Of a stretch of 64,000 nt of DNA, positions 1 to 64,000 are shown piece by piece. Position 1 is the first letter of the stretch, and every line of letters begins with the position of its first letter. The notes under the pieces are model-generated. The model did no database searches and was not told the DNA's origin. It saw only the letters and a program-made list of their open reading frames with translations. The stretch is from Bacteroidota bacterium. GTDB taxonomy: Bacteria; Bacteroidota; Bacteroidia; Chitinophagales; BACL12. The stretch spans positions 1,236,720 through 1,300,719 of the forward strand of contig JADJIS010000002.1 in the NCBI GenBank assembly GCA_016706865.1. The letters run 5' to 3'. The position numbers and the translations under genes are program-made.

Positions 1-665
1 GATGGGAAATTTGATGCGCGAAAAAAAATGTTCAAATTAATTAAGGATAAGGGCGTAGTTTTTGAATCGCAATCATTAAAAGATAATGAAGTTCCTATAT
101 TTATTGAAACGTTTTTGAAAAGAAAAAAAGTAACTGCAGATGGTAAGGCGATAAGAATACTGGTTGATCACCTGGGAACCGATCTTTCCAAAATAATAAA
201 TGAACTGGAAAAATTATGTATCAATCTTAAAGATGGCGATCAAATTACCTCTGAGCTGATTGAAAAAAACATTGGAATCAGCAAAGATTATAATGTGTAT
301 GAATTGCAAAGCGCGCTGCTTACAAAAATACAACTTTAGCTTTTACCATCATCAGTTATATGAACGATAATCCAAAGGCAAATCCTTTTGTATTAACCAT
401 ATCCAATATTCATGCTGCATTTCAGAAATTGTATCATTTTATGGCAGGAGGAAATGTGAAGGATTTTGAAATGTTTACGATATACGGCATTCACAGTTCT
501 CAGAAAAATGAATTCAGAGCTGCACGTTCATTATACACACCCTCTCGTGTCGAAGAAATATTTGAGCTAATGCTGGAATTTGATCTTCGTTCCAAAGGTT
601 TACACAATGGAAAAACCGAGGCGGATGAATTGTTAAAAGAACTTGTTTACAGAATATTGAATTAA
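1..665 (+). CDS. holA: DNA polymerase III subunit delta (HolA). The 5' end is cut by the window edge. The frame breaks at an A5 run (~324-328), so the ORF track splits it into 28..339 and 360..665.
   Basis: Frame 1 is open from base 1 (DGKFDARKKMFKL...). Extending the 360 ORF upstream in its own frame reads KNTTLAFTIISYMNDNPKANPF, which continues ...ELQSALLTK. The overall pattern matches the C-terminal half of HolA. Confidence 0.8.
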
Positions 666-675
666 TTAACGGGAA

Positions 676-1639
676 TTAAGGATATTGCATTTTTTTATCC
701 TCATGCATGGCTACTATCAGGTCTTCCCTTGAATCGAATTTTTTATCCTTGCGAATAAATTGTAATATTTTCACAGTAATTGATTCTCCATAAATTGTTT
801 CATTAAAGTCGATAATATAAACCTCTATTCTTTTTTCTGTTTTATTAAAAGTAGGTCTGGTGCCTATGCTTAATAATCCGAATAATTTTATATTGTGATC
901 TTTAAGTATCACTTCTGTAAAATAAACGCCATCGGCAGGAATTAATTTATTGGTATCCTCCACATAGATATTGGCAGTTGGAAATCCGAGTGTTCTTCCT
1001 ATTTGATCACCTTTTACAACATGTCCGGAAAGTTGATAGGGATATCCCAATAATTCGTTCGCCTCCTGCACATTTCCATCTATTAAAAACTTTCTGATCT
1101 TGGAGGAACTCACAGTCAAATGATCAATTACATGTGCTGGTATCTCTTCTATTTTAACGGAATATTTTTCTGCTATGTTTTTTAACAAATGGATATCTCC
1201 GGATCTGTCTTTACCAAATTTATGATCATAACCGAAAACGATAATTGCGGGATTAAATTTTTTGATGAGAAAATTTTCAGCATAATCCGAGGCATCGATT
1301 TCTGAAAATTCGCGTGAAAAAGTGCTTACAACCACGATGTCGACATTATATTTTTTGCAACATGTCTATTTTTTCCTGCAAAGTTGTAAGATAATAAACC
1401 GGTGACTCCGGGGAAATAATATGTCGTGGATGAGGGTGAAAGGTGATAATAATACTCTCTCCATTCACTCTTTTTGCTGCTGCAGTTATAGAGTGAATGA
1501 TCTCCGCATGTCCGCTGTGCACTCCATCGAAGGTTCCAATGGAAATTACAGAGTTGTGAAATGCGGGTAAATTATTAATATCTTTGAAAACTTGCATATA
1601 TTTTGACAAAAGTAAAAATTTGTATCGCAATAACAACAC
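676..1639 (-). CDS. ribF: Bifunctional riboflavin kinase / FAD synthetase (RibF). There is an apparent frameshift at an A6 run (T6 on + strand, 1351-1356). The probable true start is MQVFKD at ~1597.
   Basis: The N-terminal part has IGTFDGVHSGH (nucleotidyltransferase HxGH). The C-terminal part has GRTLGFPTANI and a riboflavin-kinase tail. Removing one A gives the continuous reading ...IDMLQKYNVDIVVVSTFSREF. Confidence 0.9.
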
Positions 1640-1645
1640 AAAATA

Positions 1646-3081
1646 TTGGTGAGCCTCGTGGATAAATTAAAAAAGAATGTTTTATACCTTTTGATCGGAT
1701 GCCTATTAACGGCTTATCTGGTTGCGCGAGCCATTATTTTACCTATTACCATAGATGAAGGAGGAACATTTTATAATGCGGTTCCGCGATCGGTTTGGGA
1801 TATCATTACTTATGTTGATCCAAGTCCCAATAACCATATTTTAAACACTTTACTGATCAAATTTTTGTATCCATTTTTGGTGCTCATTCGCTGATAATTC
1901 GTCTGCCGAATATACTTGCATTTATTTTATATTTTACCGTGGCAGTAATTTGGCTTAAAAAATTGAATACCAATAAATTGTTTGTGTTTTTCGGCATCGT
2001 GGTTTTGACATGCAATCCCTATATGCTCGATTTTTTTGCTTTAGCTAGGGGATATGCTTTATCAATTTCATTTATGTTTTCTTCCATGTATCTGGCTTAT
2101 TTGTATTTTACTTCAAAACAGATCAAAAGTTTGTATTTTGCATTTATAGTTGCTGCTCCTGCTGTGTATTCGAATTTTACCATGCTGAATTTTTATTTGA
2201 GCATGCTTGTGGTATGTAGTATTTTTCTATTGAAAGATAACTGGAATAAACCGGTTAAAATTGTTTTTAAACAGTTTCTCGTTATAATTGGAATTTCCGG
2301 GCTGCTTGTATTTTTATGTTATATACCACTTAACCAAATAACTTCCAACGGCCAATTGCGTTATTGGAGCAGTAATGGTTTTTATCCTGATACTTTTATC
2401 CCGCTTGTAGCAGCCATGATTTACGGAAATGCCTTTTTTTATTCCATAAAGCCACAGATATATAGTATAATTGTTATTGTTTCGCTTATTGGAATAAGTA
2501 TTTACGATCTAAGGAATTTGATTAAAAATAAATTCAATTTTGGTTCCGATTTTCTGTTGTTTAGTTTGTTAGTTTTTGGGGGCACTATCAGTGTTGTTTT
2601 ATTACAATTTTATATATTAAATATTCCATTTCTGAATGCACGCGGGGCTATCTTTTTATATGTTTTGTTTGTAATACCTTTTATTTATTTTTTTAATTCT
2701 ATTTTTATTAAAGGGTATAAATGGAAAAATTGGATGGTAATTCCATTTATTCTCCTCGGCAGCTATCATTTATTGAGTTCCATAAATTTTTATAATTGTC
2801 GGGAATGGTGGTTTGATGCGGATACTAAAAATGTTCTATCTTATTTAGAATCCAAACACGCAGGGGAGGAGATCACCTTAAATACGTATTGGATTTACAA
2901 TACATCCTTTCAGTTTCATATTGATGAACGGCAAAGGGAGAATATTAAATTGGCACCCTATCATCAGGATCTGTGGCCGGATAGTAATTATTTGTATTAT
3001 TATTGCGAAAGAGCGCAAGTTGTAGAATTAGAAAAAATTACCAGGAGGTTATTTCATTTAATGGAGGTAATAATGTTTTGA
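1646..3081 (+). CDS. Polytopic membrane glycosyltransferase, ArnT/PMT-like (GT39/GT83-type). There is an apparent frameshift at a T5 run (1874-1878).
   Basis: A DEGGTFYN loop motif follows TM1, and there are many TM segments. The downstream frame read backwards gives FGAHSLIIRLPNILAFILYFTVAVIW, which joins ...NHILNTLLIKFLYPF. Confidence 0.7.
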
Positions 3082-3091
3082 TGAAAAAACG

Positions 3092-3784
3092 TTAAGAGGT
3101 GATACTTTCCATAAACTGATCTATCGAAATTGCATCCTCTATTTTAAAATAACCCACTCTTGTTCTGCGAAGAGATGATAAATAACCTCCACAACCTAAT
3201 TCCTTTCCAAGATCATGTGCAAGGCTTCTGATGTAGGTTCCCTTGCTGCAACTTACCTTAAAATGCACCAGAGGTAATTCTATCGAAGTTATTTCGAAGG
3301 AATAGATGGTGATATTTCGTGATTTAATTATTAATTCCTCTCCTGCTCTTGCATAACTATATGCACGGCGACCATCTACTTTTACAGATGAATAAATTGG
3401 AGGAACCTGTTCTATGGTTCCTGTAAATTTCTCTTTAGCAGCAATTATTTTTTCTTCCGTAATATTTTCCAGACTAAAAGTTTCTGTAATCTCTGTTTCA
3501 GCATCATAACTCGGAGTTATGCCTCCTAAAGTTATAGTTCCGGTATATTCTTTATCGAGCGTTTGTAGTTCTTCTGCTTTTTTGGTGAAACTACCTGTTA
3601 CAATTATAAGTAATCCGGTTGCGAGAGGATCGAGGGTTCCTGCGTGGCCAACCTTTAATTTTTTCTGATTGCAGAATCGCTGCAAGGGTCCTCGTATTTT
3701 ACCTATCACGTCGAAGGAAGTCCATTGCATCGGTTTATCGATGAGCAAATAAGTTCCTTCAATAAATTGTTTCGCTGTATACAT
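3092..3784 (-). CDS. truB: tRNA pseudouridine(55) synthase TruB
   Basis: GHAGTLDPLATGLL catalytic-Asp motif. Length is 230 aa. It is adjacent to ribF, as in many bacteria. Confidence 0.95.
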   Translation of the reverse strand: MYTAKQFIEGTYLLIDKPMQWTSFDVIGKIRGPLQRFCNQKKLKVGHAGTLDPLATGLLIIVTGSFTKKAEELQTLDKEYTGTITLGGITPSYDAETEITETFSLENITEEKIIAAKEKFTGTIEQVPPIYSSVKVDGRRAYSYARAGEELIIKSRNITIYSFEITSIELPLVHFKVSCSKGTYIRSLAHDLGKELGCGGYLSSLRRTRVGYFKIEDAISIDQFMESITS

Positions 3785-3785
3785 A

Positions 3786-4622
3786 TTAAACTACCTTGAG
3801 ATCAACACCCAATGCGAGTAAAATTAAGATAATGGAACCTACTATGATGCGGTAATAACCAAAAATTTTAAATCCGTGTTTTGTAAGGAAGCTGACAAAA
3901 CTGCGCATGGCAATTAATGCAATTATAAATGCAACAATATTTCCAATAATAAAACACAGGATATTATTATTGGAGCTCAATAATATTTCATAGGCTGCTG
4001 TTCCTGCATTTGGACCTTCTTCAATTTCTTTTAAAAATAAAGAATAAGCAGTAGCAGCAAACATGGTTGGAACAGCGAGAAAAAAAGAAAATTCAGCCGC
4101 AGTTTTTCTTGTGAGTTTTTGTGTGAGTCCCCCGATTATTGTTGCAGCAGAACGCGACACACCTGGAATAACCGCGAGGCATTGAAATACTCCGATAAGA
4201 AAGGAATTTTTATAGGATATATTATCGGTGGAAGTAATATCCTTTTCTTCATCTCTTCCAAATAATTTATCGATGAATAATAAAACTATTCCCCCTAAAA
4301 TCAAGGCAATTGCAACAACGGTTACATTTTCCAACATGGCATCAATTTCATCACCAAATAAAAATCCTATTGCTGCTGCAGGAATAAATCCTATAAATAA
4401 CTTTAAATAAAAATTTACCGTTTTAAAAAATCTTTTCCAATACAATATTACCACCGATAATATTGCGCCGAATTGAATAGCAACCGTAAATATTTTGGTA
4501 AAATCATCTTCCGCAATACCCATTAAGGAAGATGCAATTATCATGTGCCCGGTAGAGGAAACGGGTAAAAATTCAGTTATTCCTTCTACTATAGCAAGAA
4601 TAACTGCTTCGAATATGGTCAT
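3786..4622 (-). CDS. uppP: Undecaprenyl-diphosphate phosphatase (UppP/BacA)
   Basis: [15 protein letters not shown] and [13 protein letters not shown] motifs, with about 8 TM segments. Confidence 0.95.
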
Positions 4623-4631
4623 GAAACGGGA

Positions 4632-4919
4632 TTATTTTTTTGATCTGTGAAACACAGCATAAATTTCGATGGCAAATCCAACTATCACAACAATAGGGGC
4701 AATGGTGATCCTGCGCGTACTGTATACCTCCGCTCTGGGGAATACATTGGGGTCGGTCCATTTACCACCACTCATTAAAATAAATCCGATTATAATTACT
4801 ACCAAACCCAGAATGATAAGGTAATAATTTTCTTTTCCCAACACCATTTTTCCCATAAAATTTGCGGGATTAACCGGTTTTGGTGCTTCTTTTTTTTGAG
4901 TTTGTTTGCTGTCTAACAT
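4632..4919 (-). CDS. Small membrane protein, DUF3098-like
   Basis: 95 aa with two TM helices. It sits between ftsX and uppP, which is the conserved Bacteroidota position. Confidence 0.7.
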   Translation of the reverse strand: MLDSKQTQKKEAPKPVNPANFMGKMVLGKENYYLIILGLVVIIIGFILMSGGKWTDPNVFPRAEVYSTRRITIAPIVVIVGFAIEIYAVFHRSKK

Positions 4920-4934
4920 CTTACTAAATTAATA

Positions 4935-5823
4935 TTAATACAATTCATCCAACTTCATGTTGATGTATTTGTGAACCGAATTTCTAGTGCTGTACCAGGT
5001 GATCATAACTCCCACACCTAAAAGCATTAAAAAAGTATATATAAATCCTCTTTTTAAAGTTGCATTGGTAAAATCCCAATAGTGAAAATTATTGTGTACA
5101 CATTACTGCAATAAATAAAACTATCATTGCAACACCTGCACTGCACAAACCATTAATGATACTTCTGCGAACATATGGTCCGGTAATAAAGGAACGTGTA
5201 GCGCCAACCAACTGCATACTTCTCACCAAAAAGCGATTGGAATACATGCTCAGACGAATTGTTTTATCAATAATGGCTATGGATATTATCAAAAATAAAA
5301 TGGAAAGTCCGGCAATTACAAATCCGGCAATTTTGAGGTCGCTGTCTACCGAACTAATTAATTCCTCATTTGCTCTTGTATGGGTTATTTCGGGATATAT
5401 CTGCAATTTTTCGCGAAACATTCCCATGCTGTCGATATTAACTGCAGATGCATTTAAACTGATATCCACCGATGCAGGTAATGGGTTTACATCACCCAGA
5501 ATTTCTGAAGGATCTTCGTTGAATTTATTTTCAAAGATCTTCATGGCATCATCCTTAGAAATAAATTTGGTTGATTTAACAGAAGGTTCTGCTTCTATCT
5601 TTTTTAATAATTTATCTATATCGGTTTGGGTTAGTCCTTCTTTCAGATAAGCAGAAATTACAAGGTCTTCTTTGATATTGGCTTCTTCATATTTAAAGGA
5701 AATGAACAGAATGCACATTAAACCCAACATCAGCAATGCTAATGAGGTGATGAGGATGGAATTGATATAATGCGTTTGCTTGCGTTGAAGCGATTTTCCG
5801 GCCTGTTGCGACATTGGCTGCAA
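4935..5823 (-). CDS. ftsX: Cell-division ABC permease-like protein FtsX. There is an apparent frameshift at ~5092-5102 (TGTGT context). The ORF track shows only 5089..5823.
   Basis: The 244-aa ORF has TM1-TM3 but lacks TM4. The adjacent frame (4935..5102) reads CVHNNFHYWDFTNATLKRGFIYTFLMLLGVGVMITWYSTRNSVHKYINMKLDELY*, which supplies the missing TM4 and tail. Confidence 0.85.
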
Positions 5824-6172
5824 ATTTAGCGGTTTTACCCGATTGAACGCAAAAGGTTATTGGAAATTGCTGTGGGTAAGTGAATACTTTGGGTAGAAAT
5901 TGTATTTTACGGGAGAGTGCGTGAGGGATTGCAACGGAAACCCCGCAGCCGAGGCACGAGGCGAGGAGTTGCAGTGGAAAGCCCGACCCGTAGGGACACG
6001 CCCGCCTGACCAATTGAACATAATTGCATTATCGATAAATTTATCAAGTCCTATAATTTAAAGTAGGTTTGAAATTATCGCTTAGGTCATTCGGGCAGGC
6101 CCAAAACGCCTTTAGACAATTGTGATTGCTTCTGTTTTCCCTAAAATGCCCTGAATTCGCTAATTTTGGCGC

Positions 6173-8987
6173 ATGGAATATTCGATAGACCGGATAAAGG
6201 AAATAGAGAAAAAATGGAATAAAAAGTGGGAGGAAACCCAATTATATAAGGTTGTTGAGGATACAACGCGACCGAAATATTATGTATTGGATATGTTTCC
6301 ATACCCGAGTGGAAGCGGTTTGCATGTTGGGCACCCGCTGGGATATGTTGCGAGTGATATTGTTTCGCGCTATAAAAGGTTGAAGGGATTTAATGTTTTG
6401 CATCCGATGGGTTTTGATGCTTTTGGCTTGCCGGCTGAGCAATATGCGATTGAAACCGGTCAGCATCCGGCGGTTACCACCGAAAAAAATATTAATTATT
6501 TCCGTGAACAATTAATGCGCATGGGTTTCCAGTTACGATTGGAGCCGTGAAGTGAAAACGAGTGATCCAAAATTTTATAAATGGACGCAGTGGATATTTA
6601 TGCAATTATTTAAATGCTGGTATAATCCATTTAATGATAAGGCGGAATATCTCGACTCATTAATTTCGATTTTAAATACAGAAGGAAGTAAAAAATTATT
6701 TGATCTTGATAAATGTGAACAAATAATAACTGCAGAAGAGTGGAATAAATATTCGGAGGAAGAACAGCAACGATTTTTAATGCAATTTCGTTTGGCATAT
6801 TTAGATCATGCTGAGGTGTGGTGGTGCGAAATTTTGGGAACTGTTTTGGCAAATGATGAAGTAAAAGATGGTGTAAGTGAACGCGGCGGACACCCTGTTG
6901 AAAAAATAAAAATGCGCCAATGGTTTCTGCGTATAACCAATTTTGCAGAAAGATTATTGGAAGGATTGGATCGTGTTGATTTTAGCGACAGCATGAAAGA
7001 AATGCAACGCAATTGGATCGGTAAAAGTGAAGGTGCACTGGTTGATTTTAAAATTAATTTTGACTCGAAGCAATCCCCCCTCCAGGGGGGCACGGGGGGT
7101 GAAGGGGGAGCTATCCAAATTTTTACCACTCGTCCAGATACCATTTTCGGTGCAACGTTTATGGTGTTGGCACCGGAACATGAATTGGTTTCAAAAATTA
7201 CAACTTCAGATCAAAAAATTGAGGTTGAAGAATATATTAAATATGTAAAAAGCAGAAGTGAACGCGACAGAATAAGTGAAGTAAAAAAAGTAACGGGACA
7301 ATTTACGGGAGCCTATGCAATTAACCCTTTTACAGCAAAAAATATACCAATTTACATAGCGGAATATGTGTTGGCGGGGTATGGCACAGGAGCAATTATG
7401 GCTGTTCCGAGTAATGATGAAAGAGATCGTGCTTTTGCGGAAAAATTTGGTTTGGAAATAATTGAGGTTGTTGATCAATCGAATTTTCCTAATGCGAGCA
7501 GAGAAGATAAAATTGGTAAATTAATTAATTCTGATCTGTTAAATGATCTGGAAGTTAAGGATGCAATAAAAACTATTTTAGACGCGATAGAAAAAAGGGG
7601 AATTGGAAAAAGAAAAATTAATTTCCGTATGCGCGATGCAGGTTATTCTCGTCAGCGTTATTGGGGTGAACCATTTCCGGTGTATTATAAAAATGAAATA
7701 CCTTATTTATTAGCAGAAAAAGAATTGCCTGTTTTACTTCCCGAAGTAGAAACATATAAACCAAGTGGTGCGGGAAAATCACCATTATCTTCCCTTAAAG
7801 AATGGGTGAATTTACCGGATAATACAACACGTGAAACTGATACCATGCCGGGATATGCCGGATCGAGCTGGTATTTTTATCGGTATATGGATGTGGATAA
7901 TGAAAATGAATTCGCATCGAAAGAAAAAATAAATTATTGGAAGGATGTTGATTTTTATATAGGCGGAACTGAACACGCTGTTGGGCATTTATTATATTCC
8001 AGAATGTGGAATAAATTTTTGTTTGACCTTGGATTAGTGCCGATGGATGAGCCTTATAAAAAATTGGTAAATCAGGGCATGATCCAGGGATTTTCAAAAA
8101 TTGTTTATAGGGTTAGCGGGACGAATTTATTTGTGACCAAAAGTGAAAAAGATAATTACGAAGTAACGGAATTACGTGTTGATACGAAATTGGTGGATGG
8201 TGATGTTTTGGATTTAGAGGGATTTAAGAAATGGAGAAGTGATTTTGCAAATGCTGAATTTATATTAGAAGGCGGCAAATTCTATTGCGGAATTGAATTG
8301 GAAAAAATGTCCAAATCCAAACACAATGTTGTAAATCCAGATGAAGTTATCGATGAGTACGGAGCAGATTGTTTTCGCGTGTATGAAATGTTTTTAGGTC
8401 CTCTTGATGCAGGTAAACCCTGGGATACCAAAGGCATTACCGGAGTATACGGCTTCTTGCGAAAATTATGGCGCTTATTTATTGATGAGAATGGCAATGT
8501 AAAAGTAACGGATGAAAAGGCGAGCAATGAAGAATTAAAAATCTTGCATAAAACGATTAAAAAAGCGGGTGAGGATATTGAAAGGTTAGGATTTAACACT
8601 GCGGTAAGCGCTTTTATGATCTGTGTGAACGAATTGGGAACCTTAAAGTGTTATAAAAAAGAAGTTCTTGAAAAGGTGTTGATATTGGTTGCTCCTTTTG
8701 CTCCTTTTATTGCGGAGGAATTATGGGAAAAAATAGGAAACAGGGGAAGCATTCACGCTGCAACCTGGCCGGTATTTGAGAATAGTTTTCTGGTGGAAAA
8801 CTCTTTTAATTATCCCGTTTCCATAAACGGAAAAGCGAGAGCGAATGTGGAATTACCTTTGGATATGCCAACTGAAGAAATAGAAAGAACTGTTTTGGCG
8901 TTGGAATCGGTAATTAAATGGACGGAAGGTAAAACACCTAAAAAAGTGATAATAGTGAAGGGGAAAATTGTAAACGTAGTAGTATAA
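6173..8987 (+). CDS. leuS: Leucine--tRNA ligase (LeuS). There is an apparent 1-nt frameshift at ~6526-6530 (TTTCC). The ORF track splits it into 6173..6550 and 6552..8987.
   Basis: [16 protein letters not shown] (HIGH), KMSKSK (KMSKS), TTRPDT. The second frame read backwards gives [22 protein letters not shown], which continues ...LMRMGF. Confidence 0.97.
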
Positions 8988-9097
8988 ATATTAGTTAAAT
9001 CTTATTTGTCGTGTGAATTGGGCCAGAGTCAGTTTTCCTTTCCGAAAACTTCCCGTTCTTTCCGTCTTCCCGGCAAATTAATCCAAATTACAAAACA

Positions 9098-9616
9098 ATG
9101 AAAAAAATATTTTTTTTAATTCCAATCCTTTTTTCTTTTTTAATTTCTACAGCTCAGGACGTATCAGTAAATATTAAGTCCCAAGCCGAAAAAATGGTAA
9201 CTGCTTTTAAAGATGAAAATTATAGTGATCTATTAGATTATACTTATCCAAAAATTCTGGAAATAGCAGGTGGGAAAGAAGTATTGGAATCGATGGTTAA
9301 ACAAATGATGGATGGTATGAAAGCAGATGGTGTATTCGTTGACTCCGCTACAGTTGGTGAGCCAGGAGCAATCTTTGAAGCCGGAAGTGAATTACATTCC
9401 ACTATTACACAAACTGTATACATGAAATACACGGGTGGAAGAATGATAAGTGAAAGTACATTGTTGGCTGTATCCACCGATGCCGGATTAAATTGGTATT
9501 TTTTGGATATTAAACAATTAACTCCGGAAATGAAAACACAATTTTTTCCCGATTTTAATCCCGAACTTATAATACCGGAACCCAAACCATTAATTACTAT
9601 TAATGATGAAAATTAA
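9098..9616 (+). CDS. Hypothetical secreted protein (signal peptide)
   Basis: N-terminal MKKIFFLIPILFSFLISTAQD. No recognisable motif. Confidence 0.5.
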   Translation: MKKIFFLIPILFSFLISTAQDVSVNIKSQAEKMVTAFKDENYSDLLDYTYPKILEIAGGKEVLESMVKQMMDGMKADGVFVDSATVGEPGAIFEAGSELHSTITQTVYMKYTGGRMISESTLLAVSTDAGLNWYFLDIKQLTPEMKTQFFPDFNPELIIPEPKPLITINDEN

Positions 9617-9622
9617 TCAAAA

Positions 9623-10483
9623 ATGCCTGAGAAAATAAAATTAGTAGAATGTCCGCGCGATGCCATGCAGGGTATTCATGAATTTATTTCTACGGAAAAA
9701 AAGGTGGCATATATTAACCAATTATTAAAGGTTGGATTTGATACCATTGATTTCGGAAGTTTTGTCTCACCAAAAGCAATTCCGCAAATGGCGGATACAG
9801 CTGAGGTTTTAAATCAGTTGGACCTTTCAGGTAGCAAATCAAAATTACTCGCCATTATCGGAAATGTCCGAGGAGCGGAAGATGCTGTTAAATTTGAACG
9901 CATTAATTATCTGGGATTTCCTTTTTCCATTTCCGAAACATTTCAGCAGCGCAATATAAATTCTTCTATTACAGAAAGTGTTGACCGCGTTAAAGAAATA
10001 AAACAATTGTGTGATGATAATGGCAAACAATTAATGATCTATATTTCCATGGGTTTCGGTAATCCTTATGGTGATCCATGGAGTGCCGAAGTAGCTGCGG
10101 AGTGGGTGGAAAAAATGGTGCAGTTGAATATTAAATATATTTCACTTGCTGATACTATTGGAATTGCAAATCCTGAATCCATTGAATATTTATTTTCTTA
10201 TTTAATTCCGAAATTTCCCGCAGTGGAATTTGGTGCACATTTACATACTACCCCCGATGCCTGGTTGGAAAAAATTGATGCAGCCTATAAAAGTGGATGC
10301 AGAAGATTTGATGGTGCAATAAAAGGTTTTGGTGGTTGTCCCATGGCTGCTGATGATCTCACAGGTAATATGGCTACTGAAAATATTATTCAATATTTCA
10401 GACATGAGGATATTGAATTGAATATTAATTTAAAAGAATTTCGCGAGAGTGTGCGGAAGGCGTTGCTGACGTTTCCCGTTTAG
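9623..10483 (+). CDS. Hydroxymethylglutaryl-CoA lyase (HMGL-like TIM barrel)
   Basis: VECPRDAMQG N-terminal motif, ADTIGIANP, HLHTTPD. Length is 286 aa. Confidence 0.85.
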   Translation: MPEKIKLVECPRDAMQGIHEFISTEKKVAYINQLLKVGFDTIDFGSFVSPKAIPQMADTAEVLNQLDLSGSKSKLLAIIGNVRGAEDAVKFERINYLGFPFSISETFQQRNINSSITESVDRVKEIKQLCDDNGKQLMIYISMGFGNPYGDPWSAEVAAEWVEKMVQLNIKYISLADTIGIANPESIEYLFSYLIPKFPAVEFGAHLHTTPDAWLEKIDAAYKSGCRRFDGAIKGFGGCPMAADDLTGNMATENIIQYFRHEDIELNINLKEFRESVRKALLTFPV

Positions 10484-10653
10484 CTGGAGGGACATAGGAC
10501 ATAAGTGTTGTATAGCATCACATAGGTAACACTTTTGGTCACTCCCTAGAGATCCTTGTATTTTGGGGTTGCCCTTAAGGGCGTTTAAGGGTCGATTCTA
10601 TAGCAATACATAGGTAACACTTTTTCCCTTTGGCTTTAAATCAAACAAGAAGG

Positions 10654-11505
10654 TTATTTATTTTTTATTGTCATTGGATAATGAAGTATCTCTTTTATTT
10701 CGTCATTTTGGCGGATAATAAGCAATTGATTTTCAATATTAATTATGGCCACAACATAACTGTACTTTAATTCAGGCTTCATAATGAAAACCTCGTTAGC
10801 CAAATGAAGTTTTAGATCGCTTCGAATAAATCTGATATAAAAAATATTCCCTTCTGTTAGTGGTATTTTAATTTTTGGGTTAAGATTAGGCAGATGTATC
10901 GTGCCATTATAATAAGTAGGTGATAATTGTAACGATTTTACTTGATCTGGTGTTTTTTGCCCGTGTGCGCTGTAGCGATGATGACTATTATGGAACTGTA
11001 TAAATTTTTGTTCTTGCATAGATAGATCTTCCAGATTTTTAAATGTATGCGTGTTCACAAACTTCTTCTGATAAGTATTATTAAACTGTTCGATCTTGCC
11101 GTTTCTCCAAGGTTCTCCTAAAGGAATAAAAATAACGACTACCCCTAGGCTAAGAGCAAAGCGCACAACATTTCCATAGCTTCTGGGGAATCGGTTGCTT
11201 CCCCGGAATGCTAATTCATTATCCATTTGTAAAGCGTCCGGTATGCCATGTATTTTCCAGAAGGAAGCAATGGCCTGAAGAATGTTTTCTGATGCTTTTG
11301 TGCGAACAGCTTCTACAAAACAGGTATGAGAACTTATATCTAAAATATTGACGCTATAGTATCTTCCATCACCTTTAATATATCTAGGCCCCACCAGATC
11401 TAATTGATGGGTATGAAGAAATAATTCAGGATATTCTATGGGTGATTTATAACCTGATGGCTTTGTATTTAATCCATGTTTTTTATTAATCGATTGATTG
11501 TCCAT
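10654..11505 (-). CDS. IS transposase OrfB (rve-type DDE integrase core)
   Basis: Candidate D..D..E residues in QLDLVGP / LQMDNELAFRG / PWRNGKIEQFNNT. It overlaps orfA by 37 nt in the -1 frame. Confidence 0.85.
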   Translation of the reverse strand: MDNQSINKKHGLNTKPSGYKSPIEYPELFLHTHQLDLVGPRYIKGDGRYYSVNILDISSHTCFVEAVRTKASENILQAIASFWKIHGIPDALQMDNELAFRGSNRFPRSYGNVVRFALSLGVVVIFIPLGEPWRNGKIEQFNNTYQKKFVNTHTFKNLEDLSMQEQKFIQFHNSHHRYSAHGQKTPDQVKSLQLSPTYYNGTIHLPNLNPKIKIPLTEGNIFYIRFIRSDLKLHLANEVFIMKPELKYSYVVAIINIENQLLIIRQNDEIKEILHYPMTIKNK

Positions 11506-11831
11506 ACCGAAGGAATAGGTTTAATTCCACGAAGTTCGCATTGGTATTGAATAGAAATTGCTCCGATTTGCGCCATCCTTTCGTTTACCAATTCCTTTCT
11601 GATTTGCAGAATTTGCGCCTCCAACTCAATGGATAAAGTTGAAGAGTTTTTTTTGGGTGCCTTACTTCGATCTTTAAACCAACTAAGTTCATCAGTTCTA
11701 AGGTTATATTGGTTTATCCAGTGGTGAACCCATTTGCGGCTTTTCTTAAATACCATTGCAATATGAGTTACATGTTCACCCTTTAAAAACCTTTGGACCG
11801 CCTCTTGTCTTTGCTGATACGAATTCATCAC
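11469..11831 (-). CDS. IS transposase OrfA (helix-turn-helix DNA-binding part)
   Basis: 120 aa and basic, with an HTH-like stretch VTHIAMVFKKSRKWVHHW. It ends just after the slippery site. Confidence 0.75.
   Translation of the reverse strand: MMNSYQQRQEAVQRFLKGEHVTHIAMVFKKSRKWVHHWINQYNLRTDELSWFKDRSKAPKKNSSTLSIELEAQILQIRKELVNERMAQIGAISIQYQCELRGIKPIPSVWTINRLIKNMD
11478..11484 (-). promoter_or_regulatory. Candidate -1 programmed ribosomal frameshift heptamer A_AAA_AAC joining orfA to orfB
   Basis: In the orfA frame the codons read tta ata aaa aac atg gat taa. The -1 frame continues aaa aaa cat gga tta aat (KKHGLNTKPSGY...). Confidence 0.55.
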
Positions 11832-11932
11832 CTTTTTAGATGAGTATCAACCTTTTATGCTAAAAAACAAAATAAAGTGTTACCTATGTAGTGCTACGAT
11901 AAAATGTGTTACCTATGTAGTGCTATTTATCA

Positions 11933-12003
11933 CATAAGACATAGGACATAGGACTTGATGTAGGACATTGGAAAAGGACATAGGACATAGGAAATGGGAC
12001 AGG
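11933..12003. repeat. Imperfect heptamer array, GGACATA family
   Basis: cataagacataggacataggac...ggacataggacataggaaatgggacagg. Confidence 0.85.
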
Positions 12004-12116
12004 GTATATTTTCACGCAGGGTTATTAAAAAGGTTTAAATAGTGGAATAAAAATTTCACGCAGGGGACGCAGAGGGTGCAGAGAGCGCAGAGGTAGGGTG
12101 GGTTTATTGGGAGGAG

Positions 12117-12322
12117 TCAATGGTCATTAGTCAGGAGCAAAAGTAAACGGTTATTGATGTGCAAACTCACGATTCACGAAAAAGTCAAGAGTCATTAGTC
12201 AGGAGTAAAAGCATTCGGCTACCGATAAGTAAACTCACGATTCACGCCTCACGATTCACGAAAAATTGTCATTAGTCAAGAGTAGAAGTAAACGGCTATC
12301 GAGATTCAAACTCATTACTCCC
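12117..12322. repeat. Three ~55-80-bp composite units: GTCATTAGTCAGGAG - ~25-nt linker - (CACGATT)n
   Basis: Units start near 12117, 12184 and 12268. The same building blocks recur at 49.4 kb and 61.9-62.5 kb. Confidence 0.8.
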
Positions 12323-12452
12323 GTCCGACCGGGTCATCCGGGCGGGCATAACTCATAACTCATTAATTTACATTAATAAAAGCTAATAAAGGTTAATTGC
12401 TAGTTTACTGAATTAAAAACCTGTTATTTAGCATTTTCTAAAAGACCGACCT

Positions 12453-14123
12453 ATGAAAAAAATAGTAATTTTTCTCTTCGTAATGTTTTCTGCAATTATT
12501 GTATTTACTCAAAATGAATATGCAGAGCAAATAGATAATTTTTTCAAAAAAGCGCAAACCAATAATTTTTCGGGAAATGTATTGGTGGTGCATGAGGGGA
12601 AAATTATTTTGAAGGAAGGTTATGGGTGGAAGGATAGAGAAACGGAAATGCCGGAAGATGGGAATTCGGTGTTTGATATTGGTTCTATCACCAAACAATT
12701 TACCGGTGCAGCAATTTTGAAATTGGAGATGCAAGGTAAATTAAAAACCTCTGATCTGCTGAGTAAATATTTTCCGGAAATTCCTGCGGATAAAAAGAAT
12801 ATTACCTTACATCATTTACTGACACATTCAGCGGGATTTCCGGGAGCCGTTGGTGATGATTTCGAACAAATCAGTTCCGAAGATTTTATGAAACGCGCAT
12901 TTAACGAAGAATTACTTTTTACCCCCGGCGAAATGTATGAATATTCAAATGTTGGATTTTCAATTTTAGGAATCTTAGTGGAAAAATTGTCAGGCAAAAC
13001 ATACGAACAATTTTTGCATGATGAAATATTTGTTCCTGCAGGAATGTTGCATACAGGATATATAATTCCACAATATGATCCTAATACACTGAGTGTAGGT
13101 TATACTTCAGATGGTGAAAGATGGGGAACTATGCCGGAGCGGTTTAATGGAATTAGTCCGGGTTGGCATTTAAAAGCTAACGGTGGTATTTTGAGCACTT
13201 TGGATGATATGTATAATTGGACGTTGGCATTGGAAGGAGAGAAAATTTTAAATAATGCGGCAAAAGAAAAATATTTTACACCTCATATTAAAGAATATCC
13301 TGATGGAGATACTTATTACGGATATGGTTGGGTAATAATGGATTCACCGGAGGGTAAAATGATATGGCACAATGGTGGCAATGGAATTTCGCTGAGCACT
13401 TTTATGGGATTTAATCAGCAAACAAAAACCTGTGTTATTGTGAATGTAAATATCGGCGGAAAAGTATCTGATGATTATGCATTAAAAATATATGATATTT
13501 TAAGGGGAATTAATGAAGTGCCCGATCCGGAATTGATTAAAAAAAGCAATGGTATTTATGCTCTTGATGAAGCGTCAAAAATAACAGTGGAATTTGATGA
13601 GTTCGACAGATTAATTGTTCTTTATTCAACACCCGCTGCATTTAATGTATTGATAAGTGATGGCACTGAAAAAAAAGAAATTGTTGAAAAATACAATAGC
13701 AAAACTCAGGAAATGCTCAGCGGATTATTTTCCGAAAATTACCAATTAATTGCTGATGCCTGGGATATGCCCGCAGAAGAATTCGCCAACGGTCCTGGTG
13801 AAATGTGGAAACAAACCACCAAGGAAAATGGAGGATTTATTAATACTGAAATATTAGGCACTGCATTCCGCCCTCAAATGAATATTTATATTACAGTAGC
13901 AAGAATAAATTTTAAAGAGGATGTTGTATATATGATGTATGTCTGGAATGATCAAACTCTGCGCGATGCCCGCGAATTGGAAACGCCGGATAAAATGTTT
14001 GAATGGGAAAATAATAATATTTTTTCCGCACCAAATAATAATAAAAAGATCGTTTTGGAGGATGGAAGTTTGAAGATCGTTTCTGAAATGGGGGTTACGA
14101 CTGCGAAAAAAATTGACAATTGA
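12453..14123 (+). CDS. Serine hydrolase, beta-lactamase / PBP4*-like family, with a C-terminal extension
   Basis: Signal peptide, SITKQFT (SxxK) and YSNVGF (YxN). Length is 556 aa. Confidence 0.85.
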   Translation: MKKIVIFLFVMFSAIIVFTQNEYAEQIDNFFKKAQTNNFSGNVLVVHEGKIILKEGYGWKDRETEMPEDGNSVFDIGSITKQFTGAAILKLEMQGKLKTSDLLSKYFPEIPADKKNITLHHLLTHSAGFPGAVGDDFEQISSEDFMKRAFNEELLFTPGEMYEYSNVGFSILGILVEKLSGKTYEQFLHDEIFVPAGMLHTGYIIPQYDPNTLSVGYTSDGERWGTMPERFNGISPGWHLKANGGILSTLDDMYNWTLALEGEKILNNAAKEKYFTPHIKEYPDGDTYYGYGWVIMDSPEGKMIWHNGGNGISLSTFMGFNQQTKTCVIVNVNIGGKVSDDYALKIYDILRGINEVPDPELIKKSNGIYALDEASKITVEFDEFDRLIVLYSTPAAFNVLISDGTEKKEIVEKYNSKTQEMLSGLFSENYQLIADAWDMPAEEFANGPGEMWKQTTKENGGFINTEILGTAFRPQMNIYITVARINFKEDVVYMMYVWNDQTLRDARELETPDKMFEWENNNIFSAPNNNKKIVLEDGSLKIVSEMGVTTAKKIDN

Positions 14124-14177
14124 TAATTGATAATTGACAATTGATAATTGATAATTGATAATTGACAATTGACAATT
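14113..14177. repeat. Tandem heptamers GATAATT/GACAATT (~9 copies), overlapping the stop codon of the preceding gene
   Basis: ttgacaattgataattgataattgacaattgataattgataattgataattgacaattgacaatt. Confidence 0.9.
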
Positions 14178-14210
14178 TCGTCGGGAGGATGATTAAGCTT
14201 CGGGTGAAAA

Positions 14211-14238
14211 TTGAGAGTTGAGAATTGAGAGTTGAGAA
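14211..14238. repeat. Tandem heptamers GAGAGTT/GAGAATT (4 copies)
   Basis: ttgagagttgagaattgagagttgagaa. The flanking ~28-nt linkers tcgtc(g/a)ggaggatgattaagctt occur at ~14178 and ~14243, with a degenerate copy at ~14297. Confidence 0.85.
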
Positions 14239-14656
14239 TGTGTCGTCAGGAGGATGATTAAGCTTTGGAAAAATTGATAATTGATAATTGACAATGATCG
14301 TCAGGATGATGATTTTTCCTCCGAATTGGTATAATGTCTAGGCCCATGTCCTGTATTTCATATCCCGTGTCCCCCTTTCCTTTTCCTGTGTCCAGTCCCG
14401 TGTCCTTCTTCCAGTGTCCGTATTGTGTCCATTTTTTGCCGTTACCACGGACTAAAGTCCGTTGTTACAAGATGTATCGTCCCTTCGGGACTGGTAGTTG
14501 TTGAGCAAGTTTAAACTATCTATTTTTCAGCAACATTTTTTCATCCCTTTTTATTGTCAACCTATTTCAGGACAAGACACCTATTTCCTACTTCCTACTT
14601 CCTATGTCCCAACTTTACATAAATTTAACTTTATATTTACACAAAAAATATAAAGC

Positions 14657-17179
14657 ATGCGTCAGGTACTTTTTCTCCTCTTAGCCCTTTTAGGTACTCA
14701 GGTTTATAGTCAGGTAGTTATTAATGAATATTCAGCATCCAATTGGAAACAATTTCAGGATAATCATAACGACTATGAGGATTGGTTCGAACTTTATAAT
14801 GTTGGCGGATTGGATGTTGATCTTAGTGGTTATCATTTGAGTGACGACGATGATGAATTAAATAAATGGACAATTCCGGCAGGAACTATAATTGCTGCAA
14901 ACGATTTTATTTTAATTTGGTGCTCTGGCAGAGATGTAGTGGAAGGTGATAATTTCCATGTAAATTTCAGACTTACACAAACCAAAAATAATCCCGATCA
15001 AATTATTTTATCGGATGCGGGTTTAAATATTATAGATTCGCTTACTATGGATTTTACACTCACGCATAATGCAAGAGCGAGAAGTGTGGATGGATCTGCA
15101 AATTGGAAAGTTTGTACAGATCCAACTCCGGGTGCTACAAATAATACGGCTTTAATGTTTTCCGCATATAGCGACAGGCCGGAAATGAATTTAGCAGGAG
15201 GTTTTTATAATACACCCGTATATGTTAGTATCTCAACCATTGAACCAAGTGGAGAAATTCATTTTACTTTAGATGGAACAGAACCAAAATTAAATGACCC
15301 GATATACACAGATTCTATTTTAATTGAAAATACAACGGTATTAAAAGCAAGAACTTTTTCTCCTGATCCAAATATACTTCCGGGTAAAATTCAGTTTAAC
15401 ACCTATTTTATTAATGTAAGTCATACCATGAGTGTGGTATCGATTGCTGCTGATACTTTATTGGAATTGGCAAATGGTGATCAGGACCTGGAACCGATAG
15501 GTTCTATTGAAATATTCGGTGCGGATCTCGATAGTAAAACAAGATCTTACGGCGAATTAAATTCGCATGGACAAGACAGCTGGGCAAATGATCAGCGCAG
15601 TATAGATTGGGTGAGCAGAGATGAGTTTGGATATAGCAATGCATTAAAAGAAAAGTTTTTTGATGTATCGGAGAGAGATGAATTTCAGAGAATGATTTTT
15701 CGTGCTGCAGGAGATGATAATTATCCTGCCGCACATCATTCAGAAAATGAAGGAAGTGCACATATGCGCGATGATTATATTCAGATGCTTGCAAAAAATG
15801 ATGATCTTTTATTGGATGTAAGAACATCAGCAAGATGTATCGTTTATTTAAATGGTGAATATTGGGGAGTTTATTCATTCCGTGAAAAAACGGATGATCA
15901 TGATTTTACGGAATTTTATTACAATCAGGGAAAATATGATCTGCAATATCAAATGACATGGGGAGATACCTGGAGTGAATATGGAGGAATAGCAACTGAA
16001 AATGCATGGGACGATCTTCGTGATCTTGCAGATGATAATGATCTTACCATTGACAGCAATTATGAAAAGGTGACCGATCTTTTAGATATTTATAGTCTTG
16101 TAGATTACATGTGTGTTAATACTTCTTCTGTTTGTAAAGATTGGTTGATATATAACACTGCAGTTTGGCGCGGATTTAATCCTGAAGGAACGCATCATAA
16201 ATGGGGTTATACTTTATGGGATCTTGATGCAACTTTTGGATTTTATATTAATTATTCCGGTGTTCCAACCGTTGGTCCGGAAGCATTGCCATGTGATGTT
16301 GATGTATACGATCCTACCTGGTTTCCACCGAGTTATTTTGATGGAGAAGGTCATGTTCGTTTGATGAATAAATTGCGCACCAATCCCGAATTCGAACAAT
16401 TTTATTTATCGAGATATACCGATTTGTATAATACCACTTTCAGTTGTGAAAATATGTTGTATTCACTTGATAGCATGATGGCGGTGATAGAACCTGAAAT
16501 GGCAATGCATGCAGAAAGATGGTACGGTACTTACGATGAATGGCATGAAAATTTTATGGAATTGCGCAGCTGGATAGAAGAACGTTGCGCATTATTATAT
16601 ACAGGCATGAGTGATTGTTACGAACTTACAGGACCTTACGATGTAACATTTAATGTAGAACCTCCGGGGGCAGGTCATATAAAAATAAATACACTTACGC
16701 ATTATGATCTTCCCTGGAATGGAACTTATTTCGGAGGAATGGAAAATAAATTAATTGCATATTCCAATGATATGGGAGCTTATGTTTTTGATCACTGGGA
16801 AGCAAATCATGCAACATTTTCTCCTGGTTGGGATTCCACTATGACAACCTTAACTCAATCAGATACCATCACCGCATTTTTCAGAGTTCCGACAAGTATT
16901 GAGGAAATACAAACAATTCCATTATCCGTTTATCCAACAGTTTTCACCAACGGAATTATAATAAATTTCGAATTAACAGAAAGCGTTCCTGTATCATTTA
17001 ATCTCTTCAATAATCTCGGCCAAAAGATCGCCACAAAAATTGTTTCCGATAACACAAATCCAGGACAACATTTTATTGCATGGGATCTTACTGATCTGAA
17101 TTTATCATTCGGTGTTTATTTGGTGGAGTTTGTTGCGGGGGATTATAGGAAGAGCGTGAAGGTAGTGGGAGGGAAGTAG
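14657..17179 (+). CDS. CotH-kinase-family protein with an N-terminal lamin-tail domain, a chitobiase-C-like domain and a T9SS C-terminal sorting domain
   Basis: VVINEYSASN...DWFELYN (LTD), EIHFTLDGTEPK (CHB_HEX_C-like), YLNGEYWGVYSFREKTDDHDF (CotH). The C-terminal LSVYPTVFTNGIIINF...GVYLVEF is the CTD. Confidence 0.85.
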   Translation: MRQVLFLLLALLGTQVYSQVVINEYSASNWKQFQDNHNDYEDWFELYNVGGLDVDLSGYHLSDDDDELNKWTIPAGTIIAANDFILIWCSGRDVVEGDNFHVNFRLTQTKNNPDQIILSDAGLNIIDSLTMDFTLTHNARARSVDGSANWKVCTDPTPGATNNTALMFSAYSDRPEMNLAGGFYNTPVYVSISTIEPSGEIHFTLDGTEPKLNDPIYTDSILIENTTVLKARTFSPDPNILPGKIQFNTYFINVSHTMSVVSIAADTLLELANGDQDLEPIGSIEIFGADLDSKTRSYGELNSHGQDSWANDQRSIDWVSRDEFGYSNALKEKFFDVSERDEFQRMIFRAAGDDNYPAAHHSENEGSAHMRDDYIQMLAKNDDLLLDVRTSARCIVYLNGEYWGVYSFREKTDDHDFTEFYYNQGKYDLQYQMTWGDTWSEYGGIATENAWDDLRDLADDNDLTIDSNYEKVTDLLDIYSLVDYMCVNTSSVCKDWLIYNTAVWRGFNPEGTHHKWGYTLWDLDATFGFYINYSGVPTVGPEALPCDVDVYDPTWFPPSYFDGEGHVRLMNKLRTNPEFEQFYLSRYTDLYNTTFSCENMLYSLDSMMAVIEPEMAMHAERWYGTYDEWHENFMELRSWIEERCALLYTGMSDCYELTGPYDVTFNVEPPGAGHIKINTLTHYDLPWNGTYFGGMENKLIAYSNDMGAYVFDHWEANHATFSPGWDSTMTTLTQSDTITAFFRVPTSIEEIQTIPLSVYPTVFTNGIIINFELTESVPVSFNLFNNLGQKIATKIVSDNTNPGQHFIAWDLTDLNLSFGVYLVEFVAGDYRKSVKVVGGK

Positions 17180-17291
17180 GAAATAGGAAGTAGGAAGGAA
17201 GTAGGAAATAGGACACGGGACACAGGACTGACATAGGACATTGGAAAAGGAAATAGGACTTTAGTGTGTATCAGGTATCGGGTATCAGGAA
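17173..17291. repeat. Concatenated heptamer arrays GTAGGAA, GGACACG/GGACATA and GGTATCR, starting inside the CotH stop codon
   Basis: gggaagTAGgaaataggaagtaggaaggaagtaggaaataggacacgggacacaggac...gtatcaggtatcgggtatcagg. Confidence 0.85.
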
Positions 17292-17335
17292 AACAAATGG
17301 TGGGGTTTTTAGGAAATCTATTCCGTATCGAGTGT

Positions 17336-17375
17336 CCCCACAGAGTTACGCGCAGCGAACTCTGTGGATTCGGAG
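17336..17375. repeat. Hairpin element CCCCACAGAGTT-N10-AACTCTGTGGATTCGGAG (left copy)
   Basis: 10-bp stem ccacagagtt/aactctgtgg. It is the reverse complement of the copy at 17961-17998 except for the loop. Confidence 0.8.
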
Positions 17376-17656
17376 GTTGATTTTAAGGATTAAAATAATT
17401 TGCTGCTATTAATATTAATTTGTGGGCAAAATTTATTGGCCACTAAGGTCGATTATTATAAAGTTAATTGCTTCGGAGAAAATCAATAACTCCAGAGAGT
17501 TTCTCCACAGTGTTACCGAAGGAACGCTTTGGGAGGACTAGGATTACCTATCATGAGGATCGAATACCTTTCATGTTTATAAAAATAAATAACGACAATC
17601 ATAATTATAAAAGTGATTTCAAGATAAAATAAAGTTAATTGTGGAATAATTAATTT

Positions 17657-17944
17657 ATGAATAGATTCAAAGTATTTATTTGTGTTATAATTATTTTCAT
17701 AATAATTAATTTTATTCAGGCTTTATTATTAAATTCTGTCAATAAGGAATGGAAATCCATTTCAACAAAATGTAACATGTCTGATTTTATTGCTTTAAAT
17801 TTTGAAAGCGGGAATTTAAATGTATTTGGTGGAATAAATAACAAAAGCAAAAATCAAACAGGGGTATTATTATTGTTTACTGGTAAAAAAGTTGTTATTC
17901 TTAATATTACAGGAATGGAGATATGTGTCTATACTCAATTATGA
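17657..17944 (+). CDS. Orphan small membrane-anchored ORF (95 aa)
   Basis: The only sizeable ORF in an AT-rich segment bracketed by the inverted hairpin elements. It has an N-terminal hydrophobic helix and no motif support. Confidence 0.25.
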   Translation: MNRFKVFICVIIIFIIINFIQALLLNSVNKEWKSISTKCNMSDFIALNFESGNLNVFGGINNKSKNQTGVLLLFTGKKVVILNITGMEICVYTQL

Positions 17945-17960
17945 ACCCTAAACATTACTA

Positions 17961-17998
17961 CTCCGAATCCACAGAGTTCCTTCGGTAACTCTGTGGGG
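17961..17998. repeat. Hairpin element CTCCGAATCCACAGAGTT-N8-AACTCTGTGGGG (right copy, inverted)
   Basis: See the left copy. A degenerate third copy lies at ~17470-17535. Confidence 0.8.
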
Positions 17999-18088
17999 AA
18001 ATAAGAGCACGAAAATTGTGAAGTAGGAAATGGAAATTAGGATTGGATTGTCTATTTCCTACTTCCTATTTCCTACTTCTAGTGTCCC

Positions 18089-19963
18089 CTATTCAATAAG
18101 AAGCACCTTATCCTTCGGATACTTCACATTATACTGCAACAATAATTTTTTCTCCTCTTTGGCGTTGAGATTCAGTTCCCAGGTTATTATTTGTGTTTCT
18201 TCTTCTATTTTTCCACCACTGAAATCCATTTTTTCTACTATCATATCATTTTCAGTGGCAATTGGGAATTGATCCTGAATTACAATTTTTATGGGCTGTT
18301 GTTTATTGTTTTTGATCACGATCTCATAGGCTATAATTTCTTTTTTATTTGTGCCAATAAATTGTCGTTGCGTAAATTCTTTTAATTTATTGCGTTGAAT
18401 TATCACACCCTTATCTCTTCCCAAAGAAATACTCAAAGTATCTTTTGCATAGGCAATATCTAAAATTGTTTTACCGAGATAAGCTCCTTCAAAAAATAAA
18501 TTGGCTTCTCCGGTCAATAAATTCAGATCCTGCCAGTCGGTTATTTTTGCAGTGAGGAATGCATCTCTGTCGATTTTAGGAACTGCAAAATATTCGAAAT
18601 CAGCTTTTACTTTTACAGCTTTTATATCAATGGTGTAGACTTTTCCATCATTTAAAATGGTATACGGTTCTGTTATATCATAAGTAAATGTTGTAGGTTT
18701 ATATTCAAAATTTGTTTCGAGAGCGATCGTTTTGAGGTCGATCTTTTGAGAGTTTGATAAACTCTTTGCATCGCCACTAAAACCATAAGAATTAACAGCG
18801 TTACTTCTGAGGGTAACTTCCTGAAGCATATTTGTACTTTCAACCATCATAACATTTACCTGATTAGAGGAAATTGGTAATTCTATAGTATTGTAACCTA
18901 TATAACTAAAAACAAGATAATTTGATCCTTGCGGTAATTGTAACATATAATTACCGTCGGCATCTGTTACAGTTCCTACTGTTGTTCCTTTAACAATTAC
19001 TGTTGCAAATGATAAAGGGTCGCCATTCTGGTCTGTTATTTTACCTCTTACAACAGTAATTCCATTATTTTTATAATCCTGTTTTTTTCCTTGCACATAA
19101 CCTGCATTTCCATAATACAATCTCCATGGATATAAAAATGGAGCAACTCCACTTTCATTTGGATTTCCATTACTTAAAGTAACTTTAACATCCTTCCAAT
19201 CTTCCCCGCTGTTTTGATAAACATTCGCCTTGTAATAAATTTCCACAGGTTCATTAATATTATCTACACGCAGATCGTAATTCGCAAACCATCCTGCATT
19301 AAGAACATAATAACTGATCTCGAAACTTCCGGATGTTGCAGCCTTTGAAGATACAATAACATGAATTTCAGCGGTGGGTTTTTCCTTTTTTGCAAAAAGT
19401 GTATTTAGTTGTTGAGCTATTTTTTGAGATTCGTCGTTGAGCTCTTTTATTTTTTTATTGAGTTCATTTTGTTTCAGATATATTTCTGTCAATCGCGTGC
19501 GCTGGAAGTCAGCAGCTGCTTTTAAATTCTCCGTATTCACACCCACATTACTTCCTCCAATACTCTGATTTTTTTCCATCAAAAGTTGTTCCTGCTTATA
19601 AACATTTAATATCGAGTTGTTATAAGTAATTTGTTCTGCCAACTCCTCCTTTCTTTTTTCCAGTTGTTGTATCTCATCCGATACCGCCTGCACTTTGAGA
19701 TAATTCATTTGATGTCCCACCGACATAATTGTAAAGGAGCCTTCCCCTTTAACTTGTATACTTTGTTTGTCGATATAGGGAGAGATATCAGTAAACACCA
19801 TTTCCGTTTTGCCGGTTTCAATATTTGTTTTGGCAGTTCTGTTAATTTGTGCACCGTTGGTAAACACAATTACTTTTTCAATTTTAGAAGTTATGTTTTG
19901 TTTGGTTTGAGTAAAGAGCTGTGTTGTAAACAGCATAATTATTCCGGTAATGAGGATGCGCAT
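18089..19963 (-). CDS. DUF4140/DUF4139 (MuiA-like) protein with an inserted CarboxypepD_reg-like domain
   Basis: The N-terminus VIVFTNGAQINRTAKTNIETGKTEMVFTDISPYIDKQSIQVKGEG is DUF4140-like. There is a coiled-coil middle. GKITDQNGDPLSFATVIVKGTTVGTVTDADGNY is CarboxypepD_reg-like. Confidence 0.7.
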   Translation of the reverse strand: MRILITGIIMLFTTQLFTQTKQNITSKIEKVIVFTNGAQINRTAKTNIETGKTEMVFTDISPYIDKQSIQVKGEGSFTIMSVGHQMNYLKVQAVSDEIQQLEKRKEELAEQITYNNSILNVYKQEQLLMEKNQSIGGSNVGVNTENLKAAADFQRTRLTEIYLKQNELNKKIKELNDESQKIAQQLNTLFAKKEKPTAEIHVIVSSKAATSGSFEISYYVLNAGWFANYDLRVDNINEPVEIYYKANVYQNSGEDWKDVKVTLSNGNPNESGVAPFLYPWRLYYGNAGYVQGKKQDYKNNGITVVRGKITDQNGDPLSFATVIVKGTTVGTVTDADGNYMLQLPQGSNYLVFSYIGYNTIELPISSNQVNVMMVESTNMLQEVTLRSNAVNSYGFSGDAKSLSNSQKIDLKTIALETNFEYKPTTFTYDITEPYTILNDGKVYTIDIKAVKVKADFEYFAVPKIDRDAFLTAKITDWQDLNLLTGEANLFFEGAYLGKTILDIAYAKDTLSISLGRDKGVIIQRNKLKEFTQRQFIGTNKKEIIAYEIVIKNNKQQPIKIVIQDQFPIATENDMIVEKMDFSGGKIEEETQIITWELNLNAKEEKKLLLQYNVKYPKDKVLLIE

Positions 19964-20215
19964 AGTGGTTTTTTTGGTAAAATAACGACAAATTTCATAG
20001 GTAAATTTAAATATTTAAGGGGTCGGAGTAATATGTCATTTCAATGACCTTTTGGATAATATTAATATTGAGCTAACTCCAGGAAATTATGATAACTTAA
20101 AATTTATTCAATTTTCTAAAAATACCATTTTCTGCAAAAAATGTAGAAATATGCCTTTTGGCATGAAAAAAAGTAATCAAAATTTGGAAAATCGTTCATT
20201 TCTTGCATTATTTGC

Positions 20216-20737
20216 ATGCCACAATCAAACCTTTTAAGTATGCAGCTCGACGAATTGGATTACAAAGTTTTGGAATTATTGATCAAAGACGGCAGGAAAA
20301 GTTTTACTGAATTGGCAGAAGAACTCAATGTGTCCGTCGGCACAGTTCGCAACAGGTTTAATTTATTTGTAGAGGAAAATCTTCTGACCATAATTGGGCG
20401 CGTAAATCCTGAAAAAATTGGATTTCATACTTATGCCCAAATTTTAATAAAAGTGCGACCGGTGGATAGAGTTTCGGAAGTGGCTGAACGCATAGCAACT
20501 TTGCCCGAGGTGAGTTTTCTAGCTATGACTACCGGAGCATACGACCTCGAGGTTAATGTAATGTGCCGTGATAACGATCATCTGGTGCAGTTAATGACTA
20601 CCCAGATCACCAAAATGGATGGCATTTATGAAAGTTCCACTAATATTTATTTCAAAGTATATAAATATGCTCAACCCGATCTTTATCTGCTGAAATCAAA
20701 AGAAGATATGCAGGCAATTGATCAGGTTGAGGAGTAA
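20216..20737 (+). CDS. Lrp/AsnC-family transcriptional regulator (the start is probably MQLDELD at ~20240)
   Basis: LDELDYKVLELLIKDGRKSFTELAEELNVSVGTVRNR HTH followed by a RAM-like C-terminal domain. Confidence 0.9.
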   Translation: MPQSNLLSMQLDELDYKVLELLIKDGRKSFTELAEELNVSVGTVRNRFNLFVEENLLTIIGRVNPEKIGFHTYAQILIKVRPVDRVSEVAERIATLPEVSFLAMTTGAYDLEVNVMCRDNDHLVQLMTTQITKMDGIYESSTNIYFKVYKYAQPDLYLLKSKEDMQAIDQVEE

Positions 20738-20776
20738 TATATTTTTGATTACCCGATAATATTAAAACCTGATCTT

Positions 20777-23700
20777 ATGATTAAACAATCACACAAATTT
20801 CTGATTGTATTGCTGTTGCAATTTACTTTCGTATCTATTTTTTCTCAAACAACAATTACAGGCGTTGTGAGAGATTCATTAACAAACGAAACGCTTGTTG
20901 GCGCAAATATCCGTTTGCAAAGTGATCCTACTGTAGGCGCAGGAACAGATATAGATGGCGCCTTTACTTTATCATCACCTGTTGCATCCGGGAAACTTAT
21001 AATTTCTTTTGTAGGATATAAAACAAAAGAAATTAATTTTTCAGGCCCAGGGAATTTGAATATTGTTTTGCGATCGGAAAGTGCTCTCGATGAAGTGATA
21101 GTTGTAGGATACGGCACGCAAAAGAAAAGTGATATCACAGGATCTATTTCCTCCACAAAAAATGAAGAATTCGCCGATCAGCCCATTTCAAATATAGCCG
21201 GAAGTATACAGGGAAAAGTTTCGGGAATTGATATTCGAAATGCTTCCGGAACACCAGGTGCGGGTTTATTGGTAAGTGTTAGAGGACAAAATAATCCACT
21301 TTATGTGGTGGATGGAATTCCCATGATAAGTGAAAGTAATTCCTCCATTTCCACTTCTTTTGATCTGCAGGGAAATTCCGTTGGAAACGGACAGAATATT
21401 AGTTCTATTTCTGACATTAATCCTGACGATATTGAATCCATAGAAATATTAAAAGATGCATCCGCTGCTTCTATTTATGGAGCTCGTGCAGCTAACGGAG
21501 TAATTTTAATTACCACAAAAAGAGGTAAGGCCGGTAAAACAAATTTTAGTTTGAATTATTATACCGGAATTCAACAGGTAAGCAGGCCAATTGATTTTTT
21601 AAGTTCAGAAGAATTGGTTGATCTGATAAATGAGGCCCGTTTAAATGATCTAAATGCATACAATGCCGATCCAACTATTTTCGGGGAGGATTATGATCCT
21701 GCATTGTCGACAAATGAATTACCGGAAAGTTGGAATACAGGTGTTAACACAAACTGGATGGATGAAATTTTTCAAAATGCACCTATTAACGACATTGAAT
21801 TTTCGGCATCAGGTGGAAATGATAAAACAACTTTTTTTATCAGTAATTCCTATTTCGATCAACAGGGAATTGTAATTGAATCATTTTATAAAAGATATTC
21901 CAGCAGATTAAATCTTGATCATAAGATCAACGATAAATTTTCGATGGGTGAAAATCTTTCCCTCAGCTTTTCCAATAACAGAAGAAGTTTAAACGATAAT
22001 GTTTATACAGGAACAGTTACAAATGCTATAGGAGCCTCTCCATTAATGCCTGTATATGATGAGGATGGAAATTATGCGAACTTCGAAGATTATCAGGCGA
22101 GCTGGTTAAGTGATAATCCTGTTTTATCTACAAAAGAAATAATTCCCGGAACAAAAAGTTTCCGCACTTTGGGAAGTGTTTTCGGGGAATATAAAATAAC
22201 CCAACAATTAAAATTCAGAAGTACCTGGAGCATTGATTATACCAATTTAAGTGATGATATTTATTTTAGTCCTTTAACTACCGATGCAGAAACAGTTGGT
22301 GGAAAAGCCACTAATAGCAATTTTACACAAACAGTTTGGCTGGGCGAAAATATTTTGAGTTACGATAAACCATTAAATAATAAAAGTGCAATAAATGCAA
22401 TTGCAGGATTTACACTACAGGAATCGAACAGCGATTATTTAAGTATCAGTGGTCAGGGATTTCCTATTGGAACAGATCTGCAGGATGTTTCCAGTGCTGC
22501 ATTAATTACAGGTGGAGAAAGTTTTTCCAGCAGATGGGCGCTTGTTTCTTTTTTGGGAAGAGTTAATTATAATATACAAAGTAAATATTTATTTTCACTG
22601 AGTGCGAGAGCAGATGGATCTTCTCGTTTTTCACCGGAAAATCAATTTGGATTTTTTCCCGCAGGATCCGCAGGGTGGCATATGAGCGATGAAACTTTTT
22701 GGCCAAGTGCATTATTTATTTCTGATCTGAAATTAAGAGCGAGTTATGGTATTACAGGTGATCAGGAGATTGGAAATTATCAATATATTTCATTTTGGTC
22801 GCCGGTGGGTTACAACGGACAATCAGGAGTTGGTCCTCGTAATTTAGCAGATGAAAATTTAAAATGGCAAACAAATAAAATGCTCAATATCGGTATCGAT
22901 TATGAATTGTGGGAAGGAAGAATTAGTGGGTCACTGGAATATTATAAAGGTAATAAAACTGATCTGCTAAGTGAAGATGTTATTCCCGGAACTACAGGTT
23001 TTGGAAGCATAACCAGAAATTATGGAAATATAGAAAACAGTGGAGTGGAATTATCTGCCAATGCATATTTAATTGACAGAAAAGATTTTGATTGGTCGTT
23101 CTCCTTTAATATCAGTTATTTACATAATGAAATTATTGATCTTAGTACGGATAGTATTTTAATTAGTGCGTATAATGATCTTACCTCGACACATATTTTA
23201 GCAGAAGGGCAACCTGTAGGATCTTTCTGGGGTGTTCCTTACGAAGGTGTTGATCCTGAAACCGGTGATCCAATTTATACCGATACAAATGGTGATGGAA
23301 TTATTGATGATGATGATGCAGTTATTATTGGAAAGGCCACACCTGATTTTTATGGAGGCTTTAGCACCAATGTAAAATATAAAAAATTCGATCTGGGAAT
23401 TGCAGCAACCTTTACCATTGGAAATGATGTGTATAATTTGATAAGATCAACATATCAAACAGGTGGATGGAGTGATTATGGATGGGATGAGGATTATTTT
23501 TTATATCAGGTGTATGCAAATAATTCGCATGTAATTGACGATCGCTGGCAACAACCGGGTGATGTTACGGATATTCCGCGAGCATCTTTATTTAATTATA
23601 ATTATTATTCCAACTCCTCACAAAGTATTGAAGATGGATCGCATTTACGTATTCGTGAAGTGAGTTTAGGGTATACTATCAAACCTGCAAATACGAATTT

Positions 23701-23878
23701 ATATCAGAGTTTGAGGGTGTATGTGCAAGTTCAAAATGCATACATATTTACAAAATATACAGGATTTGATCCTGAGGTGAGTTCCACCGGTGGTGGCGCC
23801 CCACAAACAGCAGGAGTTGATTATGCGGCTTATCCGCAGGCGAGAACATATATGCTGGGATTTAACTTTAAATTTTAA
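20777..23878 (+). CDS. SusC/RagA-family TonB-dependent outer-membrane transporter
   Basis: Signal peptide, a CarboxypepD_reg N-domain (ITGVVRDSLTNETLVGANI), the hallmark VVGYGTQKKSDITGSIS, and a C-terminal ...YMLGFNFKF. Length is 1033 aa. Confidence 0.95.
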   Translation: MIKQSHKFLIVLLLQFTFVSIFSQTTITGVVRDSLTNETLVGANIRLQSDPTVGAGTDIDGAFTLSSPVASGKLIISFVGYKTKEINFSGPGNLNIVLRSESALDEVIVVGYGTQKKSDITGSISSTKNEEFADQPISNIAGSIQGKVSGIDIRNASGTPGAGLLVSVRGQNNPLYVVDGIPMISESNSSISTSFDLQGNSVGNGQNISSISDINPDDIESIEILKDASAASIYGARAANGVILITTKRGKAGKTNFSLNYYTGIQQVSRPIDFLSSEELVDLINEARLNDLNAYNADPTIFGEDYDPALSTNELPESWNTGVNTNWMDEIFQNAPINDIEFSASGGNDKTTFFISNSYFDQQGIVIESFYKRYSSRLNLDHKINDKFSMGENLSLSFSNNRRSLNDNVYTGTVTNAIGASPLMPVYDEDGNYANFEDYQASWLSDNPVLSTKEIIPGTKSFRTLGSVFGEYKITQQLKFRSTWSIDYTNLSDDIYFSPLTTDAETVGGKATNSNFTQTVWLGENILSYDKPLNNKSAINAIAGFTLQESNSDYLSISGQGFPIGTDLQDVSSAALITGGESFSSRWALVSFLGRVNYNIQSKYLFSLSARADGSSRFSPENQFGFFPAGSAGWHMSDETFWPSALFISDLKLRASYGITGDQEIGNYQYISFWSPVGYNGQSGVGPRNLADENLKWQTNKMLNIGIDYELWEGRISGSLEYYKGNKTDLLSEDVIPGTTGFGSITRNYGNIENSGVELSANAYLIDRKDFDWSFSFNISYLHNEIIDLSTDSILISAYNDLTSTHILAEGQPVGSFWGVPYEGVDPETGDPIYTDTNGDGIIDDDDAVIIGKATPDFYGGFSTNVKYKKFDLGIAATFTIGNDVYNLIRSTYQTGGWSDYGWDEDYFLYQVYANNSHVIDDRWQQPGDVTDIPRASLFNYNYYSNSSQSIEDGSHLRIREVSLGYTIKPANTNLYQSLRVYVQVQNAYIFTKYTGFDPEVSSTGGGAPQTAGVDYAAYPQARTYMLGFNFKF

Positions 23879-23898
23879 TTTTTTCTAAATTTAATTAT

Positions 23899-25305
23899 AT
23901 GAAAAAACAAAATATATTTTTACCAATTGGGATACTGTTTTTCCTGGTAATATTTTCATCCTGTGAAAAATTTCTGACAGAAACATCTACAAATGATGTT
24001 GCAAACGGAGATATGTTTACCGACCTTGCAAGTCTCGAAAGTGCACGAATAGGTTTATACAATACTTTGCAAAACCAATATTATTACGGCGGATATTACC
24101 AATTGTTAAGTGATGCATACAGCGATAATGGAGCAACAGGTGGATATGACAATGCAGATCTCGATGAATTTGGGTTAAAAGCGTTGACTGCTTCCAATAT
24201 ATATGTTGAAAATTGTTGGATAGCAATTTACAATACTATTTATACTGCAAATCAGATCATTACAAATATTGATGGAATTTCTGATCCGTTATTGTCAGAA
24301 GAATTAAGAAATGATATAAAAGGAGAAGCCCTGACCATACGTGCACTTGCACATTTTGATCTACTGCGCATGTGGGGAGAACATTGGGATATTACATCAC
24401 CACTTGGAATTCCGGTTGTTACATCCATTTTATCAATTGATGATGCGGCCATTCCGAGAAATACCGTAGTAGAAACTTATGATGCGATCTTAACTGATCT
24501 TTTAATAGCAGAATCAATTCTAAGTGACGATGATCTGCGTTTTGATGAACCAACATTTAAAGGCACACAATTTATATCTAAAACCGCTTGTCAGGCTTTG
24601 TTAGCAAGAACATATCAATATAAAAGTGATTATATAAATGCCGCATTTTACGGTGATCTGGTATTCGGCTCAGGACTTTTTGGCCCTTTGTCAGGGGATG
24701 AATTTTTAAGTATATATTTATCTCCTACAAATGGTGAATCCATATTTGAATTACAATTTAATGTGCAGGATAAAAGTCAATTTAATGCACTTACCTATGC
24801 AAGACCGGATGCATTAAGAAGTGAAGTTTCCTTTTTAACTTCTGAAGATCTTAAATTGTTTTTTGAAACCAGAGATGGTGATATCAGATCTCAGTTGGTT
24901 GACTTTATAGCAAATGATGTAAGTATTGAACCGGATGGCAGGTCTCAAAAGTATCGCGGAGAAATATTTCAGGATAATTCTGCTTTTATACTTCGATTTA
25001 GTGAAATGGCTTTGATTAAAGCGGAGGCAGAAGGGTTTGTTGGAGGTGGAATTGATGAGATAAATACTTTGCGCGGTCTTCGTGGTTTAGATCCCGTGGT
25101 GATAGCTAATGAAGAAGAATTTTTACAAGTTTTGATGGATGAACGCAGAAGTGAATTAAATTTTGAGGGTAATCGTTATTATGATCTGGCGCATTTCCAA
25201 TTGGTGGATGAAATATTGGGAGAAGATGTTTTACCTTGTTTCCCAATACCTGATCGTGAGATAGGTGCCAGTGGTGGTTTATTACAACAATATCCGGGGT
25301 ACTAA
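23899..25305 (+). CDS. SusD/RagB-family outer-membrane lipoprotein
   Basis: Lipobox ...IFSSCEKF. It lies immediately downstream of SusC. TPR-like composition. Length is 468 aa. Confidence 0.9.
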   Translation: MKKQNIFLPIGILFFLVIFSSCEKFLTETSTNDVANGDMFTDLASLESARIGLYNTLQNQYYYGGYYQLLSDAYSDNGATGGYDNADLDEFGLKALTASNIYVENCWIAIYNTIYTANQIITNIDGISDPLLSEELRNDIKGEALTIRALAHFDLLRMWGEHWDITSPLGIPVVTSILSIDDAAIPRNTVVETYDAILTDLLIAESILSDDDLRFDEPTFKGTQFISKTACQALLARTYQYKSDYINAAFYGDLVFGSGLFGPLSGDEFLSIYLSPTNGESIFELQFNVQDKSQFNALTYARPDALRSEVSFLTSEDLKLFFETRDGDIRSQLVDFIANDVSIEPDGRSQKYRGEIFQDNSAFILRFSEMALIKAEAEGFVGGGIDEINTLRGLRGLDPVVIANEEEFLQVLMDERRSELNFEGNRYYDLAHFQLVDEILGEDVLPCFPIPDREIGASGGLLQQYPGY

Positions 25306-25311
25306 TTAAAT

Positions 25312-26673
25312 ATGAAAAAATTCACATCTATAAATCCTTTTGATCAATCTGTAATAGCAGAATATGTTTTGTTTGATGATCAAAAATTGGATACGGTTTT
25401 ATCCTCTTCTGAAAAAGCATTTTCAGATTGGAAAAATACCTCTATCGATTTTCGCGCAGATCTTTTAAATAAAGCAGCAAAAGTTTTACGTGAGAACAGG
25501 GAAAAATATGCGATGACCATTTCATTGGAAATGGGGAAAATATTAAATGAAAGCAGGGCAGAGGTAGAAAAATGTGCATGGAATTGTACTTATTATGCCT
25601 CGCATGCAGAAAACATGATAGAAAAGGAGATCATTAAAAGTGATGCCCATAAAAGTTATGTTGTTTTTGAACCAGTAGGTTGTGTTTTTGCAATAATGCC
25701 CTGGAATTTTCCTTTCTGGCAGGTATTTCGTTTTGCAGCCCCTGCATTAATGGCGGGAAATACCATTATTTTAAAACATGCCAGAAATGTGAGCGGATGT
25801 TCTCTTGCAATTGAAAGTATTTTTCGGGAGGCCGGATTTCCCGAACATGTATTTCAATCTGTAATCGTAGATAGCAGTGCCATGGAAAAAATAATATCTC
25901 ACGATATAATTCAAGGAGTAACTTTAACGGGCAGTGAAATTGCAGGTAGTTCTGTGGCATCCATTGCAGGTAAACATATTAAAAAAACCGTGATGGAATT
26001 AGGAGGTTCCGATCCGCTTATAGTTTTAAAAGATGCCAATATAAAAAATGCTGCAAAAATTGCAATTCAATCGCGATTTCAGAATGCAGGTCAAAGTTGT
26101 ATCGCTTCCAAACGATTTATTGTTGAAAGTGAATGTAAGGTCGACTTTATAAATGCAATACTCGATGGAGTAAATAAATTAAAACAGGGCAATCAATTAT
26201 CGGAAGAAACTACCACCGGGCCAATGGCTAAAATTGATCTGGCTGAGCAATTGGAACAACAAGAAATTCAATCGGTAAAACTAGGTGCCATTATTACCAT
26301 GGGTGGAAAAAGGTCGGGAGCAAATTATCAACCAACTATTTTAGAAAATATTCAACCTGGAATGCAAGCTTTTGATGAGGAATTATTTGGGCCTATAGCA
26401 AGTATAATTGAAGCACGCGATGAAATGCACGCGATCGCCATTGCAAATAATAGCAGATATGGATTGGGTGCAACCTTATTTACGGAAGATCTTGAAAAAG
26501 CACAATTATTAGCACGAAAAATAAATGCAGGAGGAGTATTTATAAATGCCATGGTAAAATCTGATCCCCGTTTGCCCTTTGGTGGAATTAAAAAATCGGG
26601 ATATGGAAGGGAGCTGTCGCATTATGGGATGAAGGAGTTTATGAATATTAAAACGATTTTTTTGAACAATTGA
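25312..26673 (+). CDS. NAD(P)-dependent aldehyde dehydrogenase, short succinate-semialdehyde-dehydrogenase-like type (453 aa)
   Basis: MELGGSDP (catalytic Glu) and [12 protein letters not shown] (catalytic Cys). Confidence 0.9.
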
Positions 26674-26691
26674 GAATTGGTTCATAGTCAA

Positions 26692-26789
26692 CAGTGGGCA
26701 GTGGGCAGTGGGCAGTGGGCAGTGGGCAGTGGGCAGTGGGCAGTGGGCAGTGGGCAGTGGGCAGTGGGCAGTGGGCAGTGGGCAGTGGG
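26692..26789 (+). repeat. Perfect tandem heptamer array (CAGTGGG)x14
   Basis: Counted directly: 98 nt, 14 identical units, giving GGG every 7 nt on the + strand. Confidence 0.98.
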
Positions 26790-27074
26790 CAGAATTTACG
26801 CCGCAAAATTAATGTAATACTGAAAAAAAGTCAACAGTAACAGTGGGCAGTTTGTAACATTGGAAAATATTGCTTCGAATTGAACAAGATGAATAAAAAT
26901 TAATCATTAAAAAATAAAAAATAAAAATCGGATCCTAAGCTTGAAACTTATGGACATCCAAAAAAATAATATCGAATCCGCCAGTGGTCGGACAGGTATA
27001 GAACAAAGATTAAAGAACAACAAACAGATCGTAAGCCTGAAACTTTTGCAAACCATGTAAACTTATAACCAACT

Positions 27075-27130
27075 TAGAACTCAGAACCCAGAACCCAGAA
27101 CCCAGAACCCAGAACTCAGAACCCAGAACC
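27075..27130. repeat. Tandem heptamers CAGAACY (~8 copies)
   Basis: tagaactcagaacccagaacccagaacccagaacccagaactcagaacccagaacc. The same family recurs at 49551-49634. Confidence 0.9.
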
Positions 27131-27165
27131 GAAACATGTAGTGATCGACGCAGGAGATCTACTAC

Positions 27166-28494
27166 ATGTCAGAACTCAGAACAATGAAGGAATTAACAAA
27201 AACAGAATTATTACACGAACGAAGAAAAAAACTTGTACCAAACGCATTGGGAATATTTAATCCTTCGAGTGTGGTGTCGGCGAGGGGTGCAATAATTACG
27301 GATGCGGATGGAAGAAAGTTAATAGATTTTGGGGGTGGAATAGGGGTTATTAATGCGGGACATTGTCCGGCGCCTGTGGTTAAGGCAATTCAGGAACAGG
27401 CGGAAAAATTTCTGCATACCTGTTTTAATGTTTCTATTTACGAACAATATTTGGATGCGGCGGAGAAATTAATTTCTTTAATTCCACATGGAGAGAATAC
27501 AAAAGTGATGTTTACAAATAGTGGTGCGGAAGCGGTGGAGAATGCCATTAAAATTGCACGACAGGCAACAAATCGATCTGCAATTATATGTTATTCGCAG
27601 GCATTCCATGGAAGAACATTATTAGCTTCAACTCTTACAAGTAAAGTAGGATATAAAACAGGATTCGGACCTTATGCACCTGAAATTTATAGAATAGATT
27701 TTCCGGCCTATTCGTATTTTAAAGGTTATGCAACGGAGGATGAAGTAAGTCTTGTGCATATTCATAAATTAAATGATTTTTTTAATACGTATGTGCCGGC
27801 AAAAGAGGTTGCAGCAATAATTGTAGAACCAGTTCAAGGTGAAGGTGGATTTCATGTATTACCTAAAAAATATTTACAGGAATTAAGAAAAATATGTGAT
27901 GAACATGGAATACTTTTAATTCTGGATGAAATACAAAGCGGGTTTGGCAGAACAGGAAAATGGGCAGCATTTCAGCATTATGATATAATTCCTGATCTCA
28001 GTACTTGGGCAAAAAGTATGGGAAGCGGAATGCCTATAGGGGCTGTTATGGGTAAAACAGAAGTGATGGATAATATTAATGCAGGAACTATTGGTGGAAC
28101 ATTTTCCGGAAATGCAATGTGCTGTGTTGCTGTAACAGCAACGCTTAATTATATGGAGGAAATTAATATCAATGCAAAAGGAATTAAAGTGGGTGCAAAA
28201 ATTTTGGAGGCCTTTAATGCTTTTAAAGAAAAATTTCCAAAACATATTTCAGATGTAAGGGGTTTGGGTGCAATGATGGCATTTGAATTAAGTATAGATG
28301 GTAATATCACCAAACCAGATACAGAGTTATGTAAAAAACTTGTGCAGCGCTGTTATGAAAAGGGTTTGATCGTACTGAGTGCCGGTGTATATGGAAATGT
28401 GATCCGTAACCTCGCACCACTTGTAATAGAGGAGGATGATCTGTTAAAGGGATTATTAATTATAGAAGAAAGTTTGATGGAATTAACACAATAA
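27166..28494 (+). CDS. Class-III (omega-) aminotransferase, GabT-like. The true start is possibly MKELTK at 27184.
   Basis: NSGAEAVENAIKIAR, DEIQSGFGRTGKW, WAKSMGSGMPIG (PLP lysine). Confidence 0.9.
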   Translation: MSELRTMKELTKTELLHERRKKLVPNALGIFNPSSVVSARGAIITDADGRKLIDFGGGIGVINAGHCPAPVVKAIQEQAEKFLHTCFNVSIYEQYLDAAEKLISLIPHGENTKVMFTNSGAEAVENAIKIARQATNRSAIICYSQAFHGRTLLASTLTSKVGYKTGFGPYAPEIYRIDFPAYSYFKGYATEDEVSLVHIHKLNDFFNTYVPAKEVAAIIVEPVQGEGGFHVLPKKYLQELRKICDEHGILLILDEIQSGFGRTGKWAAFQHYDIIPDLSTWAKSMGSGMPIGAVMGKTEVMDNINAGTIGGTFSGNAMCCVAVTATLNYMEEININAKGIKVGAKILEAFNAFKEKFPKHISDVRGLGAMMAFELSIDGNITKPDTELCKKLVQRCYEKGLIVLSAGVYGNVIRNLAPLVIEEDDLLKGLLIIEESLMELTQ

Positions 28495-28532
28495 CTTAGA
28501 GGTATTTTGCAATTTGAGGAGGACATTAAAAA

Positions 28533-29954
28533 ATGAGAAAACAATTTATTAACGGAATTTGGGTGGATGCAAATAATGCAGGTGTTTGGGATGTGATGAA
28601 TCCCGCAACAGATGAATTAATTTGTACGATTCAATTTGGTGATGGTACAGATTGTAAGTTGGCAATAGATGCAGCGCAAAATGCATTTAAAACATGGAGT
28701 GTAATTTCACCCTGGACACGTGCTGAAATATTAAAAAATGCTGCAAATATTATCCGAAAAAATATTGCAGAATATGCCCGCGATATGGTAATGGAAAGTG
28801 GCAAACCGATTGCAGAGGCTAAGGGTGAATTAAATGTGGCAGCAAATTTATTTGAATGGTTTGCAGAGGAAGGAAAACGCAGTTATGGTAAAGTAATTCC
28901 ATCATCAAGAACCGATAAACGAATGCAGGTAATATATCAGCCAATGGGTGTGATTGGTGTAGTTACCGCTTGGAATTTTCCTGCCTATAATCCTGCAAGA
29001 GCTTGGGCAGCAGCATTGGCAGCCGGGTGTACTGTAGTAGCGAAGGTTAGTGAATATACACCTCTCACAGGAATGAATTTAATTGCTGCATTAATCGAAG
29101 CAGGAATTCCCGCAGGAGTAATTAATCTTGTAAATGGTGATGCTTCAAAGATCGGAAATGAATTGTTGAATAATATTCATGTTAAAAAAATAAGTTTTAC
29201 CGGAAGTACAAGAGTTGGGAAAATATTAATGGATGGAGCATCGCGAACCAATACAAAATTAGCGTTGGAGTTAGGTGGAAATGCACCCGTTATTATTATG
29301 GCTGATGTGGATGTGGAGCAGGTTGCAAAAACTTCTGTCAATACAAAGTTTCGAAATTGCGGACAAGTTTGTATTTCCCCCCAAAGATTTTATGTTCACG
29401 AAAATATTTATGATCAATTTCTAAAAGCAGTTGTAAAACACACAGAATTATTAAAAATAGGAAATGGGTTGGATCCGGAAACTAAATTAGGACCGCTCAT
29501 TAATAAAAATCAACAACAAAATGTTTTAAATATCATTGATCAGGCCAAAAAGGAAAATAATAAAATTTTAACCGGTGGTGATATAATGGATAAAGGAAAT
29601 TTTATTGCACCGGTAGTGATTGATGTTACTAATAATAATTCTGAATTTATAAATAAAGAAATTTTTGGTCCGGTATTGCCTTTAATTAAATTTTCCACAA
29701 AGGAGGAAGTAATTGCCAAAGCAAATGATACACCTTATGGCCTGGCTGCTTATATCTGGACCAATAATTTAAATGATGCAATTTATCTATCCGAAAAATT
29801 GGAGTTTGGAATGGTAGGGATAAATGAATGGGCACCACAGGGAACTGAGGCACCTTTCGGAGGTTGGAAACAAAGCGGATTAGGCCATGAAAGTGGAAGT
29901 GAAGGGCTGTACGAGTATTTAGAAAAAAAATTAATAAGCATAGGAAATTTATAA
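28533..29954 (+). CDS. NAD(P)-dependent aldehyde dehydrogenase, GabD / succinate-semialdehyde-dehydrogenase-like (473 aa)
   Basis: LELGGNAP (Glu), FRNCGQVCISPQRF (Cys), EEIFGP-type motif KEIFGPV. Confidence 0.9.
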   Translation: MRKQFINGIWVDANNAGVWDVMNPATDELICTIQFGDGTDCKLAIDAAQNAFKTWSVISPWTRAEILKNAANIIRKNIAEYARDMVMESGKPIAEAKGELNVAANLFEWFAEEGKRSYGKVIPSSRTDKRMQVIYQPMGVIGVVTAWNFPAYNPARAWAAALAAGCTVVAKVSEYTPLTGMNLIAALIEAGIPAGVINLVNGDASKIGNELLNNIHVKKISFTGSTRVGKILMDGASRTNTKLALELGGNAPVIIMADVDVEQVAKTSVNTKFRNCGQVCISPQRFYVHENIYDQFLKAVVKHTELLKIGNGLDPETKLGPLINKNQQQNVLNIIDQAKKENNKILTGGDIMDKGNFIAPVVIDVTNNNSEFINKEIFGPVLPLIKFSTKEEVIAKANDTPYGLAAYIWTNNLNDAIYLSEKLEFGMVGINEWAPQGTEAPFGGWKQSGLGHESGSEGLYEYLEKKLISIGNL

Positions 29955-30024
29955 ATAGGAAATTAATTTTAAGGAGTAGTCTTAGCAAACTCATTACTCA
30001 TAACTCATAACTCATTCCGATCAT

Positions 30025-31416
30025 ATGGAAGAATTCTATTTCGGCTGGTTATCCATAATCCCACCACTGGTGGTAATTCTCGTTTCCATCTTATTGCGCT
30101 CCTCTTTTGAAGGATTATTAATCGGATGCCTTGCAGGATTTATAATGATAGATGGTTGGGGATTTTTTGATGGATTTATCACCTCACTTTATGCGGTGAT
30201 GACCGATGAAGATACAGTATGGGTAATTGTGGTTTGCGGATTATATGGTTCCATCATGGCCTTGATGATCAGAAGTGGAGGTGCGAAAAAATTTGGAGAA
30301 AGAATGTTGGAGCGAATTCAAACTAAACGTCAGGCGTTGATGGGCACATGGTTATTGGGAATATTTGTTTTTATTGATGATTATTTAAGCGCATTAACAA
30401 CCGGTATTACCATGCGGAATGTTACCGATAAATTTAAAATACCTAGAGAATATTTAGCCTATATTGTTAATACGTTATCACCGCCATTATGTGTGATAGT
30501 TCCCATTTCCACATGGACTTTATTTATAGGAGTACAATTAGAAGAATCCGGATTTGCCGCGTCGGGTGAAGGGTTAAAAACATATTTTTCTATTATCCCT
30601 TTTGTTGCCTACGGCTGGATATCGGTTTTAATGGTGCCACTTTTTATTTATGGAGTAATTCCAATGTTCGGCAAAATGAAAAAGGCAATTCACAGAGCAG
30701 AAACTACCGATGAAATAATTCCCGAAGGAACAAAATTATCGAGTGTTCACTTTGAAATATTTCCTAAACTGGTAAATCCGAAAGCGCGTTATTTTTTAAT
30801 ACCGATGTTGGTAGTCCTTATTGCAACTATGGCGTTTCAGGATTTTTCCACTCCTGGAATTGAAATTGATGCTCTCAAGGGAGTGCTTATTGGAGTTGCA
30901 TTTACTTTTTTATATTTTTTAATTCGCAAATTGTCTACTGTTCAGGAATTAACCGAAACAATATTTTCCGGATTTAATTCTATGTTATTCGCATTGGCAT
31001 TGGTTGTGATTTCACTCATGTTGAAAGAGGTTGGTGATAAAATGGGATTAACTCAATATGTGATCAATTCAGTTTCGCCTTATGTGAGCAGAGAATTTTT
31101 ACCCGTCATTATTTTTATTTCACTTTCTGTGATCTCCTTTACCACGGGTTCGAGTTGGGGACTATATGTTGTAGCGATTCCTATTGTTATACCGCTTGCA
31201 CAATCCATCGATTCAAATGTGCTGTTAAATATTGGAGCAATAATAAGTGCCGGAGTTTTTGGTGCAAATGCATGTTTATATTCTGACGCCACTATATTAA
31301 CCTCTCAAAGTTGTGAAACCAATAATATGCAACACGGCTTAACACAGCTGCCCCTGGCATTATTGGCATTTGGTTTTAGTTGCATCGTATATGTAATATT
31401 GGGATTTATTTTTTAA
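30025..31416 (+). CDS. NhaC-family (Na+/H+ antiporter-like) membrane transporter
   Basis: 463 aa with ~11-12 TM segments. The N-terminal WLSIIPPLVVILVSILLRSSFEGLLIG pattern is typical of NhaC-type carriers. Confidence 0.8.
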   Translation: MEEFYFGWLSIIPPLVVILVSILLRSSFEGLLIGCLAGFIMIDGWGFFDGFITSLYAVMTDEDTVWVIVVCGLYGSIMALMIRSGGAKKFGERMLERIQTKRQALMGTWLLGIFVFIDDYLSALTTGITMRNVTDKFKIPREYLAYIVNTLSPPLCVIVPISTWTLFIGVQLEESGFAASGEGLKTYFSIIPFVAYGWISVLMVPLFIYGVIPMFGKMKKAIHRAETTDEIIPEGTKLSSVHFEIFPKLVNPKARYFLIPMLVVLIATMAFQDFSTPGIEIDALKGVLIGVAFTFLYFLIRKLSTVQELTETIFSGFNSMLFALALVVISLMLKEVGDKMGLTQYVINSVSPYVSREFLPVIIFISLSVISFTTGSSWGLYVVAIPIVIPLAQSIDSNVLLNIGAIISAGVFGANACLYSDATILTSQSCETNNMQHGLTQLPLALLAFGFSCIVYVILGFIF

Positions 31417-31455
31417 AATATTTTTAAATTAAAGGGATTAAAAAATTATGTTATT

Positions 31456-32091
31456 TTGAATAAGATTCATTATATAAATAACGGTATATTATTTACAAAT
31501 ACCCGTGAAGAACATGCTTCAGCCTTGGAAGAACTTCAGTATATTGTATTTCCAAACCTTGCGGAGAATGAAATATTGCAGGCGGAACATTATCTAAAAC
31601 ATCTTAAAATTTTCCCCGAGGGACAGTTGGTAGCTCTCGACAACAATAAAGTAATAGGTGGAACAACCACAATGCGTTATAATTTTGACCTTAATGATCC
31701 CGTTCATCATACTTTTAATGAAACCGTAGCAGGAGGCTGGCTCACAAATCACGATCCAGAAGGGGAATGGTTATATGGAATTGATGTAAGCGTACATCCA
31801 GATTATCGCGGTCGCGGTGTTGCAAAAGAATTTTACAAAATACGAAGTGAGATCGCCAAAAAACTTGGATGTAAAGGGCAGTTAACCGTTGGAATGCTCA
31901 ATGGATATATTAATTATAAAGATCATTTGACCATTGACGAGTATTATTTAAAAGTAAAGTCTCACGAAATTTTTGATCCAACCGTTTCTGTTCAGGAAAA
32001 AATAGGATTTGAAATAAAAGGATTGATAAAAAATTATCTTAATGACCCCACTTGTGGTAATGCGGGAGCGATAATAGTGATGTACCGATGA
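31456..32091 (+). CDS. GNAT-family N-acetyltransferase (TTG start in the ORF track)
   Basis: YGIDVSVHPDYRGRGVAKEFYK is an acetyl-CoA-binding motif-A-like sequence (R/Q-x-x-G-x-G/A). Confidence 0.8.
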   Translation: MNKIHYINNGILFTNTREEHASALEELQYIVFPNLAENEILQAEHYLKHLKIFPEGQLVALDNNKVIGGTTTMRYNFDLNDPVHHTFNETVAGGWLTNHDPEGEWLYGIDVSVHPDYRGRGVAKEFYKIRSEIAKKLGCKGQLTVGMLNGYINYKDHLTIDEYYLKVKSHEIFDPTVSVQEKIGFEIKGLIKNYLNDPTCGNAGAIIVMYR

Positions 32092-32098
32092 AAAAATA

Positions 32099-32420
32099 AT
32101 GTACCAATGTACCAATTAACAGCCAAAAAAATAATTGATAATTGATAATTGACAATTGATAATGAAACAGCCAAAAAAATAATTGATAATTGATAATTGA
32201 CAATTGACAATGAAACAGCCAAAAAAATAATTGATAATTGACAATTGATAATTGACAATGAAACAGCCAAAAAAATAATTGATAATTGACAATTGATAAT
32301 TGACAATGAAACAGCCAAAAAAACTAAGCATTGTAAAATATATACATAAATCAAACTTTAAATTTTACCGAAATGTAACGACCGTCGAATGAGCGGCTGT
32401 TCATTGGTACATTGGTACAT
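32099..32420. repeat. Composite element: 26-bp terminal inverted repeats (32099-32124 and 32395-32420) enclosing 4 tandem 48-bp units (32119-32310)
   Basis: The left arm is atgtaccaatgtaccaattaacagcc. The reverse complement of the right arm is atgtaccaatgtaccaatgaacagcc. ACAGCC heads occur at 32119, 32167, 32215, 32263 and 32311. Confidence 0.9.
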
Positions 32421-32458
32421 TATTACATTGTTACATTAAAAAGCATTAAATTTAAACT

Positions 32459-33802
32459 ATGAGTTCTATAAATCTTAAAACCTCCATCCCCGGCCCTAAG
32501 TCGTTGGAAATTATTGAGAGGAGAAAAAATGCCATGCCTCTTGGGCTTGCAAAATCAACGGATATTGCAATTCATTCGGCTGAGGGTGGAGTTGTAATTG
32601 ATGTGGATGGAAATACTTTGCTTGATTTTGCCGGTGGAATAGGGATGATGAACATAGGTCATAATAACAAACTCGTGGTGGAGGCCATGAAGGAGCAATT
32701 ATATAAATATACCCATATCTGCTCCTTGGTTGCAACTCCGGAGCCCTATGTTGAATTAGCAGAATTATTAAACAGTTTAACTCCCGGTAATTTCCCCAAA
32801 AAAACATTATTGGCGAACAGTGGAAGTGAGGCCGTGGAAAATGCGGTGAACATCGCCAGATATTATACCAAAAGGTCCGCTGTAATTTGTTTTGAAGGAG
32901 GATATCACGGTCGCACATTGCTAACATTAAGTTTAACAAGTAAATACGCATTATTTAAAAAGGGATTTGGACCTTTTGTTAATGATATTGTTCGTTTACC
33001 ATCACCAAATATTTATCGCAAACCTGATCAATTAACAGAGGAAGAATATATTCAATTTTGTATTAACCAATTTGAAGTGGCAATGATCTCACAAATTGAT
33101 CCTGATAGTGTTGCCGCAATTATTATTGAGCCTGTATTGGGGGAAGGAGGATTTATTCCCATGCCGAAATTATTCCTGCAAAAATTGAGAGATGTTGCTT
33201 CCAAACATAATATCGTTTTAATATTCGATGAAATACAATGTGGTGCTTCGCGTACCGGAAAATTATTTGCCTGCGAACATGTGGATGTTGTTCCAGATAT
33301 TATTTGTTCTGCAAAATCAATTGGAGCAGGAATGCCAATTAGTGCAATTACCGGAAGAGCAGAAATTTTAGATGTTGTACATTTAGGTGGTATAGGTGGG
33401 ACATATGGTGGTAATCCTGTTTCATGTGTTGCCGCTATTCAATCACTCAAAATATTATCTTCTCCTGAATTTTTAAATCGTGTTAATAGAGTTGGGGAAC
33501 TTATTGCAGATGAACTTGAAAAGTGGAAATTAAAATATTCCTGTATTGGTGATGTTCGAGGAATTGGCGCCATGCGATTAGTGGAATTCGTAAAGGATAG
33601 AAATACCAAAGAACCTGATGTAGAGATCGCCATGGAAATTATAAAGGATGCAATTGCACACGGAATAATTTTAATTCGTGCCGGATTATTCAGCAATTGT
33701 ATACGTTTACTTCCTCCAATTGTAATGACCGATGAACAATTATTGGAAGGATTAAATGTTTTGGAAATGGCAATACAAAGTGCGCAATTAAAAAGAAATT
33801 AA
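32459..33802 (+). CDS. Class-III (omega-) aminotransferase, second GabT-like paralogue
   Basis: NSGSEAVENAVNIAR, DEIQCGASRTGKLFA, SAKSIGAGMPIS (PLP lysine). Confidence 0.9.
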   Translation: MSSINLKTSIPGPKSLEIIERRKNAMPLGLAKSTDIAIHSAEGGVVIDVDGNTLLDFAGGIGMMNIGHNNKLVVEAMKEQLYKYTHICSLVATPEPYVELAELLNSLTPGNFPKKTLLANSGSEAVENAVNIARYYTKRSAVICFEGGYHGRTLLTLSLTSKYALFKKGFGPFVNDIVRLPSPNIYRKPDQLTEEEYIQFCINQFEVAMISQIDPDSVAAIIIEPVLGEGGFIPMPKLFLQKLRDVASKHNIVLIFDEIQCGASRTGKLFACEHVDVVPDIICSAKSIGAGMPISAITGRAEILDVVHLGGIGGTYGGNPVSCVAAIQSLKILSSPEFLNRVNRVGELIADELEKWKLKYSCIGDVRGIGAMRLVEFVKDRNTKEPDVEIAMEIIKDAIAHGIILIRAGLFSNCIRLLPPIVMTDEQLLEGLNVLEMAIQSAQLKRN

Positions 33803-33837
33803 TCTTTACAAATTAATTTGGAGGCGAATAATAATTA

Positions 33838-35382
33838 ATGGCGGATAAAATATTCTTTAATGGCAAAATATTGACACAGGATAAACAAAATCCTAAGGCA
33901 TCGGCGTTTGCTATTAAAAACGGAAAATTTATTGCAGTAGGAGATGATAAAAATATACTTGAATTAAAATCCCCCCAAACCCTTTTAATTGACCTTCATA
34001 ATAAAACTGTTTTACCGGGATTTAATGATGCCCATATTCATGTCTGGAAGGTCGGCAATTTATTAACTTCATTGTTGGATCTGAGAGGTATTAAAAGCCT
34101 CGGGGAAATGCAGGATAAATTAAAAGATTATGCGCATAATAATCCTCAATTGGAATGGATTTTAGCCAGAGGATTTAACGAGGCGCTTTTCCCGGATAAA
34201 AAAATGCCTGATAAATTCGATCTCGATAAAATAATTACTGACCGGCCCGTTTGTATTACTCGAACCTGTGCACATCAAATAATTGTTAATTCAAAAGCGC
34301 TCGAATTTTGTAATATAGTTACTGACACAAAAGTTCCGCAGGGAGGTGAGATCAAATTATTGCCCGATGGTTCACTGGCAGGGCATTTCACAGAAACTGC
34401 CATAGGATTGATTTTAAGTAAAATTCCAAAATACAACAAGATACAATTACGTGAAATGATTCTTGCTGCGCAGGATAAATTGATAGAATGCGGAATTACT
34501 GCCGCCACTGATCCAGCTGTGGAAAAAGACCTTATAGAAGTATATAAGGAAATGGATAGGAATGGTGAATTAAAGATCAGAATAAATATATTTCCCATCA
34601 GAGTTCCTGATGGAATAAATAAAGTATATCCATTACCGGAAAAATACAGGTCAGATCTTTTAAATATCGACACCGTTAAATTTTTTGCTGATGGTGGCTT
34701 AAGTGGAAAAACGGCTGCTATGAAAAAGCCCTACAAAAATTCAAATGAATCAGGGGTATTGAGAATTGAAAAAGAGACATTTAAAAAATTGGCACTCGAA
34801 TCTCAGGATGCCGGTTTTCGAATTGCTGTGCATGCAATTGGCGATTCTGCTATCGAAATGGTTTTGAATGTATTAGAGGAAATTGCTCCTTTTAATAGAA
34901 GTAAAATAAATCATCGTATAGAACATGTTGGATTTCCATCCCAATACGATCTGAAAAGAATGGCCGATTTAAACATCAGTGCCGTGATGCAACCAATTTT
35001 TATTTATGAATTAGGGAAAAATTTCAGGCAAAATCTATCCGAAGAATATTTAAACAAGATTTATCCCGTAAAATCAATAATTCAGAGGGGAATAAATGTG
35101 GCATTTTCCACAGATGCTCCGGTGGTTGTAAATTTTGATCCTTTATTTAATATAAATTCCGCTATGAATAGAATTGATGATAGGGGAAACAAACTTTCAG
35201 CGGATCAAAAGGTAACTTTTGAAGAAGGTGTATTTGCATATACAATGGGTTCCGCAATCGCCTCAGGTTATTCAGAAAAATTGGGGTCAATTGAAATTAA
35301 TAAATATGCAGATTTTGTGGTATTACAAGATGAACAAAAGGTGTATTCCACATTTGTAAACGGAGAACAATTAATAGTATGA
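33838..35382 (+). CDS. Metal-dependent amidohydrolase (Amidohydro_3 / YtcJ-like)
   Basis: PGFNDAHIHVW (HxH), AVHAIGD and a later FSTDAP-type Asp motif. Length is 514 aa. Confidence 0.85.
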   Translation: MADKIFFNGKILTQDKQNPKASAFAIKNGKFIAVGDDKNILELKSPQTLLIDLHNKTVLPGFNDAHIHVWKVGNLLTSLLDLRGIKSLGEMQDKLKDYAHNNPQLEWILARGFNEALFPDKKMPDKFDLDKIITDRPVCITRTCAHQIIVNSKALEFCNIVTDTKVPQGGEIKLLPDGSLAGHFTETAIGLILSKIPKYNKIQLREMILAAQDKLIECGITAATDPAVEKDLIEVYKEMDRNGELKIRINIFPIRVPDGINKVYPLPEKYRSDLLNIDTVKFFADGGLSGKTAAMKKPYKNSNESGVLRIEKETFKKLALESQDAGFRIAVHAIGDSAIEMVLNVLEEIAPFNRSKINHRIEHVGFPSQYDLKRMADLNISAVMQPIFIYELGKNFRQNLSEEYLNKIYPVKSIIQRGINVAFSTDAPVVVNFDPLFNINSAMNRIDDRGNKLSADQKVTFEEGVFAYTMGSAIASGYSEKLGSIEINKYADFVVLQDEQKVYSTFVNGEQLIV

Positions 35383-35496
35383 ATTTAAATCATTTTCGTC
35401 CGTTTATTCCATATAAATTCGTGTAATTGTTAATTTTAACTCAATTTTTTTTAAAAATTAAATAAAAACAGTATACTTGTATCTTAATTAAGAACT

Positions 35497-37371
35497 ATGA
35501 AGAAAAATTATACCAAATTATTTATTGGAAAACCTGCACTGCTGGTAGCTTTAGCATTAATTTCCATTTCCTCCCGGGCACAATCTTATATTCAATCGGC
35601 CTGCGACTTTACTCCGATGTCAACGGAAGGGACGTTTTTATGTTTAGGGGACGATGAAGTTAGTGCTGCAATTCCCCTCGGCTTTACGTTTGAACTGTAT
35701 GAAGTTCCTTTCACGGAATGTTATATAAGTTCTAACGGTTATTTGTCGTTTACCGCAGGACTTGGTTCTAGTTGTTGCACAGGGATCATTCTCCCATCGG
35801 GCACTTATCCCTACTCTATCTTTTTTGGACAAGAAGATCTTGATCCGAATGCTTGTGTGGATGGTGATATCACATATTATACTACAGGTGCTCCAGGAAG
35901 TCAGGTATTTGTATTAAGCTACACTGATGTGCCTCATTATCCTGGTCCTGAAGGTACATTTCCTATAACAGTTCAAGTTCAATTGTATGAAGGAACTCAG
36001 GAAGTTCGAATTGTTACTACGAATTATAATGGTGATGGGGGACTTTCTACTATGGGTTTAAACAAAAATGCTTTGGAAGCAGACGTTGTGCCGGGAAGAA
36101 ATAGCGAAGATTGGTCAGCTTTTGACGAATGTATCTCATTTTTACCTGATGGACTACCTGATGAAGGTTGCACTGACCCTGAAGCTATAAACTACGATCC
36201 AGGCGCTGAAATTGATAATGGTTCTTGCTTCTTCGGATATTTATATTCCGAATGTGATTATGTAACCATGCCAACTGAAGGTACTATTGTTTGTTTAGGT
36301 GATGATGAAGTTTCGGCCGCAATTCCTATGGGTTTTGATTTTCCATTTTATGGTATTACGCATTCTGATATTTATCTTGGTTCAAATGGCTATGTAACAT
36401 TTAATGCGGGATTAGGAACTGCTTGTTGCACTGGACAAATTTTACCAAACGGTATTTATCCAAATTCAATATTTTTAGGTCAGGAAGATCTTGATCCAAA
36501 TTTCTGTGTTGATGGTGAAGTAAATTATTATACTTCAGGACTTGCCGGTAGTCAAATTTTTGTTGTTAATTATTTAAATGTTCCGCATTATAATGCCGAT
36601 GCTGATCCTACTTATTTTCCGGTTACTGTGCAACTTCAATTATATGAAGCAACCGGGGAGGTTAAAATAGTTGTAACCCAATGGAATAATGACGGTGGTG
36701 CCGCTACTATGGGTTTGAATTATGACGGCGTAATTGCAAATCCAGTTGAAGGAAGAAATTCTGAAATTTGGGATGCATCAGAAGAATGCCATTCCTGGTT
36801 GCCAAGTGAAGGTCCAATTCCGGTTTGTGATATTCCAACGGGTTTATATGCAGATGGAATAACAACAGATGATGCAGTTTTACATTGGGATGCAATGGAT
36901 GGTGCAGATCAATATAGAGTTACACTTCAAAATACAGCTACAGGCTTAATAAAAACACGTGGATTTGAATCAAATGTTGTGGAGATAGTTGACAAATTAA
37001 CTCCGCTAACAACTTATGCTTTCCGTGTTAAAACTGTTTGTTATGATATTCTTGGTGAGATAACACCTCCATCAGAATGGTATTATTTTACAACACTTGG
37101 CCGCATAGGTACAACCGAAGCAGCAATTACCATGTATCCAAATCCAAATGCGGGTCAATTTACATTGCAGATAAGTGATTATAGCGATAATGCATTTGAA
37201 TTATTTGTTTATGATGCAATGGGTAAAATTGTTTATAATAAATCCATTCAAATTGACAATGCAAATTATACAGAGCAGATCAATTTGGAAAATGTGGCAT
37301 CTGGTATTTATCAGGTTAAATTGTTAAACAATGATGCACAATTAACATATCCTGTTGTGATACAGAAATAA
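35497..37371 (+). CDS. T9SS cargo, modular: Cys-rich NIDO-like module A, DDGSC linker, module A', FN3-like (F1), T9SS CTD
   Basis: Signal peptide ...ISSRAQS. Internal duplication: SACDFTPMSTEGTFLCLGDDEVSAAIPLGF... and SECDYVTMPTEGTIVCLGDDEVSAAIPMGF.... The C-terminal MYPNPNAGQFTLQI...GIYQVKLLN is the CTD. Confidence 0.8.
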   Translation: MKKNYTKLFIGKPALLVALALISISSRAQSYIQSACDFTPMSTEGTFLCLGDDEVSAAIPLGFTFELYEVPFTECYISSNGYLSFTAGLGSSCCTGIILPSGTYPYSIFFGQEDLDPNACVDGDITYYTTGAPGSQVFVLSYTDVPHYPGPEGTFPITVQVQLYEGTQEVRIVTTNYNGDGGLSTMGLNKNALEADVVPGRNSEDWSAFDECISFLPDGLPDEGCTDPEAINYDPGAEIDNGSCFFGYLYSECDYVTMPTEGTIVCLGDDEVSAAIPMGFDFPFYGITHSDIYLGSNGYVTFNAGLGTACCTGQILPNGIYPNSIFLGQEDLDPNFCVDGEVNYYTSGLAGSQIFVVNYLNVPHYNADADPTYFPVTVQLQLYEATGEVKIVVTQWNNDGGAATMGLNYDGVIANPVEGRNSEIWDASEECHSWLPSEGPIPVCDIPTGLYADGITTDDAVLHWDAMDGADQYRVTLQNTATGLIKTRGFESNVVEIVDKLTPLTTYAFRVKTVCYDILGEITPPSEWYYFTTLGRIGTTEAAITMYPNPNAGQFTLQISDYSDNAFELFVYDAMGKIVYNKSIQIDNANYTEQINLENVASGIYQVKLLNNDAQLTYPVVIQK

Positions 37372-37390
37372 TGAAGTGAAAAATATGTCA

Positions 37391-37424
37391 GCAGGTCATC
37401 CGAAAAGATGACCTGCTTTTTTTT
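37391..37424 (+). terminator. Rho-independent terminator
   Basis: gcaggtcatc-cgaaaa-gatgacctgc followed by T8. Confidence 0.9.
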
Positions 37425-37638
37425 GTATATATCTCTATATTTCTGCCTAATTTGTTTACTTGAATGCAAGAACTTGGATAAGTTTATGTAGTAACTTGTC
37501 TGGGTTAGGTTGTATTTCGATCAAATTTCTTCTTGAATTTTATTTAAGATTACACCTTGGTTAATTCATTTTTTTATTTACCTTTAAACCACATTTATTA
37601 TAACTATAAACTTAAATTTTAACTAAAAAAACACATTT

Positions 37639-39693
37639 ATGAAAATTTTTAACGTATCAAAACGTATGGCTATCGCAACGCTGAGTTTACTTTTAGCTTC
37701 AGCAACTGCTTTCGGTCAATACTGCACTCCAACCTATACCACAGGTACGGTTGAAGGTGATTATTGCGGTTACGTCGGTTTAGGAACTATTGATAATCCT
37801 ACAGATGGTGCTCCTGCTCCGTTTTACAGTGATTATACGTTTATGTCTACCGATGTTGCTTTGGGTTCATCTTATACAGTAACAGTTGGTTCAGGATCCT
37901 ATACCTCCAATAATGATATTGCAATTTGGATCGATTACAATCACGATGAAGATTTTTATGATGCAGATGAATTGGTAGGAACTGTGGTAGATCTTGGTGC
38001 TTTCGCAACAGGCACAGCAACATTCAGTATTCCTGTAACTGCAATTGGAGGACCAACAAGAATGCGCGTTCGTGAAATTTTTAATATGCCAACAACTCCA
38101 GATGCTTGTGCAAGTTACAGTTTTGGAGAAACTGAAGATTACAGCGTTAATATTATTGGTGGCGCCTTAAATGATGTTGGAGTAGTTGACATTACAAACC
38201 CTGTTTCTGGTGTTGATCTTGGTTTCGAAGATGTAATTGTAACCATTTACAACTACGGTTCAGAACCAGCTTCTGAATTCAATGTGTATTATCAGGTTGA
38301 TGGCGGAATAGTTACAGGTGGAGCATTCCTAGGAACTATTGAACCTTATAGCACTGCTTCTTACACTATGCCTGAAGGTTGGGATTTCAGTTTAGATGGA
38401 TGTTATGATATTGTATCATGGACAGAAATGGAAATTGATGAAAATACAGATAACGACAGTTATACTGAAACTGTTTGTAATCTTGGTCCAATAACAGGAA
38501 CAGGTGCAATGTATATCTATTCCAATAGTACCGGTGGTGAACCTTGGTTTCAGGTAACAAATACAACAGCAATGAATACTGTATTTGGTGCTGAAGGTAT
38601 TGGTTGGACACGCGATTATTATGAGACAGTAGATCCATTACTCGCTTTCTCACCGGATAATTGTTTTATTTTCTTAGAAGGTAGTGATACACATGCAGAT
38701 GAACTTGAAGCTTTCCTATCTGCAAATATTGGAACAATTGAAAGCTGGGTTACTTCAGGTGGTAAATTATTATTGAATTCAGCACCGAATGAAGGTGACG
38801 GAATGAGCTTTGGTTTTGATGGAACTTCCCTCATTTATGATGGTGGTGCTAGTGCAGTTACTGCGGCCGATGCTTCTCATCCAATTTTTAACGGACCAAT
38901 TCTTCCTGTTGGAACTGATTTTACCGGTGGTAACTTTAGCCATGCTCGTGTAGAAGGAACAGATATTACAAGTGTTATTATTGAAACGGGTACTACTGAC
39001 ATTACCTTAGGCGAAAAAGCATGGGGTGATGGTCTTGTTATGTTCGGAGGAATGACCACCAATAATTTCCATTCACCTATATTGGAAGCAGCCAACCTAA
39101 GAGCAAATATTCTAGCTTATTTAAGCTGTATAACATTTGCAGTTTGCGAAATTCCAGGCGGATTATATGCAGATGGAATTACAACTAACGATGCAGTTTT
39201 ACATTGGGATGCTGTTGACGGTGCCGATCAGTATCGCGTAACACTTCAAAATCTTGCAACAGGTTTGATCAAAACAAAAGGATTTTATACTAATATGGTA
39301 GAGATCACTGATAAATTAACTCCGTTAACTGAATACGGTTTCAGAGTTAAAACAGTTTGTTATGATGATCTTGGCGTAATTTCCGCTCCTTCACCATGGT
39401 ATTATTTTATGACTCTCGGTCGTATTGGCGAAAATGAAGATGCTTCAGTTATGTTATATCCAAATCCAAGCAATGGAGTATTTAATTTAAATGTAAATGG
39501 TTATGCAGATAATCAGTTTGAATTAAATGTATCTAACTCCATGGGTCAGATCGTTTATACAAAATCAATTACAGTTAATAATGCTGATTATAATGAGCAA
39601 ATAAACTTAATGAATGTTGCTCCTGGAATGTATCAGATTAGTTTAAAAAATAATGACCTTAATTTAAATTATTCAGTAGTGATCGTCGAATAA
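37639..39693 (+). CDS. T9SS cargo, modular: GEVED domain, CARDB-like, module B (uncharacterised), FN3-like (F1), T9SS CTD
   Basis: QYCTPTYTTGTVEGDYCGYVGLG...SFGETEDYSVNI (GEVED), VVDITNPVSGVDLG...VTIYNYGSEP (CARDB-like), YIYSNSTGGEPWF...ANILAYLSC (B), LYPNPSNGVFNL (CTD). Confidence 0.8.
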   Translation: MKIFNVSKRMAIATLSLLLASATAFGQYCTPTYTTGTVEGDYCGYVGLGTIDNPTDGAPAPFYSDYTFMSTDVALGSSYTVTVGSGSYTSNNDIAIWIDYNHDEDFYDADELVGTVVDLGAFATGTATFSIPVTAIGGPTRMRVREIFNMPTTPDACASYSFGETEDYSVNIIGGALNDVGVVDITNPVSGVDLGFEDVIVTIYNYGSEPASEFNVYYQVDGGIVTGGAFLGTIEPYSTASYTMPEGWDFSLDGCYDIVSWTEMEIDENTDNDSYTETVCNLGPITGTGAMYIYSNSTGGEPWFQVTNTTAMNTVFGAEGIGWTRDYYETVDPLLAFSPDNCFIFLEGSDTHADELEAFLSANIGTIESWVTSGGKLLLNSAPNEGDGMSFGFDGTSLIYDGGASAVTAADASHPIFNGPILPVGTDFTGGNFSHARVEGTDITSVIIETGTTDITLGEKAWGDGLVMFGGMTTNNFHSPILEAANLRANILAYLSCITFAVCEIPGGLYADGITTNDAVLHWDAVDGADQYRVTLQNLATGLIKTKGFYTNMVEITDKLTPLTEYGFRVKTVCYDDLGVISAPSPWYYFMTLGRIGENEDASVMLYPNPSNGVFNLNVNGYADNQFELNVSNSMGQIVYTKSITVNNADYNEQINLMNVAPGMYQISLKNNDLNLNYSVVIVE

Positions 39694-39731
39694 TTATTAT
39701 ATTAATACATTATTAAATTTATAAATAATAA

Positions 39732-39767
39732 AGAGGCTGTTCTTAATTGAGCAGCCTCTTTTTTTTA
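39732..39767 (+). terminator. Rho-independent terminator
   Basis: agaggctgttc-ttaatt-gagcagcctct (one G-U pair) followed by T8. Confidence 0.9.
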
Positions 39768-39995
39768 GGTAATAACTCATTATAAAATTCTTTTTAAATT
39801 AATTTACAACCATGTATTTTGACTGGATTGGAATACATTCTTAAATCATATAAGTTTATTTAACAATTAGTCATAATCACCTGCCTCTCAAGTAAATGGT
39901 TATAAGATGATTAAAATCACTGTCGCGAATAAAAATCTTAAAAAAGTAGGGTAAAGTCAAAAATAATGGTATCATTGTGACCTAAAACTTTAATC

Positions 39996-42188
39996 ATGAA
40001 ACTAATTATTACACAATCTATTACAATTACCCGAAAGATCACATTGTTTATCGCAATGGCTACTTTTGGATTAATTGCGCGTGGTCAATACTATGTGCAA
40101 TCTGACTGCGATTTTTCACCGATGGCAACTGCAGGAACTGCAATTTGTTTAGGAGACGATGAAATGAGTGGTGCTTTTCCAATTGGATTTACCTTTCCAT
40201 TTTATGGTTCTTTGTTTTCCGACTTTTATGTGAGTTCGAACGGCTATATGTCGTTTAGCGGCGGACTCGGAAATGCATGTTGCAGTGGTGCAATTTTGCC
40301 TACGGATCTTTATCCGAATTCCATTTTCTTCGGACAAGAAGACTTGGATCCTAACTTTTGTGTAGATGGTGATATTACCTACTATACAACAGGAGCAGTT
40401 GGGAGTCAGATCTTTGTTTTGTCATTTACAGATGTTCCGCATTATCCTGGACCTGAAGGAGTATTTCCTGTTACCGTTCAAATTCAATTATATGAAGGAA
40501 CTGGAGAGATAAGAATTGTTACCACACAAATGAATAGTGATGGTGGATTTCACACAATGGGTCTCAATCAAAACGGACTTGCATCTGATGTTGTTCCAGG
40601 AAGAAACAGCACCAGCTGGTCAGCATATGAGGAGTGTATCTCTTTCACAGTATTTGAACCTGCTGCAGCTGATGCTGGTGTAATTAATGTAACAAGTCCG
40701 GTTTCAGGTGTTGATCTAGGTTTAGAATCAGTAACTGTTACCGTTCAGAATTTTGGATTTGAAGCAATCTCCGAATTTCCTGTAAGTTATAATGTTGATG
40801 GTGGTGCAGTTATCACTGAAATTTATGGTGGAACTATAGCTCCTTTTTCCTCAGGCTCCTATACATTCAGCTCAATGCACGATTTCAGCATTGATGGATG
40901 TTACAATATTGTTTCCTGGACTAGTCTTGCAGATGATGGCGATGAAACAAATGATAGTTATTCTGAAACTGTTTGTAATCTTGGTCCTATAACAGGAACA
41001 GGTGCGATGTATATCTATTCCAATAGCACCGGTGGCGAACCTTGGTTTCAGGTAACAAATACTGAAGCTATGAATACTGTTTTTGGTGCTGAAGGTACTG
41101 GTTGGACACGCGATTATTTTGAGACTGTAGATCCATTACTTGCTTTCTCACCGGATAATTGTTTTATTTTCTTAGAAGGTAGTGATTCACATGCAATAGA
41201 ACTCGAAGCTTTCCTTGCTGCTAATATGGTAACTATTGAAGGTTGGGTTTCTTCAGGTGGTAAATTATTATTGAATTCCGCACCAAATGAAGGTGATGGT
41301 ATGAGCTTTGGTTTTGATGCAACATCCCTTATTTATGATGGTGGTGCAGGTGCAGTTACTGCAGCTGATGCTTCTCATCCTATTTTTAACGGACCATTAC
41401 TTCCTGTTGGATTGGATTTCACAGGTTCAAACTTTAGTCATGCACGTGTTGCAGGAACAGATATTACAAGTGTTATTATTGAAACAGGTTCCACTGATAT
41501 TACCTTAGGCGAAAAAGTATGGGGTGATGGTCTTGTTATGTTCGGAGGTATGACCACCAATAATTACCATTCACCTTTATTGGAAGCAGCTAACTTAAGA
41601 GCAAATATTCTTGCTTATTTAAGCTGTATAACATTTGCAGTTTGCGAAATTCCAGGCGGATTATATGCAGATGGAATTACAACTGACGATGCAGTTCTGC
41701 ATTGGGATGCTGTTGACGGTGCTGATCAGTATCGTGTAACTCTCCAAAATGTTGCAACCGGTCTTATTAAAACAAAAGGTTTCTATACCAATATGGTAGA
41801 GATCACAGATAAATTAACTCCATTAACCATGTATGGTTTCAGAGTTAAAACTGTTTGTTATGATGATCTTGGTGTTATTTCTGCGCCTTCTGAATGGTAT
41901 TATTTTACTACCCTTGGTCGTATTGGTGAAAATGAAACATCTGTTACCATGTTCCCAAATCCTTCCAATGGTGAGTTTGTACTTCAAATGAATGGTTTAG
42001 AAACCAGCACATTCGAATTGAATGTATACGATGCAATTGGAAATGTGGTTTATAATAAAACCATATCTGTTTCCGGTGCTGATTATTCTGAAACTATTTC
42101 ATTGAATAATGCAAGCGCAGGTATTTATCAGGTTAGTTTGGTTAATTCCACTGTTAAGCTGAATTATCCTATTGTGATTCAGAAGTAA
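39996..42188 (+). CDS. T9SS cargo, modular: module A, CARDB-like, module B, FN3-like (F1), T9SS CTD
   Basis: The N-terminus SDCDFSPMATAGTAICLGDDEMSGAFPIGF... is module A. VINVTSPVSGVDLG...VTVQNFG is CARDB-like. From ETVCNLGPITGTG onward the gene is near-identical to the previous gene. MFPNPSNGEFVLQ is the CTD. Confidence 0.8.
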   Translation: MKLIITQSITITRKITLFIAMATFGLIARGQYYVQSDCDFSPMATAGTAICLGDDEMSGAFPIGFTFPFYGSLFSDFYVSSNGYMSFSGGLGNACCSGAILPTDLYPNSIFFGQEDLDPNFCVDGDITYYTTGAVGSQIFVLSFTDVPHYPGPEGVFPVTVQIQLYEGTGEIRIVTTQMNSDGGFHTMGLNQNGLASDVVPGRNSTSWSAYEECISFTVFEPAAADAGVINVTSPVSGVDLGLESVTVTVQNFGFEAISEFPVSYNVDGGAVITEIYGGTIAPFSSGSYTFSSMHDFSIDGCYNIVSWTSLADDGDETNDSYSETVCNLGPITGTGAMYIYSNSTGGEPWFQVTNTEAMNTVFGAEGTGWTRDYFETVDPLLAFSPDNCFIFLEGSDSHAIELEAFLAANMVTIEGWVSSGGKLLLNSAPNEGDGMSFGFDATSLIYDGGAGAVTAADASHPIFNGPLLPVGLDFTGSNFSHARVAGTDITSVIIETGSTDITLGEKVWGDGLVMFGGMTTNNYHSPLLEAANLRANILAYLSCITFAVCEIPGGLYADGITTDDAVLHWDAVDGADQYRVTLQNVATGLIKTKGFYTNMVEITDKLTPLTMYGFRVKTVCYDDLGVISAPSEWYYFTTLGRIGENETSVTMFPNPSNGEFVLQMNGLETSTFELNVYDAIGNVVYNKTISVSGADYSETISLNNASAGIYQVSLVNSTVKLNYPIVIQK

Positions 42189-42214
42189 TTAATTTAATTT
42201 ATCTAATAAAAAAA

Positions 42215-42246
42215 ATGCCTTGTTTAATTACAAGGCATTTTTTTTT
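42215..42246 (+). terminator. Rho-independent terminator
   Basis: atgccttg-tttaatta-caaggcat followed by a T run. Confidence 0.85.
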
Positions 42247-42601
42247 ATGTATTAGACCCAACTTTTCTAGAAATTAATCAAATAAAAATTTATTTCTTCG
42301 ATAATATTTTTTTATTATTTAATCATTTTATATTCAAATAATAATTGACGATATTAAGTTGAATTATTTAATTAAGATCAGAATTTTTAATTGATTAACT
42401 ATGATCATAAAAAAGTATACCCTTATACATATATTTATTATTGTAATAAGAAGGTATAGTTTATAAGATGACTTAAGTTAATCCCGGACCTCAATTAATA
42501 ATCATATTAAATAGTTATTAATAAAATAAAGAAATATTAGGAATTTTGAAAAAGTAAATTGTATATTAGAGCATTAATTTCACACTTAATAAATTAGAAC
42601 T

Positions 42602-44335
42602 ATGAACAATTTACACTTTGCCAAACGTGCGACTCTCGGTTTGGCTTTTTTCGTTTTTACTGCTTTCTCAGCTTATGCTCAGTATTGTACGCCAACGTAT
42701 ACTACTGGTACCGTTGAAGGAGATTATTGCGGTTATGTTGGTTTGGGAGCAATTTCAAACACAACAGGAGGCGCTGCTTCTCCGTTTTATTCAGATTACA
42801 CCGGAATGAATGCAGATCTTACTGCAGGTACGATGTATACAATTACGCTTGGTTCCGGAAGTTATACTTCTAACAATGACCTTGCAGCATGGATCGATTA
42901 CAATCAGGATAATGATTTTTCTGATGTTGGTGAATTAATTGGAACCGTTGTTGACCTCGGTGCTTTTGCAACAGGTACAGCTGCGTTTACAGTTCCTTTA
43001 ACTGCTCTTAATGGCGCAACAAGATTACGTGTTCGCGAAATTTATGCAATGCCAACTACACCTGATGCATGCGCAAATTATTCATTTGGCGAAACAGAAG
43101 ATTACACTGTTACTATTTCCGGTGGCGGTGGTGGACCTGGCCCAACAGTTGGAAATTATTATATCTATTCCAACACTACTGGTGGTGAACCTTGGTTTCA
43201 AACAACAAACTCTACGGCTATGACCTCTGCATTTGGTGCTGAAGGTTCAGGTTGGACAAGAGATTATTTTGAAACTGTTGATGTTGCTACAGCATTTGGA
43301 CCAGACAATTGTTTTGTATTCATAGATGGTAGCGATTCACATGCACAAGAATGTGAAAATTTCTTAATTGCGAATATGGCTGCTATCGAAGCTTGGGTTT
43401 CTGCCGGCGGAAAATTATTATTGAACTCCGCACCTAACGAAGGTGACGGTATGAGTTTTGGATTTGGTGGAACTTCATTGGTTTATGATGGAGGTTCAGG
43501 ATCCGTTCAAGCTTTTGCTCCTGCACATCCAATTTTCAGCGGACCATTTACACCGGTAGGAACTGCATGGACAGGTTCAAACTTTAGTCATGCTCAGGTT
43601 ACCGGAACAGGTATTGCAACAATTATAAATGAAACAGGATTTGCCGACATTACATTAGGAGAAAAAGTTTGGGGTTCTGGTATCGTTATGTTTGGTGGAA
43701 TGACTACAAATAATTTCCATTCTCCATTAACTGAAGCAGCAAATTTAAGAGCAAACATTCTTGTTTATTTAAGTTGTTTAGAAGGATTATGCCCTGCACC
43801 AACCGATCTTATGGCTGATGCAATTACCGGTACTTCCGCTAACTTATCATGGGCTGCTTCCGATAATTCGGGTGGTTACCATCTTTCAGTTTATACACTC
43901 GACGAAGTACTTGTTGCAAAACAAAAAGTATTAGGCGGCGCAACCAACTGGAATGTTGGCGGTTTAACACCAGGTACTGATTATGCATTCCACGTACGTT
44001 CTATTTGTACAGTTCTTGGAACAAAATCTCCAATTTCTTATAACTATTATTTCTCAACTCCTGCTCGTTTAGGTGATGAAAATACTAGTGTAAGTTTATA
44101 TCCTAATCCAAGCAACGGACAATTTACATTAGCATTAAATGGTTATGAAAACAATAATGTTGAATTAAATATTTATAATTCAACAGGACAAATTGTTTAT
44201 GCATCTTCTATTAATGTAAACAGTGCTGATTATACTGAAATGATAAACCTCGGAACTATTGCTCCGGGTATGTATCAGGTTAGTTTAACAGGTAATTCAA
44301 ATACGAATAATTATTCAATTGTAATTACTGAATAA
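42602..44335 (+). CDS. T9SS cargo, modular: GEVED domain, Gly-rich linker, module B, FN3-like (F2), T9SS CTD
   Basis: QYCTPTYTTGTVEGDYCGYVGLG...SFGETEDYTVTISGGGGGPGP, then YYIYSNTTGGEPWF...ANILVYLSC. LSWAASDNSGGYHLSVY is FN3-like. LYPNPSNGQFTLAL is the CTD. Confidence 0.8.
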   Translation: MNNLHFAKRATLGLAFFVFTAFSAYAQYCTPTYTTGTVEGDYCGYVGLGAISNTTGGAASPFYSDYTGMNADLTAGTMYTITLGSGSYTSNNDLAAWIDYNQDNDFSDVGELIGTVVDLGAFATGTAAFTVPLTALNGATRLRVREIYAMPTTPDACANYSFGETEDYTVTISGGGGGPGPTVGNYYIYSNTTGGEPWFQTTNSTAMTSAFGAEGSGWTRDYFETVDVATAFGPDNCFVFIDGSDSHAQECENFLIANMAAIEAWVSAGGKLLLNSAPNEGDGMSFGFGGTSLVYDGGSGSVQAFAPAHPIFSGPFTPVGTAWTGSNFSHAQVTGTGIATIINETGFADITLGEKVWGSGIVMFGGMTTNNFHSPLTEAANLRANILVYLSCLEGLCPAPTDLMADAITGTSANLSWAASDNSGGYHLSVYTLDEVLVAKQKVLGGATNWNVGGLTPGTDYAFHVRSICTVLGTKSPISYNYYFSTPARLGDENTSVSLYPNPSNGQFTLALNGYENNNVELNIYNSTGQIVYASSINVNSADYTEMINLGTIAPGMYQVSLTGNSNTNNYSIVITE

Positions 44336-44360
44336 TTATTTTTTTAATACATATTTATAA

Positions 44361-44391
44361 GCTGCTTCCATTTGGAAGCAGCTTTTTTTTT
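44361..44391 (+). terminator. Rho-independent terminator
   Basis: gctgcttcc-attt-ggaagcagc followed by T9. Confidence 0.9.
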
Positions 44392-44575
44392 ATCATTTTA
44401 TATATTAAAAATTAAATTATTTATTAAATTAAATTATCATATTTAATTTATTTATAATCATAAATAAAATCAAAAAGTAACATATTAATTTTTAATATAT
44501 ACGCTTATAAAATATTTGAAAAATTATTTGTTTTATAGAATTATAAATTGTAGACTTGTTGCCTAAATAACTAAT

Positions 44576-46441
44576 ATGAGAAAACTAAACACAAAAATCC
44601 TGTCGCTCACAACGACAGCACTGATCGCTATTGCGATCTTTTCCTCCACGCTTCTGGCGCAGTCCTACGTGCAGTCCACCTGCGACTACGCGCCAATGGC
44701 TACAACAGGCACCGCGATTTGCCTGGCCGATGACGCAGTTAGCGCAGCAATTCCATTAGGATTCAGCTTCAGTTTTTATGATGTTGCTTATTCTAATTGT
44801 TATGTAAGCTCTAACGGCTATTTATCATTTAACACTGGCCTTGGCACTGGATGTTGCACAGGGGCTATTCTTCCTTCCGGGACTTATCCGAATTCCATTT
44901 TTTTCGGACAAGAAGACCTTGATCCAAACAGCTGTATAGATGGTGATATCACCTATTATACAACAGGTGCAGCAGGAAGTATGATCTTCGTTTTAAGTTT
45001 TGTTGCTGTTCCACATTATCCCGGTCCGGAAGGTACATTCCCTGTATCAGTACAGGTGCAATTACACGAAGGTACAAATGAGGTAAAAATCGTTACTACC
45101 GAATATAACGGTGATGGTGGATTGTCAACAATGGGCCTAAATCAAAACGCTACAAATGCCGATGTCGTTACCGGCAGAAATAGTGCAGCATGGTCAGCCT
45201 TCAACGAATGTATTTCGTTTATGCCAATGGTTGTTGAAACTTATGGATGTACAGATCCAGCAGCTGTTAATTATGATCCGGCTGCAGATATTGATGATGG
45301 ATCTTGTTTTTATGGTTATGATTATGCAACCTGCGATTACGCTCCTATGGCCACAGAAGGAACAGCAGTTTGTTTGGCTGATGATGCAGTAAGTGCAGCA
45401 ATTCCAATTGGATTTGATTTTCCATTTTATGGCGTTGATCATTCTTCTGCTTATATAGGATCCAATGGTTTTGTATCCTTTAATTCAGGTTTAGGTTCAG
45501 CTTGTTGCACTGGTCAAATTTTACCAAATGCATTTTACCCAAATACAATATTTTTAGGACAGGAAGATTTTGATCCAAATACATGTATTGACGGTGATAT
45601 TACTTATTATACAACAGGTGCTCCAGGTAGCCAGGTTTTTGTTGTGAGTTTTGTAAACGTTCCACATTATCCAGGTCCGGAAGGTACATTCCCTGTTTCT
45701 GTACAATTACAATTACATGAATCAACTGGCGAAATAAAAATTGTAGTTACAGAAATTAATGGAGATGGTGGAGCTGCAACAATGGGATTAAATTTAGACG
45801 GAACTGTTGCCAATTGGGTAGAAGGCAGAAACTCTGAAGTTTGGAGCGCATTCTCTGAATGTCATTCATGGATGCCTGCCGCTGGTATGGATGAATGTCC
45901 TAGTCCCGCCGGTTTAGCTGCCGATGATATAACAGGAACTTCTGCTAATTTAAGTTGGGAAGCTTCGTTAAATTCAGAAGGTTATCATCTGTCTGTTTAT
46001 ACAACAACAGGAGATTTGGTAATGAAGAAAAAAGTTTTAGGTGGTGCAACAAACTGGATGGTTACAGGTTTAACTCCTGGCACTGATTATGCCTTCCACG
46101 TACGTTCGGTATGTGTTGCCCTGGGCGATAATTCACCGATTTCGTATAACTATTATTTCTCTACACCTGCACGTTTAGGAGTTGAAGAAACAAAAGTTAC
46201 TTTATTCCCAAATCCTAATACAGGACAATTTACACTTGCATTAAATGGGTATGAAATTGGAAATGTAGAATTAAATATCTCTAATTCAACAGGACAAATT
46301 GTATACAGCTCTTCAATTAATGTTACAGGTGCTAATTATACTGAAATGATCGACCTTGGTGCTATTGCTCCGGGAATGTATCAGGTAAGTTTGGCCGGCA
46401 ATTCAAATGTTGTTAACTACAGCGTTGTTATTACCGAATAA
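44576..46441 (+). CDS. T9SS cargo, modular: module A, DDGSC linker, module A', FN3-like (F2), T9SS CTD
   Basis: STCDYAPMATTGTAICLADDAVSAAIPLGF... and ATCDYAPMATEGTAVCLADDAVSAAIPIGF.... The linker is CTDPAAVNYDPAADIDDGSCFYG. The F2 and CTD tail closely resembles that of the 42602 gene. Confidence 0.8.
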   Translation: MRKLNTKILSLTTTALIAIAIFSSTLLAQSYVQSTCDYAPMATTGTAICLADDAVSAAIPLGFSFSFYDVAYSNCYVSSNGYLSFNTGLGTGCCTGAILPSGTYPNSIFFGQEDLDPNSCIDGDITYYTTGAAGSMIFVLSFVAVPHYPGPEGTFPVSVQVQLHEGTNEVKIVTTEYNGDGGLSTMGLNQNATNADVVTGRNSAAWSAFNECISFMPMVVETYGCTDPAAVNYDPAADIDDGSCFYGYDYATCDYAPMATEGTAVCLADDAVSAAIPIGFDFPFYGVDHSSAYIGSNGFVSFNSGLGSACCTGQILPNAFYPNTIFLGQEDFDPNTCIDGDITYYTTGAPGSQVFVVSFVNVPHYPGPEGTFPVSVQLQLHESTGEIKIVVTEINGDGGAATMGLNLDGTVANWVEGRNSEVWSAFSECHSWMPAAGMDECPSPAGLAADDITGTSANLSWEASLNSEGYHLSVYTTTGDLVMKKKVLGGATNWMVTGLTPGTDYAFHVRSVCVALGDNSPISYNYYFSTPARLGVEETKVTLFPNPNTGQFTLALNGYEIGNVELNISNSTGQIVYSSSINVTGANYTEMIDLGAIAPGMYQVSLAGNSNVVNYSVVITE

Positions 46442-46464
46442 TTTATTAATTAAACATTTAAAAA

Positions 46465-46496
46465 AGCTGTTTCTTAAAAGAAACAGCTTTTTTTTT
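46465..46496 (+). terminator. Rho-independent terminator
   Basis: agctgtttct-taaa-agaaacagct followed by a T run. Confidence 0.9.
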
Positions 46497-46557
46497 GCCA
46501 ATTAAAATTTTATACTTATTTTTATAAACTATAATTTTCACATTTTAAAATCATTTT

Positions 46558-47820
46558 ATGAAAACAAATTTTATCAGATCGATCGTTTTTTCTTTATTTG
46601 TATTTTGTACATTCCTTGGCGCACGGGCACAAAATGTATATTATATTTATTCCAACTCAACCGGAGGGCCTGAACCGTGGTTTACCACAACAAACACTAC
46701 TGCAATGAACACTACTTTTGGTGTGGAAGGCACTGATTGGTTCCGGAGGTATTTTGAAACGCTGGTTCCTGCTGCTATTTTCTCTCCTACAACATGTTTT
46801 GTTTTTTTGGAAGGAGGTGATAATCATGCAGATGAATTGGAAACATTTTTTCTGGCAAATAAACCACTCATTCAGTCATGGGTTGCTGCAGGAGGGAAAT
46901 TATTTATGAATGCAGCACCCAATGAAGGTGATGGAATGAGTTTCGGATTTGGAGGGGTATCTTTAAATTATCCATGGTATACTAGTTCTGTAACAGCTTT
47001 AATTCCGGCACATCCAATTTTTAACGGCCCTCATTTGCCGGTAGGCGCAGGCTGGAGCGGTTCTTCATTTAGTCACGCCACAATTTCCGGAGCCGGATTA
47101 ACAAAATTAATCGGAGATACTTTTGATCCAACACTAAGTGTGTTATCAGAATTAGCCTGGGGATCCGGAAAAGTTTTGTTCGGGGGAATGACTACAAATA
47201 ATTTTCATGAACCTGAGCTTGAATCGGCAAATTTGCGTGCAAATATTTTGGAATATCTTGCCTGTGAAGCAATTTGTATTCCTGAGGTTCCAGAAGGTTT
47301 ATATACTGACAATATAACCTCCACACAAGTGAAATTGCATTGGGATGCAATACCGGGAGTTGATAAATATGCAGCAAGTGTTTATACTGCGGCAGGAGTA
47401 TTTGTTGTTAAGAAAAAAACCAGTGCAACATTTGCCAATATTACCGGGTTGACACCAGGTACTGATTATTTATTTAAGGTGAGATCCATTTGTCTGGATG
47501 CCGGTACAATGTCATCATTTTCTGCACCATCATATTTCTCAACATTAATGAGATTGGGTGAAAATGAAAATGATATCGCCATTTATCCAAATCCATCTAA
47601 CGGGAATTTTTCGTTGAATATAACGAATGCAATAAATACTAATTACGATCTTACTATTATCAATTCATTGGGCCAAACCTTACTTTCAAGGGAATTAATT
47701 ATCAATGAATCTGATTTCAGTACCGAAATTAATATGGAAAATGTAACCCCTGGAATTTATATTGTTAATCTTAGAAACGATTTAACCAATATCAATTATT
47801 CTATTTTTATAACGGATTAA
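46558..47820 (+). CDS. T9SS cargo, minimal form: module B, FN3-like (F3), T9SS CTD
   Basis: Signal peptide, then directly VYYIYSNSTGGPEPWF...ANILEYLAC. VKLHWDAIPGVDKYAASVY is FN3-like. IYPNPSNGNFSLNI is the CTD. Confidence 0.8.
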   Translation: MKTNFIRSIVFSLFVFCTFLGARAQNVYYIYSNSTGGPEPWFTTTNTTAMNTTFGVEGTDWFRRYFETLVPAAIFSPTTCFVFLEGGDNHADELETFFLANKPLIQSWVAAGGKLFMNAAPNEGDGMSFGFGGVSLNYPWYTSSVTALIPAHPIFNGPHLPVGAGWSGSSFSHATISGAGLTKLIGDTFDPTLSVLSELAWGSGKVLFGGMTTNNFHEPELESANLRANILEYLACEAICIPEVPEGLYTDNITSTQVKLHWDAIPGVDKYAASVYTAAGVFVVKKKTSATFANITGLTPGTDYLFKVRSICLDAGTMSSFSAPSYFSTLMRLGENENDIAIYPNPSNGNFSLNITNAINTNYDLTIINSLGQTLLSRELIINESDFSTEINMENVTPGIYIVNLRNDLTNINYSIFITD

Positions 47821-47838
47821 ACCAAAAGTATTTTTATT

Positions 47839-47882
47839 AATTCCTGCAAGTTAAATTAATAATTTGCGGGAATTATTTTTTT
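47839..47882. terminator. Possible bidirectional terminator hairpin between convergent genes
   Basis: aattcctgcaa ... ttgcgggaatt (11 bp with one G-U pair, ~14-nt loop) followed by a T run that runs into the queE stop codon. Confidence 0.45.
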
Positions 47883-48480
47883 ACGGAACTTGTATAAATT
47901 TATGTATTTGAATGGAAATTTCCCAGACAGGATTTTGTTTTACATAATCAATTATAAGAGGCATTACTTCTTCGCGTTTGCTCCATTCGGGTTGGAGATA
48001 TAATTTACAATTTTTACCAACCATTTTTCGATTTTCTTCCGCCCAAACAAGATCACTTTTATTATATACCACCACCTTTAATTCATTTGCATGATTTGCA
48101 ACATCACTCAAAGGTTTTTTAAATTTTTTAGGCGAGAAGCATATCCAATCCCATTCTCCGGTTAACGGATATGCTCCGGATGTTTCCAGATTGATCTGAT
48201 ATTTATTTTCATGAAGAGATGATGTTAATTCTGTGAGATCATACATCAATGGCTCTCCACCGGTTATTACGATAATTTCTACGGGATATTTTTTGATATC
48301 CTCCATGATGGAGGATATACTTTTTAAAGGATGTTTTTCTGCATCCCAACTTTCTTTAACATCACACCAAACACAACCTACATCACATCCTCCCAAACGA
48401 ATAAAATATGCAGCTCTTCCCTGGTAAAATCCTTCACCCTGAATTGTGTAAAATTGTTCCATTACAGGAAGCTGGTTCAT
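47881..48480 (-). CDS. queE: 7-carboxy-7-deazaguanine synthase (radical SAM) QueE
   Basis: FYTIQGEGFYQGRAAYFIRLGGCDVGCVWCD contains the CxxxCxxC cluster. Confidence 0.9.
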   Translation of the reverse strand: MNQLPVMEQFYTIQGEGFYQGRAAYFIRLGGCDVGCVWCDVKESWDAEKHPLKSISSIMEDIKKYPVEIIVITGGEPLMYDLTELTSSLHENKYQINLETSGAYPLTGEWDWICFSPKKFKKPLSDVANHANELKVVVYNKSDLVWAEENRKMVGKNCKLYLQPEWSKREEVMPLIIDYVKQNPVWEISIQIHKFIQVP

Positions 48481-48491
48481 TTTTTAATTTA

Positions 48492-49379
48492 TTAATTTAG
48501 TTTACTATGTTGGTTGTTATAAGCTTTCATGGTATTCATCAAAAGTGAAATTACTGTCATCAAACCAACCCCACCAGGAACCGGTGAAATAGCGCTGCAT
48601 TTCGGAGCCACCTCGTTGAAATTTACATCACCTTTAATTAAATATCCTTTTTCATTATCTGCATCCACACGTGAAATACCTACATCGATCACAATTGCAC
48701 CTTCTTTAACCATATCTGCAGTTACAAATTCGGGTTTTCCCATTGCAGCAATTAAAATATCAGCTTGTAAACAAATTTCTTTTAAATTTTTTGAACGGCT
48801 ATGACATAAAGTAACCGTGCAATTTCCCGGATTATTATTCCTCGATAATAAAATACTTAAGGGTGTTCCAACAATATTACTTCTGCCAATTATCACACAA
48901 TGTTTACCTGATGTTTCAACATGGTATCTTTCTAACAGTGTTACAATTCCAGCCGGCGTTGCTGATACAAATGCAGGTAAACCTAATTGCATTCTGCCTA
49001 AATTAATGGGATGAAAACCATCGGCATCTTTATTGGGATCAATAGCCTCAATTATATTTGTTTCATTAATATGTTTTGGAAGAGGTAATTGAATAATAAA
49101 TCCATTAATATCGATGTTGCTATTCAGATCATGCACTACTTTTAACAGTTCCTTTTCGCTTATCGTTTCCGGAAGATGAATAAATGTAGATAACATGCCC
49201 ACAGCATTGCACAATTTAATTTTGCTCTGCACATACGTAGTACTCGCACCATCATTTCCCACTAAAACAGCTGCTAAATGCGGCAGTTTTTTCCAAGCAG
49301 CTTTTAATGCTTCAATTTCAGTTTTTATTTCAGCCTGAATTTCCTGCGATATTTTTTTTCCGTCGAGTATTAATGGCAT
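48492..49379 (-). CDS. folD: Bifunctional methylenetetrahydrofolate dehydrogenase / methenyl-THF cyclohydrolase FolD
   Basis: [11 protein letters not shown]...[42 protein letters not shown]. Confidence 0.95.
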
Positions 49380-49550
49380 AAAAAGTTTTTGTTCAGGGGT
49401 CAGGGGTCAAGAGTCATTAGTCAGGAGTCAATAGTCATTAGTCAGGAGTAAAAACATCCGGCTCATGTGGATCAATCTCACCACTCACTACTCACTCAGA
49501 GTCAATGGTCAGTGGTGAGTGGTGAGTATGCTCCAACCTGGATTTAAACT

Positions 49551-49634
49551 CAGAACTCAGAACCCAGAACCCAGAACCCAGAACTCAGAACCCAGAACTC
49601 AGAACCCAGAACTCAGAACCCAGAACTCAAAACT
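49551..49634. repeat. Tandem heptamers CAGAACY (~12 copies) just 3' of lepA
   Basis: cagaactcagaacccagaacccagaacccagaactcagaacc... It is preceded at 49393-49449 by GGTCAGG/GTCATTAGTCAGGAG blocks and at 49477-49526 by a 12-bp perfect stem (ctcaccactcac/gtgagtggtgag). Confidence 0.9.
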
Positions 49635-49640
49635 CTCCCA

Positions 49641-51434
49641 TCAATCCTCATTCAATTTCAACACTGCTAAAAACGCTTCCTGAGGCACTTCTACAGTTCC
49701 AATCTGACGCATGCGTTTTTTTCCTTTCTTTTGTTTTTCCAATAATTTTCTTTTTCTGGAAATATCACCACCATAACATTTTGCGGTAACATCTTTACGC
49801 ATCGCACTTATTGTTTCTCTCGCAATAATTTTAGCTCCAATGGCTGCCTGAATCGCAATAACGAATTGTTGTTTAGGTAATAGCTCTTTTAATTTTGCAC
49901 ATAACCTGCTGCCGAATTCATATGCTTTATCCCGGTGAATTAATGCTGAAAATGCATCCACATTTTCCCCGTTTAATTTTATATCTAATTTTATAAGATC
50001 GCCTTCGCGGTAATCTATTAATTCATAATCGAAACTGGCATAACCGCGGGAAATGGATTTTAATTTATCGTAAAAATCAAATACAATTTCCGTTAAGGGC
50101 ATCTCCCAGATTAATTCAACACGTGTTGTGGTGAGATATATTTGGTTTAATAAAATACCTCTTTTGTCCATACATAATTTCATGATGGTCCCAATATAAT
50201 CGGGAGCAGTAATTACCTGAGCTCTTATATAAGGTTCCTCTATATGATCGATATATGCAGGATCCGGAAGATCGGTTGGATTATGCACTACGATCTTTTT
50301 TCCGCCTGTGGTAAAACAATCAAACGATACGTTTGGAACGGTAATGATCACATTTTGATCAAATTCACGTTCGAGTCTTTCTGTAATAATTTCAAGATGC
50401 AATAAACCTAAAAAGCCGCATCGAAAACCAAATCCTAAAGCGACAGAACTTTCGGGTTCAAAAATGAGAGACGCATCATTTAATTGTAATTTCTCAATTG
50501 CATCGCGCAAACCTTCATAATCGTCATTATCGATTGGATAAACTCCCGCAAATACCATCGGTTTCACATCTTTAAATCCCTCCACTATATTACTGCAAGG
50601 ATTATTTTTAAGTGTGATGGTATCACCAACCTTTATCTCTTTTGCTTCTTTAATTCCCGTAATAATATATCCAACATCGCCGGCTTTAACTGCATCTCTT
50701 GGTTCATATAATAAACGAAGAATACCCACTTCATTTGCCTCGTAATCATTTTCAGTATTTACAAATTTTACACGGTCGCCTTTTTTTAACGTGCCCTGAA
50801 AAATTCTGTAATATGCAACCACTCCCCGGTATGAATTAAATACCGAATCAAATATCAATGCCTGAAGCGGTGCAGTTTCGCTGCCTTTAGGAGCAGGTAC
50901 TCTGTGAATAATAGCGTCCAGAATTTTTTCAATACCAAGTCCTGTTTTACCACTTGCTTCCAGAATACTTTCGCGACTACAACCAATAAGATCAACTACC
51001 TGATCCTTCACCTCCTCGATCATTGCACCATCCATATCAATTTTATTAATTATCGGGATGATCTCAAGATTGTGTTCTATTGCGAGATAAAGATTTGATA
51101 TGGTTTGCGCCTGAATACCCTGAGTAGCATCCACCAACAACAATGCACCTTCACAGGCTGCAATACTTCTGGAAACTTCATAACTGAAGTCAACATGGCC
51201 GGGTGTATCGATCAGGTTCAATACGTATTCTTTTCCCTCATAGTGAAAATCCATTTGAATGGCATGGCTCTTTATTGTGATACCACGTTCACGCTCAATA
51301 TCCATATCATCCAACACCTGTGCCTTGGAATCCCTTTCAGAAACAGTATGTGTAACCTCTAATAACCTGTCGGCCAATGTACTTTTTCCATGATCAATAT
51401 GTGCTATTATGCAAAAATTTCTTATATTCTCCAT
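49641..51434 (-). CDS. lepA: Elongation factor 4 (LepA)
   Basis: [34 protein letters not shown]. Length is 597 aa. Confidence 0.97.
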
Positions 51435-51636
51435 CTTTCCTTACTTACCTTTTTCAATCAGGTGCAAAGGTAATTAAAAGAGAGGCCTTCGTATAACTGA
51501 AAAACAAGGAGTTCGTGTTATAGTAAAATTTACAATTTACGAGTTGATTTAGGTTGATCCGGAACGGTCTGAATAAATTTAAGTTCCTATATTTGCGGCG
51601 CTTATCAGCACAACAATTTATTAAACCAGACTACAT

Positions 51637-52170
51637 ATGACGCATAATTATCAATCTGCCTCCATGCCCAAAAGAACTATAGCTTACCTTATAGATTCCA
51701 TTTTAATTATCGCAGTTGTTTCTGCATTTTTATTTGTTCGTATGGGAAAAACCGATGCGGAGGCTTTTATAGACGAAGGAAAGCCTGGATTAGCGGATAA
51801 GTATCCGTTTGTAGCAACTGCAGAAGCTGTTATTTTTGATCCGCAACGAATGGTGTATATGGAAAGCTTCTTAAAAAATTACACCTTGGATGCCTTGATA
51901 GGACTGCTTTTATTACCAATGCTCTATTTTATCTTTTTTGAAGGAATATGGGGAGGCACCATTGGAAAACTACTTTTAGGTATCAGAGTTCGCCGCAAGG
52001 ACGGAGGAAAGATCAATTTTGGGATTTCCTTTATACGTTTTTTAGGCAAAATAGTTTCGACAATACCATTTTTTCTAGGCTTTATTTTGGCCTTTTTCGA
52101 TAAAAAACATCAAACTCTGCACGACAAGATAGCCAATACCCTGGTTTTGAATAAAGGCACGGGGATTTAG
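51637..52170 (+). CDS. RDD-family membrane protein
   Basis: Three TM segments, GIRVRRKDGG and HQTLHDKIANTLV, typical of RDD domains. Confidence 0.8.
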   Translation: MTHNYQSASMPKRTIAYLIDSILIIAVVSAFLFVRMGKTDAEAFIDEGKPGLADKYPFVATAEAVIFDPQRMVYMESFLKNYTLDALIGLLLLPMLYFIFFEGIWGGTIGKLLLGIRVRRKDGGKINFGISFIRFLGKIVSTIPFFLGFILAFFDKKHQTLHDKIANTLVLNKGTGI

Positions 52171-52253
52171 GACACGGGACGCGGGACACGGGATTGACAC
52201 AGGACATGGGAGGCGGACTCGGGATACGTATCAGGTATCAAGTATCGGGTATC

Positions 52254-52392
52254 AGGAAAACAAATGGTGAGATTGGGTAAAATTTCGCAAGAAATTTAAA
52301 CTCCTTTTAGGAAGTAGGAAATAGGACCTAAGAAATAGGAAAACAAACGGTGGGATTGGGTAAAATTTCGCATGAAATTTAAATTCCTTTTA
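52254..52392. repeat. Direct repeat of a ~56-nt unit, two copies starting 83 bp apart, each with an internal 7-bp hairpin (aaatttc-gca(a/t)-gaaattt)
   Basis: aggaaaacaaatggtgagattgggtaaaatttcgcaagaaatttaaactcctttta is at 52254-52309, and a near-identical copy is at 52337-52392. Heptamer arrays flank it at 52170-52255 and 52410-52488. Confidence 0.85.
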
Positions 52393-52494
52393 TCATTAAT
52401 CGGCTGTTTAATTATCAATTATCAATTGTCAATTATCAATTGTCAATTAATTATTGGCTGTTTAATTCTCAACTCTCAATTCTCAATTATTTTT

Positions 52495-54645
52495 TCACCA
52501 TTTCAATCGCACCTGCAATTTAAAATCACTTCGTGTAGACCCGGGAAAAGTATTATCGCCGCTTCCTATTTCATCCATTTCTGAGTACCAGGTATTACTC
52601 ACTCTGGCCCAGATATCCATCCATTTGGTGGGGGAGTAGGTTACCAATAAATAGGTTCTTGTTCCATGACCTGCTAAACCAATTATGGAGTATGCGTATA
52701 AAACTTCTGTTTCGTAGGTATAAATTCTGGTGTTGTAACTATCGGTATTAAAAATGGCAAATCGTGTTGCAAAACCAAAAGGACTGCTTAACGGATGATA
52801 ATTAAAATCCTGGAATGCGAGATATCCTTTTTCAGGAAGACCTAATTGTTCGTCGTAAAAACTAACTTCAATTCTCGATTTTAATGTAAGAGATTTACTT
52901 ACATCATAATCAGCATGCCAGCGAATTGTTGCTTTTTCTAATTCTGTTATTTCATTTAAAATAACATCATCTTCTAAAAGATCTGATGATGCATTTCTGT
53001 CGCTCACTTCACGTTTAAAACGCAAGTAGGTTTCAAAAGCTCTGGAAGGTTGCCAGGAAATTTGTGTTAAAACATCAGTACCATAGGAGGGTGCATCAGC
53101 GCGAAATTCGAGCCATTGGTGTTTATAGATATCAATATAACCGCTGAATTTCCATCCTCGCATTGGTTTAATTTCAGTTCCGAAATAGGTGCCTCTTTCG
53201 TTTTGCGGTGTTGGTCCGTCGGAAAAAGTTTCTGCGTAAAGCGTTTGATATTCAGGAGAGAAATAACGATGAACTATTGCAATATCTATTTTTGGATCTA
53301 CAGGCATTACCAAACCGGTTAATGTTGCACCTTTTAAATTATCAGATACTGCTGCCTCGCCGAATATTAAAATATTTCTCCATAAAAAATTATAATGCAC
53401 GCTGCTGTTCAATAAATTTGTTCCAGTAAAATCATATACATTATAAAGGTCGGGCGTTTTTATTATTGGAGAGGAAAGATGAAAGTATACTGCTGAGATT
53501 CCGGCATTAAATTGTCCTTTGTAATATGTTGCGTCGAAACCTGCAACGGTTTCATGAATTGCATTTTTATTTTCCAATTCATTATCGGTTCTGTGTAATC
53601 CGCTGTCGTCAATATTGGAAACCTGTAAAACTTCCTCATCTGTTGTATCTATCAAAGAAACATTTGCATCTAAATTTTTATAGGATGCAAATGCAGTTAC
53701 ATATACATTTTTAAATGCATAGGTTGCACCGGCTCCGCGCATGAATCTGTTTTCATTGGTGGATGTATAGGCATCAAGAACCGGTCCCGCTCTTCGCACT
53801 GCAACAGGATAAACACTTTTTCCGAAACCAAATCCACTCCACATAATTAATCCCTGGCCCATTCGTAATTCATAATCGCCTAATGCAAGTGCCTTTAATC
53901 TACCAGAACTTTTTTTAAAAAAATGTGCGGAATAATAATCAAAGCCCTGTGGTTGAGTGGGACCAAAAATTGCTTCGCCGGCATCTTTTTCGGCTGTTAT
54001 ACCGTAACTCAATTTATTGTTGTAATTGTACCTGAGTCTGGTATAAATACGTGAATTATTTCCATAATAGGTAGTTGCACCCAAACTATCTTCTTCATAT
54101 CCATCTTGTAATTCGATATAGCGCCCAATACGGAAAAAATATTGGTAATCGCCAAGATATAATTGTTTAATAAAAGGTTCTGAGGGTTTGTTGGATCCAC
54201 TATACGAAATAAAGGGTTTCAAACGATTAATATCTTCAAGCGAAAATGATGCAATGGTTTGCAGCTCGTAAATATTTACAATTTCCCCATATACTTCAAT
54301 ATGACGTAAAAGATCGCGAATTTGCAATTCGGTAAATAAAGTGGTATTGCGCAATTCCGTGCCCGTTGCCTTATTTATATTTATGGGGTTTTTTAATAAT
54401 GCATTGAGATTTTCCTGATACGTATCGATGGAGATATCGGTATTATCAATTTTTTCTGCAGCATCTTCTAAAATATCTCCTTCCAATAATCTTCCTTCAC
54501 CATTATTTTCCTGCGCGAATAAAAGGGAACTATTAAAAAGAAAAAAAGCAGAAAGCAAAAAAGAAAAAACATAAATATCTTTAAAGGTTCCGAAAAATCC
54601 GGAAGCTGTTTTTTTTAATTTGATGTGTATGTTTCGTTGCTGCAT
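52495..54645 (-). CDS. Helix-hairpin-helix (ComEA-like) domain protein with a large C-terminal beta-rich (outer-membrane-like) region
   Basis: Signal peptide. NININKATGTELRNTTLFTELQIRDLLRHIEVYGEIVNIYELQTI is HhH-like. The remainder has alternating aromatic/Gly beta-strand patterns and ends ...FKLQVRLKW. Confidence 0.6.
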   Translation of the reverse strand: MQQRNIHIKLKKTASGFFGTFKDIYVFSFLLSAFFLFNSSLLFAQENNGEGRLLEGDILEDAAEKIDNTDISIDTYQENLNALLKNPININKATGTELRNTTLFTELQIRDLLRHIEVYGEIVNIYELQTIASFSLEDINRLKPFISYSGSNKPSEPFIKQLYLGDYQYFFRIGRYIELQDGYEEDSLGATTYYGNNSRIYTRLRYNYNNKLSYGITAEKDAGEAIFGPTQPQGFDYYSAHFFKKSSGRLKALALGDYELRMGQGLIMWSGFGFGKSVYPVAVRRAGPVLDAYTSTNENRFMRGAGATYAFKNVYVTAFASYKNLDANVSLIDTTDEEVLQVSNIDDSGLHRTDNELENKNAIHETVAGFDATYYKGQFNAGISAVYFHLSSPIIKTPDLYNVYDFTGTNLLNSSVHYNFLWRNILIFGEAAVSDNLKGATLTGLVMPVDPKIDIAIVHRYFSPEYQTLYAETFSDGPTPQNERGTYFGTEIKPMRGWKFSGYIDIYKHQWLEFRADAPSYGTDVLTQISWQPSRAFETYLRFKREVSDRNASSDLLEDDVILNEITELEKATIRWHADYDVSKSLTLKSRIEVSFYDEQLGLPEKGYLAFQDFNYHPLSSPFGFATRFAIFNTDSYNTRIYTYETEVLYAYSIIGLAGHGTRTYLLVTYSPTKWMDIWARVSNTWYSEMDEIGSGDNTFPGSTRSDFKLQVRLKW

Positions 54646-54648
54646 GTA

Positions 54649-55467
54649 TTAAAAATTATAACTCATACCGAGTCCGGGAGTTAGCCCGAGTTGTTGATGA
54701 AATTGAGCGCTGAGGTCCAATTTCAATTCTTTTATCTTAACACCTAATCCGCTCGTGAACATAGAGGGATTTGAAATATATCCTCCTCTCAAATATAATT
54801 GTTCTACAATATGATATTCAATTCCGCCTTTTGCCCTGAGGTCGTTATTAATAGTTTGTTCACCTTCCAAACAAATTAATAATTTTTCGGAGGGTTGATA
54901 TGCAATGCCTACATTTATGATGGAAGGTAATTCTTCTTCATAAGTTAATCCGGTTTTTGCGCGAATAGGATTAAATGTTTTTGCACCAATGGTGAGACTT
55001 TTTACAGGTTTATATAAAATTCCGATATCGAAAGTAAATGCTGCACCGCTTCCAACTTCAATTGTTTTTGTTCCAACATAATCCAATTGCAAACCGATCG
55101 AAACATTTTCCGCCAATTTTCTTCCGTAGCCGATACCGATTTGTGTTTGATTAAAGGTATTATCACCAAAATAATTTATACTGGCACCAAATACACCCTG
55201 TTCTTTAAAGGGTAAAGCAAAAACACCGTGATGTGCTCCAATTCCGCCCTCCACAAGAAAATAGTTTTGTGTGCTTAATCCGGCAGTGATATCCTCTACA
55301 TAAGCCAATGCCGAAGGATTGTTTTGAGCACTATACACATCCTGAAGAGTTACTGATGCATTTCCCATTGCATTTGCCCTGCTTCCAGCATCACTATAGC
55401 CGGTTTGAGCGGCTGCAGTCAACGGTATCAAGCATAGTATTCCGAACAGAAATTGTATGTGGTTCAT
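54649..55467 (-). CDS. Outer-membrane beta-barrel protein, PorV/PorQ-like (T9SS-associated family)
   Basis: Signal peptide. GSRANAMGNASVTLQDVYSAQNNPSALA resembles the conserved N-terminal motif of PorQ/PorV-type barrels. The C-terminal residue is F. There is a 3-nt gap to the downstream HhH gene. Confidence 0.5.
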   Translation of the reverse strand: MNHIQFLFGILCLIPLTAAAQTGYSDAGSRANAMGNASVTLQDVYSAQNNPSALAYVEDITAGLSTQNYFLVEGGIGAHHGVFALPFKEQGVFGASINYFGDNTFNQTQIGIGYGRKLAENVSIGLQLDYVGTKTIEVGSGAAFTFDIGILYKPVKSLTIGAKTFNPIRAKTGLTYEEELPSIINVGIAYQPSEKLLICLEGEQTINNDLRAKGGIEYHIVEQLYLRGGYISNPSMFTSGLGVKIKELKLDLSAQFHQQLGLTPGLGMSYNF

Positions 55468-55731
55468 AAGGGTAAAGATAGTTTAAATTGAATACCTGTT
55501 TATATTCTCTATATTAACAAATATAAATATTTTTAACAGAACAAGAAAACAAAAGTGCTTGGGTGGTTGCTTCACCCTAGGATTTTCTCAGCAGTGTATC
55601 TCCACTGATTCTATAATTGTGAGGGGTTGCTGATGTTCCGATCTTCAACATCTAAATTATCAACAATCCGGCAGAATCACCGATCTATTCCCCCAAAAAA
55701 CTATTAACTTTATTAGATCAAATTTATTAAA

Positions 55732-57150
55732 ATGAAACATTTAATTTTCACTCTGCTTTTCATCAAAATACTAAATATTAATGCACAAACCGACACGGTA
55801 AATATCAGTTATATTTCTGAATATTATTTTGACCATCCCTTTCTTCCATATTCTGCTTATACTTCCGTGTTTAATAAAAATGATGCACCTTATATTTATT
55901 CTGCTTGTCGCGAATTGGGTATTGTTACTTTTGATATTAGTGATATTAATGATCCGATACCCGTTGATACAATTGGCACTGCTTCTTTAAATGGTTTGTT
56001 GCCAACAAATCTCAAACAAACCGGAAATTATTTATATTGTTCCTTAGGTGGATATGATGGATTTTTTCCACAAAAACCCGGCTTGGCTATTTTAGATCTG
56101 AGTAATCCTTCAAGTCCGGAGGTTACAGATATTTGGGATACCATTATTTTTGATCAGGGTGCAGCCATTGCAATTTCAGATGGTGAATTTGCATATCTCG
56201 GTGCAATGGATGATGGTGTAATTTTATTGAATGTAAATAATAAAAACGACATCAAATTTATTTCCTCTATTTTACCTGATCCTGATTTCCCCGAGGTTGC
56301 AGGAATTTTTTCCTCCCCAAATGCAAGAGGATTATCCTTATATGGTTCTGATAAATTAATGGTTGCTAACGATGCCGGGGGATTGCGTATGATTGATATT
56401 AGTGATAAAGAAAATCCCGTGGAAATTGGGAAATATGTTAATATGGGAATTGAAGATATTGCACAATCAGCTTATAATAATATTGTAATTGTTGATCATT
56501 ACGCATACATACCGGTGGATATGTGTGGGTTGGATGTTGTTGACATATCAGATGAAGAAATGGAAACAATTTATTGGTTCAATCCCTGGAATTGTGATAG
56601 TAGTAATTGGATTGGCAGGCCGGGTCACACTAACGAAATTGAAGTTGTGGGTGATAGTTTATTGTTTGTTTCAGGAGGAGATTCTGAATTGTTGATATTT
56701 GATATTACAAACAGAGAAAATCCGGTATTTGTTGGTGAATATATTAATGAATTTGACAGTATAGTAGCATGGGGTGTTGATGTGCATGAAAATTATGTTT
56801 CCTTGGCTTTAGTGAATAATGAAATTGTGCAGATACCCTATTATTCCAATATTGGGGGGATAACTATTTTAGAATGGGATGCAATTCCCTACGTTTCCAT
56901 TTTCAATACAGAAAGAAATAGGATCGATATAGAAATTTCTCCCAATCCTGCTGATAATTTAATACAAATACAAAGTAATTTACTGTGGCAAAATTGCGAT
57001 ATAATTGATGTAAACGGGCGGGCTATTAAACATGTTGAATATACGAGTTCCATTGATTGCATAAATATGGAAAATGGATTTTATTTACTGCGGTTTTTTG
57101 ATGGGGAATCACAACTAATTGGCACAGGTAAATTTATAGTTCAACACTAA
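55732..57150 (+). CDS. LVIVD-repeat beta-propeller protein with a T9SS C-terminal sorting domain
   Basis: Repeated ...G(L/I)xxxDISDxxxPxxVG pattern (GIVTFDISDINDPIPV, GLAILDLSNPSSPEV, GLRMIDISDKENPVEIG, LLIFDITNRENPVFVG). The C-terminal ISPNPADNLIQIQ...GFYLLRF is the CTD. Confidence 0.75.
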   Translation: MKHLIFTLLFIKILNINAQTDTVNISYISEYYFDHPFLPYSAYTSVFNKNDAPYIYSACRELGIVTFDISDINDPIPVDTIGTASLNGLLPTNLKQTGNYLYCSLGGYDGFFPQKPGLAILDLSNPSSPEVTDIWDTIIFDQGAAIAISDGEFAYLGAMDDGVILLNVNNKNDIKFISSILPDPDFPEVAGIFSSPNARGLSLYGSDKLMVANDAGGLRMIDISDKENPVEIGKYVNMGIEDIAQSAYNNIVIVDHYAYIPVDMCGLDVVDISDEEMETIYWFNPWNCDSSNWIGRPGHTNEIEVVGDSLLFVSGGDSELLIFDITNRENPVFVGEYINEFDSIVAWGVDVHENYVSLALVNNEIVQIPYYSNIGGITILEWDAIPYVSIFNTERNRIDIEISPNPADNLIQIQSNLLWQNCDIIDVNGRAIKHVEYTSSIDCINMENGFYLLRFFDGESQLIGTGKFIVQH

Positions 57151-57337
57151 GAGCTCCACACTGTGTTAGGCAGTGTCTTCACAAGGAATTAAACAAAGCA
57201 TGATGTGTTATTTATTTTGATTATTTGAATAATCATTTGGTGATAATATTATGGTGAGACGCTGCTGTATTCATGATCGGCAGCGACTCACGGCTGGTTT
57301 ATTTTAATTGTGTGAAGACACTGCCTTTGCAGTCTCT

Positions 57338-57364
57338 AAAAAAAAATCCCGCCAAAAGGCGGGA
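57338..57364 (-). terminator. Rho-independent terminator for the 57392..59479 gene
   Basis: The minus strand reads tcccgcc-tttt-ggcggga followed by T9. Confidence 0.85.
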
Positions 57365-57391
57365 CCCACATCAAAATGAATAAAGCGATCA

Positions 57392-59479
57392 CTATTTAAT
57401 TAACGTAACCTGCTTTACTGTTACTGCGCTATGAGAAATAAATCTTAAAAGATATTCGCCGGAATTCAGGTTAGAAATGTTTATTTCATTGGAGGCTCCG
57501 TTGAGAATATCGGTGGTTAATTTTTGTCCGAGTGTATTGTAAACTTCTACATTAAGATCTTCGTATAATTCAGAAGTTTCAATATGTAAAATACCTGTAG
57601 TTAAAGTTGGAAATACAGAGATATTTAACTGAGGTAAGGCATTAACAATGTCGGTTTGGGTTACTTCAATAGTTTTGCAACTTTGATCGTCACCATACTT
57701 ATTTTCAGCATTTAAACATACCAGAAAATTTCCGGTTGTTGTATATGCGTGCAAAGGTTCAAATTGTGTAGATGTAGAACCATCACCAAAATCCCAATTA
57801 TAAGTATCGGCGTCAACACTTAAATTATTAAATGTGAAAACATTTGCAGCAGCGCTATAATCATATTCTGCTGTTGGATCATAAGGTTCAAATCTGCTGT
57901 AATCAAAAGCGCGGTATAATACATCGTTGTCTAATGTAATTGCATCCGGAGCAGTTGTTTCGGTGGAAGTTCCCGGATCCTGATCTTGTTGCCATAATAC
58001 ATGTACTTTATTACTGATAGTGCTCCAATAAACGGCAGGATTTACATTTTCAAAATTCTGTTCTGCAACATAAGTTAAATTAATTGGAGGCGACCAACTA
58101 ATTCCTCCGTCGGTAGAATAAAATCCAAACAGATCTCTGAATGATTGAGCTTCGGCAACAGTAGGATCATCAAAATAATCGGTGAATTCAACGGGATGTG
58201 TATACACAACATATATATATCCGGTGAGTGGATCAACAGTTGCTGATGCCTGTGAAGTAAATCCGCAACCATAATTCGGAAGGTCGGCACCAATTCCTAA
58301 AAACGGATCACCATCTTCATCCCAATCAACTAATGCAAAATCAAGATATTGAACACTATCAGCACCAAAAGATTCATTCCAGTACCATAATCCTGTTACA
58401 CCGGGAAAATAACTCCATCCATCATCATCAGGAGTAACATCTAATATTCGTGTTGCTCCGGTCCATACATGCATCATTCCACTATTATCAATTGCCAGTG
58501 CTATATTTCCATCTTGTGAAGTAATGGTATCGGCAACTCCATCAGCATCAATATCTGAAATGGTATTTCCATTGAAATTCGGAATAGGCCATTCAATTAA
58601 TCTTGTTCTTGTCCATGAACCTATATCTCCATTTGAATTTGATTTCCAAACTGCAAGGTCATTAATATTTTCTCCGGCTGCAATATATACATTATCACCT
58701 ATTGCGCGAATAGTATAACATTCTGCACCCATTATACTATATCCATTTGCAGTATCAATTCCTGGTAAACGGAAATGTGTAATATCCCAGGTTGCACCAC
58801 CATCTGAAGAACGATAATATAACATATAATCATTTTCATTTGCGGCATCATCGTTGGCCGCTAATAAATGAATATAATTGGAACCCTGGGCACATGCTGC
58901 GCGAGGCCATGTTCCATGTAATAACAATGAATTTGCATCTTCTGTCCAATTAGTTGATCCGGTAGCATCATTTTTAAATATAACAAGATTGTTACTTCCG
59001 TCATGAGCAAAATACATTTCATGATCTCCAACATTTATCATTGCAGGAAATCCTGTTCTGTAATCTTCGATACGCGTATCAGGAATTGCACCCCAATTTG
59101 CACCATCATAATTATTAAAAAATGTTCCGCGATCAGTTCTTGCTTCTGCCGTGCTTGTAGAACCTGTCCATACGGCAGAAACTTTATTATCGGGATATAC
59201 CAATAATCTGTTTGGTGCCGATGCATTTGTTACCAGATCGTAGGAGCTATAACCAACATAATCGCCGGCTACTCTTGAACCATTTGATATTTTATAAAAA
59301 CTTTGATCTTGTAAAGGAACTCCTTCCCGATCTTTTGCATATTGCATATAACTTTTATCAGAAACTGCAATAGTAGTTTTTTTCAACGCTGCTTGTTTAT
59401 CAGCGGTGGCGTTTTGTGCTATTACACCATTTATGGTGGATAGAGCAAGGATGATGTAGACAATTTTTTTCATAGCCAT
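57392..59479 (-). CDS. BNR/Asp-box beta-propeller-like protein with a PKD domain and a T9SS C-terminal sorting domain
   Basis: Asp-boxes SSDGGATW and STDGGISW. YNWDFGDGSTS...HAYTTTGNFLVCLNAENKYG is the PKD domain. The C-terminal VFPTLTTGILHIE...GEYLLRF is the CTD. Confidence 0.7.
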   Translation of the reverse strand: MAMKKIVYIILALSTINGVIAQNATADKQAALKKTTIAVSDKSYMQYAKDREGVPLQDQSFYKISNGSRVAGDYVGYSSYDLVTNASAPNRLLVYPDNKVSAVWTGSTSTAEARTDRGTFFNNYDGANWGAIPDTRIEDYRTGFPAMINVGDHEMYFAHDGSNNLVIFKNDATGSTNWTEDANSLLLHGTWPRAACAQGSNYIHLLAANDDAANENDYMLYYRSSDGGATWDITHFRLPGIDTANGYSIMGAECYTIRAIGDNVYIAAGENINDLAVWKSNSNGDIGSWTRTRLIEWPIPNFNGNTISDIDADGVADTITSQDGNIALAIDNSGMMHVWTGATRILDVTPDDDGWSYFPGVTGLWYWNESFGADSVQYLDFALVDWDEDGDPFLGIGADLPNYGCGFTSQASATVDPLTGYIYVVYTHPVEFTDYFDDPTVAEAQSFRDLFGFYSTDGGISWSPPINLTYVAEQNFENVNPAVYWSTISNKVHVLWQQDQDPGTSTETTAPDAITLDNDVLYRAFDYSRFEPYDPTAEYDYSAAANVFTFNNLSVDADTYNWDFGDGSTSTQFEPLHAYTTTGNFLVCLNAENKYGDDQSCKTIEVTQTDIVNALPQLNISVFPTLTTGILHIETSELYEDLNVEVYNTLGQKLTTDILNGASNEINISNLNSGEYLLRFISHSAVTVKQVTLIK

Positions 59480-59574
59480 AGTTTAATTTTTTAAACAATG
59501 GCGGAAAAGTATTTCTTCTTTTCACATTTAAAACCTGATTTATGTCATTTAAGATTTCCTTTGTGTTAATTAAC

Positions 59575-59603
59575 AAAAAACCCCCGCAATGCGAGGGTTT
59601 TTT
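59575..59603 (-). terminator. Rho-independent terminator for the 59625..61709 gene (A6-hairpin-T6, symmetric)
   Basis: aaaaaa-cccccgc-aat-gcgaggg-tttttt (7-bp stem with one mismatch). Confidence 0.6.
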
Positions 59604-59624
59604 GTTAATTATTTTAAGTTAATA

Positions 59625-61709
59625 TTATTTACCAACTGTAATCTGACGAGAAGTGAACGCACCATCTTGTGAGTAAACTTTCACAATATAATTACCGGAA
59701 GCTAAAGTTGTAACATCAAAATTTACAGAACCTGTAAATGCTGATGTGTTAATTACTTTTTCTCCCAATGCATTATACATTTCAGCGAACATAGTTCCGA
59801 AATTACCTTCTACATTAACTGTTACATTTGTTGTAGCAGGTGTAGGGTAAACAGATATTGCCTGATCTAATGCGTAATTGATTACTGCAATAACACCGGA
59901 TACTGTGATTACTTTACATGTATTATCATCGTCATATTTATTCGTTGCAACTAAACATACATTGTAATCGCCATCAGCTGCATAAACATGTGAAGGATTT
60001 TTCAATGTTGAATTTCCACCATCACCAAAATCCCAGCTGTATTGATCAGCATCAACTGATAAGTTAGCAAAGCTCACTAAACCAGCATCAGGAGTATAAT
60101 CGAACTCAGCTGTTGGCGGGTATGGATTAAAACGTTCTTCATCGAAACAACGATATTTAATATCGTTCATACCATCAGCATCAGGAGCATTCGTATCTAA
60201 CGAAGTACCTGGCTCTCTATCTTCCATCCAAATTGTGTGAACGCAATCATTAACCATTCTGTCGTAGCAATATGGTAATACACTTTCATATTGTTCGTGA
60301 GCTGTATAGGTCATATTTATTGGAGCTGACCATGAAAGTCCGCCATCATCTGAATATGTTCCGAAAATATCACGGAAAGATTGAGCTTCTGCAACAGTTG
60401 GATCATCAAAATAGTCGGTATATTCAATCGGATGTGTATACATTAAATATATTCTGCCTGATGTTTCATCAATAGCAACATTCGGCATTGATGTGAATGT
60501 AACGCCATCATACATACCAAGATCGGCACCAATTCCTAAGAATGGATCACCATCTTCATCCCAGTCAACTAAAAGACCATCCATATACATTGGTGCACCT
60601 GCAGCCATTGTAGAATTCCAATACCATAAACCGGAAAGACTTGGGAAATAACTCCAACCTTCAGCTACATCATCATCCAATAACCAGTAGTAACCTGACC
60701 AAATATGAAGAACACCATCATCACCTAACACCATTTCGTGGAAACCATCTGTAGTTTCAATTGTATCTGCAATACCATCTCCATTAACATCAGAGGTTTG
60801 ATCTGCATCACCTTGGTAATTACATAAACCGGTTTCAATAATTGTTTGGCTTGTCCATGTTCCAGGATCACCGTTAGAAGTAGAAGTTAATAGAACAAGA
60901 TTAGTCCAAGAAGAACCATAAAGTATATAAACAGTGCTTCCATCAACAGCTATTTGGTAGCAGTCAGCTGATAAAGCGCCGAAACATGTGCCTGCATCTA
61001 AAGGCAAAGTTGAATTCAATACAGTATATGTAGCTCCACCGTCATCAGATCTTGAAAAATTTATTGCTGTAGGTGTAGCTGTATTTGGGCTTACTAAGTA
61101 GATATCATCAGTTCCAACCGGTACATAAGCACGTGGCCAAAGACCGAGGTGTTGACCTGAAACTGGAAGGCTTGTCCAATCAGTGTTTCCAATTTCTGAA
61201 TTTGCAAACAAATTGATAGAAGCTCCATCGTGAGATATTACAACTTCATGATCCATAACTGTATAAATACCACCGAAACCAGAACGAACTGGTTCAACTC
61301 TTGCTGTTGGAGCTGCACCCCAGGATGTTCCGTCATAAAAATTATAGAACATACCTCTGTCATCCCAAACGTGATCTGCAACGGTCGAGCCGGTCCAAAT
61401 AACTGAAATTGTACCATCGTCATAAGCTCTTACGCGATCCATCGCAGCAGAGTTAGTTTGCAGGTCATAGCCGGTAGATCCCACAATTTCGCCTGTGCGT
61501 AAACCTGACTTTGCATAAAATGTTTCATTGTTACTAGGTACTCCGGTAGTAGCATCATCTTTTGCTACCGGGTGGTAAGGCACTGCAGTTGCAGTTTTAA
61601 ATTTCTGCATCAATGCAGCCTTGTCATGGGTTTTAGTCTGAATTGCAGACTGTGCAAACAAACTTACAGATAGTAAGCCCGTTGCAAATAAAAGTATTAA
61701 TTTTCTCAT
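59625..61709 (-). CDS. BNR/Asp-box beta-propeller-like protein with a PKD domain and a T9SS C-terminal sorting domain (paralogue of 57392..59479)
   Basis: SDDGGATY and SDDGGLSW. YSWDFGDGGNS...HVYAADGDYNVCLVATNKYD is the PKD domain. The long shared block LVDWDEDGDPFLGIGADL...YTHP(I/V)E(Y/F)TDYFDDPTVAEAQSFRD is present. VYPTPATTNVTVNV...GNYIVKV is the CTD. Confidence 0.7.
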   Translation of the reverse strand: MRKLILLFATGLLSVSLFAQSAIQTKTHDKAALMQKFKTATAVPYHPVAKDDATTGVPSNNETFYAKSGLRTGEIVGSTGYDLQTNSAAMDRVRAYDDGTISVIWTGSTVADHVWDDRGMFYNFYDGTSWGAAPTARVEPVRSGFGGIYTVMDHEVVISHDGASINLFANSEIGNTDWTSLPVSGQHLGLWPRAYVPVGTDDIYLVSPNTATPTAINFSRSDDGGATYTVLNSTLPLDAGTCFGALSADCYQIAVDGSTVYILYGSSWTNLVLLTSTSNGDPGTWTSQTIIETGLCNYQGDADQTSDVNGDGIADTIETTDGFHEMVLGDDGVLHIWSGYYWLLDDDVAEGWSYFPSLSGLWYWNSTMAAGAPMYMDGLLVDWDEDGDPFLGIGADLGMYDGVTFTSMPNVAIDETSGRIYLMYTHPIEYTDYFDDPTVAEAQSFRDIFGTYSDDGGLSWSAPINMTYTAHEQYESVLPYCYDRMVNDCVHTIWMEDREPGTSLDTNAPDADGMNDIKYRCFDEERFNPYPPTAEFDYTPDAGLVSFANLSVDADQYSWDFGDGGNSTLKNPSHVYAADGDYNVCLVATNKYDDDNTCKVITVSGVIAVINYALDQAISVYPTPATTNVTVNVEGNFGTMFAEMYNALGEKVINTSAFTGSVNFDVTTLASGNYIVKVYSQDGAFTSRQITVGK

Positions 61710-61870
61710 AGCTTAAAAATTTCGTTTTAAAACAGTTTTTGTAAAGGTATAAAGTTAATGTTAATTTATGTAAAATGGTTTAAAAATCGGTTAAAATTTA
61801 ACTATTTGGAAAAAATGACATTTTTAATACATTAAGGTGGGGGAAGGGGCAGATCTTACTTTTTTGAATT

Positions 61871-61968
61871 TTGGTCAGGAGGCATTGGTCAGAGGTAATG
61901 GTCAGGAGGCAATGGTCGGGAGGCAATGGTCAGGAGGCAATGGTCAGGAGTCATTAGTCAGGAGGAAA
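61871..61968. repeat. Seven tandem 14-mers TGGTCAGGAGGCAA (two heptamer periods each)
   Basis: ttggtcaggaggca ttggtcagaggtaa tggtcaggaggcaa tggtcgggaggcaa tggtcaggaggcaa tggtcaggagtcat tagtcaggaggaaa. Confidence 0.9.
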
Positions 61969-61973
61969 AATTT

Positions 61974-62545
61974 CGGGATCGTGAAAAAGTGGATTCAAGA
62001 TTGATGAAATGAGTAATGAGTTATGAGTAATGAGTTTGATCCACTTAGCCAAAAATGTGAGGGTCTACCTAAAACTCTAAGGTTGGCCGAAACGGGATCA
62101 CGATTCACGAAATGAGTAATGAGTAATGAGTAATGAGTTTGATCCACTTAGCCAAAAATGTGATGGTCTATCTAAAACTCTACGGTTTGCCGAAACGGGA
62201 TCACGATTCACGAAATGAGTTATGAGTTATGAGTAATGAGTTTGATCCACTTAGCCAAAAATGTGACGGTCTACCTAAAACTCTAAGGTTGGCCGAAACG
62301 GGATCACGATTCACGAAATGAGTAATGAGTTATGAGTAATGAGTTTGATCCACTTAGCCAAAAATGTGATGGTCTATCTAAAACTCTACGGTTGGCCGAA
62401 ACGGAATCACGATTCACGATTCACGAAATGAGTAATGAGTGATGAGTAATGAGTTGATCCTCTTAGCCGAAAATATGATTGTTTATATAAAACTCTATGG
62501 TTAGTCAAAACGGATTCACGATTGACGATTCACGATTGACGATTA
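61974..62545. repeat. Tandem array of ~5 units of 103 bp (first 119, last 109, then a partial unit), each built from (CACGATT)2, (ATGAGTA)3 and a ~60-nt unique core
   Basis: The CGGGATCA unit heads at 62093, 62196 and 62299, and the variant head CGGAATCA at 62402, give an exact 103-bp period. Units differ by a few substitutions. Confidence 0.95.
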
Positions 62546-62585
62546 AAACAAACAGAAGTTGAATAAATGATTAATAGGAATTGGG

Positions 62586-62621
62586 CAAAAAAAAAGGAGA
62601 CCAAAACTGATCTCCTTAATT
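62586..62621 (-). terminator. Rho-independent terminator for the histone-H1-like gene
   Basis: The minus strand reads aaggaga-loop-tctcctt followed by T9 (A9 on + at 62587-62595). Confidence 0.7.
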
Positions 62622-62638
62622 TTTTTAAGCTACTAATT

Positions 62639-63004
62639 TTACATAGCACCACCATTTCCGTTTGCCGGAGGTGCTGCAGTTGTTTTAGCTTTTTTAGCAC
62701 CGGCTTTCTTCGTTGCTTTTTTCTTTGGAGCCGGAGCTTTACTTTTTTTCGTTGCTTTTTTACCAGCTTTCTTAGCAGCTTTTTTTGCTGCAGGACGACC
62801 GCGTTTACCAGCTTTTTTTGCAGCAGCTTTTTTAGGAGCTTTTTTTGCAGCAGCTTTTTTAGCAACTTTTTTAGGAGCAGCTTTTTTAGCAGTAGCTTTT
62901 TTTGCAGTCTTCTTAACTGATTTCTTAGCTACTTTTTTTGCAGCAGCTTTTTTGCCGGCAGGACGTCCACGTTTGCCAGCTGATTTTTTTGTTGATTTTG
63001 CCAT
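62639..63004 (-). CDS. Histone-H1-like Lys/Ala-rich basic protein with two AT-hook (KRGRP) cores
   Basis: MAKSTKKSAGKRGRPAGKKAAAKK...AGKRGRPAAKKAAKK.... Length is 121 aa. The other long ORFs over this region are alternative frames of the same low-complexity DNA. Confidence 0.75.
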   Translation of the reverse strand: MAKSTKKSAGKRGRPAGKKAAAKKVAKKSVKKTAKKATAKKAAPKKVAKKAAAKKAPKKAAAKKAGKRGRPAAKKAAKKAGKKATKKSKAPAPKKKATKKAGAKKAKTTAAPPANGNGGAM

Positions 63005-63401
63005 TGGAAAAATATTTGGTTATTGCAAAATTATACATAAATTTATATTATCAAAAAAAAAATAAAAAATAATTGTTGATTTTCACATGTTTTGCACATT
63101 ATAGTATACAAACCATTATCTAATTTATCCTTTTAAACGGTTTTATGTGATTTAACTAGTGTTTTATACTTACCATTTATCAATTTTCAACTTCTCATTT
63201 TTCCAAAATTGACTTTTCATTGTGCATAAAGATTTTCGAATGCACATGTAAAAATTGCTTTTATAGTTGTTTTGAATACTTAAGTTGATATATGTCATTC
63301 TAAAATTTACAAATCCGGATACATCTATTTTGGTTTTTGCAAAGAATTCAAAGGGCATCAATTTTACCATTCACAAGTAATGAACAACAATATTTTTTGA
63401 A

Positions 63402-63908
63402 TCAGAGGTTGGTATTTTCTATTTCTCTGGTATATGCGATATAGTCGGTGGATATCAAATTAGTGAAACCAATCCCTCTCAACATGGTTATGATCTGACC
63501 TCTGTGATAAGTTGAATGGTTCATGCAATGTAAAATGATCTGCCAGTGTTTTGTTTGATTATCGTTTCCATTTAATGTTTTATAAAAACATGTAGTGGTG
63601 AAATACGTTTCACTGCGTGATTGTATGAATCGTTGAAAGTCGATGGACTGTTGAATAAAATATAGATCGTAACCTGCAAATGCAGCGTCGTATTCTTTGC
63701 TGGGCCATGTGTTGAGCGATATGCCCTGCAGGCGGTTCAGCCATATCACCTGTGCATCCCATATATGATAAATAGTTTTTCGGATACTTGGGAAACTGCT
63801 TTCCATATGTTTATCGATAATATCTTCGGGCGATGATTGTATCAATTCAACTACCCGTTTGTTTGCCCAAACATTATAATCGCAGAGGGATGTTAATAGA
63901 GATTTCAT
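63402..63908 (-). CDS. DinB-family (four-helix-bundle, putative metal-binding) protein
   Basis: LCDYNVWANKRVVELI at the N-terminus, with conserved His positions (HIWDAQ, HCMNHSTYHRGQI). Confidence 0.8.
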   Translation of the reverse strand: MKSLLTSLCDYNVWANKRVVELIQSSPEDIIDKHMESSFPSIRKTIYHIWDAQVIWLNRLQGISLNTWPSKEYDAAFAGYDLYFIQQSIDFQRFIQSRSETYFTTTCFYKTLNGNDNQTKHWQIILHCMNHSTYHRGQIITMLRGIGFTNLISTDYIAYTREIENTNL

Positions 63909-64000
63909 ATTATTACTTTTAAATCAGGAACTAATGTAAGAAAACAAAATGATAAATGTTAGTTAGCTGCAGGTAACAGTTGTGTTGGAATCAATTCGAA

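Follow-up and report, generated by a model that had tools for sequence, protein, structure and literature searches.

SusC/SusD outer-membrane importers are normally used for sugars, and the locus described here raises the question of what such a pair takes up when it stands among aminotransferases and aldehyde dehydrogenases. The window, a 64,000-nucleotide stretch of a Bacteroidota bacterium contig, contains ten successive open reading frames on the plus strand (Table 1), whose families were assigned with Pfam and NCBIfam profiles; the coordinates and families given for them in the preliminary description were all confirmed. Its statement that the locus lacks CAZymes and the usual regulators also agrees with our profile searches, in which no glycoside hydrolase, lyase, sulfatase, peptidase, sigma/anti-sigma pair or hybrid two-component regulator was detected inside the locus.

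Table 1. Features of the SusC/SusD locus (positions in the window)
Feature	Position	Strand	Remarks
AsnC/Lrp-family transcriptional regulator	20216-20737	+	First gene of unit; Pfam HTH_AsnC-type, AsnC_trans_reg
SusC/RagA-type TonB-dependent outer-membrane transporter	20777-23878	+	TIGR04056, TIGR04057
SusD-family lipoprotein lid	23899-25305	+	SusD-like_3, SusD_RagB; Cys22 lipobox
ALDH_A, predicted Sad/YneI-type SSADH-like, cytoplasmic, 453 aa	25312-26673	+	
Part of long ALDH_A-AT_1 spacer, heptamer microsatellites	26692-27130	none	
AT_1, predicted GabT-type class-III (omega-amino acid:2-oxoglutarate) aminotransferase	27166-28494	+	
ALDH_B, predicted GabD-type succinate-/glutarate-semialdehyde-dehydrogenase-like, 473 aa	28533-29954	+	
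NhaC-family (Na_H_antiporter) inner-membrane secondary transporter	30025-31416	+	Pfam
Atypical GNAT-fold acyl-CoA enzyme	31456-32091	+	Pfam Acetyltransf_1
48-bp tandem repeat in GNAT-AT_2 spacer	32118-32323	none	
AT_2, second predicted GabT-type class-III aminotransferase	32459-33802	+	
YtcJ-like metal-dependent amidohydrolase, cytoplasmic, last gene of unit	33838-35382	+	Pfam Amidohydro_3

The order SusC-SusD-ALDH-AT-ALDH-NhaC-GNAT-AT-amidohydrolase is shared by about 25 loci of the Chitinophagales, among which SusD identity falls to 43%. Twenty-seven fetched loci have both SusC and SusD (two pairs among them being duplicate contigs), and the same gene order was found in 19 of the 27, that is, in every related locus with a sufficiently long contig; the grouping is far beyond chance. 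Genes missing from the comparison table coincide with contig or locus ends. An alignment of the NhaC-family protein used as query recovered 24 syntenic loci, and a SusD search returned 492 homologues, every context examined being the same locus. The adjacency is conserved and no coincidence, with orthologous SusC/SusD pairs adjoining the same enzymes and never CAZymes. The six cytoplasmic enzymes and the NhaC-family carrier are co-inherited with the SusC/SusD importer. The genes form a single catabolic operon, as opposed to a glycan PUL, which supports the earlier proposal of a non-glycan SusC/SusD locus tied to amine or omega-amino acid catabolism.

Evidence of transcription comes from wastewater metatranscriptome contigs. 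One RNA contig (20239-20792) runs from the AsnC gene into susC, susC itself is covered at a depth of 3-9, and another contig (25284-26139) bridges the end of susD and ALDH_A; the first four genes (AsnC, SusC, SusD and ALDH_A) are co-transcribed. From AT_1 to the amidohydrolase the depth is low and patchy. The unit is limited upstream by a minus-strand DUF4139 gene (18089-19963), which has no coverage by these RNA contigs, and downstream by a T9SS gene from 35497, a separate transcript that is expressed far more strongly; RNA from the T9SS genes has separate 5' ends, its contigs starting at about 35502.

SusC scored 829 bits on TIGR04056 (cut-off 368) and 67 bits on the SusC signature TIGR04057 (cut-off 46), and matched the Pfam Plug and CarbopepD_reg_2 domains; it has no STN (anti-sigma signalling) domain. 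SusD is unusually well conserved across the order (43-85% identity), and its AlphaFold2 model (pLDDT 84) gave a Foldseek TM-score of 0.78 to BT_2365. It is very acidic (pI 4.2, charge -41), which is not diagnostic since all secreted proteins of the organism are similarly acidic. The transporter of the inner membrane, presumed to carry out the cytoplasmic import step, matched Pfam Na_H_antiporter with 79 bits and its NCBIfam matches, to Tet(35) and the haloarchaeal arginine/ornithine antiporter ArcD, were weak. That the substrate is bulky or oligomeric, as had been proposed from the presence of SusC/SusD, is not borne out, the carrier belonging to a small-solute family and no extracellular or periplasmic hydrolase being encoded. 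The best NCBIfam matches of the regulator were ChrS, AsnC and LysM, all far under their cut-offs. Control by an Lrp-type protein, also proposed before, holds for one close clade of seven related loci to which the AsnC/Lrp gene is confined, and fails elsewhere, the Flavihumibacter clade having an unrelated divergent gene of 340 aa at this position.

Both aminotransferases were compared with characterized enzymes of E. coli. AT_1 is 43% identical to GabT (342 bits, vs 191 to PatA), as is AT_2 (347 bits, vs 194 to PatA and 213 to AstC), and the two share just 41% identity with each other. I50, R141, E211, K268 and R398 are kept in both, whereas in PatA position 50 is Phe and Lys replaces the carboxylate-binding Arg141. 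AT_1 scored 454-491 bits on the NCBIfam GABA-transaminase models, under their cut-offs. As for the dehydrogenases, which are 29% identical to each other, ALDH_A is closest to Sad (43% identity, 385 bits; 420 bits to PDB 4it9), has a Sad-like motif (RFQNAGQSC) and retains the arginine corresponding to R165 of GabD, and ALDH_B is closest to GabD (43% identity, 398 bits; 415 bits to PDB 3jz4), with an FRNxGQxC motif and the arginines equivalent to both R165 and R283. Where both enzymes of the window have Arg at the R165 position, the aminoaldehyde dehydrogenases PatD and PuuC have Trp. On these sequence comparisons AT_1 and AT_2 are classed as GabT-type and neither as PatA-like, and ALDH_A and ALDH_B as Sad-type and GabD-type succinate-semialdehyde dehydrogenases and neither as PatD-like. 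With GabT- or SSADH-type residues in all four core enzymes, carboxylate-bearing substrates look likelier than free diamines or aminoaldehydes. None of the four reaches an NCBIfam equivalog cut-off, and their specificities may therefore differ from those of GabT and SSADH.

The GNAT enzyme, presumed to be an N-acyltransferase, has a TTG start consistent with the N-termini of its homologues. Its AlphaFold2 model (pLDDT 87) is closest to GNAT-like domains from PKS loading modules, with Foldseek TM-scores of 0.73-0.78 to SxtA-DC, CurA GNAT_L and GphF vs about 0.6 to ordinary GNATs; these nearest structures are malonyl-binding GNAT-like domains. The RGxGxA CoA loop is kept, and in sequence alignment the protein has neither the canonical Tyr nor the decarboxylase His, an invariant Gln180 aligning with the His of the SxtA GNAT-like domain that is taken to be the equivalent of CurA His389 (PMC3701320). 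Relatives of the enzyme are fused to a class-III transaminase, a flavin amine oxidase or C-N hydrolases (CN_hydrolase), the last in 6 of the 10 multidomain relatives tested. Two fusion proteins each make up a cluster of one member. Fusions of GNAT with AT_2 were found in P0362, P0382 and L012 (a fusion ORF). The P0362 gene, whose GNAT domain is 48% identical to that of the window and is joined to an AT_2-like domain, follows a permease of the GadC or basic-amino-acid-polyamine antiporter type and has a quinohemoprotein amine dehydrogenase nearby. A further gene, encoding an amine oxidase::GNAT fusion with 32% identity in the GNAT domain, immediately follows genes for a potA-potB-potC-potD/F-like ABC transporter (potA-like gene: TIGR01187, 400 bits, cut-off 356) and an omega-transaminase; both GNAT domains are distant relatives of the one in the window.

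The AT_2 gene is tightly coupled to those of GNAT and the amidohydrolase, the three being joined by overlaps in L003 and L014. The amidohydrolase (Amidohydro_3, 267 bits) is presumed to be a deacylase. Its best PDB sequence matches are the uncharacterized proteins 3igh and 3icj, and with the epsilon-lysine acylase SgELA (PMC10699109) it shares 23% identity across about 490 residues (E = 7e-37). Characterized YtcJ-like enzymes, such as epsilon-lysine acylase, N-substituted formamide deformylase and metal-dependent bile salt hydrolases, cleave N-acyl amides of primary amines (PMC10699109, PMC13081902). Homologues outside SusC/SusD loci adjoin class-III aminotransferases (L030, L035) or, in L033, a Tat-exported amine oxidase; in the latter a weakly spermine-synthase-like gene lies two genes upstream of the homologue, with a methyltransferase gene between.

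The reading we prefer, with a probability of about 0.4, is an acyl-protected route in which a compound bearing two amino groups (most probably a di- or polyamine) is N-acylated, transaminated, oxidized and deacylated. The substrate would cross the outer membrane through SusC/SusD and, in about one third of the loci, would be acted on first in the periplasm by a Tat-exported lipoprotein flavin amine oxidase, a gene for which (Tat/lipobox) lies between susD and ALDH_A in seven SusC/SusD loci. After entry into the cytoplasm through the NhaC-type carrier, one amino group would be acylated by GNAT, possibly with malonyl, succinyl or another dicarboxylyl group, by which the intermediate would gain the carboxylate apparently required by the downstream enzymes; the malonyl-binding domains nearest to GNAT in structure are in keeping with this. 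AT_2 would then transaminate the remaining omega-amine onto 2-oxoglutarate, one SSADH-type ALDH would oxidize the resulting aldehyde, and the amidohydrolase would strip the acyl group to give GABA or 5-aminovalerate, which AT_1 and the other SSADH-type ALDH would convert to succinate or glutarate. We infer the acyl donor and the assignment of the ALDHs to steps, as well as the substrate, for which putrescine, cadaverine, spermidine and homospermidine are the most likely candidates. The Puu (gamma-glutamyl) and AST (succinyl) pathways of E. coli follow the same protect-convert-deprotect logic; against the model, neither ALDH resembles the dehydrogenases of these known acyl-protected routes, AstD and PuuC (134-262 bits). 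Polyamines, named as substrates in the preliminary description, remain the leading candidates in view of the amine oxidase in seven loci, the PotABCD-linked oxidase::GNAT fusion and the amidohydrolase homologue beside an amine oxidase. However, free polyamines are small compounds for which a SusC/SusD transporter is normally unnecessary, which counts against them, and both the regulator and the carrier's weak resemblance to ArcD would suit a basic amino acid just as well; we found no experiment, annotation or paper tying the locus to any substrate. The conserved operon suggests an undescribed way to scavenge nitrogen compounds such as polyamines.

Other explanations were weighed against this route. 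Many SusC/SusD pairs have no CAZymes nearby, and two long repeat-filled spacers divide the genes of the window into three blocks, so that the pair might import a glycan or peptide unrelated to neighbouring GABA-shunt-like genes; such incidental adjacency is highly improbable and already largely refuted by synteny that extends over an order, in about 25 loci with SusD identities as low as 43%, by spacers of 3-48 bp or frequent gene overlaps in other genomes, by the RNA contig joining susD and ALDH_A, and by flanks in which no CAZyme or peptidase recurs, none being carried by any of these loci. The route originally suggested, from a free diamine through PatA-like and PatD-like enzymes to GABA or 5-aminovalerate and on through GabT/GabD or DavT/DavD, with GNAT and amidohydrolase merely pre-processing acetylated forms, fits the count of two transaminases and two ALDHs and also the polyamine-linked contexts of GNAT relatives. 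It is nevertheless very unlikely given the GabT-type and SSADH-type assignments: Ile50/Arg141 occur in both transaminases, the PatD/PuuC Trp in neither ALDH, and PatA and PatD are about half as similar to them as are GabT, GabD and Sad.

Two further schemes were considered. If ready-made N-acyl or amide-linked omega-amino acids (4-acetamidobutanoate, 5-acetamidopentanoate, other amide conjugates or small lactams) were imported, the amidohydrolase would act first to free GABA or 5-aminovalerate for parallel GabT/SSADH modules, from C4 to succinate and from C5 to glutarate, and GNAT would serve a secondary purpose, for example detoxification or re-acylation. The two deeply diverged pairs of GabT and SSADH homologues, the two GABA modules of E. 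coli (gabDT and puuE/sad) and the cleavage of omega-N-acyl amides by the amidohydrolase family (PMC10699109) favour this scheme, which is fairly unlikely because it leaves unexplained the GNAT-AT_2 element, which is better conserved and more tightly coupled than any other and overlaps or is fused in several genomes, as well as the PotABCD-linked fusion and the periplasmic amine oxidase variant, N-acyl-amino acids having no free amine. Alternatively, the acyl-protected scheme may serve a basic diamino acid (L-ornithine, L-lysine, 2,4-diaminobutyrate or short oligomers of these), with GNAT acetylating the alpha-amine, AT_2 transaminating the omega-amine like ArgD and AstC, an ALDH oxidizing the semialdehyde, the amidohydrolase deacetylating to glutamate, aspartate or 2-aminoadipate, and the second AT/ALDH pair taking the follow-on product. 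Amino acids are the usual ligands sensed by AsnC/Lrp regulators, and the LysM and ArcD matches, the distant relationship to epsilon-lysine acylase, a score of 397 bits for AT_1 on a class-III 2-aminoadipate transaminase model and the conservation of R141 and I50 in E. coli AstC, which uses N-acyl-ornithine, all point this way. The diamino acid scheme is still unlikely, as both transaminases are closer to GabT (342-347 bits) than to AstC (192-213 bits), no lysine-6-aminotransferase model was among the 25 NCBIfam matches listed for each, ALDH_B scored 275 bits on the P6C-dehydrogenase model (cut-off 730), a second ALDH would have no obvious job, and the contexts of GNAT relatives indicate uptake of polyamines or amines over that of amino acids.

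Both long spacers have short or overlapping counterparts in other genomes. That between ALDH_A and AT_1, unusually long at 492 bp, carries (CAGTGGG)x14.4 at 26692-26792 and (AGAACCC)x7.9 at 27076-27130 and probably has no role in the pathway; in L003, L006, L014 and L026 the same genes overlap or lie at most 30 bp apart. The GNAT-AT_2 spacer of 367 bp, which corresponds to a 23-bp overlap in L003 and L014, holds 4.3 copies of a lineage-specific 48-bp repeat.

The ten plus-strand open reading frames named in the preliminary description were all recovered, and Pfam and NCBIfam searches confirmed the family of each (see the table). The G+C content of the window is 34-39%. SusC is a member of the SusC/RagA family (TIGR04056, 829 bits against a cut-off of 368; TIGR04057, 67 bits against a cut-off of 46; Plug domain, 70 bits), and SusD, whose gene starts 20 bp past susC, is a SusD/RagB lipoprotein (PF14322, 78 bits; PF07980, 45 bits) with a lipobox at Cys22 and a Foldseek match to BT_2365 at a TM-score of 0.78. 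The top matches in the fold search were uncharacterised structural-genomics SusD proteins and gave no hint of a ligand. The acidity of SusD and SusC was considered as a mark of a cationic ligand and discarded as non-diagnostic, since all secreted proteins here have a pI of 4.0-4.3. The regulator belongs to the AsnC/Lrp family, with an N-terminal HTH_AsnC domain (PF13404, 46 bits) and a C-terminal AsnC_trans_reg/RAM domain (PF01037, 53 bits). None of the six enzymes, namely two aldehyde dehydrogenases (ALDH_A and ALDH_B), two class-III aminotransferases (AT_1 and AT_2), a GNAT-family protein and an Amidohydro_3 amidohydrolase (AmHy), carries a signal peptide. As the preliminary description had stated, Pfam and NCBIfam searches of the ten genes revealed no CAZyme, peptidase, sulfatase, ECF/anti-sigma pair or hybrid two-component regulator. 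The locus is thus not a PUL by content, as glycoside hydrolases, polysaccharide lyases, carbohydrate esterases and sulfatases are absent from the ten genes, and no such family is recurrent in the regions flanking about 25 related loci. An Rfam scan of the whole window gave zero matches, and scans with promoter and terminator consensus sequences gave counts not above the shuffle expectation.

Coordinates of the locus, its flanks and further features in the window and in related loci from other genomes (L numbers)
Feature	Sequence	Position	Strand	Description
Locus	Window	20216-35382	+	AsnC/Lrp, SusC, SusD, ALDH_A, AT_1, ALDH_B, NhaC-family carrier, GNAT, AT_2, AmHy (Pfam, NCBIfam)
Upstream flank	Window		- (DUF4139 gene)	DUF4139 gene; before it CotH, beta-lactamase-fold gene, IS fragment, housekeeping genes; unrelated to the locus
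Downstream flank	Window			Six paralogous T9SS fn3/GEVED proteins; unrelated to the locus
T9SS array	Window	35497-47820		Six paralogues, each with fn3 and Por_Secre_tail, two with GEVED; pI ~4.05
Genes interposed relative to L001	Window	10654-19963		rve_3 integrase fragment, beta-lactamase-fold gene, CotH/LTD protein, DUF4139/DUF4140 gene
Upstream genes	L001	4513-6760		HMGL-like gene and outer-membrane beta-barrel gene directly before the AsnC gene
Tandem repeats	Window	26692-26792, 27076-27130, 32118-32323, 11932-12001, 14111-14177, 49547-49635, 52410-52449, 61995-62528		
Adjacent ORFs	Window	52495-55467	-	716 and 272 aa; no Pfam match at E <= 1e-5
GNAT::AT_2 fusion	L012	11375-13399		675-aa ORF inside the SusCD locus of a Sphingobacteriales-labelled MAG
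potABCD-linked operon	L041 (GCA_020630805.1)	636-9044		potA-potB-potC-potD/F-like ABC transporter, omega-aminotransferase, then 636-aa flavin amine oxidase::GNAT
Second small GNAT beside AT_2 (139-153 aa)	L015	12070-12516		
Second small GNAT beside AT_2	L018	12377-12838		
Second small GNAT beside AT_2	L025	5431-5883		
Second small GNAT beside AT_2	L028	12149-12568		
Mobile/selfish insertion	L002	14421-15088		
Mobile/selfish insertion	L021	~6170-6589		
Mobile/selfish insertion	L024	5071-5490		
Mobile/selfish insertion	L013	12968-13426		IS200-type transposase

A SusD search returned 492 homologues, the best 120 of which are at 45-85% identity, an unusually tight range for SusD proteins. Three SusD contexts (a Chitinophagales MAG, a Chitinophagaceae MAG and Flavihumibacter fluvii) had the identical gene order. 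With an alignment of the NhaC-type carrier as query and one genome scanned per species, 24 loci were obtained, all labelled Chitinophagales or mis-binned relatives, including those of Flavihumibacter profundi, Foetidibacter luteolus and a Ferruginibacter chromosome. After ORF calling, BLAST comparison with the proteins of the window gave SusC-SusD-ALDH_A-AT_1-ALDH_B-NhaC-GNAT-AT_2-AmHy in every locus, the gaps in the presence table all falling at contig or locus ends; the neighbourhood given in the preliminary description is conserved. In two of the related loci (L003 and L014) the genes overlap or lie 3-18 bp apart; the two long spacers of the window (492 and 367 bp) are full of lineage-specific tandem repeats. 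The AsnC gene occurs only in the clade nearest to the window, and the Flavihumibacter clade has in its place a divergent 340-aa gene lacking a Pfam match. Clustering of the non-core ORFs of the related loci identified as recurrent inserts a flavin amine oxidase (located between susD and ALDH_A in seven loci), a second GNAT of small size (four loci), a TPR protein, a Gate-domain transporter and a PIN toxin-antitoxin pair; none of these inserts is a glycan- or protein-degrading enzyme.

Near-identical sequence is present in many wastewater metagenomes, and 55-71% of the susCD 31-mers were found in each of four bioreactor metatranscriptomes. RNA contigs lay over AsnC to ALDH_A at a word depth of 3-9, bridging the AsnC/susC junction (20239-20792) and the susD/ALDH_A junction (25284-26139), and cover from AT_1 to AmHy was patchy at a depth of 2-4, where depth is a crude measure and the contigs are unstranded. 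The minus-strand neighbour (18870-19740) had no RNA contigs. These data show expression and the 3' boundary of the locus, not a single ten-gene transcript. The first two T9SS genes (35502-39600) reached a depth of 30-170 in the bioreactor metatranscriptomes, and contig ends carrying adapter at ~35502 and ~37610-37623 mark the T9SS genes as separate units, the first two having 5' ends of their own at ~35502 and ~37610. The N-terminal domains of these proteins (~400 aa) have no Pfam match. We considered the T9SS fn3/GEVED proteins as secreted depolymerases serving the locus and rejected them, because their transcripts are separate and ~10x more abundant, they are kept only in close relatives, and they form a six-gene paralogous array.

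The core enzymes were compared with E. coli K-12 references. AT_1 and AT_2 are only 41% identical to each other; each is 43% identical to GabT (342 and 347 bits) and 40-41% identical to PuuE, against scores of 191 and 194 bits to PatA and 192 and 213 bits to AstC. GabT residues I50, R141, E211, D239, Q242, K268, T297 and R398 are kept in both, and the active-site set I50, R141, E211, R398 and K268 is invariant in AT_1, AT_2 and their orthologues; we take R141 to be the omega-carboxylate site and E211/R398 the gate, as in E. coli GabT structures. At positions 50/141 the alignment places Phe/Lys in PatA, which uses free diamines, and Ile/Arg in GabT, PuuE and AstC, which use carboxylate-bearing amines. 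With higher scores to GabT and Ile and Arg at these positions, neither protein falls into the PatA/SpuC type. Both stayed below the GabT equivalog cut-offs of NCBIfam (AT_1, 491/676 and 454/507 bits; AT_2, 506/676 and 476/507 bits, score/cut-off), and by sequence they are assigned to the GabT family, not being demonstrably isofunctional with GabT.

The aldehyde dehydrogenases gave a parallel picture. ALDH_A is 43% identical to Sad/YneI and reaches 420 bits against 4it9, an SSADH structure from Synechococcus. ALDH_B, which contains the FRNxGQxC motif, shares 43% identity with GabD and reaches 415 bits against 3jz4; their scores to Sad (385 bits) and GabD (398 bits) compare with 179-262 bits to PatD/PuuC. 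Both enzymes have Arg as the equivalent of GabD R165, a position held by Trp in PatD and PuuC. ALDH_B keeps R283 as well, where ALDH_A, like Sad, has Gln. Both therefore show the carboxylate-binding arginines and catalytic Cys motif of SSADHs, the roles of these arginines being presumed from human SSADH, and, with Arg in place of Trp and lower scores, neither belongs with PatD/PuuC. The SSADH cut-offs (TIGR01780, PRK13968/PRK09406) were missed by ALDH_B (486/646 bits) and ALDH_A (498/730 and 461/855 bits), and none of the four core enzymes reached an NCBIfam equivalog cut-off. On the strength of these GabT-type and SSADH-type scores and residues, all four look adapted to omega-amino or omega-oxo carboxylates. 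The preliminary description had proposed a PatA/PatD plus GabT/GabD route, and its PatA/PatD half is contradicted by transaminases and ALDHs of the carboxylate type.

The sole significant sequence match of the GNAT in the PDB was the SxtA methyltransferase-decarboxylase didomain (E = 4.5e-7). Its AlphaFold2 model (pLDDT 87) was nearest to SxtA DC, CurA GNAT_L and GphF, with TM-scores of 0.73-0.78 compared with ~0.6 for ordinary N-acetyltransferases. These PKS loading-module GNAT-like decarboxylases, together with malonyl-CoA decarboxylase, are its closest structural kin; the GNAT here differs in being a stand-alone protein of 211 aa. In CurA the decarboxylase dyad is His389/Thr355, the His occupying the canonical GNAT tyrosine position (PMC3701320). 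In the sequence alignment to SxtA, from which the mapping comes, the His of the SxtA motif GFHVSGGA, taken to be the CurA His389 equivalent, corresponds to an invariant Gln180 of the GNAT, and the presumed Thr to an invariant Gly146. The protein retains the GNAT fold and, as YRGRGVA, the CoA-pyrophosphate loop of the form R/Q-x-x-G-x-G/A; Gln stands at the canonical Tyr position. Since Gln180 and Gly146 hold the dyad positions in this alignment, the His plus Thr/Ser dyad of malonyl-thioester decarboxylases (PMC3701320) is missing and membership in that group is unsupported; the idea that the GNAT might be a malonyl-CoA decarboxylase ending a beta-alanine route, prompted by the fold match, was dropped on the same ground. 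We treat the GNAT as an atypical acyl-CoA-binding enzyme, neither a proven acetyltransferase nor a proven decarboxylase, and it may prefer carboxylated acyl groups.

An exhaustive profile search collected 1,327 cluster representatives of the GNAT family. Ten multidomain relatives were compared with Pfam: two are GNAT::class-III aminotransferase, one is flavin amine oxidase::GNAT, six are GNAT::CN_hydrolase and one contains GNAT domains only. Natural GNAT::class-III aminotransferase fusions occur in L012 and in the proteins P0362 and P0382; in P0362 the GNAT domain is 48% identical to that of the window and the transaminase part is AT_2-like. The genomic contexts of two fusion proteins (oxidase::GNAT and GNAT::AT) were inspected. 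In the operon that contains the oxidase::GNAT gene, the potA-like product scores 400 bits to TIGR01187 (cut-off 356) and the binding protein best matches PotF and PotD; we regard it as a candidate operon, different in kind, for polyamine breakdown. The P0362 gene has a GadC/APA-family permease upstream and a quinohemoprotein amine dehydrogenase nearby. The second small GNAT of four SusCD loci has as weak top matches the aminoalkylphosphonate N-acetyltransferase PhnO and a polyamine acetyltransferase.

AmHy is YtcJ-like (PF07969, 267 bits over residues 50-498), with the HxH metal motif present as HIH at 66-68 and PDB relatives that are uncharacterised; it is only 23% identical to the S. griseus epsilon-lysine acylase (SgELA) over ~490 residues (E = 7e-37). 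Characterised enzymes of the YtcJ group, including epsilon-lysine acylase, N-substituted formamide deformylase and metal-dependent bile salt hydrolases, cleave amides of primary amines (PMC10699109, PMC13081902). Homologues of AmHy outside SusCD loci are 50-56% identical; in two Saprospiraceae loci (L030 and L035) the homologue accompanies a convergent class-III transaminase, and in L033 it adjoins a Tat/lipobox amine oxidase, a weak spermine-synthase-like gene lying close by. The PF01593 oxidase of the seven SusCD loci has a twin-arginine motif, and in L003 and L014 also a lipobox, and is therefore predicted to be periplasmic; among its top PDB matches, which are weak, are 4-methylaminobutanoate oxidase, monoamine oxidases, cyclohexylamine oxidase, putrescine oxidase and polyamine oxidases. 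No homologue of this PF01593 amine oxidase is present in the window.

Gene overlap in the operon, domain fusions and the genomic surroundings of AmHy and GNAT relatives are three independent lines that link the GNAT to an amidase and to an amine-to-aldehyde enzyme, which is a transaminase or an oxidase. Such a set matches the acyl-protected breakdown of a molecule bearing two amino groups, as in Puu, AST and the eukaryotic N-acetyl-polyamine route; one amino group would be protected, the other transaminated, the product oxidised and deprotected, and the remainder passed into the GABA shunt. The fusion linked to potABCD and the amine oxidase in the periplasm favour a di- or polyamine as the substrate, and we assign this reading, with all its steps, a probability of roughly 40%. 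The carboxylate-binding residues suggest that either the masking group bears a carboxylate, which would agree with the malonyl-type fold of the GNAT, or the substrate is a diamino acid.

Several known pathways share parts of this scheme. In the Puu pathway of putrescine catabolism (E. coli puuPADRCBE plus sad) one amine of the diamine is masked by a gamma-glutamyl group, the other converted to an aldehyde, oxidised and unmasked to GABA, and a GabT-type PuuE and a Sad-type SSADH finish the route. None of the ten genes, however, encodes a homologue of PuuA, PuuB or PuuD (Gln-synt_C, DAO, GATase/peptidase_C26): the glutamine-synthetase-like ligase and the class-I amidotransferase-type hydrolase have as counterparts here a GNAT and a YtcJ-like amidohydrolase, the amine-to-aldehyde step falls to a transaminase (an oxidase exists only in some loci and is periplasmic there), uptake is by SusCD and an NhaC-type carrier instead of PuuP, and the regulator is AsnC/Lrp instead of PuuR. 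Puu is hence an analogue only. The arginine succinyltransferase (AST) pathway (astCADBE) likewise combines acyl-CoA-dependent N-acylation, a class-III omega-transaminase, an ALDH and a deacylase, and AstC has I50 and R141 as in AT_1 and AT_2, but the locus lacks homologues of AstA, AstB and AstE, its ALDHs are SSADH-type with only 134-159 bits to AstD, and its transaminases are nearer to GabT than to AstC. Polyamines are also degraded via N-acetyl intermediates in Candida boidinii (acetyltransferase, amine oxidase, acetamidoaldehyde dehydrogenase, 4-acetamidobutyrate deacetylase, GABA transaminase and SSADH) and in mammals (SSAT and acetylpolyamine oxidase). The eukaryotic scheme matches the locus set one for one (GNAT, amine oxidase/transaminase, ALDH, deacylase, GABA transaminase, SSADH), and an amine oxidase::GNAT fusion occurs within the GNAT family of the window; to our knowledge, an N-acetyl polyamine route with these protein families is undescribed in bacteria. 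Against a direct counterpart, a Tat-exported oxidase cannot follow cytoplasmic acetylation in the related loci, and the conserved carboxylate-binding residues suggest a carboxylate on the masked intermediates.

Ectoine clusters (doeABXCD / eutDE-asnC-ssd-atf) also unite an AsnC/Lrp regulator, an SSADH-like ALDH, a class-III transaminase and an N-acetyl-diamino-acid deacetylase. Ectoine/diaminobutyrate was rejected as the primary reading because diaminobutyrate transaminase models of NCBIfam score about half as high as GABA-transaminase models (~255-260 versus 490-506 bits); moreover, the locus lacks the DoeA/EutD hydrolase and its deacetylase is of another family. A lysine route (LAT plus P6C dehydrogenase) or epsilon-polylysine as substrate was rejected as well, since no lysine-6-transaminase model was among the best 25 matches listed for each transaminase and the P6C-dehydrogenase model gave 275 bits against a cut-off of 730. 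A more specific version of the di- or polyamine reading is that SusC/SusD form a polyamine-specialised family, perhaps for higher or long-chain polyamines, feeding a new bacterial N-acyl-protected degradation by a loading-module-like GNAT, a GabT-like transaminase acting on an N-acyl intermediate, SSADH-like ALDHs and a YtcJ-like deacylase, with the system widespread and expressed in wastewater, freshwater and soil Chitinophagales; in this full form we regard it as rather unlikely.

In Bacteroidota, SusCD systems are the hallmark machinery of nutrient uptake, and they are near-automatically taken as glycan importers. Systems for peptides and proteins are already known, and the present locus is thus a variant and not a new category. 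As in glycan PULs and in the RagAB peptide and ButCD protein importers, SusC and SusD here are bona fide members of their families and share an operon with downstream processing genes. The locus differs from these systems in having no CAZyme, surface glycan-binding protein, peptidase, HTCS or ECF/anti-sigma regulator, and in that its cargo would be processed by cytoplasmic amine/omega-amino-acid enzymes. The bulky or oligomeric cargo assumed in the preliminary description is unsupported, as there is no extracytoplasmic hydrolase and the inner-membrane carrier is of a small-solute family; the role of SusCD may instead be high-affinity scavenging.

Full-text literature searches on polyamine, aminotransferase, amidohydrolase, deacetylase, NhaC and non-glycan SusCD themes found no published description of such a locus, the literature on YtcJ and GNAT-like proteins gave family background only, and the source annotations of the locus and its homologues give family names and nothing beyond. 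A strictly conserved, transcribed SusCD operon with only cytoplasmic amine/omega-amino-acid enzymes would widen SusCD cargo to small organic-nitrogen compounds, and it would caution metagenomic surveys that not every SusCD pair is a PUL. If the pathway model is true, a third chemistry of diamine masking would join gamma-glutamylation (Puu) and succinylation (AST), and first functions would be given to a stand-alone relative of the PKS GNAT-like domains, a large clade of YtcJ-like amidohydrolases and an NhaC-family carrier. Its carriers abound in activated sludge, where the system may thus be relevant to nitrogen turnover.

The conserved operon has also received mobile or selfish insertions in several related loci. 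One clade has a DUF6364/PIN toxin-antitoxin pair and a Gate-domain transporter between AT_1 and ALDH_B. Comparison of the window with L001 suggests insertions upstream of the locus in the window. Heptamer microsatellites, perfect or nearly so, and longer tandem repeats abound in the intergenic regions of the window, examples being (CAGTGGG)x14, (AGAACCC)x8, (AATTGAT)x10, (AACTCAG)x13, 48 bp x4.3 and 103 bp x5.1. Community RNA contigs from elsewhere end in the same AGAACCC/AGAACTC repeats, and the depth at 27140-27305 is inflated as a result.

Follow-up and report, generated by a model that had tools for sequence, protein, structure and literature searches.

A tandem array of modular, predicted T9SS cargo genes remodelled by recombination between paralogues

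Organization of the array

The window, which is the whole 64,000-nt stretch of DNA analysed here and comes from an uncultured member of the Chitinophagales, contains between positions 35497 and 47820 six complete open reading frames (g1 to g6) in tandem on the + strand. ORF calling placed their starts exactly where an earlier note, made from the letters alone, had put them, and the reading frames of all six genes are intact. As that note had claimed, each gene encodes a signal peptide, an fn3 domain and a T9SS type A C-terminal sorting domain (CTD); in addition, each is followed by its own terminator-like hairpin. All six signal peptides end in A or G followed by Q. The array is flanked by an amidohydrolase gene on one side and by QueE-FolD-LepA on the other, with g6 and QueE being convergent, and the same window also encodes a PorV/PorQ-family protein and three further cargo proteins with a CTD. 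The genes and their modules are as follows:

35497–37371, + strand: g1, 624 aa, A-LINK-A'-F1-C (ORF, Pfam, NCBIfam, module HMMs); signal peptide, A 35581–36150, LINK 36163–36234, A' 36232–36807, fn3 F1 36823–37086, T9SS type A CTD 37132–37368 (modules by module HMMs)
37639–39693, + strand: g2, 684 aa, GEVED-X-B-F1-C; signal peptide, GEVED 37717–38154, X (CARDB-like) 38167–38493, B 38509–39138, fn3 F1 39142–39405, CTD 39454–39690
39996–42188, + strand: g3, 730 aa, chimera, A-X-B-F1-C; signal peptide, A 40086–40655, X 40665–40991, B 41007–41636, fn3 F1 41640–41903, CTD 41949–42185
42602–44335, + strand: g4, 577 aa, GEVED-GGGGGPGP-B-F2-C; signal peptide, GEVED 42680–43117, poly-Gly linker GGGGGPGP 43121–43144, B 43157–43786, fn3 F2 43787–44050, CTD 44096–44332
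44576–46441, + strand: g5, 621 aa, A-LINK-A'-F2-C; signal peptide, A 44660–45229, LINK 45242–45313, A' 45311–45880, fn3 F2 45893–46156, CTD 46202–46438
46558–47820, + strand: g6, 420 aa, B-F3-C; signal peptide, B 46639–47274, fn3 F3 47275–47535, CTD 47581–47817

All-versus-all BLASTP and module HMMs of g1 to g6 reproduce exactly the module table of the earlier note, in which heads and tails are re-assorted. The N-terminal regions consist of homologous modules; the E values range from 1e-33 to 0 and leave no room for chance similarity. One element is added to that table, namely LINK, a conserved, Cys-bounded motif of 24 aa between A and A' of g1 and g5. The hmmscan check recovered all three of GEVED, fn3 and Por_Secre_tail: Por_Secre_tail/TIGR04183 lies above the cut-off in all six proteins (Pfam, NCBIfam), GEVED (PF20009) is above threshold in g2 and g4 (E ~1e-18), and fn3 is matched in 6/6 proteins, with g2 and g3 slightly below the Pfam cut-off. 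The tails are 30–96% identical and contain three fn3 types, whose grouping holds, with 80–95% identity within F1 and 75% within F2, versus 37–41% between F1 and F2 and 37–50% between F3 and either of them. Proteins g5 and g1 share 60% identity over their full length, and in the F2-C tail g5 and g4 share 77% identity (BLASTP). The label CARDB for module X is less secure than the earlier note implied: CARDB is the top Pfam match in 10/10 copies tested, but every match is sub-threshold (12–18 bits versus 22.7).

Terminator-like hairpins, each with a T-run, were found after all six genes:

37390–37417, + strand: after g1, 11 pairs, 6 GC
39730–39761, + strand: after g2, 13 pairs, 6 GC
42208–42245, + strand: after g3, 16 pairs, 4 GC
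44359–44384, + strand: after g4, 11 pairs, 6 GC
46460–46496, + strand: after g5, 15-bp stem and 4-nt loop, fold z = -4.2; missed by the pattern scan, recognised in the sequence and by folding
47838–47875, + strand: AT-rich, between convergent g6 and QueE, 16 pairs, 4 GC

Strong terminators had been proposed for g1 to g5, and these hairpins are present, but the supposedly weaker case, g6, is also followed by a hairpin with a T-run. The upstream spacers are AT-rich as described (GC 14–26%), yet they are not all long: those of g1 and g6 comprise 114 and 116 bp, the others 240–413 bp. A terminator after every gene fits the idea of independent expression units, whereas a sigma-70 promoter scan of the spacers gave background levels and the Bacteroidota -7 motif TAnnTTTG occurs in none of the six. 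The six genes may be transcribed independently.

The same site in related species

The site between the amidohydrolase gene and QueE-FolD-LepA holds one, three, six or 6+2 genes in related species:

L019: 1 gene
L009, L017 and L018: 3 genes
L021: cut within g2
Window and L001–L006: 6 genes
L007: 6 genes plus 2 small ORFs, g6 missing

The 1/3/6 series represents array sizes compared by synteny and could reflect growth or, alternatively, loss. In L019, the most distant syntenic relative, g2 is the sole family gene at the site; orthologues of g1 are present in L007, L009, L010 and L011, and g6 is missing from L007, L009 and L019. Further module combinations occur elsewhere (A-F-C, A-B-F-C and GEVED-LINK-A-F-C). 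Copy number and module content therefore vary between species, and the locus is neither a fixed gene set nor one of known enzymes.

Recombination between paralogues

Recombination between paralogues is demonstrated at this locus, and two segments record it:

40935–41875, + strand: tract of gene conversion in g3, covering the end of X, B and fn3, boundaries approximate; partner in g2 at about 38437–39378
42598–43144, + strand: head-swap cassette of g4, defined by blastn colinearity with L007

Gene g3 is chimeric, a head of the g1 type being joined to a body of the g2 type: its A head shares about 70% identity with the A1 modules of g1 and g5, and its X-B-F part resembles g2. The A, X and C modules of g3 follow orthology, unlike its B module, which is 88–90% identical to g2-type B and only 70% identical to its positional orthologue in L009. 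In a sliding-window comparison of g2 and g3, nucleotide identity rises from 50–70% to 84–96% in the tract and falls to 57% at the CTD. Within genomes, the B-F tracts are 90% and 89% identical with a dS of 0.37–0.48 (0.37 in the window genome), versus 82–83% and 0.86–1.0 between orthologues; correspondingly, the tract clusters by genome, whereas X and C cluster by orthologue. This pattern shows that the B-fn3 cores of g2 and g3 are homogenized by gene conversion, which went on after speciation. Exchange between copies has recurred in two lineages.

The head of g4 is replaced in L007 precisely between the signal peptide and the poly-Gly linker. The region encoding the signal peptide (42598–42674) is conserved, its 77 nt being 87% identical to the start of a small ORF in L007, and where the window has the GEVED segment (about 42675–43120), L007 has this small ORF together with an M head and a new signal peptide. 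Colinearity in blastn is broken between 42267–43119 of the window and 12270–13241 of L007, and the two versions, both of which have a Gly linker before B, rejoin at the linker (43121–43144). The gene number at the site, the g4 head swap, the other module combinations and the conversion tract, comparative data which the earlier note did not have at its disposal, support its suggestion that recombination between paralogues serves to diversify surface or secreted binding proteins at this locus.

Stability and selection

At the locus, six independent same-species assemblies share one structure and are nearly SNP-free, with 0–3 differences per gene in g1 to g5. These loci were retrieved by an identical g3 protein, by which structural variation within the species is possibly under-sampled; this protein is indexed in 48 blocks, 23 contigs were read, and the six places examined have the same six-gene order. 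The paralogues are 60–83% identical at the nucleotide level, and the longest exact match between them spans 72 nt, most being at most 23 nt long. A dN/dS of 0.054–0.084 was obtained for the orthologues of g1, g2, g3 and g5, versus 0.061 for QueE and 0.087 for FolD; the array is thus under purifying selection, like its housekeeping neighbours.

These data bear on the question whether the array is a system for phase or antigenic variation by cassette recombination, in which new head-tail combinations would arise within a population, for instance for escape from phages or grazers. Surface proteins frequently serve as phage receptors, the layout superficially resembles that of cassette systems, and the recombination between copies is real and recurrent. 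However, silent cassettes are absent, all six genes being complete with start codon, signal peptide and terminator; inverted repeats at the array do not exceed AT-rich noise, and no recombinase or reverse-transcriptase gene is present among the neighbours examined. Together with the invariance of the six assemblies, the shortness of the exact matches and the housekeeping-level dN/dS, this makes rapid variation a very improbable and already disfavoured explanation. The array shows no sign of programmed or rapid variation, and its diversification proceeds on an evolutionary, between-species timescale.

A nonsense change in g4 of L001 and a 1-bp indel in g5 of L002, two assemblies of the same species, could indicate that the genes are superfluous copies in decay or that repeated sequence was misassembled. 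This explanation is effectively refuted by the order shared among the places examined, by paralogues too divergent for collapse or mis-joining, by the intact frames in the window and by the strong purifying selection on the orthologues.

Modules A and B and the possible function of the array

Module A is a homologue of the N-terminal domain of RemZ, a relative of the Flavobacterium gliding adhesins, as its profile matches residues 52–192 of RemZ (PDB 8gl6_D) with E = 5e-15. It belongs to a large domain family without a Pfam entry, and no PDB structure resembles its confident model. The NIDO domain, which the earlier note had listed for HMM searches, gave no match to the window copies of A and was sub-threshold in 9/30 relatives; A is faintly NIDO-like. 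In an exhaustive search, the A1 profile retrieved 9082 proteins at E <= 1e-3, a number which also takes in fn3 and CTD matches. The full-length A domain is present in 105 of the 148 best new matches, often repeated in giant proteins, and the relatives scanned also bear SprB, PKD, HYR or Ig-like domains and T9SS or IPTL tails. Since SprB repeats, PKD and Ig-like domains are typical of Bacteroidota adhesins, it is conceivable that g1, g3 and g5 encode RemA-type gliding adhesins, which would be mounted on the gliding track and carried over the cell surface, the array providing alternative adhesins for different surfaces. RemA reportedly functions as a lectin; however, a Pfam scan found neither a lectin domain nor a long repeat stalk in g1 to g6. 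The window proteins are also much shorter than RemZ (420–730 versus 1436 aa), only about 140 residues are common to A and RemZ, and half of the array (g2, g4 and g6) lacks module A, which renders a gliding function unlikely.

Module B, modelled by AlphaFold2 with a pLDDT of 93, is predicted to adopt a glutamine-amidotransferase-like alpha/beta fold in which the nucleophile is not conserved. Foldseek retrieved the GH42-type amidotransferase-like domain (E = 7e-8, TM 0.5–0.58), the best matches being non-catalytic middle domains of GH42, GH164 and related glycosidases with 7–13% identity. The nucleophile-elbow position is occupied by Ser in 36 sequences and by Ala in 18; hence, a canonical Cys or Ser nucleophile is not conserved in B. 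The statement that no module contains a catalytic motif consequently applies to this nucleophile, but not to the other invariant polar residues of B, which may have a catalytic role: the strongly conserved constellation W18, N95-x-A-P-N-E-G, H129, H150, H193, R203 and N205 would suit an enzyme active site and a ligand site equally well. Module B has no match in Pfam, NCBIfam or PDB sequences. Its 62 homologues are mostly proteins of about 260 aa, several of which carry PEP-CTERM, IPTL-CTERM or T9SS tags (sources include Nostoc and a Thermoanaerobaculia MAG); in other phyla, it stands alone and is joined to a PEP-CTERM or IPTL-CTERM tag. The presence of B alone in secreted proteins with three different sorting tags argues that it is functional on its own.

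One could thus imagine that B is an enzyme that is secreted, or a receptor domain of high specificity, which the variable heads (GEVED, A and the M head of L007) target to different substrates in the manner of carbohydrate-binding modules, with the A-A' proteins as accessory binders. The deep conservation of B between phyla, in which polar residues such as three histidines, N95, N99, E100 and R203 are invariant or nearly so, its place in a fold class that includes hydrolases and the homogenization of the B-fn3 core by conversion beneath heads that differ would agree with this. However, the variable nucleophile position, the non-catalytic nature of the best structural matches, the missing database matches, the genomic neighbourhoods of stand-alone B genes, which reveal no consistent pathway, and the absence of B from two of the six genes (g1 and g5) leave it a minority possibility, though a somewhat better one than gliding.

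Taken together, the array is probably a lineage-specific, tandemly expanded family of T9SS type A cargo proteins that is shuffled by recombination and whose heads are binding or adhesion modules. The products of g1 to g6 would be exported by Sec, after which the T9SS translocon and the PorV shuttle would recognise the C-terminal sorting domain, and the proteins would remain at the cell surface or be released from it. Type A CTDs are assigned to the PorV route, and the CTD of RemZ is bound inside SprA (PMC12618676, PMC10994853). The fn3 domain may act as a spacer, with the N-terminal modules as the working part; adhesion or binding is their most likely role, and A (RemZ homologue), GEVED (CshA domain), X (CARDB-like, Ig-type) and B (amidotransferase-like) are candidates for it. 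The array would have been built by ordinary homologous and illegitimate recombination between adjacent paralogues, and remodelling would continue by tandem duplication, the formation of chimeras where modules meet, the exchange of whole heads, the loss of genes and gene conversion. The outcome would be a few stable surface proteins whose head-tail combinations differ by species, rather than a fast switch.

Comparison with known systems

The view of the earlier note that no described system has this architecture overstates its novelty, as can be seen from the KLIKK arrays (PMC4404884), Kgp/HagA (PMC5266723) and CshA/GEVED (PMC10952558). The KLIKK genes of Tannerella forsythia, six genes in two clusters, are likewise clustered T9SS cargo genes with differing N-terminal functional domains and a common C-terminal extension and CTD, and the entire array is present in one species and missing from a close relative (PMC4404884). 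However, the KLIKK heads are proteases whose activity has been demonstrated, and the KLIKK CTDs hardly differ, whereas the window array has no protease or known catalytic domain, its tails are 30–96% identical, and A, B, X and GEVED are reused in several orders. Kgp, RgpA and HagA of Porphyromonas gingivalis are T9SS surface proteins whose adhesin modules have been recombined into mosaics (PMC5266723); their genes are dispersed and vary between strains of one species, whereas the window genes form one tandem array, which is invariant within the species and rearranged between species.

GEVED was first defined in the fibrillar adhesin CshA, and domain shuffling, the process seen in the array, was argued to be the main route to new bacterial adhesins (PMC10952558). 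CshA is a very long, LPXTG-anchored Gram-positive protein in which GEVED follows the ligand-binding domain NR2 and precedes a repeat stalk; in g2 and g4, by contrast, GEVED is the N-terminal head of a short T9SS cargo protein without NR2. RemZ of Flavobacterium johnsoniae shares with the array the region homologous to A and is a T9SS substrate with a type A CTD (PMC10994853). RemA and RemZ, however, comprise about 1400 aa, and RemA bears a lectin and travels along the cell, whereas the window proteins are short, lack a lectin or stalk and have a putative role in motility. The yeast FLO adhesins (PMC3512402) and babA/babB of Helicobacter (PMC5483490) are also paralogous surface genes that form chimeras and exchange segments; they belong to other kingdoms or phyla with other modes of secretion and anchoring, and their chimeras arise within strains and rapidly change the phenotype, unlike those of the window array. 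This array itself is undescribed, but the general phenomenon is already known from other surface-protein families; the modular T9SS array is thus a clear, yet not unprecedented, case of family growth by duplication, module swapping and gene conversion.

Organization of the array

The six genes g1 to g6 (the array) form a tandem family of T9SS type-A cargo, which is specific to the lineage and most likely encodes surface-displayed binding proteins. Six same-strand genes had been described in an earlier note, and their ORFs, which span 12.3 kb, were recovered with exactly the same coordinates:

35497-37371, + strand, ORF g1 (A-LINK-A'-F1-C)
37639-39693, + strand, ORF g2 (GEVED-X-B-F1-C)
39996-42188, + strand, ORF g3 (A-X-B-F1-C)
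42602-44335, + strand, ORF g4 (GEVED-Gly-B-F2-C)
44576-46441, + strand, ORF g5 (A-LINK-A'-F2-C)
46558-47820, + strand, ORF g6 (B-F3-C)

Here, F is an fn3 domain (types F1 to F3), C is the T9SS C-terminal sorting domain (CTD) and X is a CARDB-like module. According to the translations, all six proteins start with a Sec signal peptide: the N-terminus is basic, a hydrophobic core follows, and the end is formed by an A/G-Q junction (RAQS, FGQY, RGQY, YAQY, LAQS and RAQN). None of the six contains a lipobox cysteine. Such A/G-Q ends fit the 'Q-rule' for signal-peptidase-I substrates of Bacteroidota. The CTD was found in all six proteins with both PF18962 (Pfam; 36-46 bits, cut-off 27) and TIGR04183 (NCBIfam; 25-39 bits, cut-off 23), and the matches lie at the extreme C-terminus, ending at most a few residues short of the stop codon in each gene. 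Translations and database matches thus bear out the combination of signal peptide, FN3-like domain and T9SS CTD ascribed to every gene in the earlier note. By analogy with work in Flavobacterium and Porphyromonas (PMC10994853, PMC12618676), the proteins would be exported by Sec, recognized via their CTD by the SprA/PorV translocon and subsequently released or anchored.

Hairpins followed by a T-run are located 3' of all six genes, both of g1 to g5, for which terminators had been reported, and of g6; the hairpin of g5 (46460-46496) was overlooked by the terminator scanner. The long AT-rich upstream region assigned to each gene is AT-rich throughout (spacer GC content of 14-26%), but it is not long for g1 and g6, which are preceded by only around 115 bp. 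A scan for sigma-70 promoters returned background levels (56 matches versus 57.5 expected), and the Bacteroidota -7 motif TAnnTTTG is present in none of the six spacers.

Beyond the array, the window contains three more CTD cargo genes, so that nine T9SS cargo genes are found within 27 kb. At a distance of 7 kb downstream of the array, a gene of the PorV/PorQ family was identified in the 64-kb window with NCBIfam (91.9 bits, cut-off 90). It encodes a short outer-membrane protein and is followed after 4 bp by a gene on the same strand, whose 716-aa product has no Pfam or NCBIfam match; the former may be a specialized T9SS shuttle and the latter its partner. Further genes in the window are:

14657-17179, + strand, 840-aa protein with Lamin-tail, CHB_HEX_C/Fn3-associated and CotH kinase domains, an unusual architecture of the secreted-kinase type
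20777-25305, + strand, SusC-like TonB-dependent receptor (1033 aa) paired with a SusD-like protein (468 aa), with aldehyde dehydrogenase genes, not glycoside hydrolases, following downstream
52495-54645, - strand, 716-aa protein
54649-55467, - strand, PorV/PorQ-family protein, 272 aa
55732-57150, + strand, CTD cargo protein, 472 aa, adjoining the following pair
57392-59479, - strand, and 59625-61709, - strand, second tandem pair of paralogous T9SS cargo proteins (695 and 694 aa, 43% identity over the full length), in both of which Asp-box-like SxDGGxT/SW motifs occur in a large N-terminal region, followed by a PKD domain and a type-A CTD

Modules of the array proteins

All-vs-all BLASTP and module HMMs reproduced the earlier module table unchanged, with LINK as the sole addition: the N-terminal parts are combinations of the same modules, and the division of the tails into F1, F2 and F3 is correct. 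Since the E-values between modules range from 1e-33 to 0, chance similarity is not an issue.

GEVED (PF20009) is present in g2 and g4, as proposed, with 67.1 and 67.9 bits (cut-off 24.4), spanning profile positions 2-78 of 78 and including the GEVED-type motif FGETEDY. This domain was defined from the fibrillar adhesin CshA (PMC10952558). CARDB (PF07705) is the top match in ten of ten copies of module X; however, the scores of 12.4-18.4 bits (E = 0.0026-0.19) always stay below the threshold of 22.7 bits. The earlier CARDB label is thus consistent as a top match, and judging from sequence the module is best called CARDB-like. The fn3 domain (PF00041, threshold 25 bits) lies directly N-terminal to the CTD and exceeds the threshold in g1 (25.5), g4 (37.8), g5 (39.8) and g6 (27.7); in g2 (23.8) and g3 (21.7) it falls slightly short, and these two F modules share 80-83% identity with the one in g1. 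Jointly, the modules suggest that these are surface binding proteins.

LINK is a 24-aa, Cys-bounded motif (GCTDPxAxNYDPxAxIDxGSCF) between A and A' at 36163-36234 and 45242-45313. It is also found N-terminal to module A under other heads in the proteins P0071 (GEVED-LINK-A-F-C), P0073 and P0098, has no Pfam match and may be a small disulfide-bonded connector.

The same site in other genomes

The exact g3 protein is indexed in 48 collection blocks, including the MAGs GCA_016708595.1 and GCA_963852155.1, and it is effectively excluded that the array is an artefact. Six further assemblies of the same species, which were chosen by their identical g3, show the same six-gene order and flanks as the window; g1 to g5 each differ at 0-3 positions and g6 at 4-9. 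In one of these assemblies, g4 contains a nonsense change, and in another one, g5 contains a 1-bp indel. Subject to the choice by identical g3, the array is structurally invariant within the species. Expressed per kb, g6 carries 3-7 SNPs and g1 to g5 carry 0-1.4 (window versus six other assemblies). In two of the assemblies, L003 and L004, the array is nearly identical, and the flank downstream of it (QueE to RDD; window 47881-52170) contains 18.6 and 7 differences per kb, respectively. A recombination boundary within the species may therefore lie close to the 3' end of the array.

Across relatives, the site is conserved, bordered by an Amidohydro_3 gene on one side and by the convergent QueE-FolD-LepA genes on the other, and its content is variable. 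Comparison with related genomes, which the earlier note had called for, thus revealed invariance within the species and different gene content between species.

Gene content of the site in the window and in related loci

L019 (LepA 90% identical): one gene, GEVED-X-B-F-C
L009, L017 and L018: three genes, g1-g2-g3, directly followed by QueE; L021 is truncated in g2
Window: six genes
L007 (g3 90% identical), first part: g1; a small DUF4907-like ORF and a new gene, M-X-B-F1-C; g2; g3
L007, second part: a small ORF and M-Gly-B-F2-C replacing g4; g5; g6 absent

Other layouts of the same modules among the representative proteins include A-F-C, A-B-F-C, GEVED-LINK-A-F-C and other-head-LINK-A-F-C; the family as a whole, and not the window alone, is therefore combinatorial.

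Directly in front of each of the two L007 genes with the head M lies a small ORF for a secreted, DUF4907-like (E = 1e-4) protein of 128 or 139 aa. The M head comprises around 170 aa and contains an Asp-box and a sub-threshold match to Reelin_subrepeat-B. The positions in L007 are:

4946-5332, small ORF
5335-~5950, M head
12218-12637, small ORF
12634-~13250, M head

Small ORF and M head seem to move together as a two-part cassette, and no remnants of either were found in the window. In L010 (g3-family match 69% identical), a T9SS-tagged sulfatase gene (6223-8262) instead of the amidohydrolase gene is located upstream of g1, and thus the upstream flank of the array is not conserved in this lineage.

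Recombination and selection

Most modules track positional orthology, as seen in per-module identity matrices; for instance, module A of g3 in the window is 95% identical to that of g3 in L007. Module B of the window g3, in contrast, shares 88-90% identity with B modules of the g2 type and only 70% with that of its positional orthologue in L009. At the nucleotide level, identity between g2 and g3 is around 40% in the heads and 50-70% in X; between the end of X and the end of fn3, with B included, it reaches 84-96%, and it drops to 57% in the CTD. Over the high-identity tract of around 950 bp, paralogues within a genome are more similar to each other (90% in the window and 89% in L007) than orthologues (82-83%), and dS is 0.37 and 0.48 within genomes compared to 0.86-1.0 between orthologues. 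Outside the tract, X and CTD group by orthologue. The tract is the signature of gene conversion, which has continued independently in both lineages after their split. In L009, the homogenized segment comprises fn3 only. The gene g3 itself is best read as a chimera, in which a head of the g1-type A would have been joined to an X-B-F body of the g2 type. Between g4 and its counterpart in L007, the head has been swapped with precise boundaries: at the 5' edge, the 77 nt that encode the signal peptide of g4 are 87% identical to the start of the small ORF of L007, and colinearity with L007 is lost across GEVED and regained at the poly-Gly linker immediately before B. Conversion tract, chimera and head swap bear out the recombination between paralogues that had been suspected from the sequence. 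We propose that the array would have formed and been remodelled by ordinary recombination among neighbours, i.e. duplication, linker chimeras, head replacement, gene loss and gene conversion, and that each combination, once made, would have been kept by purifying selection.

Orthologue dN/dS values are 0.054-0.084 for g1, g2, g3 and g5; for g4, the value is 0.14 over B-F-C. The neighbouring QueE, FolD and amidohydrolase genes are in the same range. Values of 0.05-0.14 rule out diversifying selection. Phase or antigenic variation by cassettes was also considered. Exact matches between paralogues reach 72 nt at most and are mostly no longer than 23 nt, a search for invertible elements returned only four short AT-rich inverted matches, which are noise, and no recombinase was found among the neighbours examined. 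Furthermore, none of the six copies is a silent cassette, as every copy is a complete gene, and the six same-species assemblies are colinear. The lack of inverted repeats and silent copies, of a recombinase among these neighbours and of structural variants among these assemblies argues against this reading, and the array being a device for rapid or programmed variation is effectively excluded. Polymorphic toxins and contact-dependent inhibition systems were rejected as well, because the polarity is opposite: those loci combine a constant N-terminal delivery region with variable C-terminal toxin tips, and here the variable part is the head, with a C-terminal sorting tail in common. No toxin domains and no small downstream ORFs were found in the window; the small ORFs of L007 sit upstream and are DUF4907-like, unlike immunity genes, which are located downstream of toxin tips.

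Module A

Single-sequence searches of Pfam and PDB sequences with module A gave no match. With three matches in a word-index search, module A had appeared to be a near-orphan, which an exhaustive profile search exposed as an artefact of sensitivity. The latter yielded 9082 proteins at E <= 1e-3 with the A1 profile, which held some fn3/CTD columns, so that not all of these contain module A. Among the best 148 new matches, 144 full-length A domains were found in 105 proteins. Proteins of 2000-6000 aa often contain the domain repeatedly (up to 13 copies detected). In the A-bearing relatives scanned, it is accompanied by SprB, PKD, HYR or Ig-like domains and by T9SS or IPTL tails.

The structure prediction and Foldseek search advised in the earlier note gave a very confident, all-beta model of module A (pLDDT 95.8) without a significant PDB neighbour (best E = 0.72). 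The only relative of the A3 profile among PDB sequences is 8gl6 chain D (residues 52-192, E = 5.4e-15). This chain is RemZ, of which the entry resolves only the CTD (PMC10994853), and this explains why module A has no structural neighbour in the PDB. The match bears on the second rival to surface binding proteins in general, namely that the A-bearing proteins are RemA-like gliding adhesins. The A-bearing proteins and RemZ have this N-terminal domain in common; however, lectin or stalk repeats were not found with Pfam, and the array proteins comprise 420-730 aa compared to around 1400 aa for adhesins of the RemA/RemZ type with their long multi-domain stalk.

The NIDO domain (PF06119; 25 bits, 186-position profile), which had been suggested for a check, does not match the A copies of the window even at E <= 10. 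Sub-threshold matches were nevertheless obtained for 9 of 30 members of the module A family (best E = 4e-4), and in three full-length relatives scanned the alignment covers only around profile positions 2-53. Remote homology between NIDO and module A is possible, a reasonable, yet unproven idea.

Module B

For module B, too, single-sequence searches of Pfam and PDB sequences gave no match. Its 62 homologues are mostly secreted proteins of around 260 aa with B as the sole domain, several of which are tagged with PEP-CTERM, IPTL-CTERM or T9SS signals; among the sources with a name are Nostoc, a Thermoanaerobaculia MAG and Crocinitomix. In a Nostoc genome and two other assemblies, stand-alone B genes have no recurrent neighbours. 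On the unrelated metagenomic contig L014, two stand-alone B genes (P0010 and P0019) lie in tandem at 8001-8996 and 9194-10216, and tandem duplication of B is therefore not confined to the lineage of the array.

The recommended modelling was also carried out for B. An AlphaFold2 model built from the alignment of the 62 homologues (pLDDT 93, pTM 0.91) has 87 PDB matches in Foldseek at E <= 1e-3, the best with E = 6.7e-8, at TM scores of 0.5-0.58 and 7-13% identity. The closest matches are to glycosidases (GH42, GH164 and relatives), namely to their non-catalytic middle domains, and the amidotransferase domain of ADC synthase is also among the matches. Module B is thus predicted to adopt a class I glutamine-amidotransferase-like fold (flavodoxin-like alpha/beta). 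Proteins of this class have a conserved nucleophile at the elbow behind the central strand, namely Cys, or Ser in relatives of S51 and LD-carboxypeptidase. In B, at the nucleophile elbow, placed after strand 91-95 of the model, 36 of 54 sequences have Ser and 18 have Ala, and there is no invariant Cys; canonical amidotransferase chemistry is therefore not conserved. Striking invariant polar residues are W18, N95, A97-P-N-E-G, H129, H150, H193, R203 and N205.

The main rival holds that B is an enzyme or a specific receptor and that the heads are targeting modules. This and the gliding adhesin reading are both compatible with the evolutionary account and differ from surface binding proteins only in biochemical function. 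A more far-reaching version, which we regard as improbable, is that selection maintains the array as an exchange system of heads and an effector, with a B core and retargeting heads, rather than as a passive cluster of paralogues. If so, B would represent a novel enzyme outside the cell or a novel specific receptor, surface-displayed across phyla (T9SS, PEP-CTERM, IPTL-CTERM), gene conversion would keep the B-fn3 core uniform as a recombination hinge, and the heads GEVED, the RemZ/NIDO-like A and M would be traded at fixed linker boundaries and thereby retarget the core. As a corollary, the NIDO domain of animals, for which no solved structure was found, would have its bacterial counterpart in module A.

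Significance and comparison with known systems

Nothing found here overturns current understanding. The locus is an unusually clean record of how bacterial surface proteins are built: the same site carries one, three or six genes in relatives, the breakpoints lie exactly at domain linkers and the gene-conversion tract is datable. Domain shuffling in T9SS cargo could thus be taught and tested well with this locus. Modules A and B represent two undescribed domain families without Pfam entries, and A is also without a solved structure. Module A occurs in a large set of adhesin-like proteins of Bacteroidota, RemZ included; module B appears to reach the cell surface by three unrelated sorting systems and to be displayed there in several phyla. 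Judging from the isolate name, the MAG with L007 appears to originate from an activated-sludge or membrane-bioreactor sample, and we presume a similar origin for the species of the window. Cell-cell and cell-surface attachment is important in such communities, and the array proteins are therefore reasonable candidates for floc or epibiont adhesion.

Several described systems work in a similar way. The KLIKK arrays of Tannerella forsythia are clustered T9SS cargo with varied heads and a common C-terminal extension, and a sister species lacks the array (PMC4404884). Kgp, RgpA and HagA of P. gingivalis contain mosaic adhesin domains (PMC5266723), and domain shuffling has been argued to generate adhesins in the study of CshA and GEVED (PMC10952558). 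Outside bacteria, FLO adhesins are subject to ectopic recombination (PMC3512402). The array family differs from these cases in that it has other modules, no protease and only moderately similar tails, and in that it forms a single array whose probable growth can be traced at a fixed site. The earlier statement that no described system has this architecture thus holds insofar as the family belongs to none of these nearest cases, but KLIKK, Kgp/RgpA/HagA and CshA/GEVED, like the FLO adhesins, work alike.
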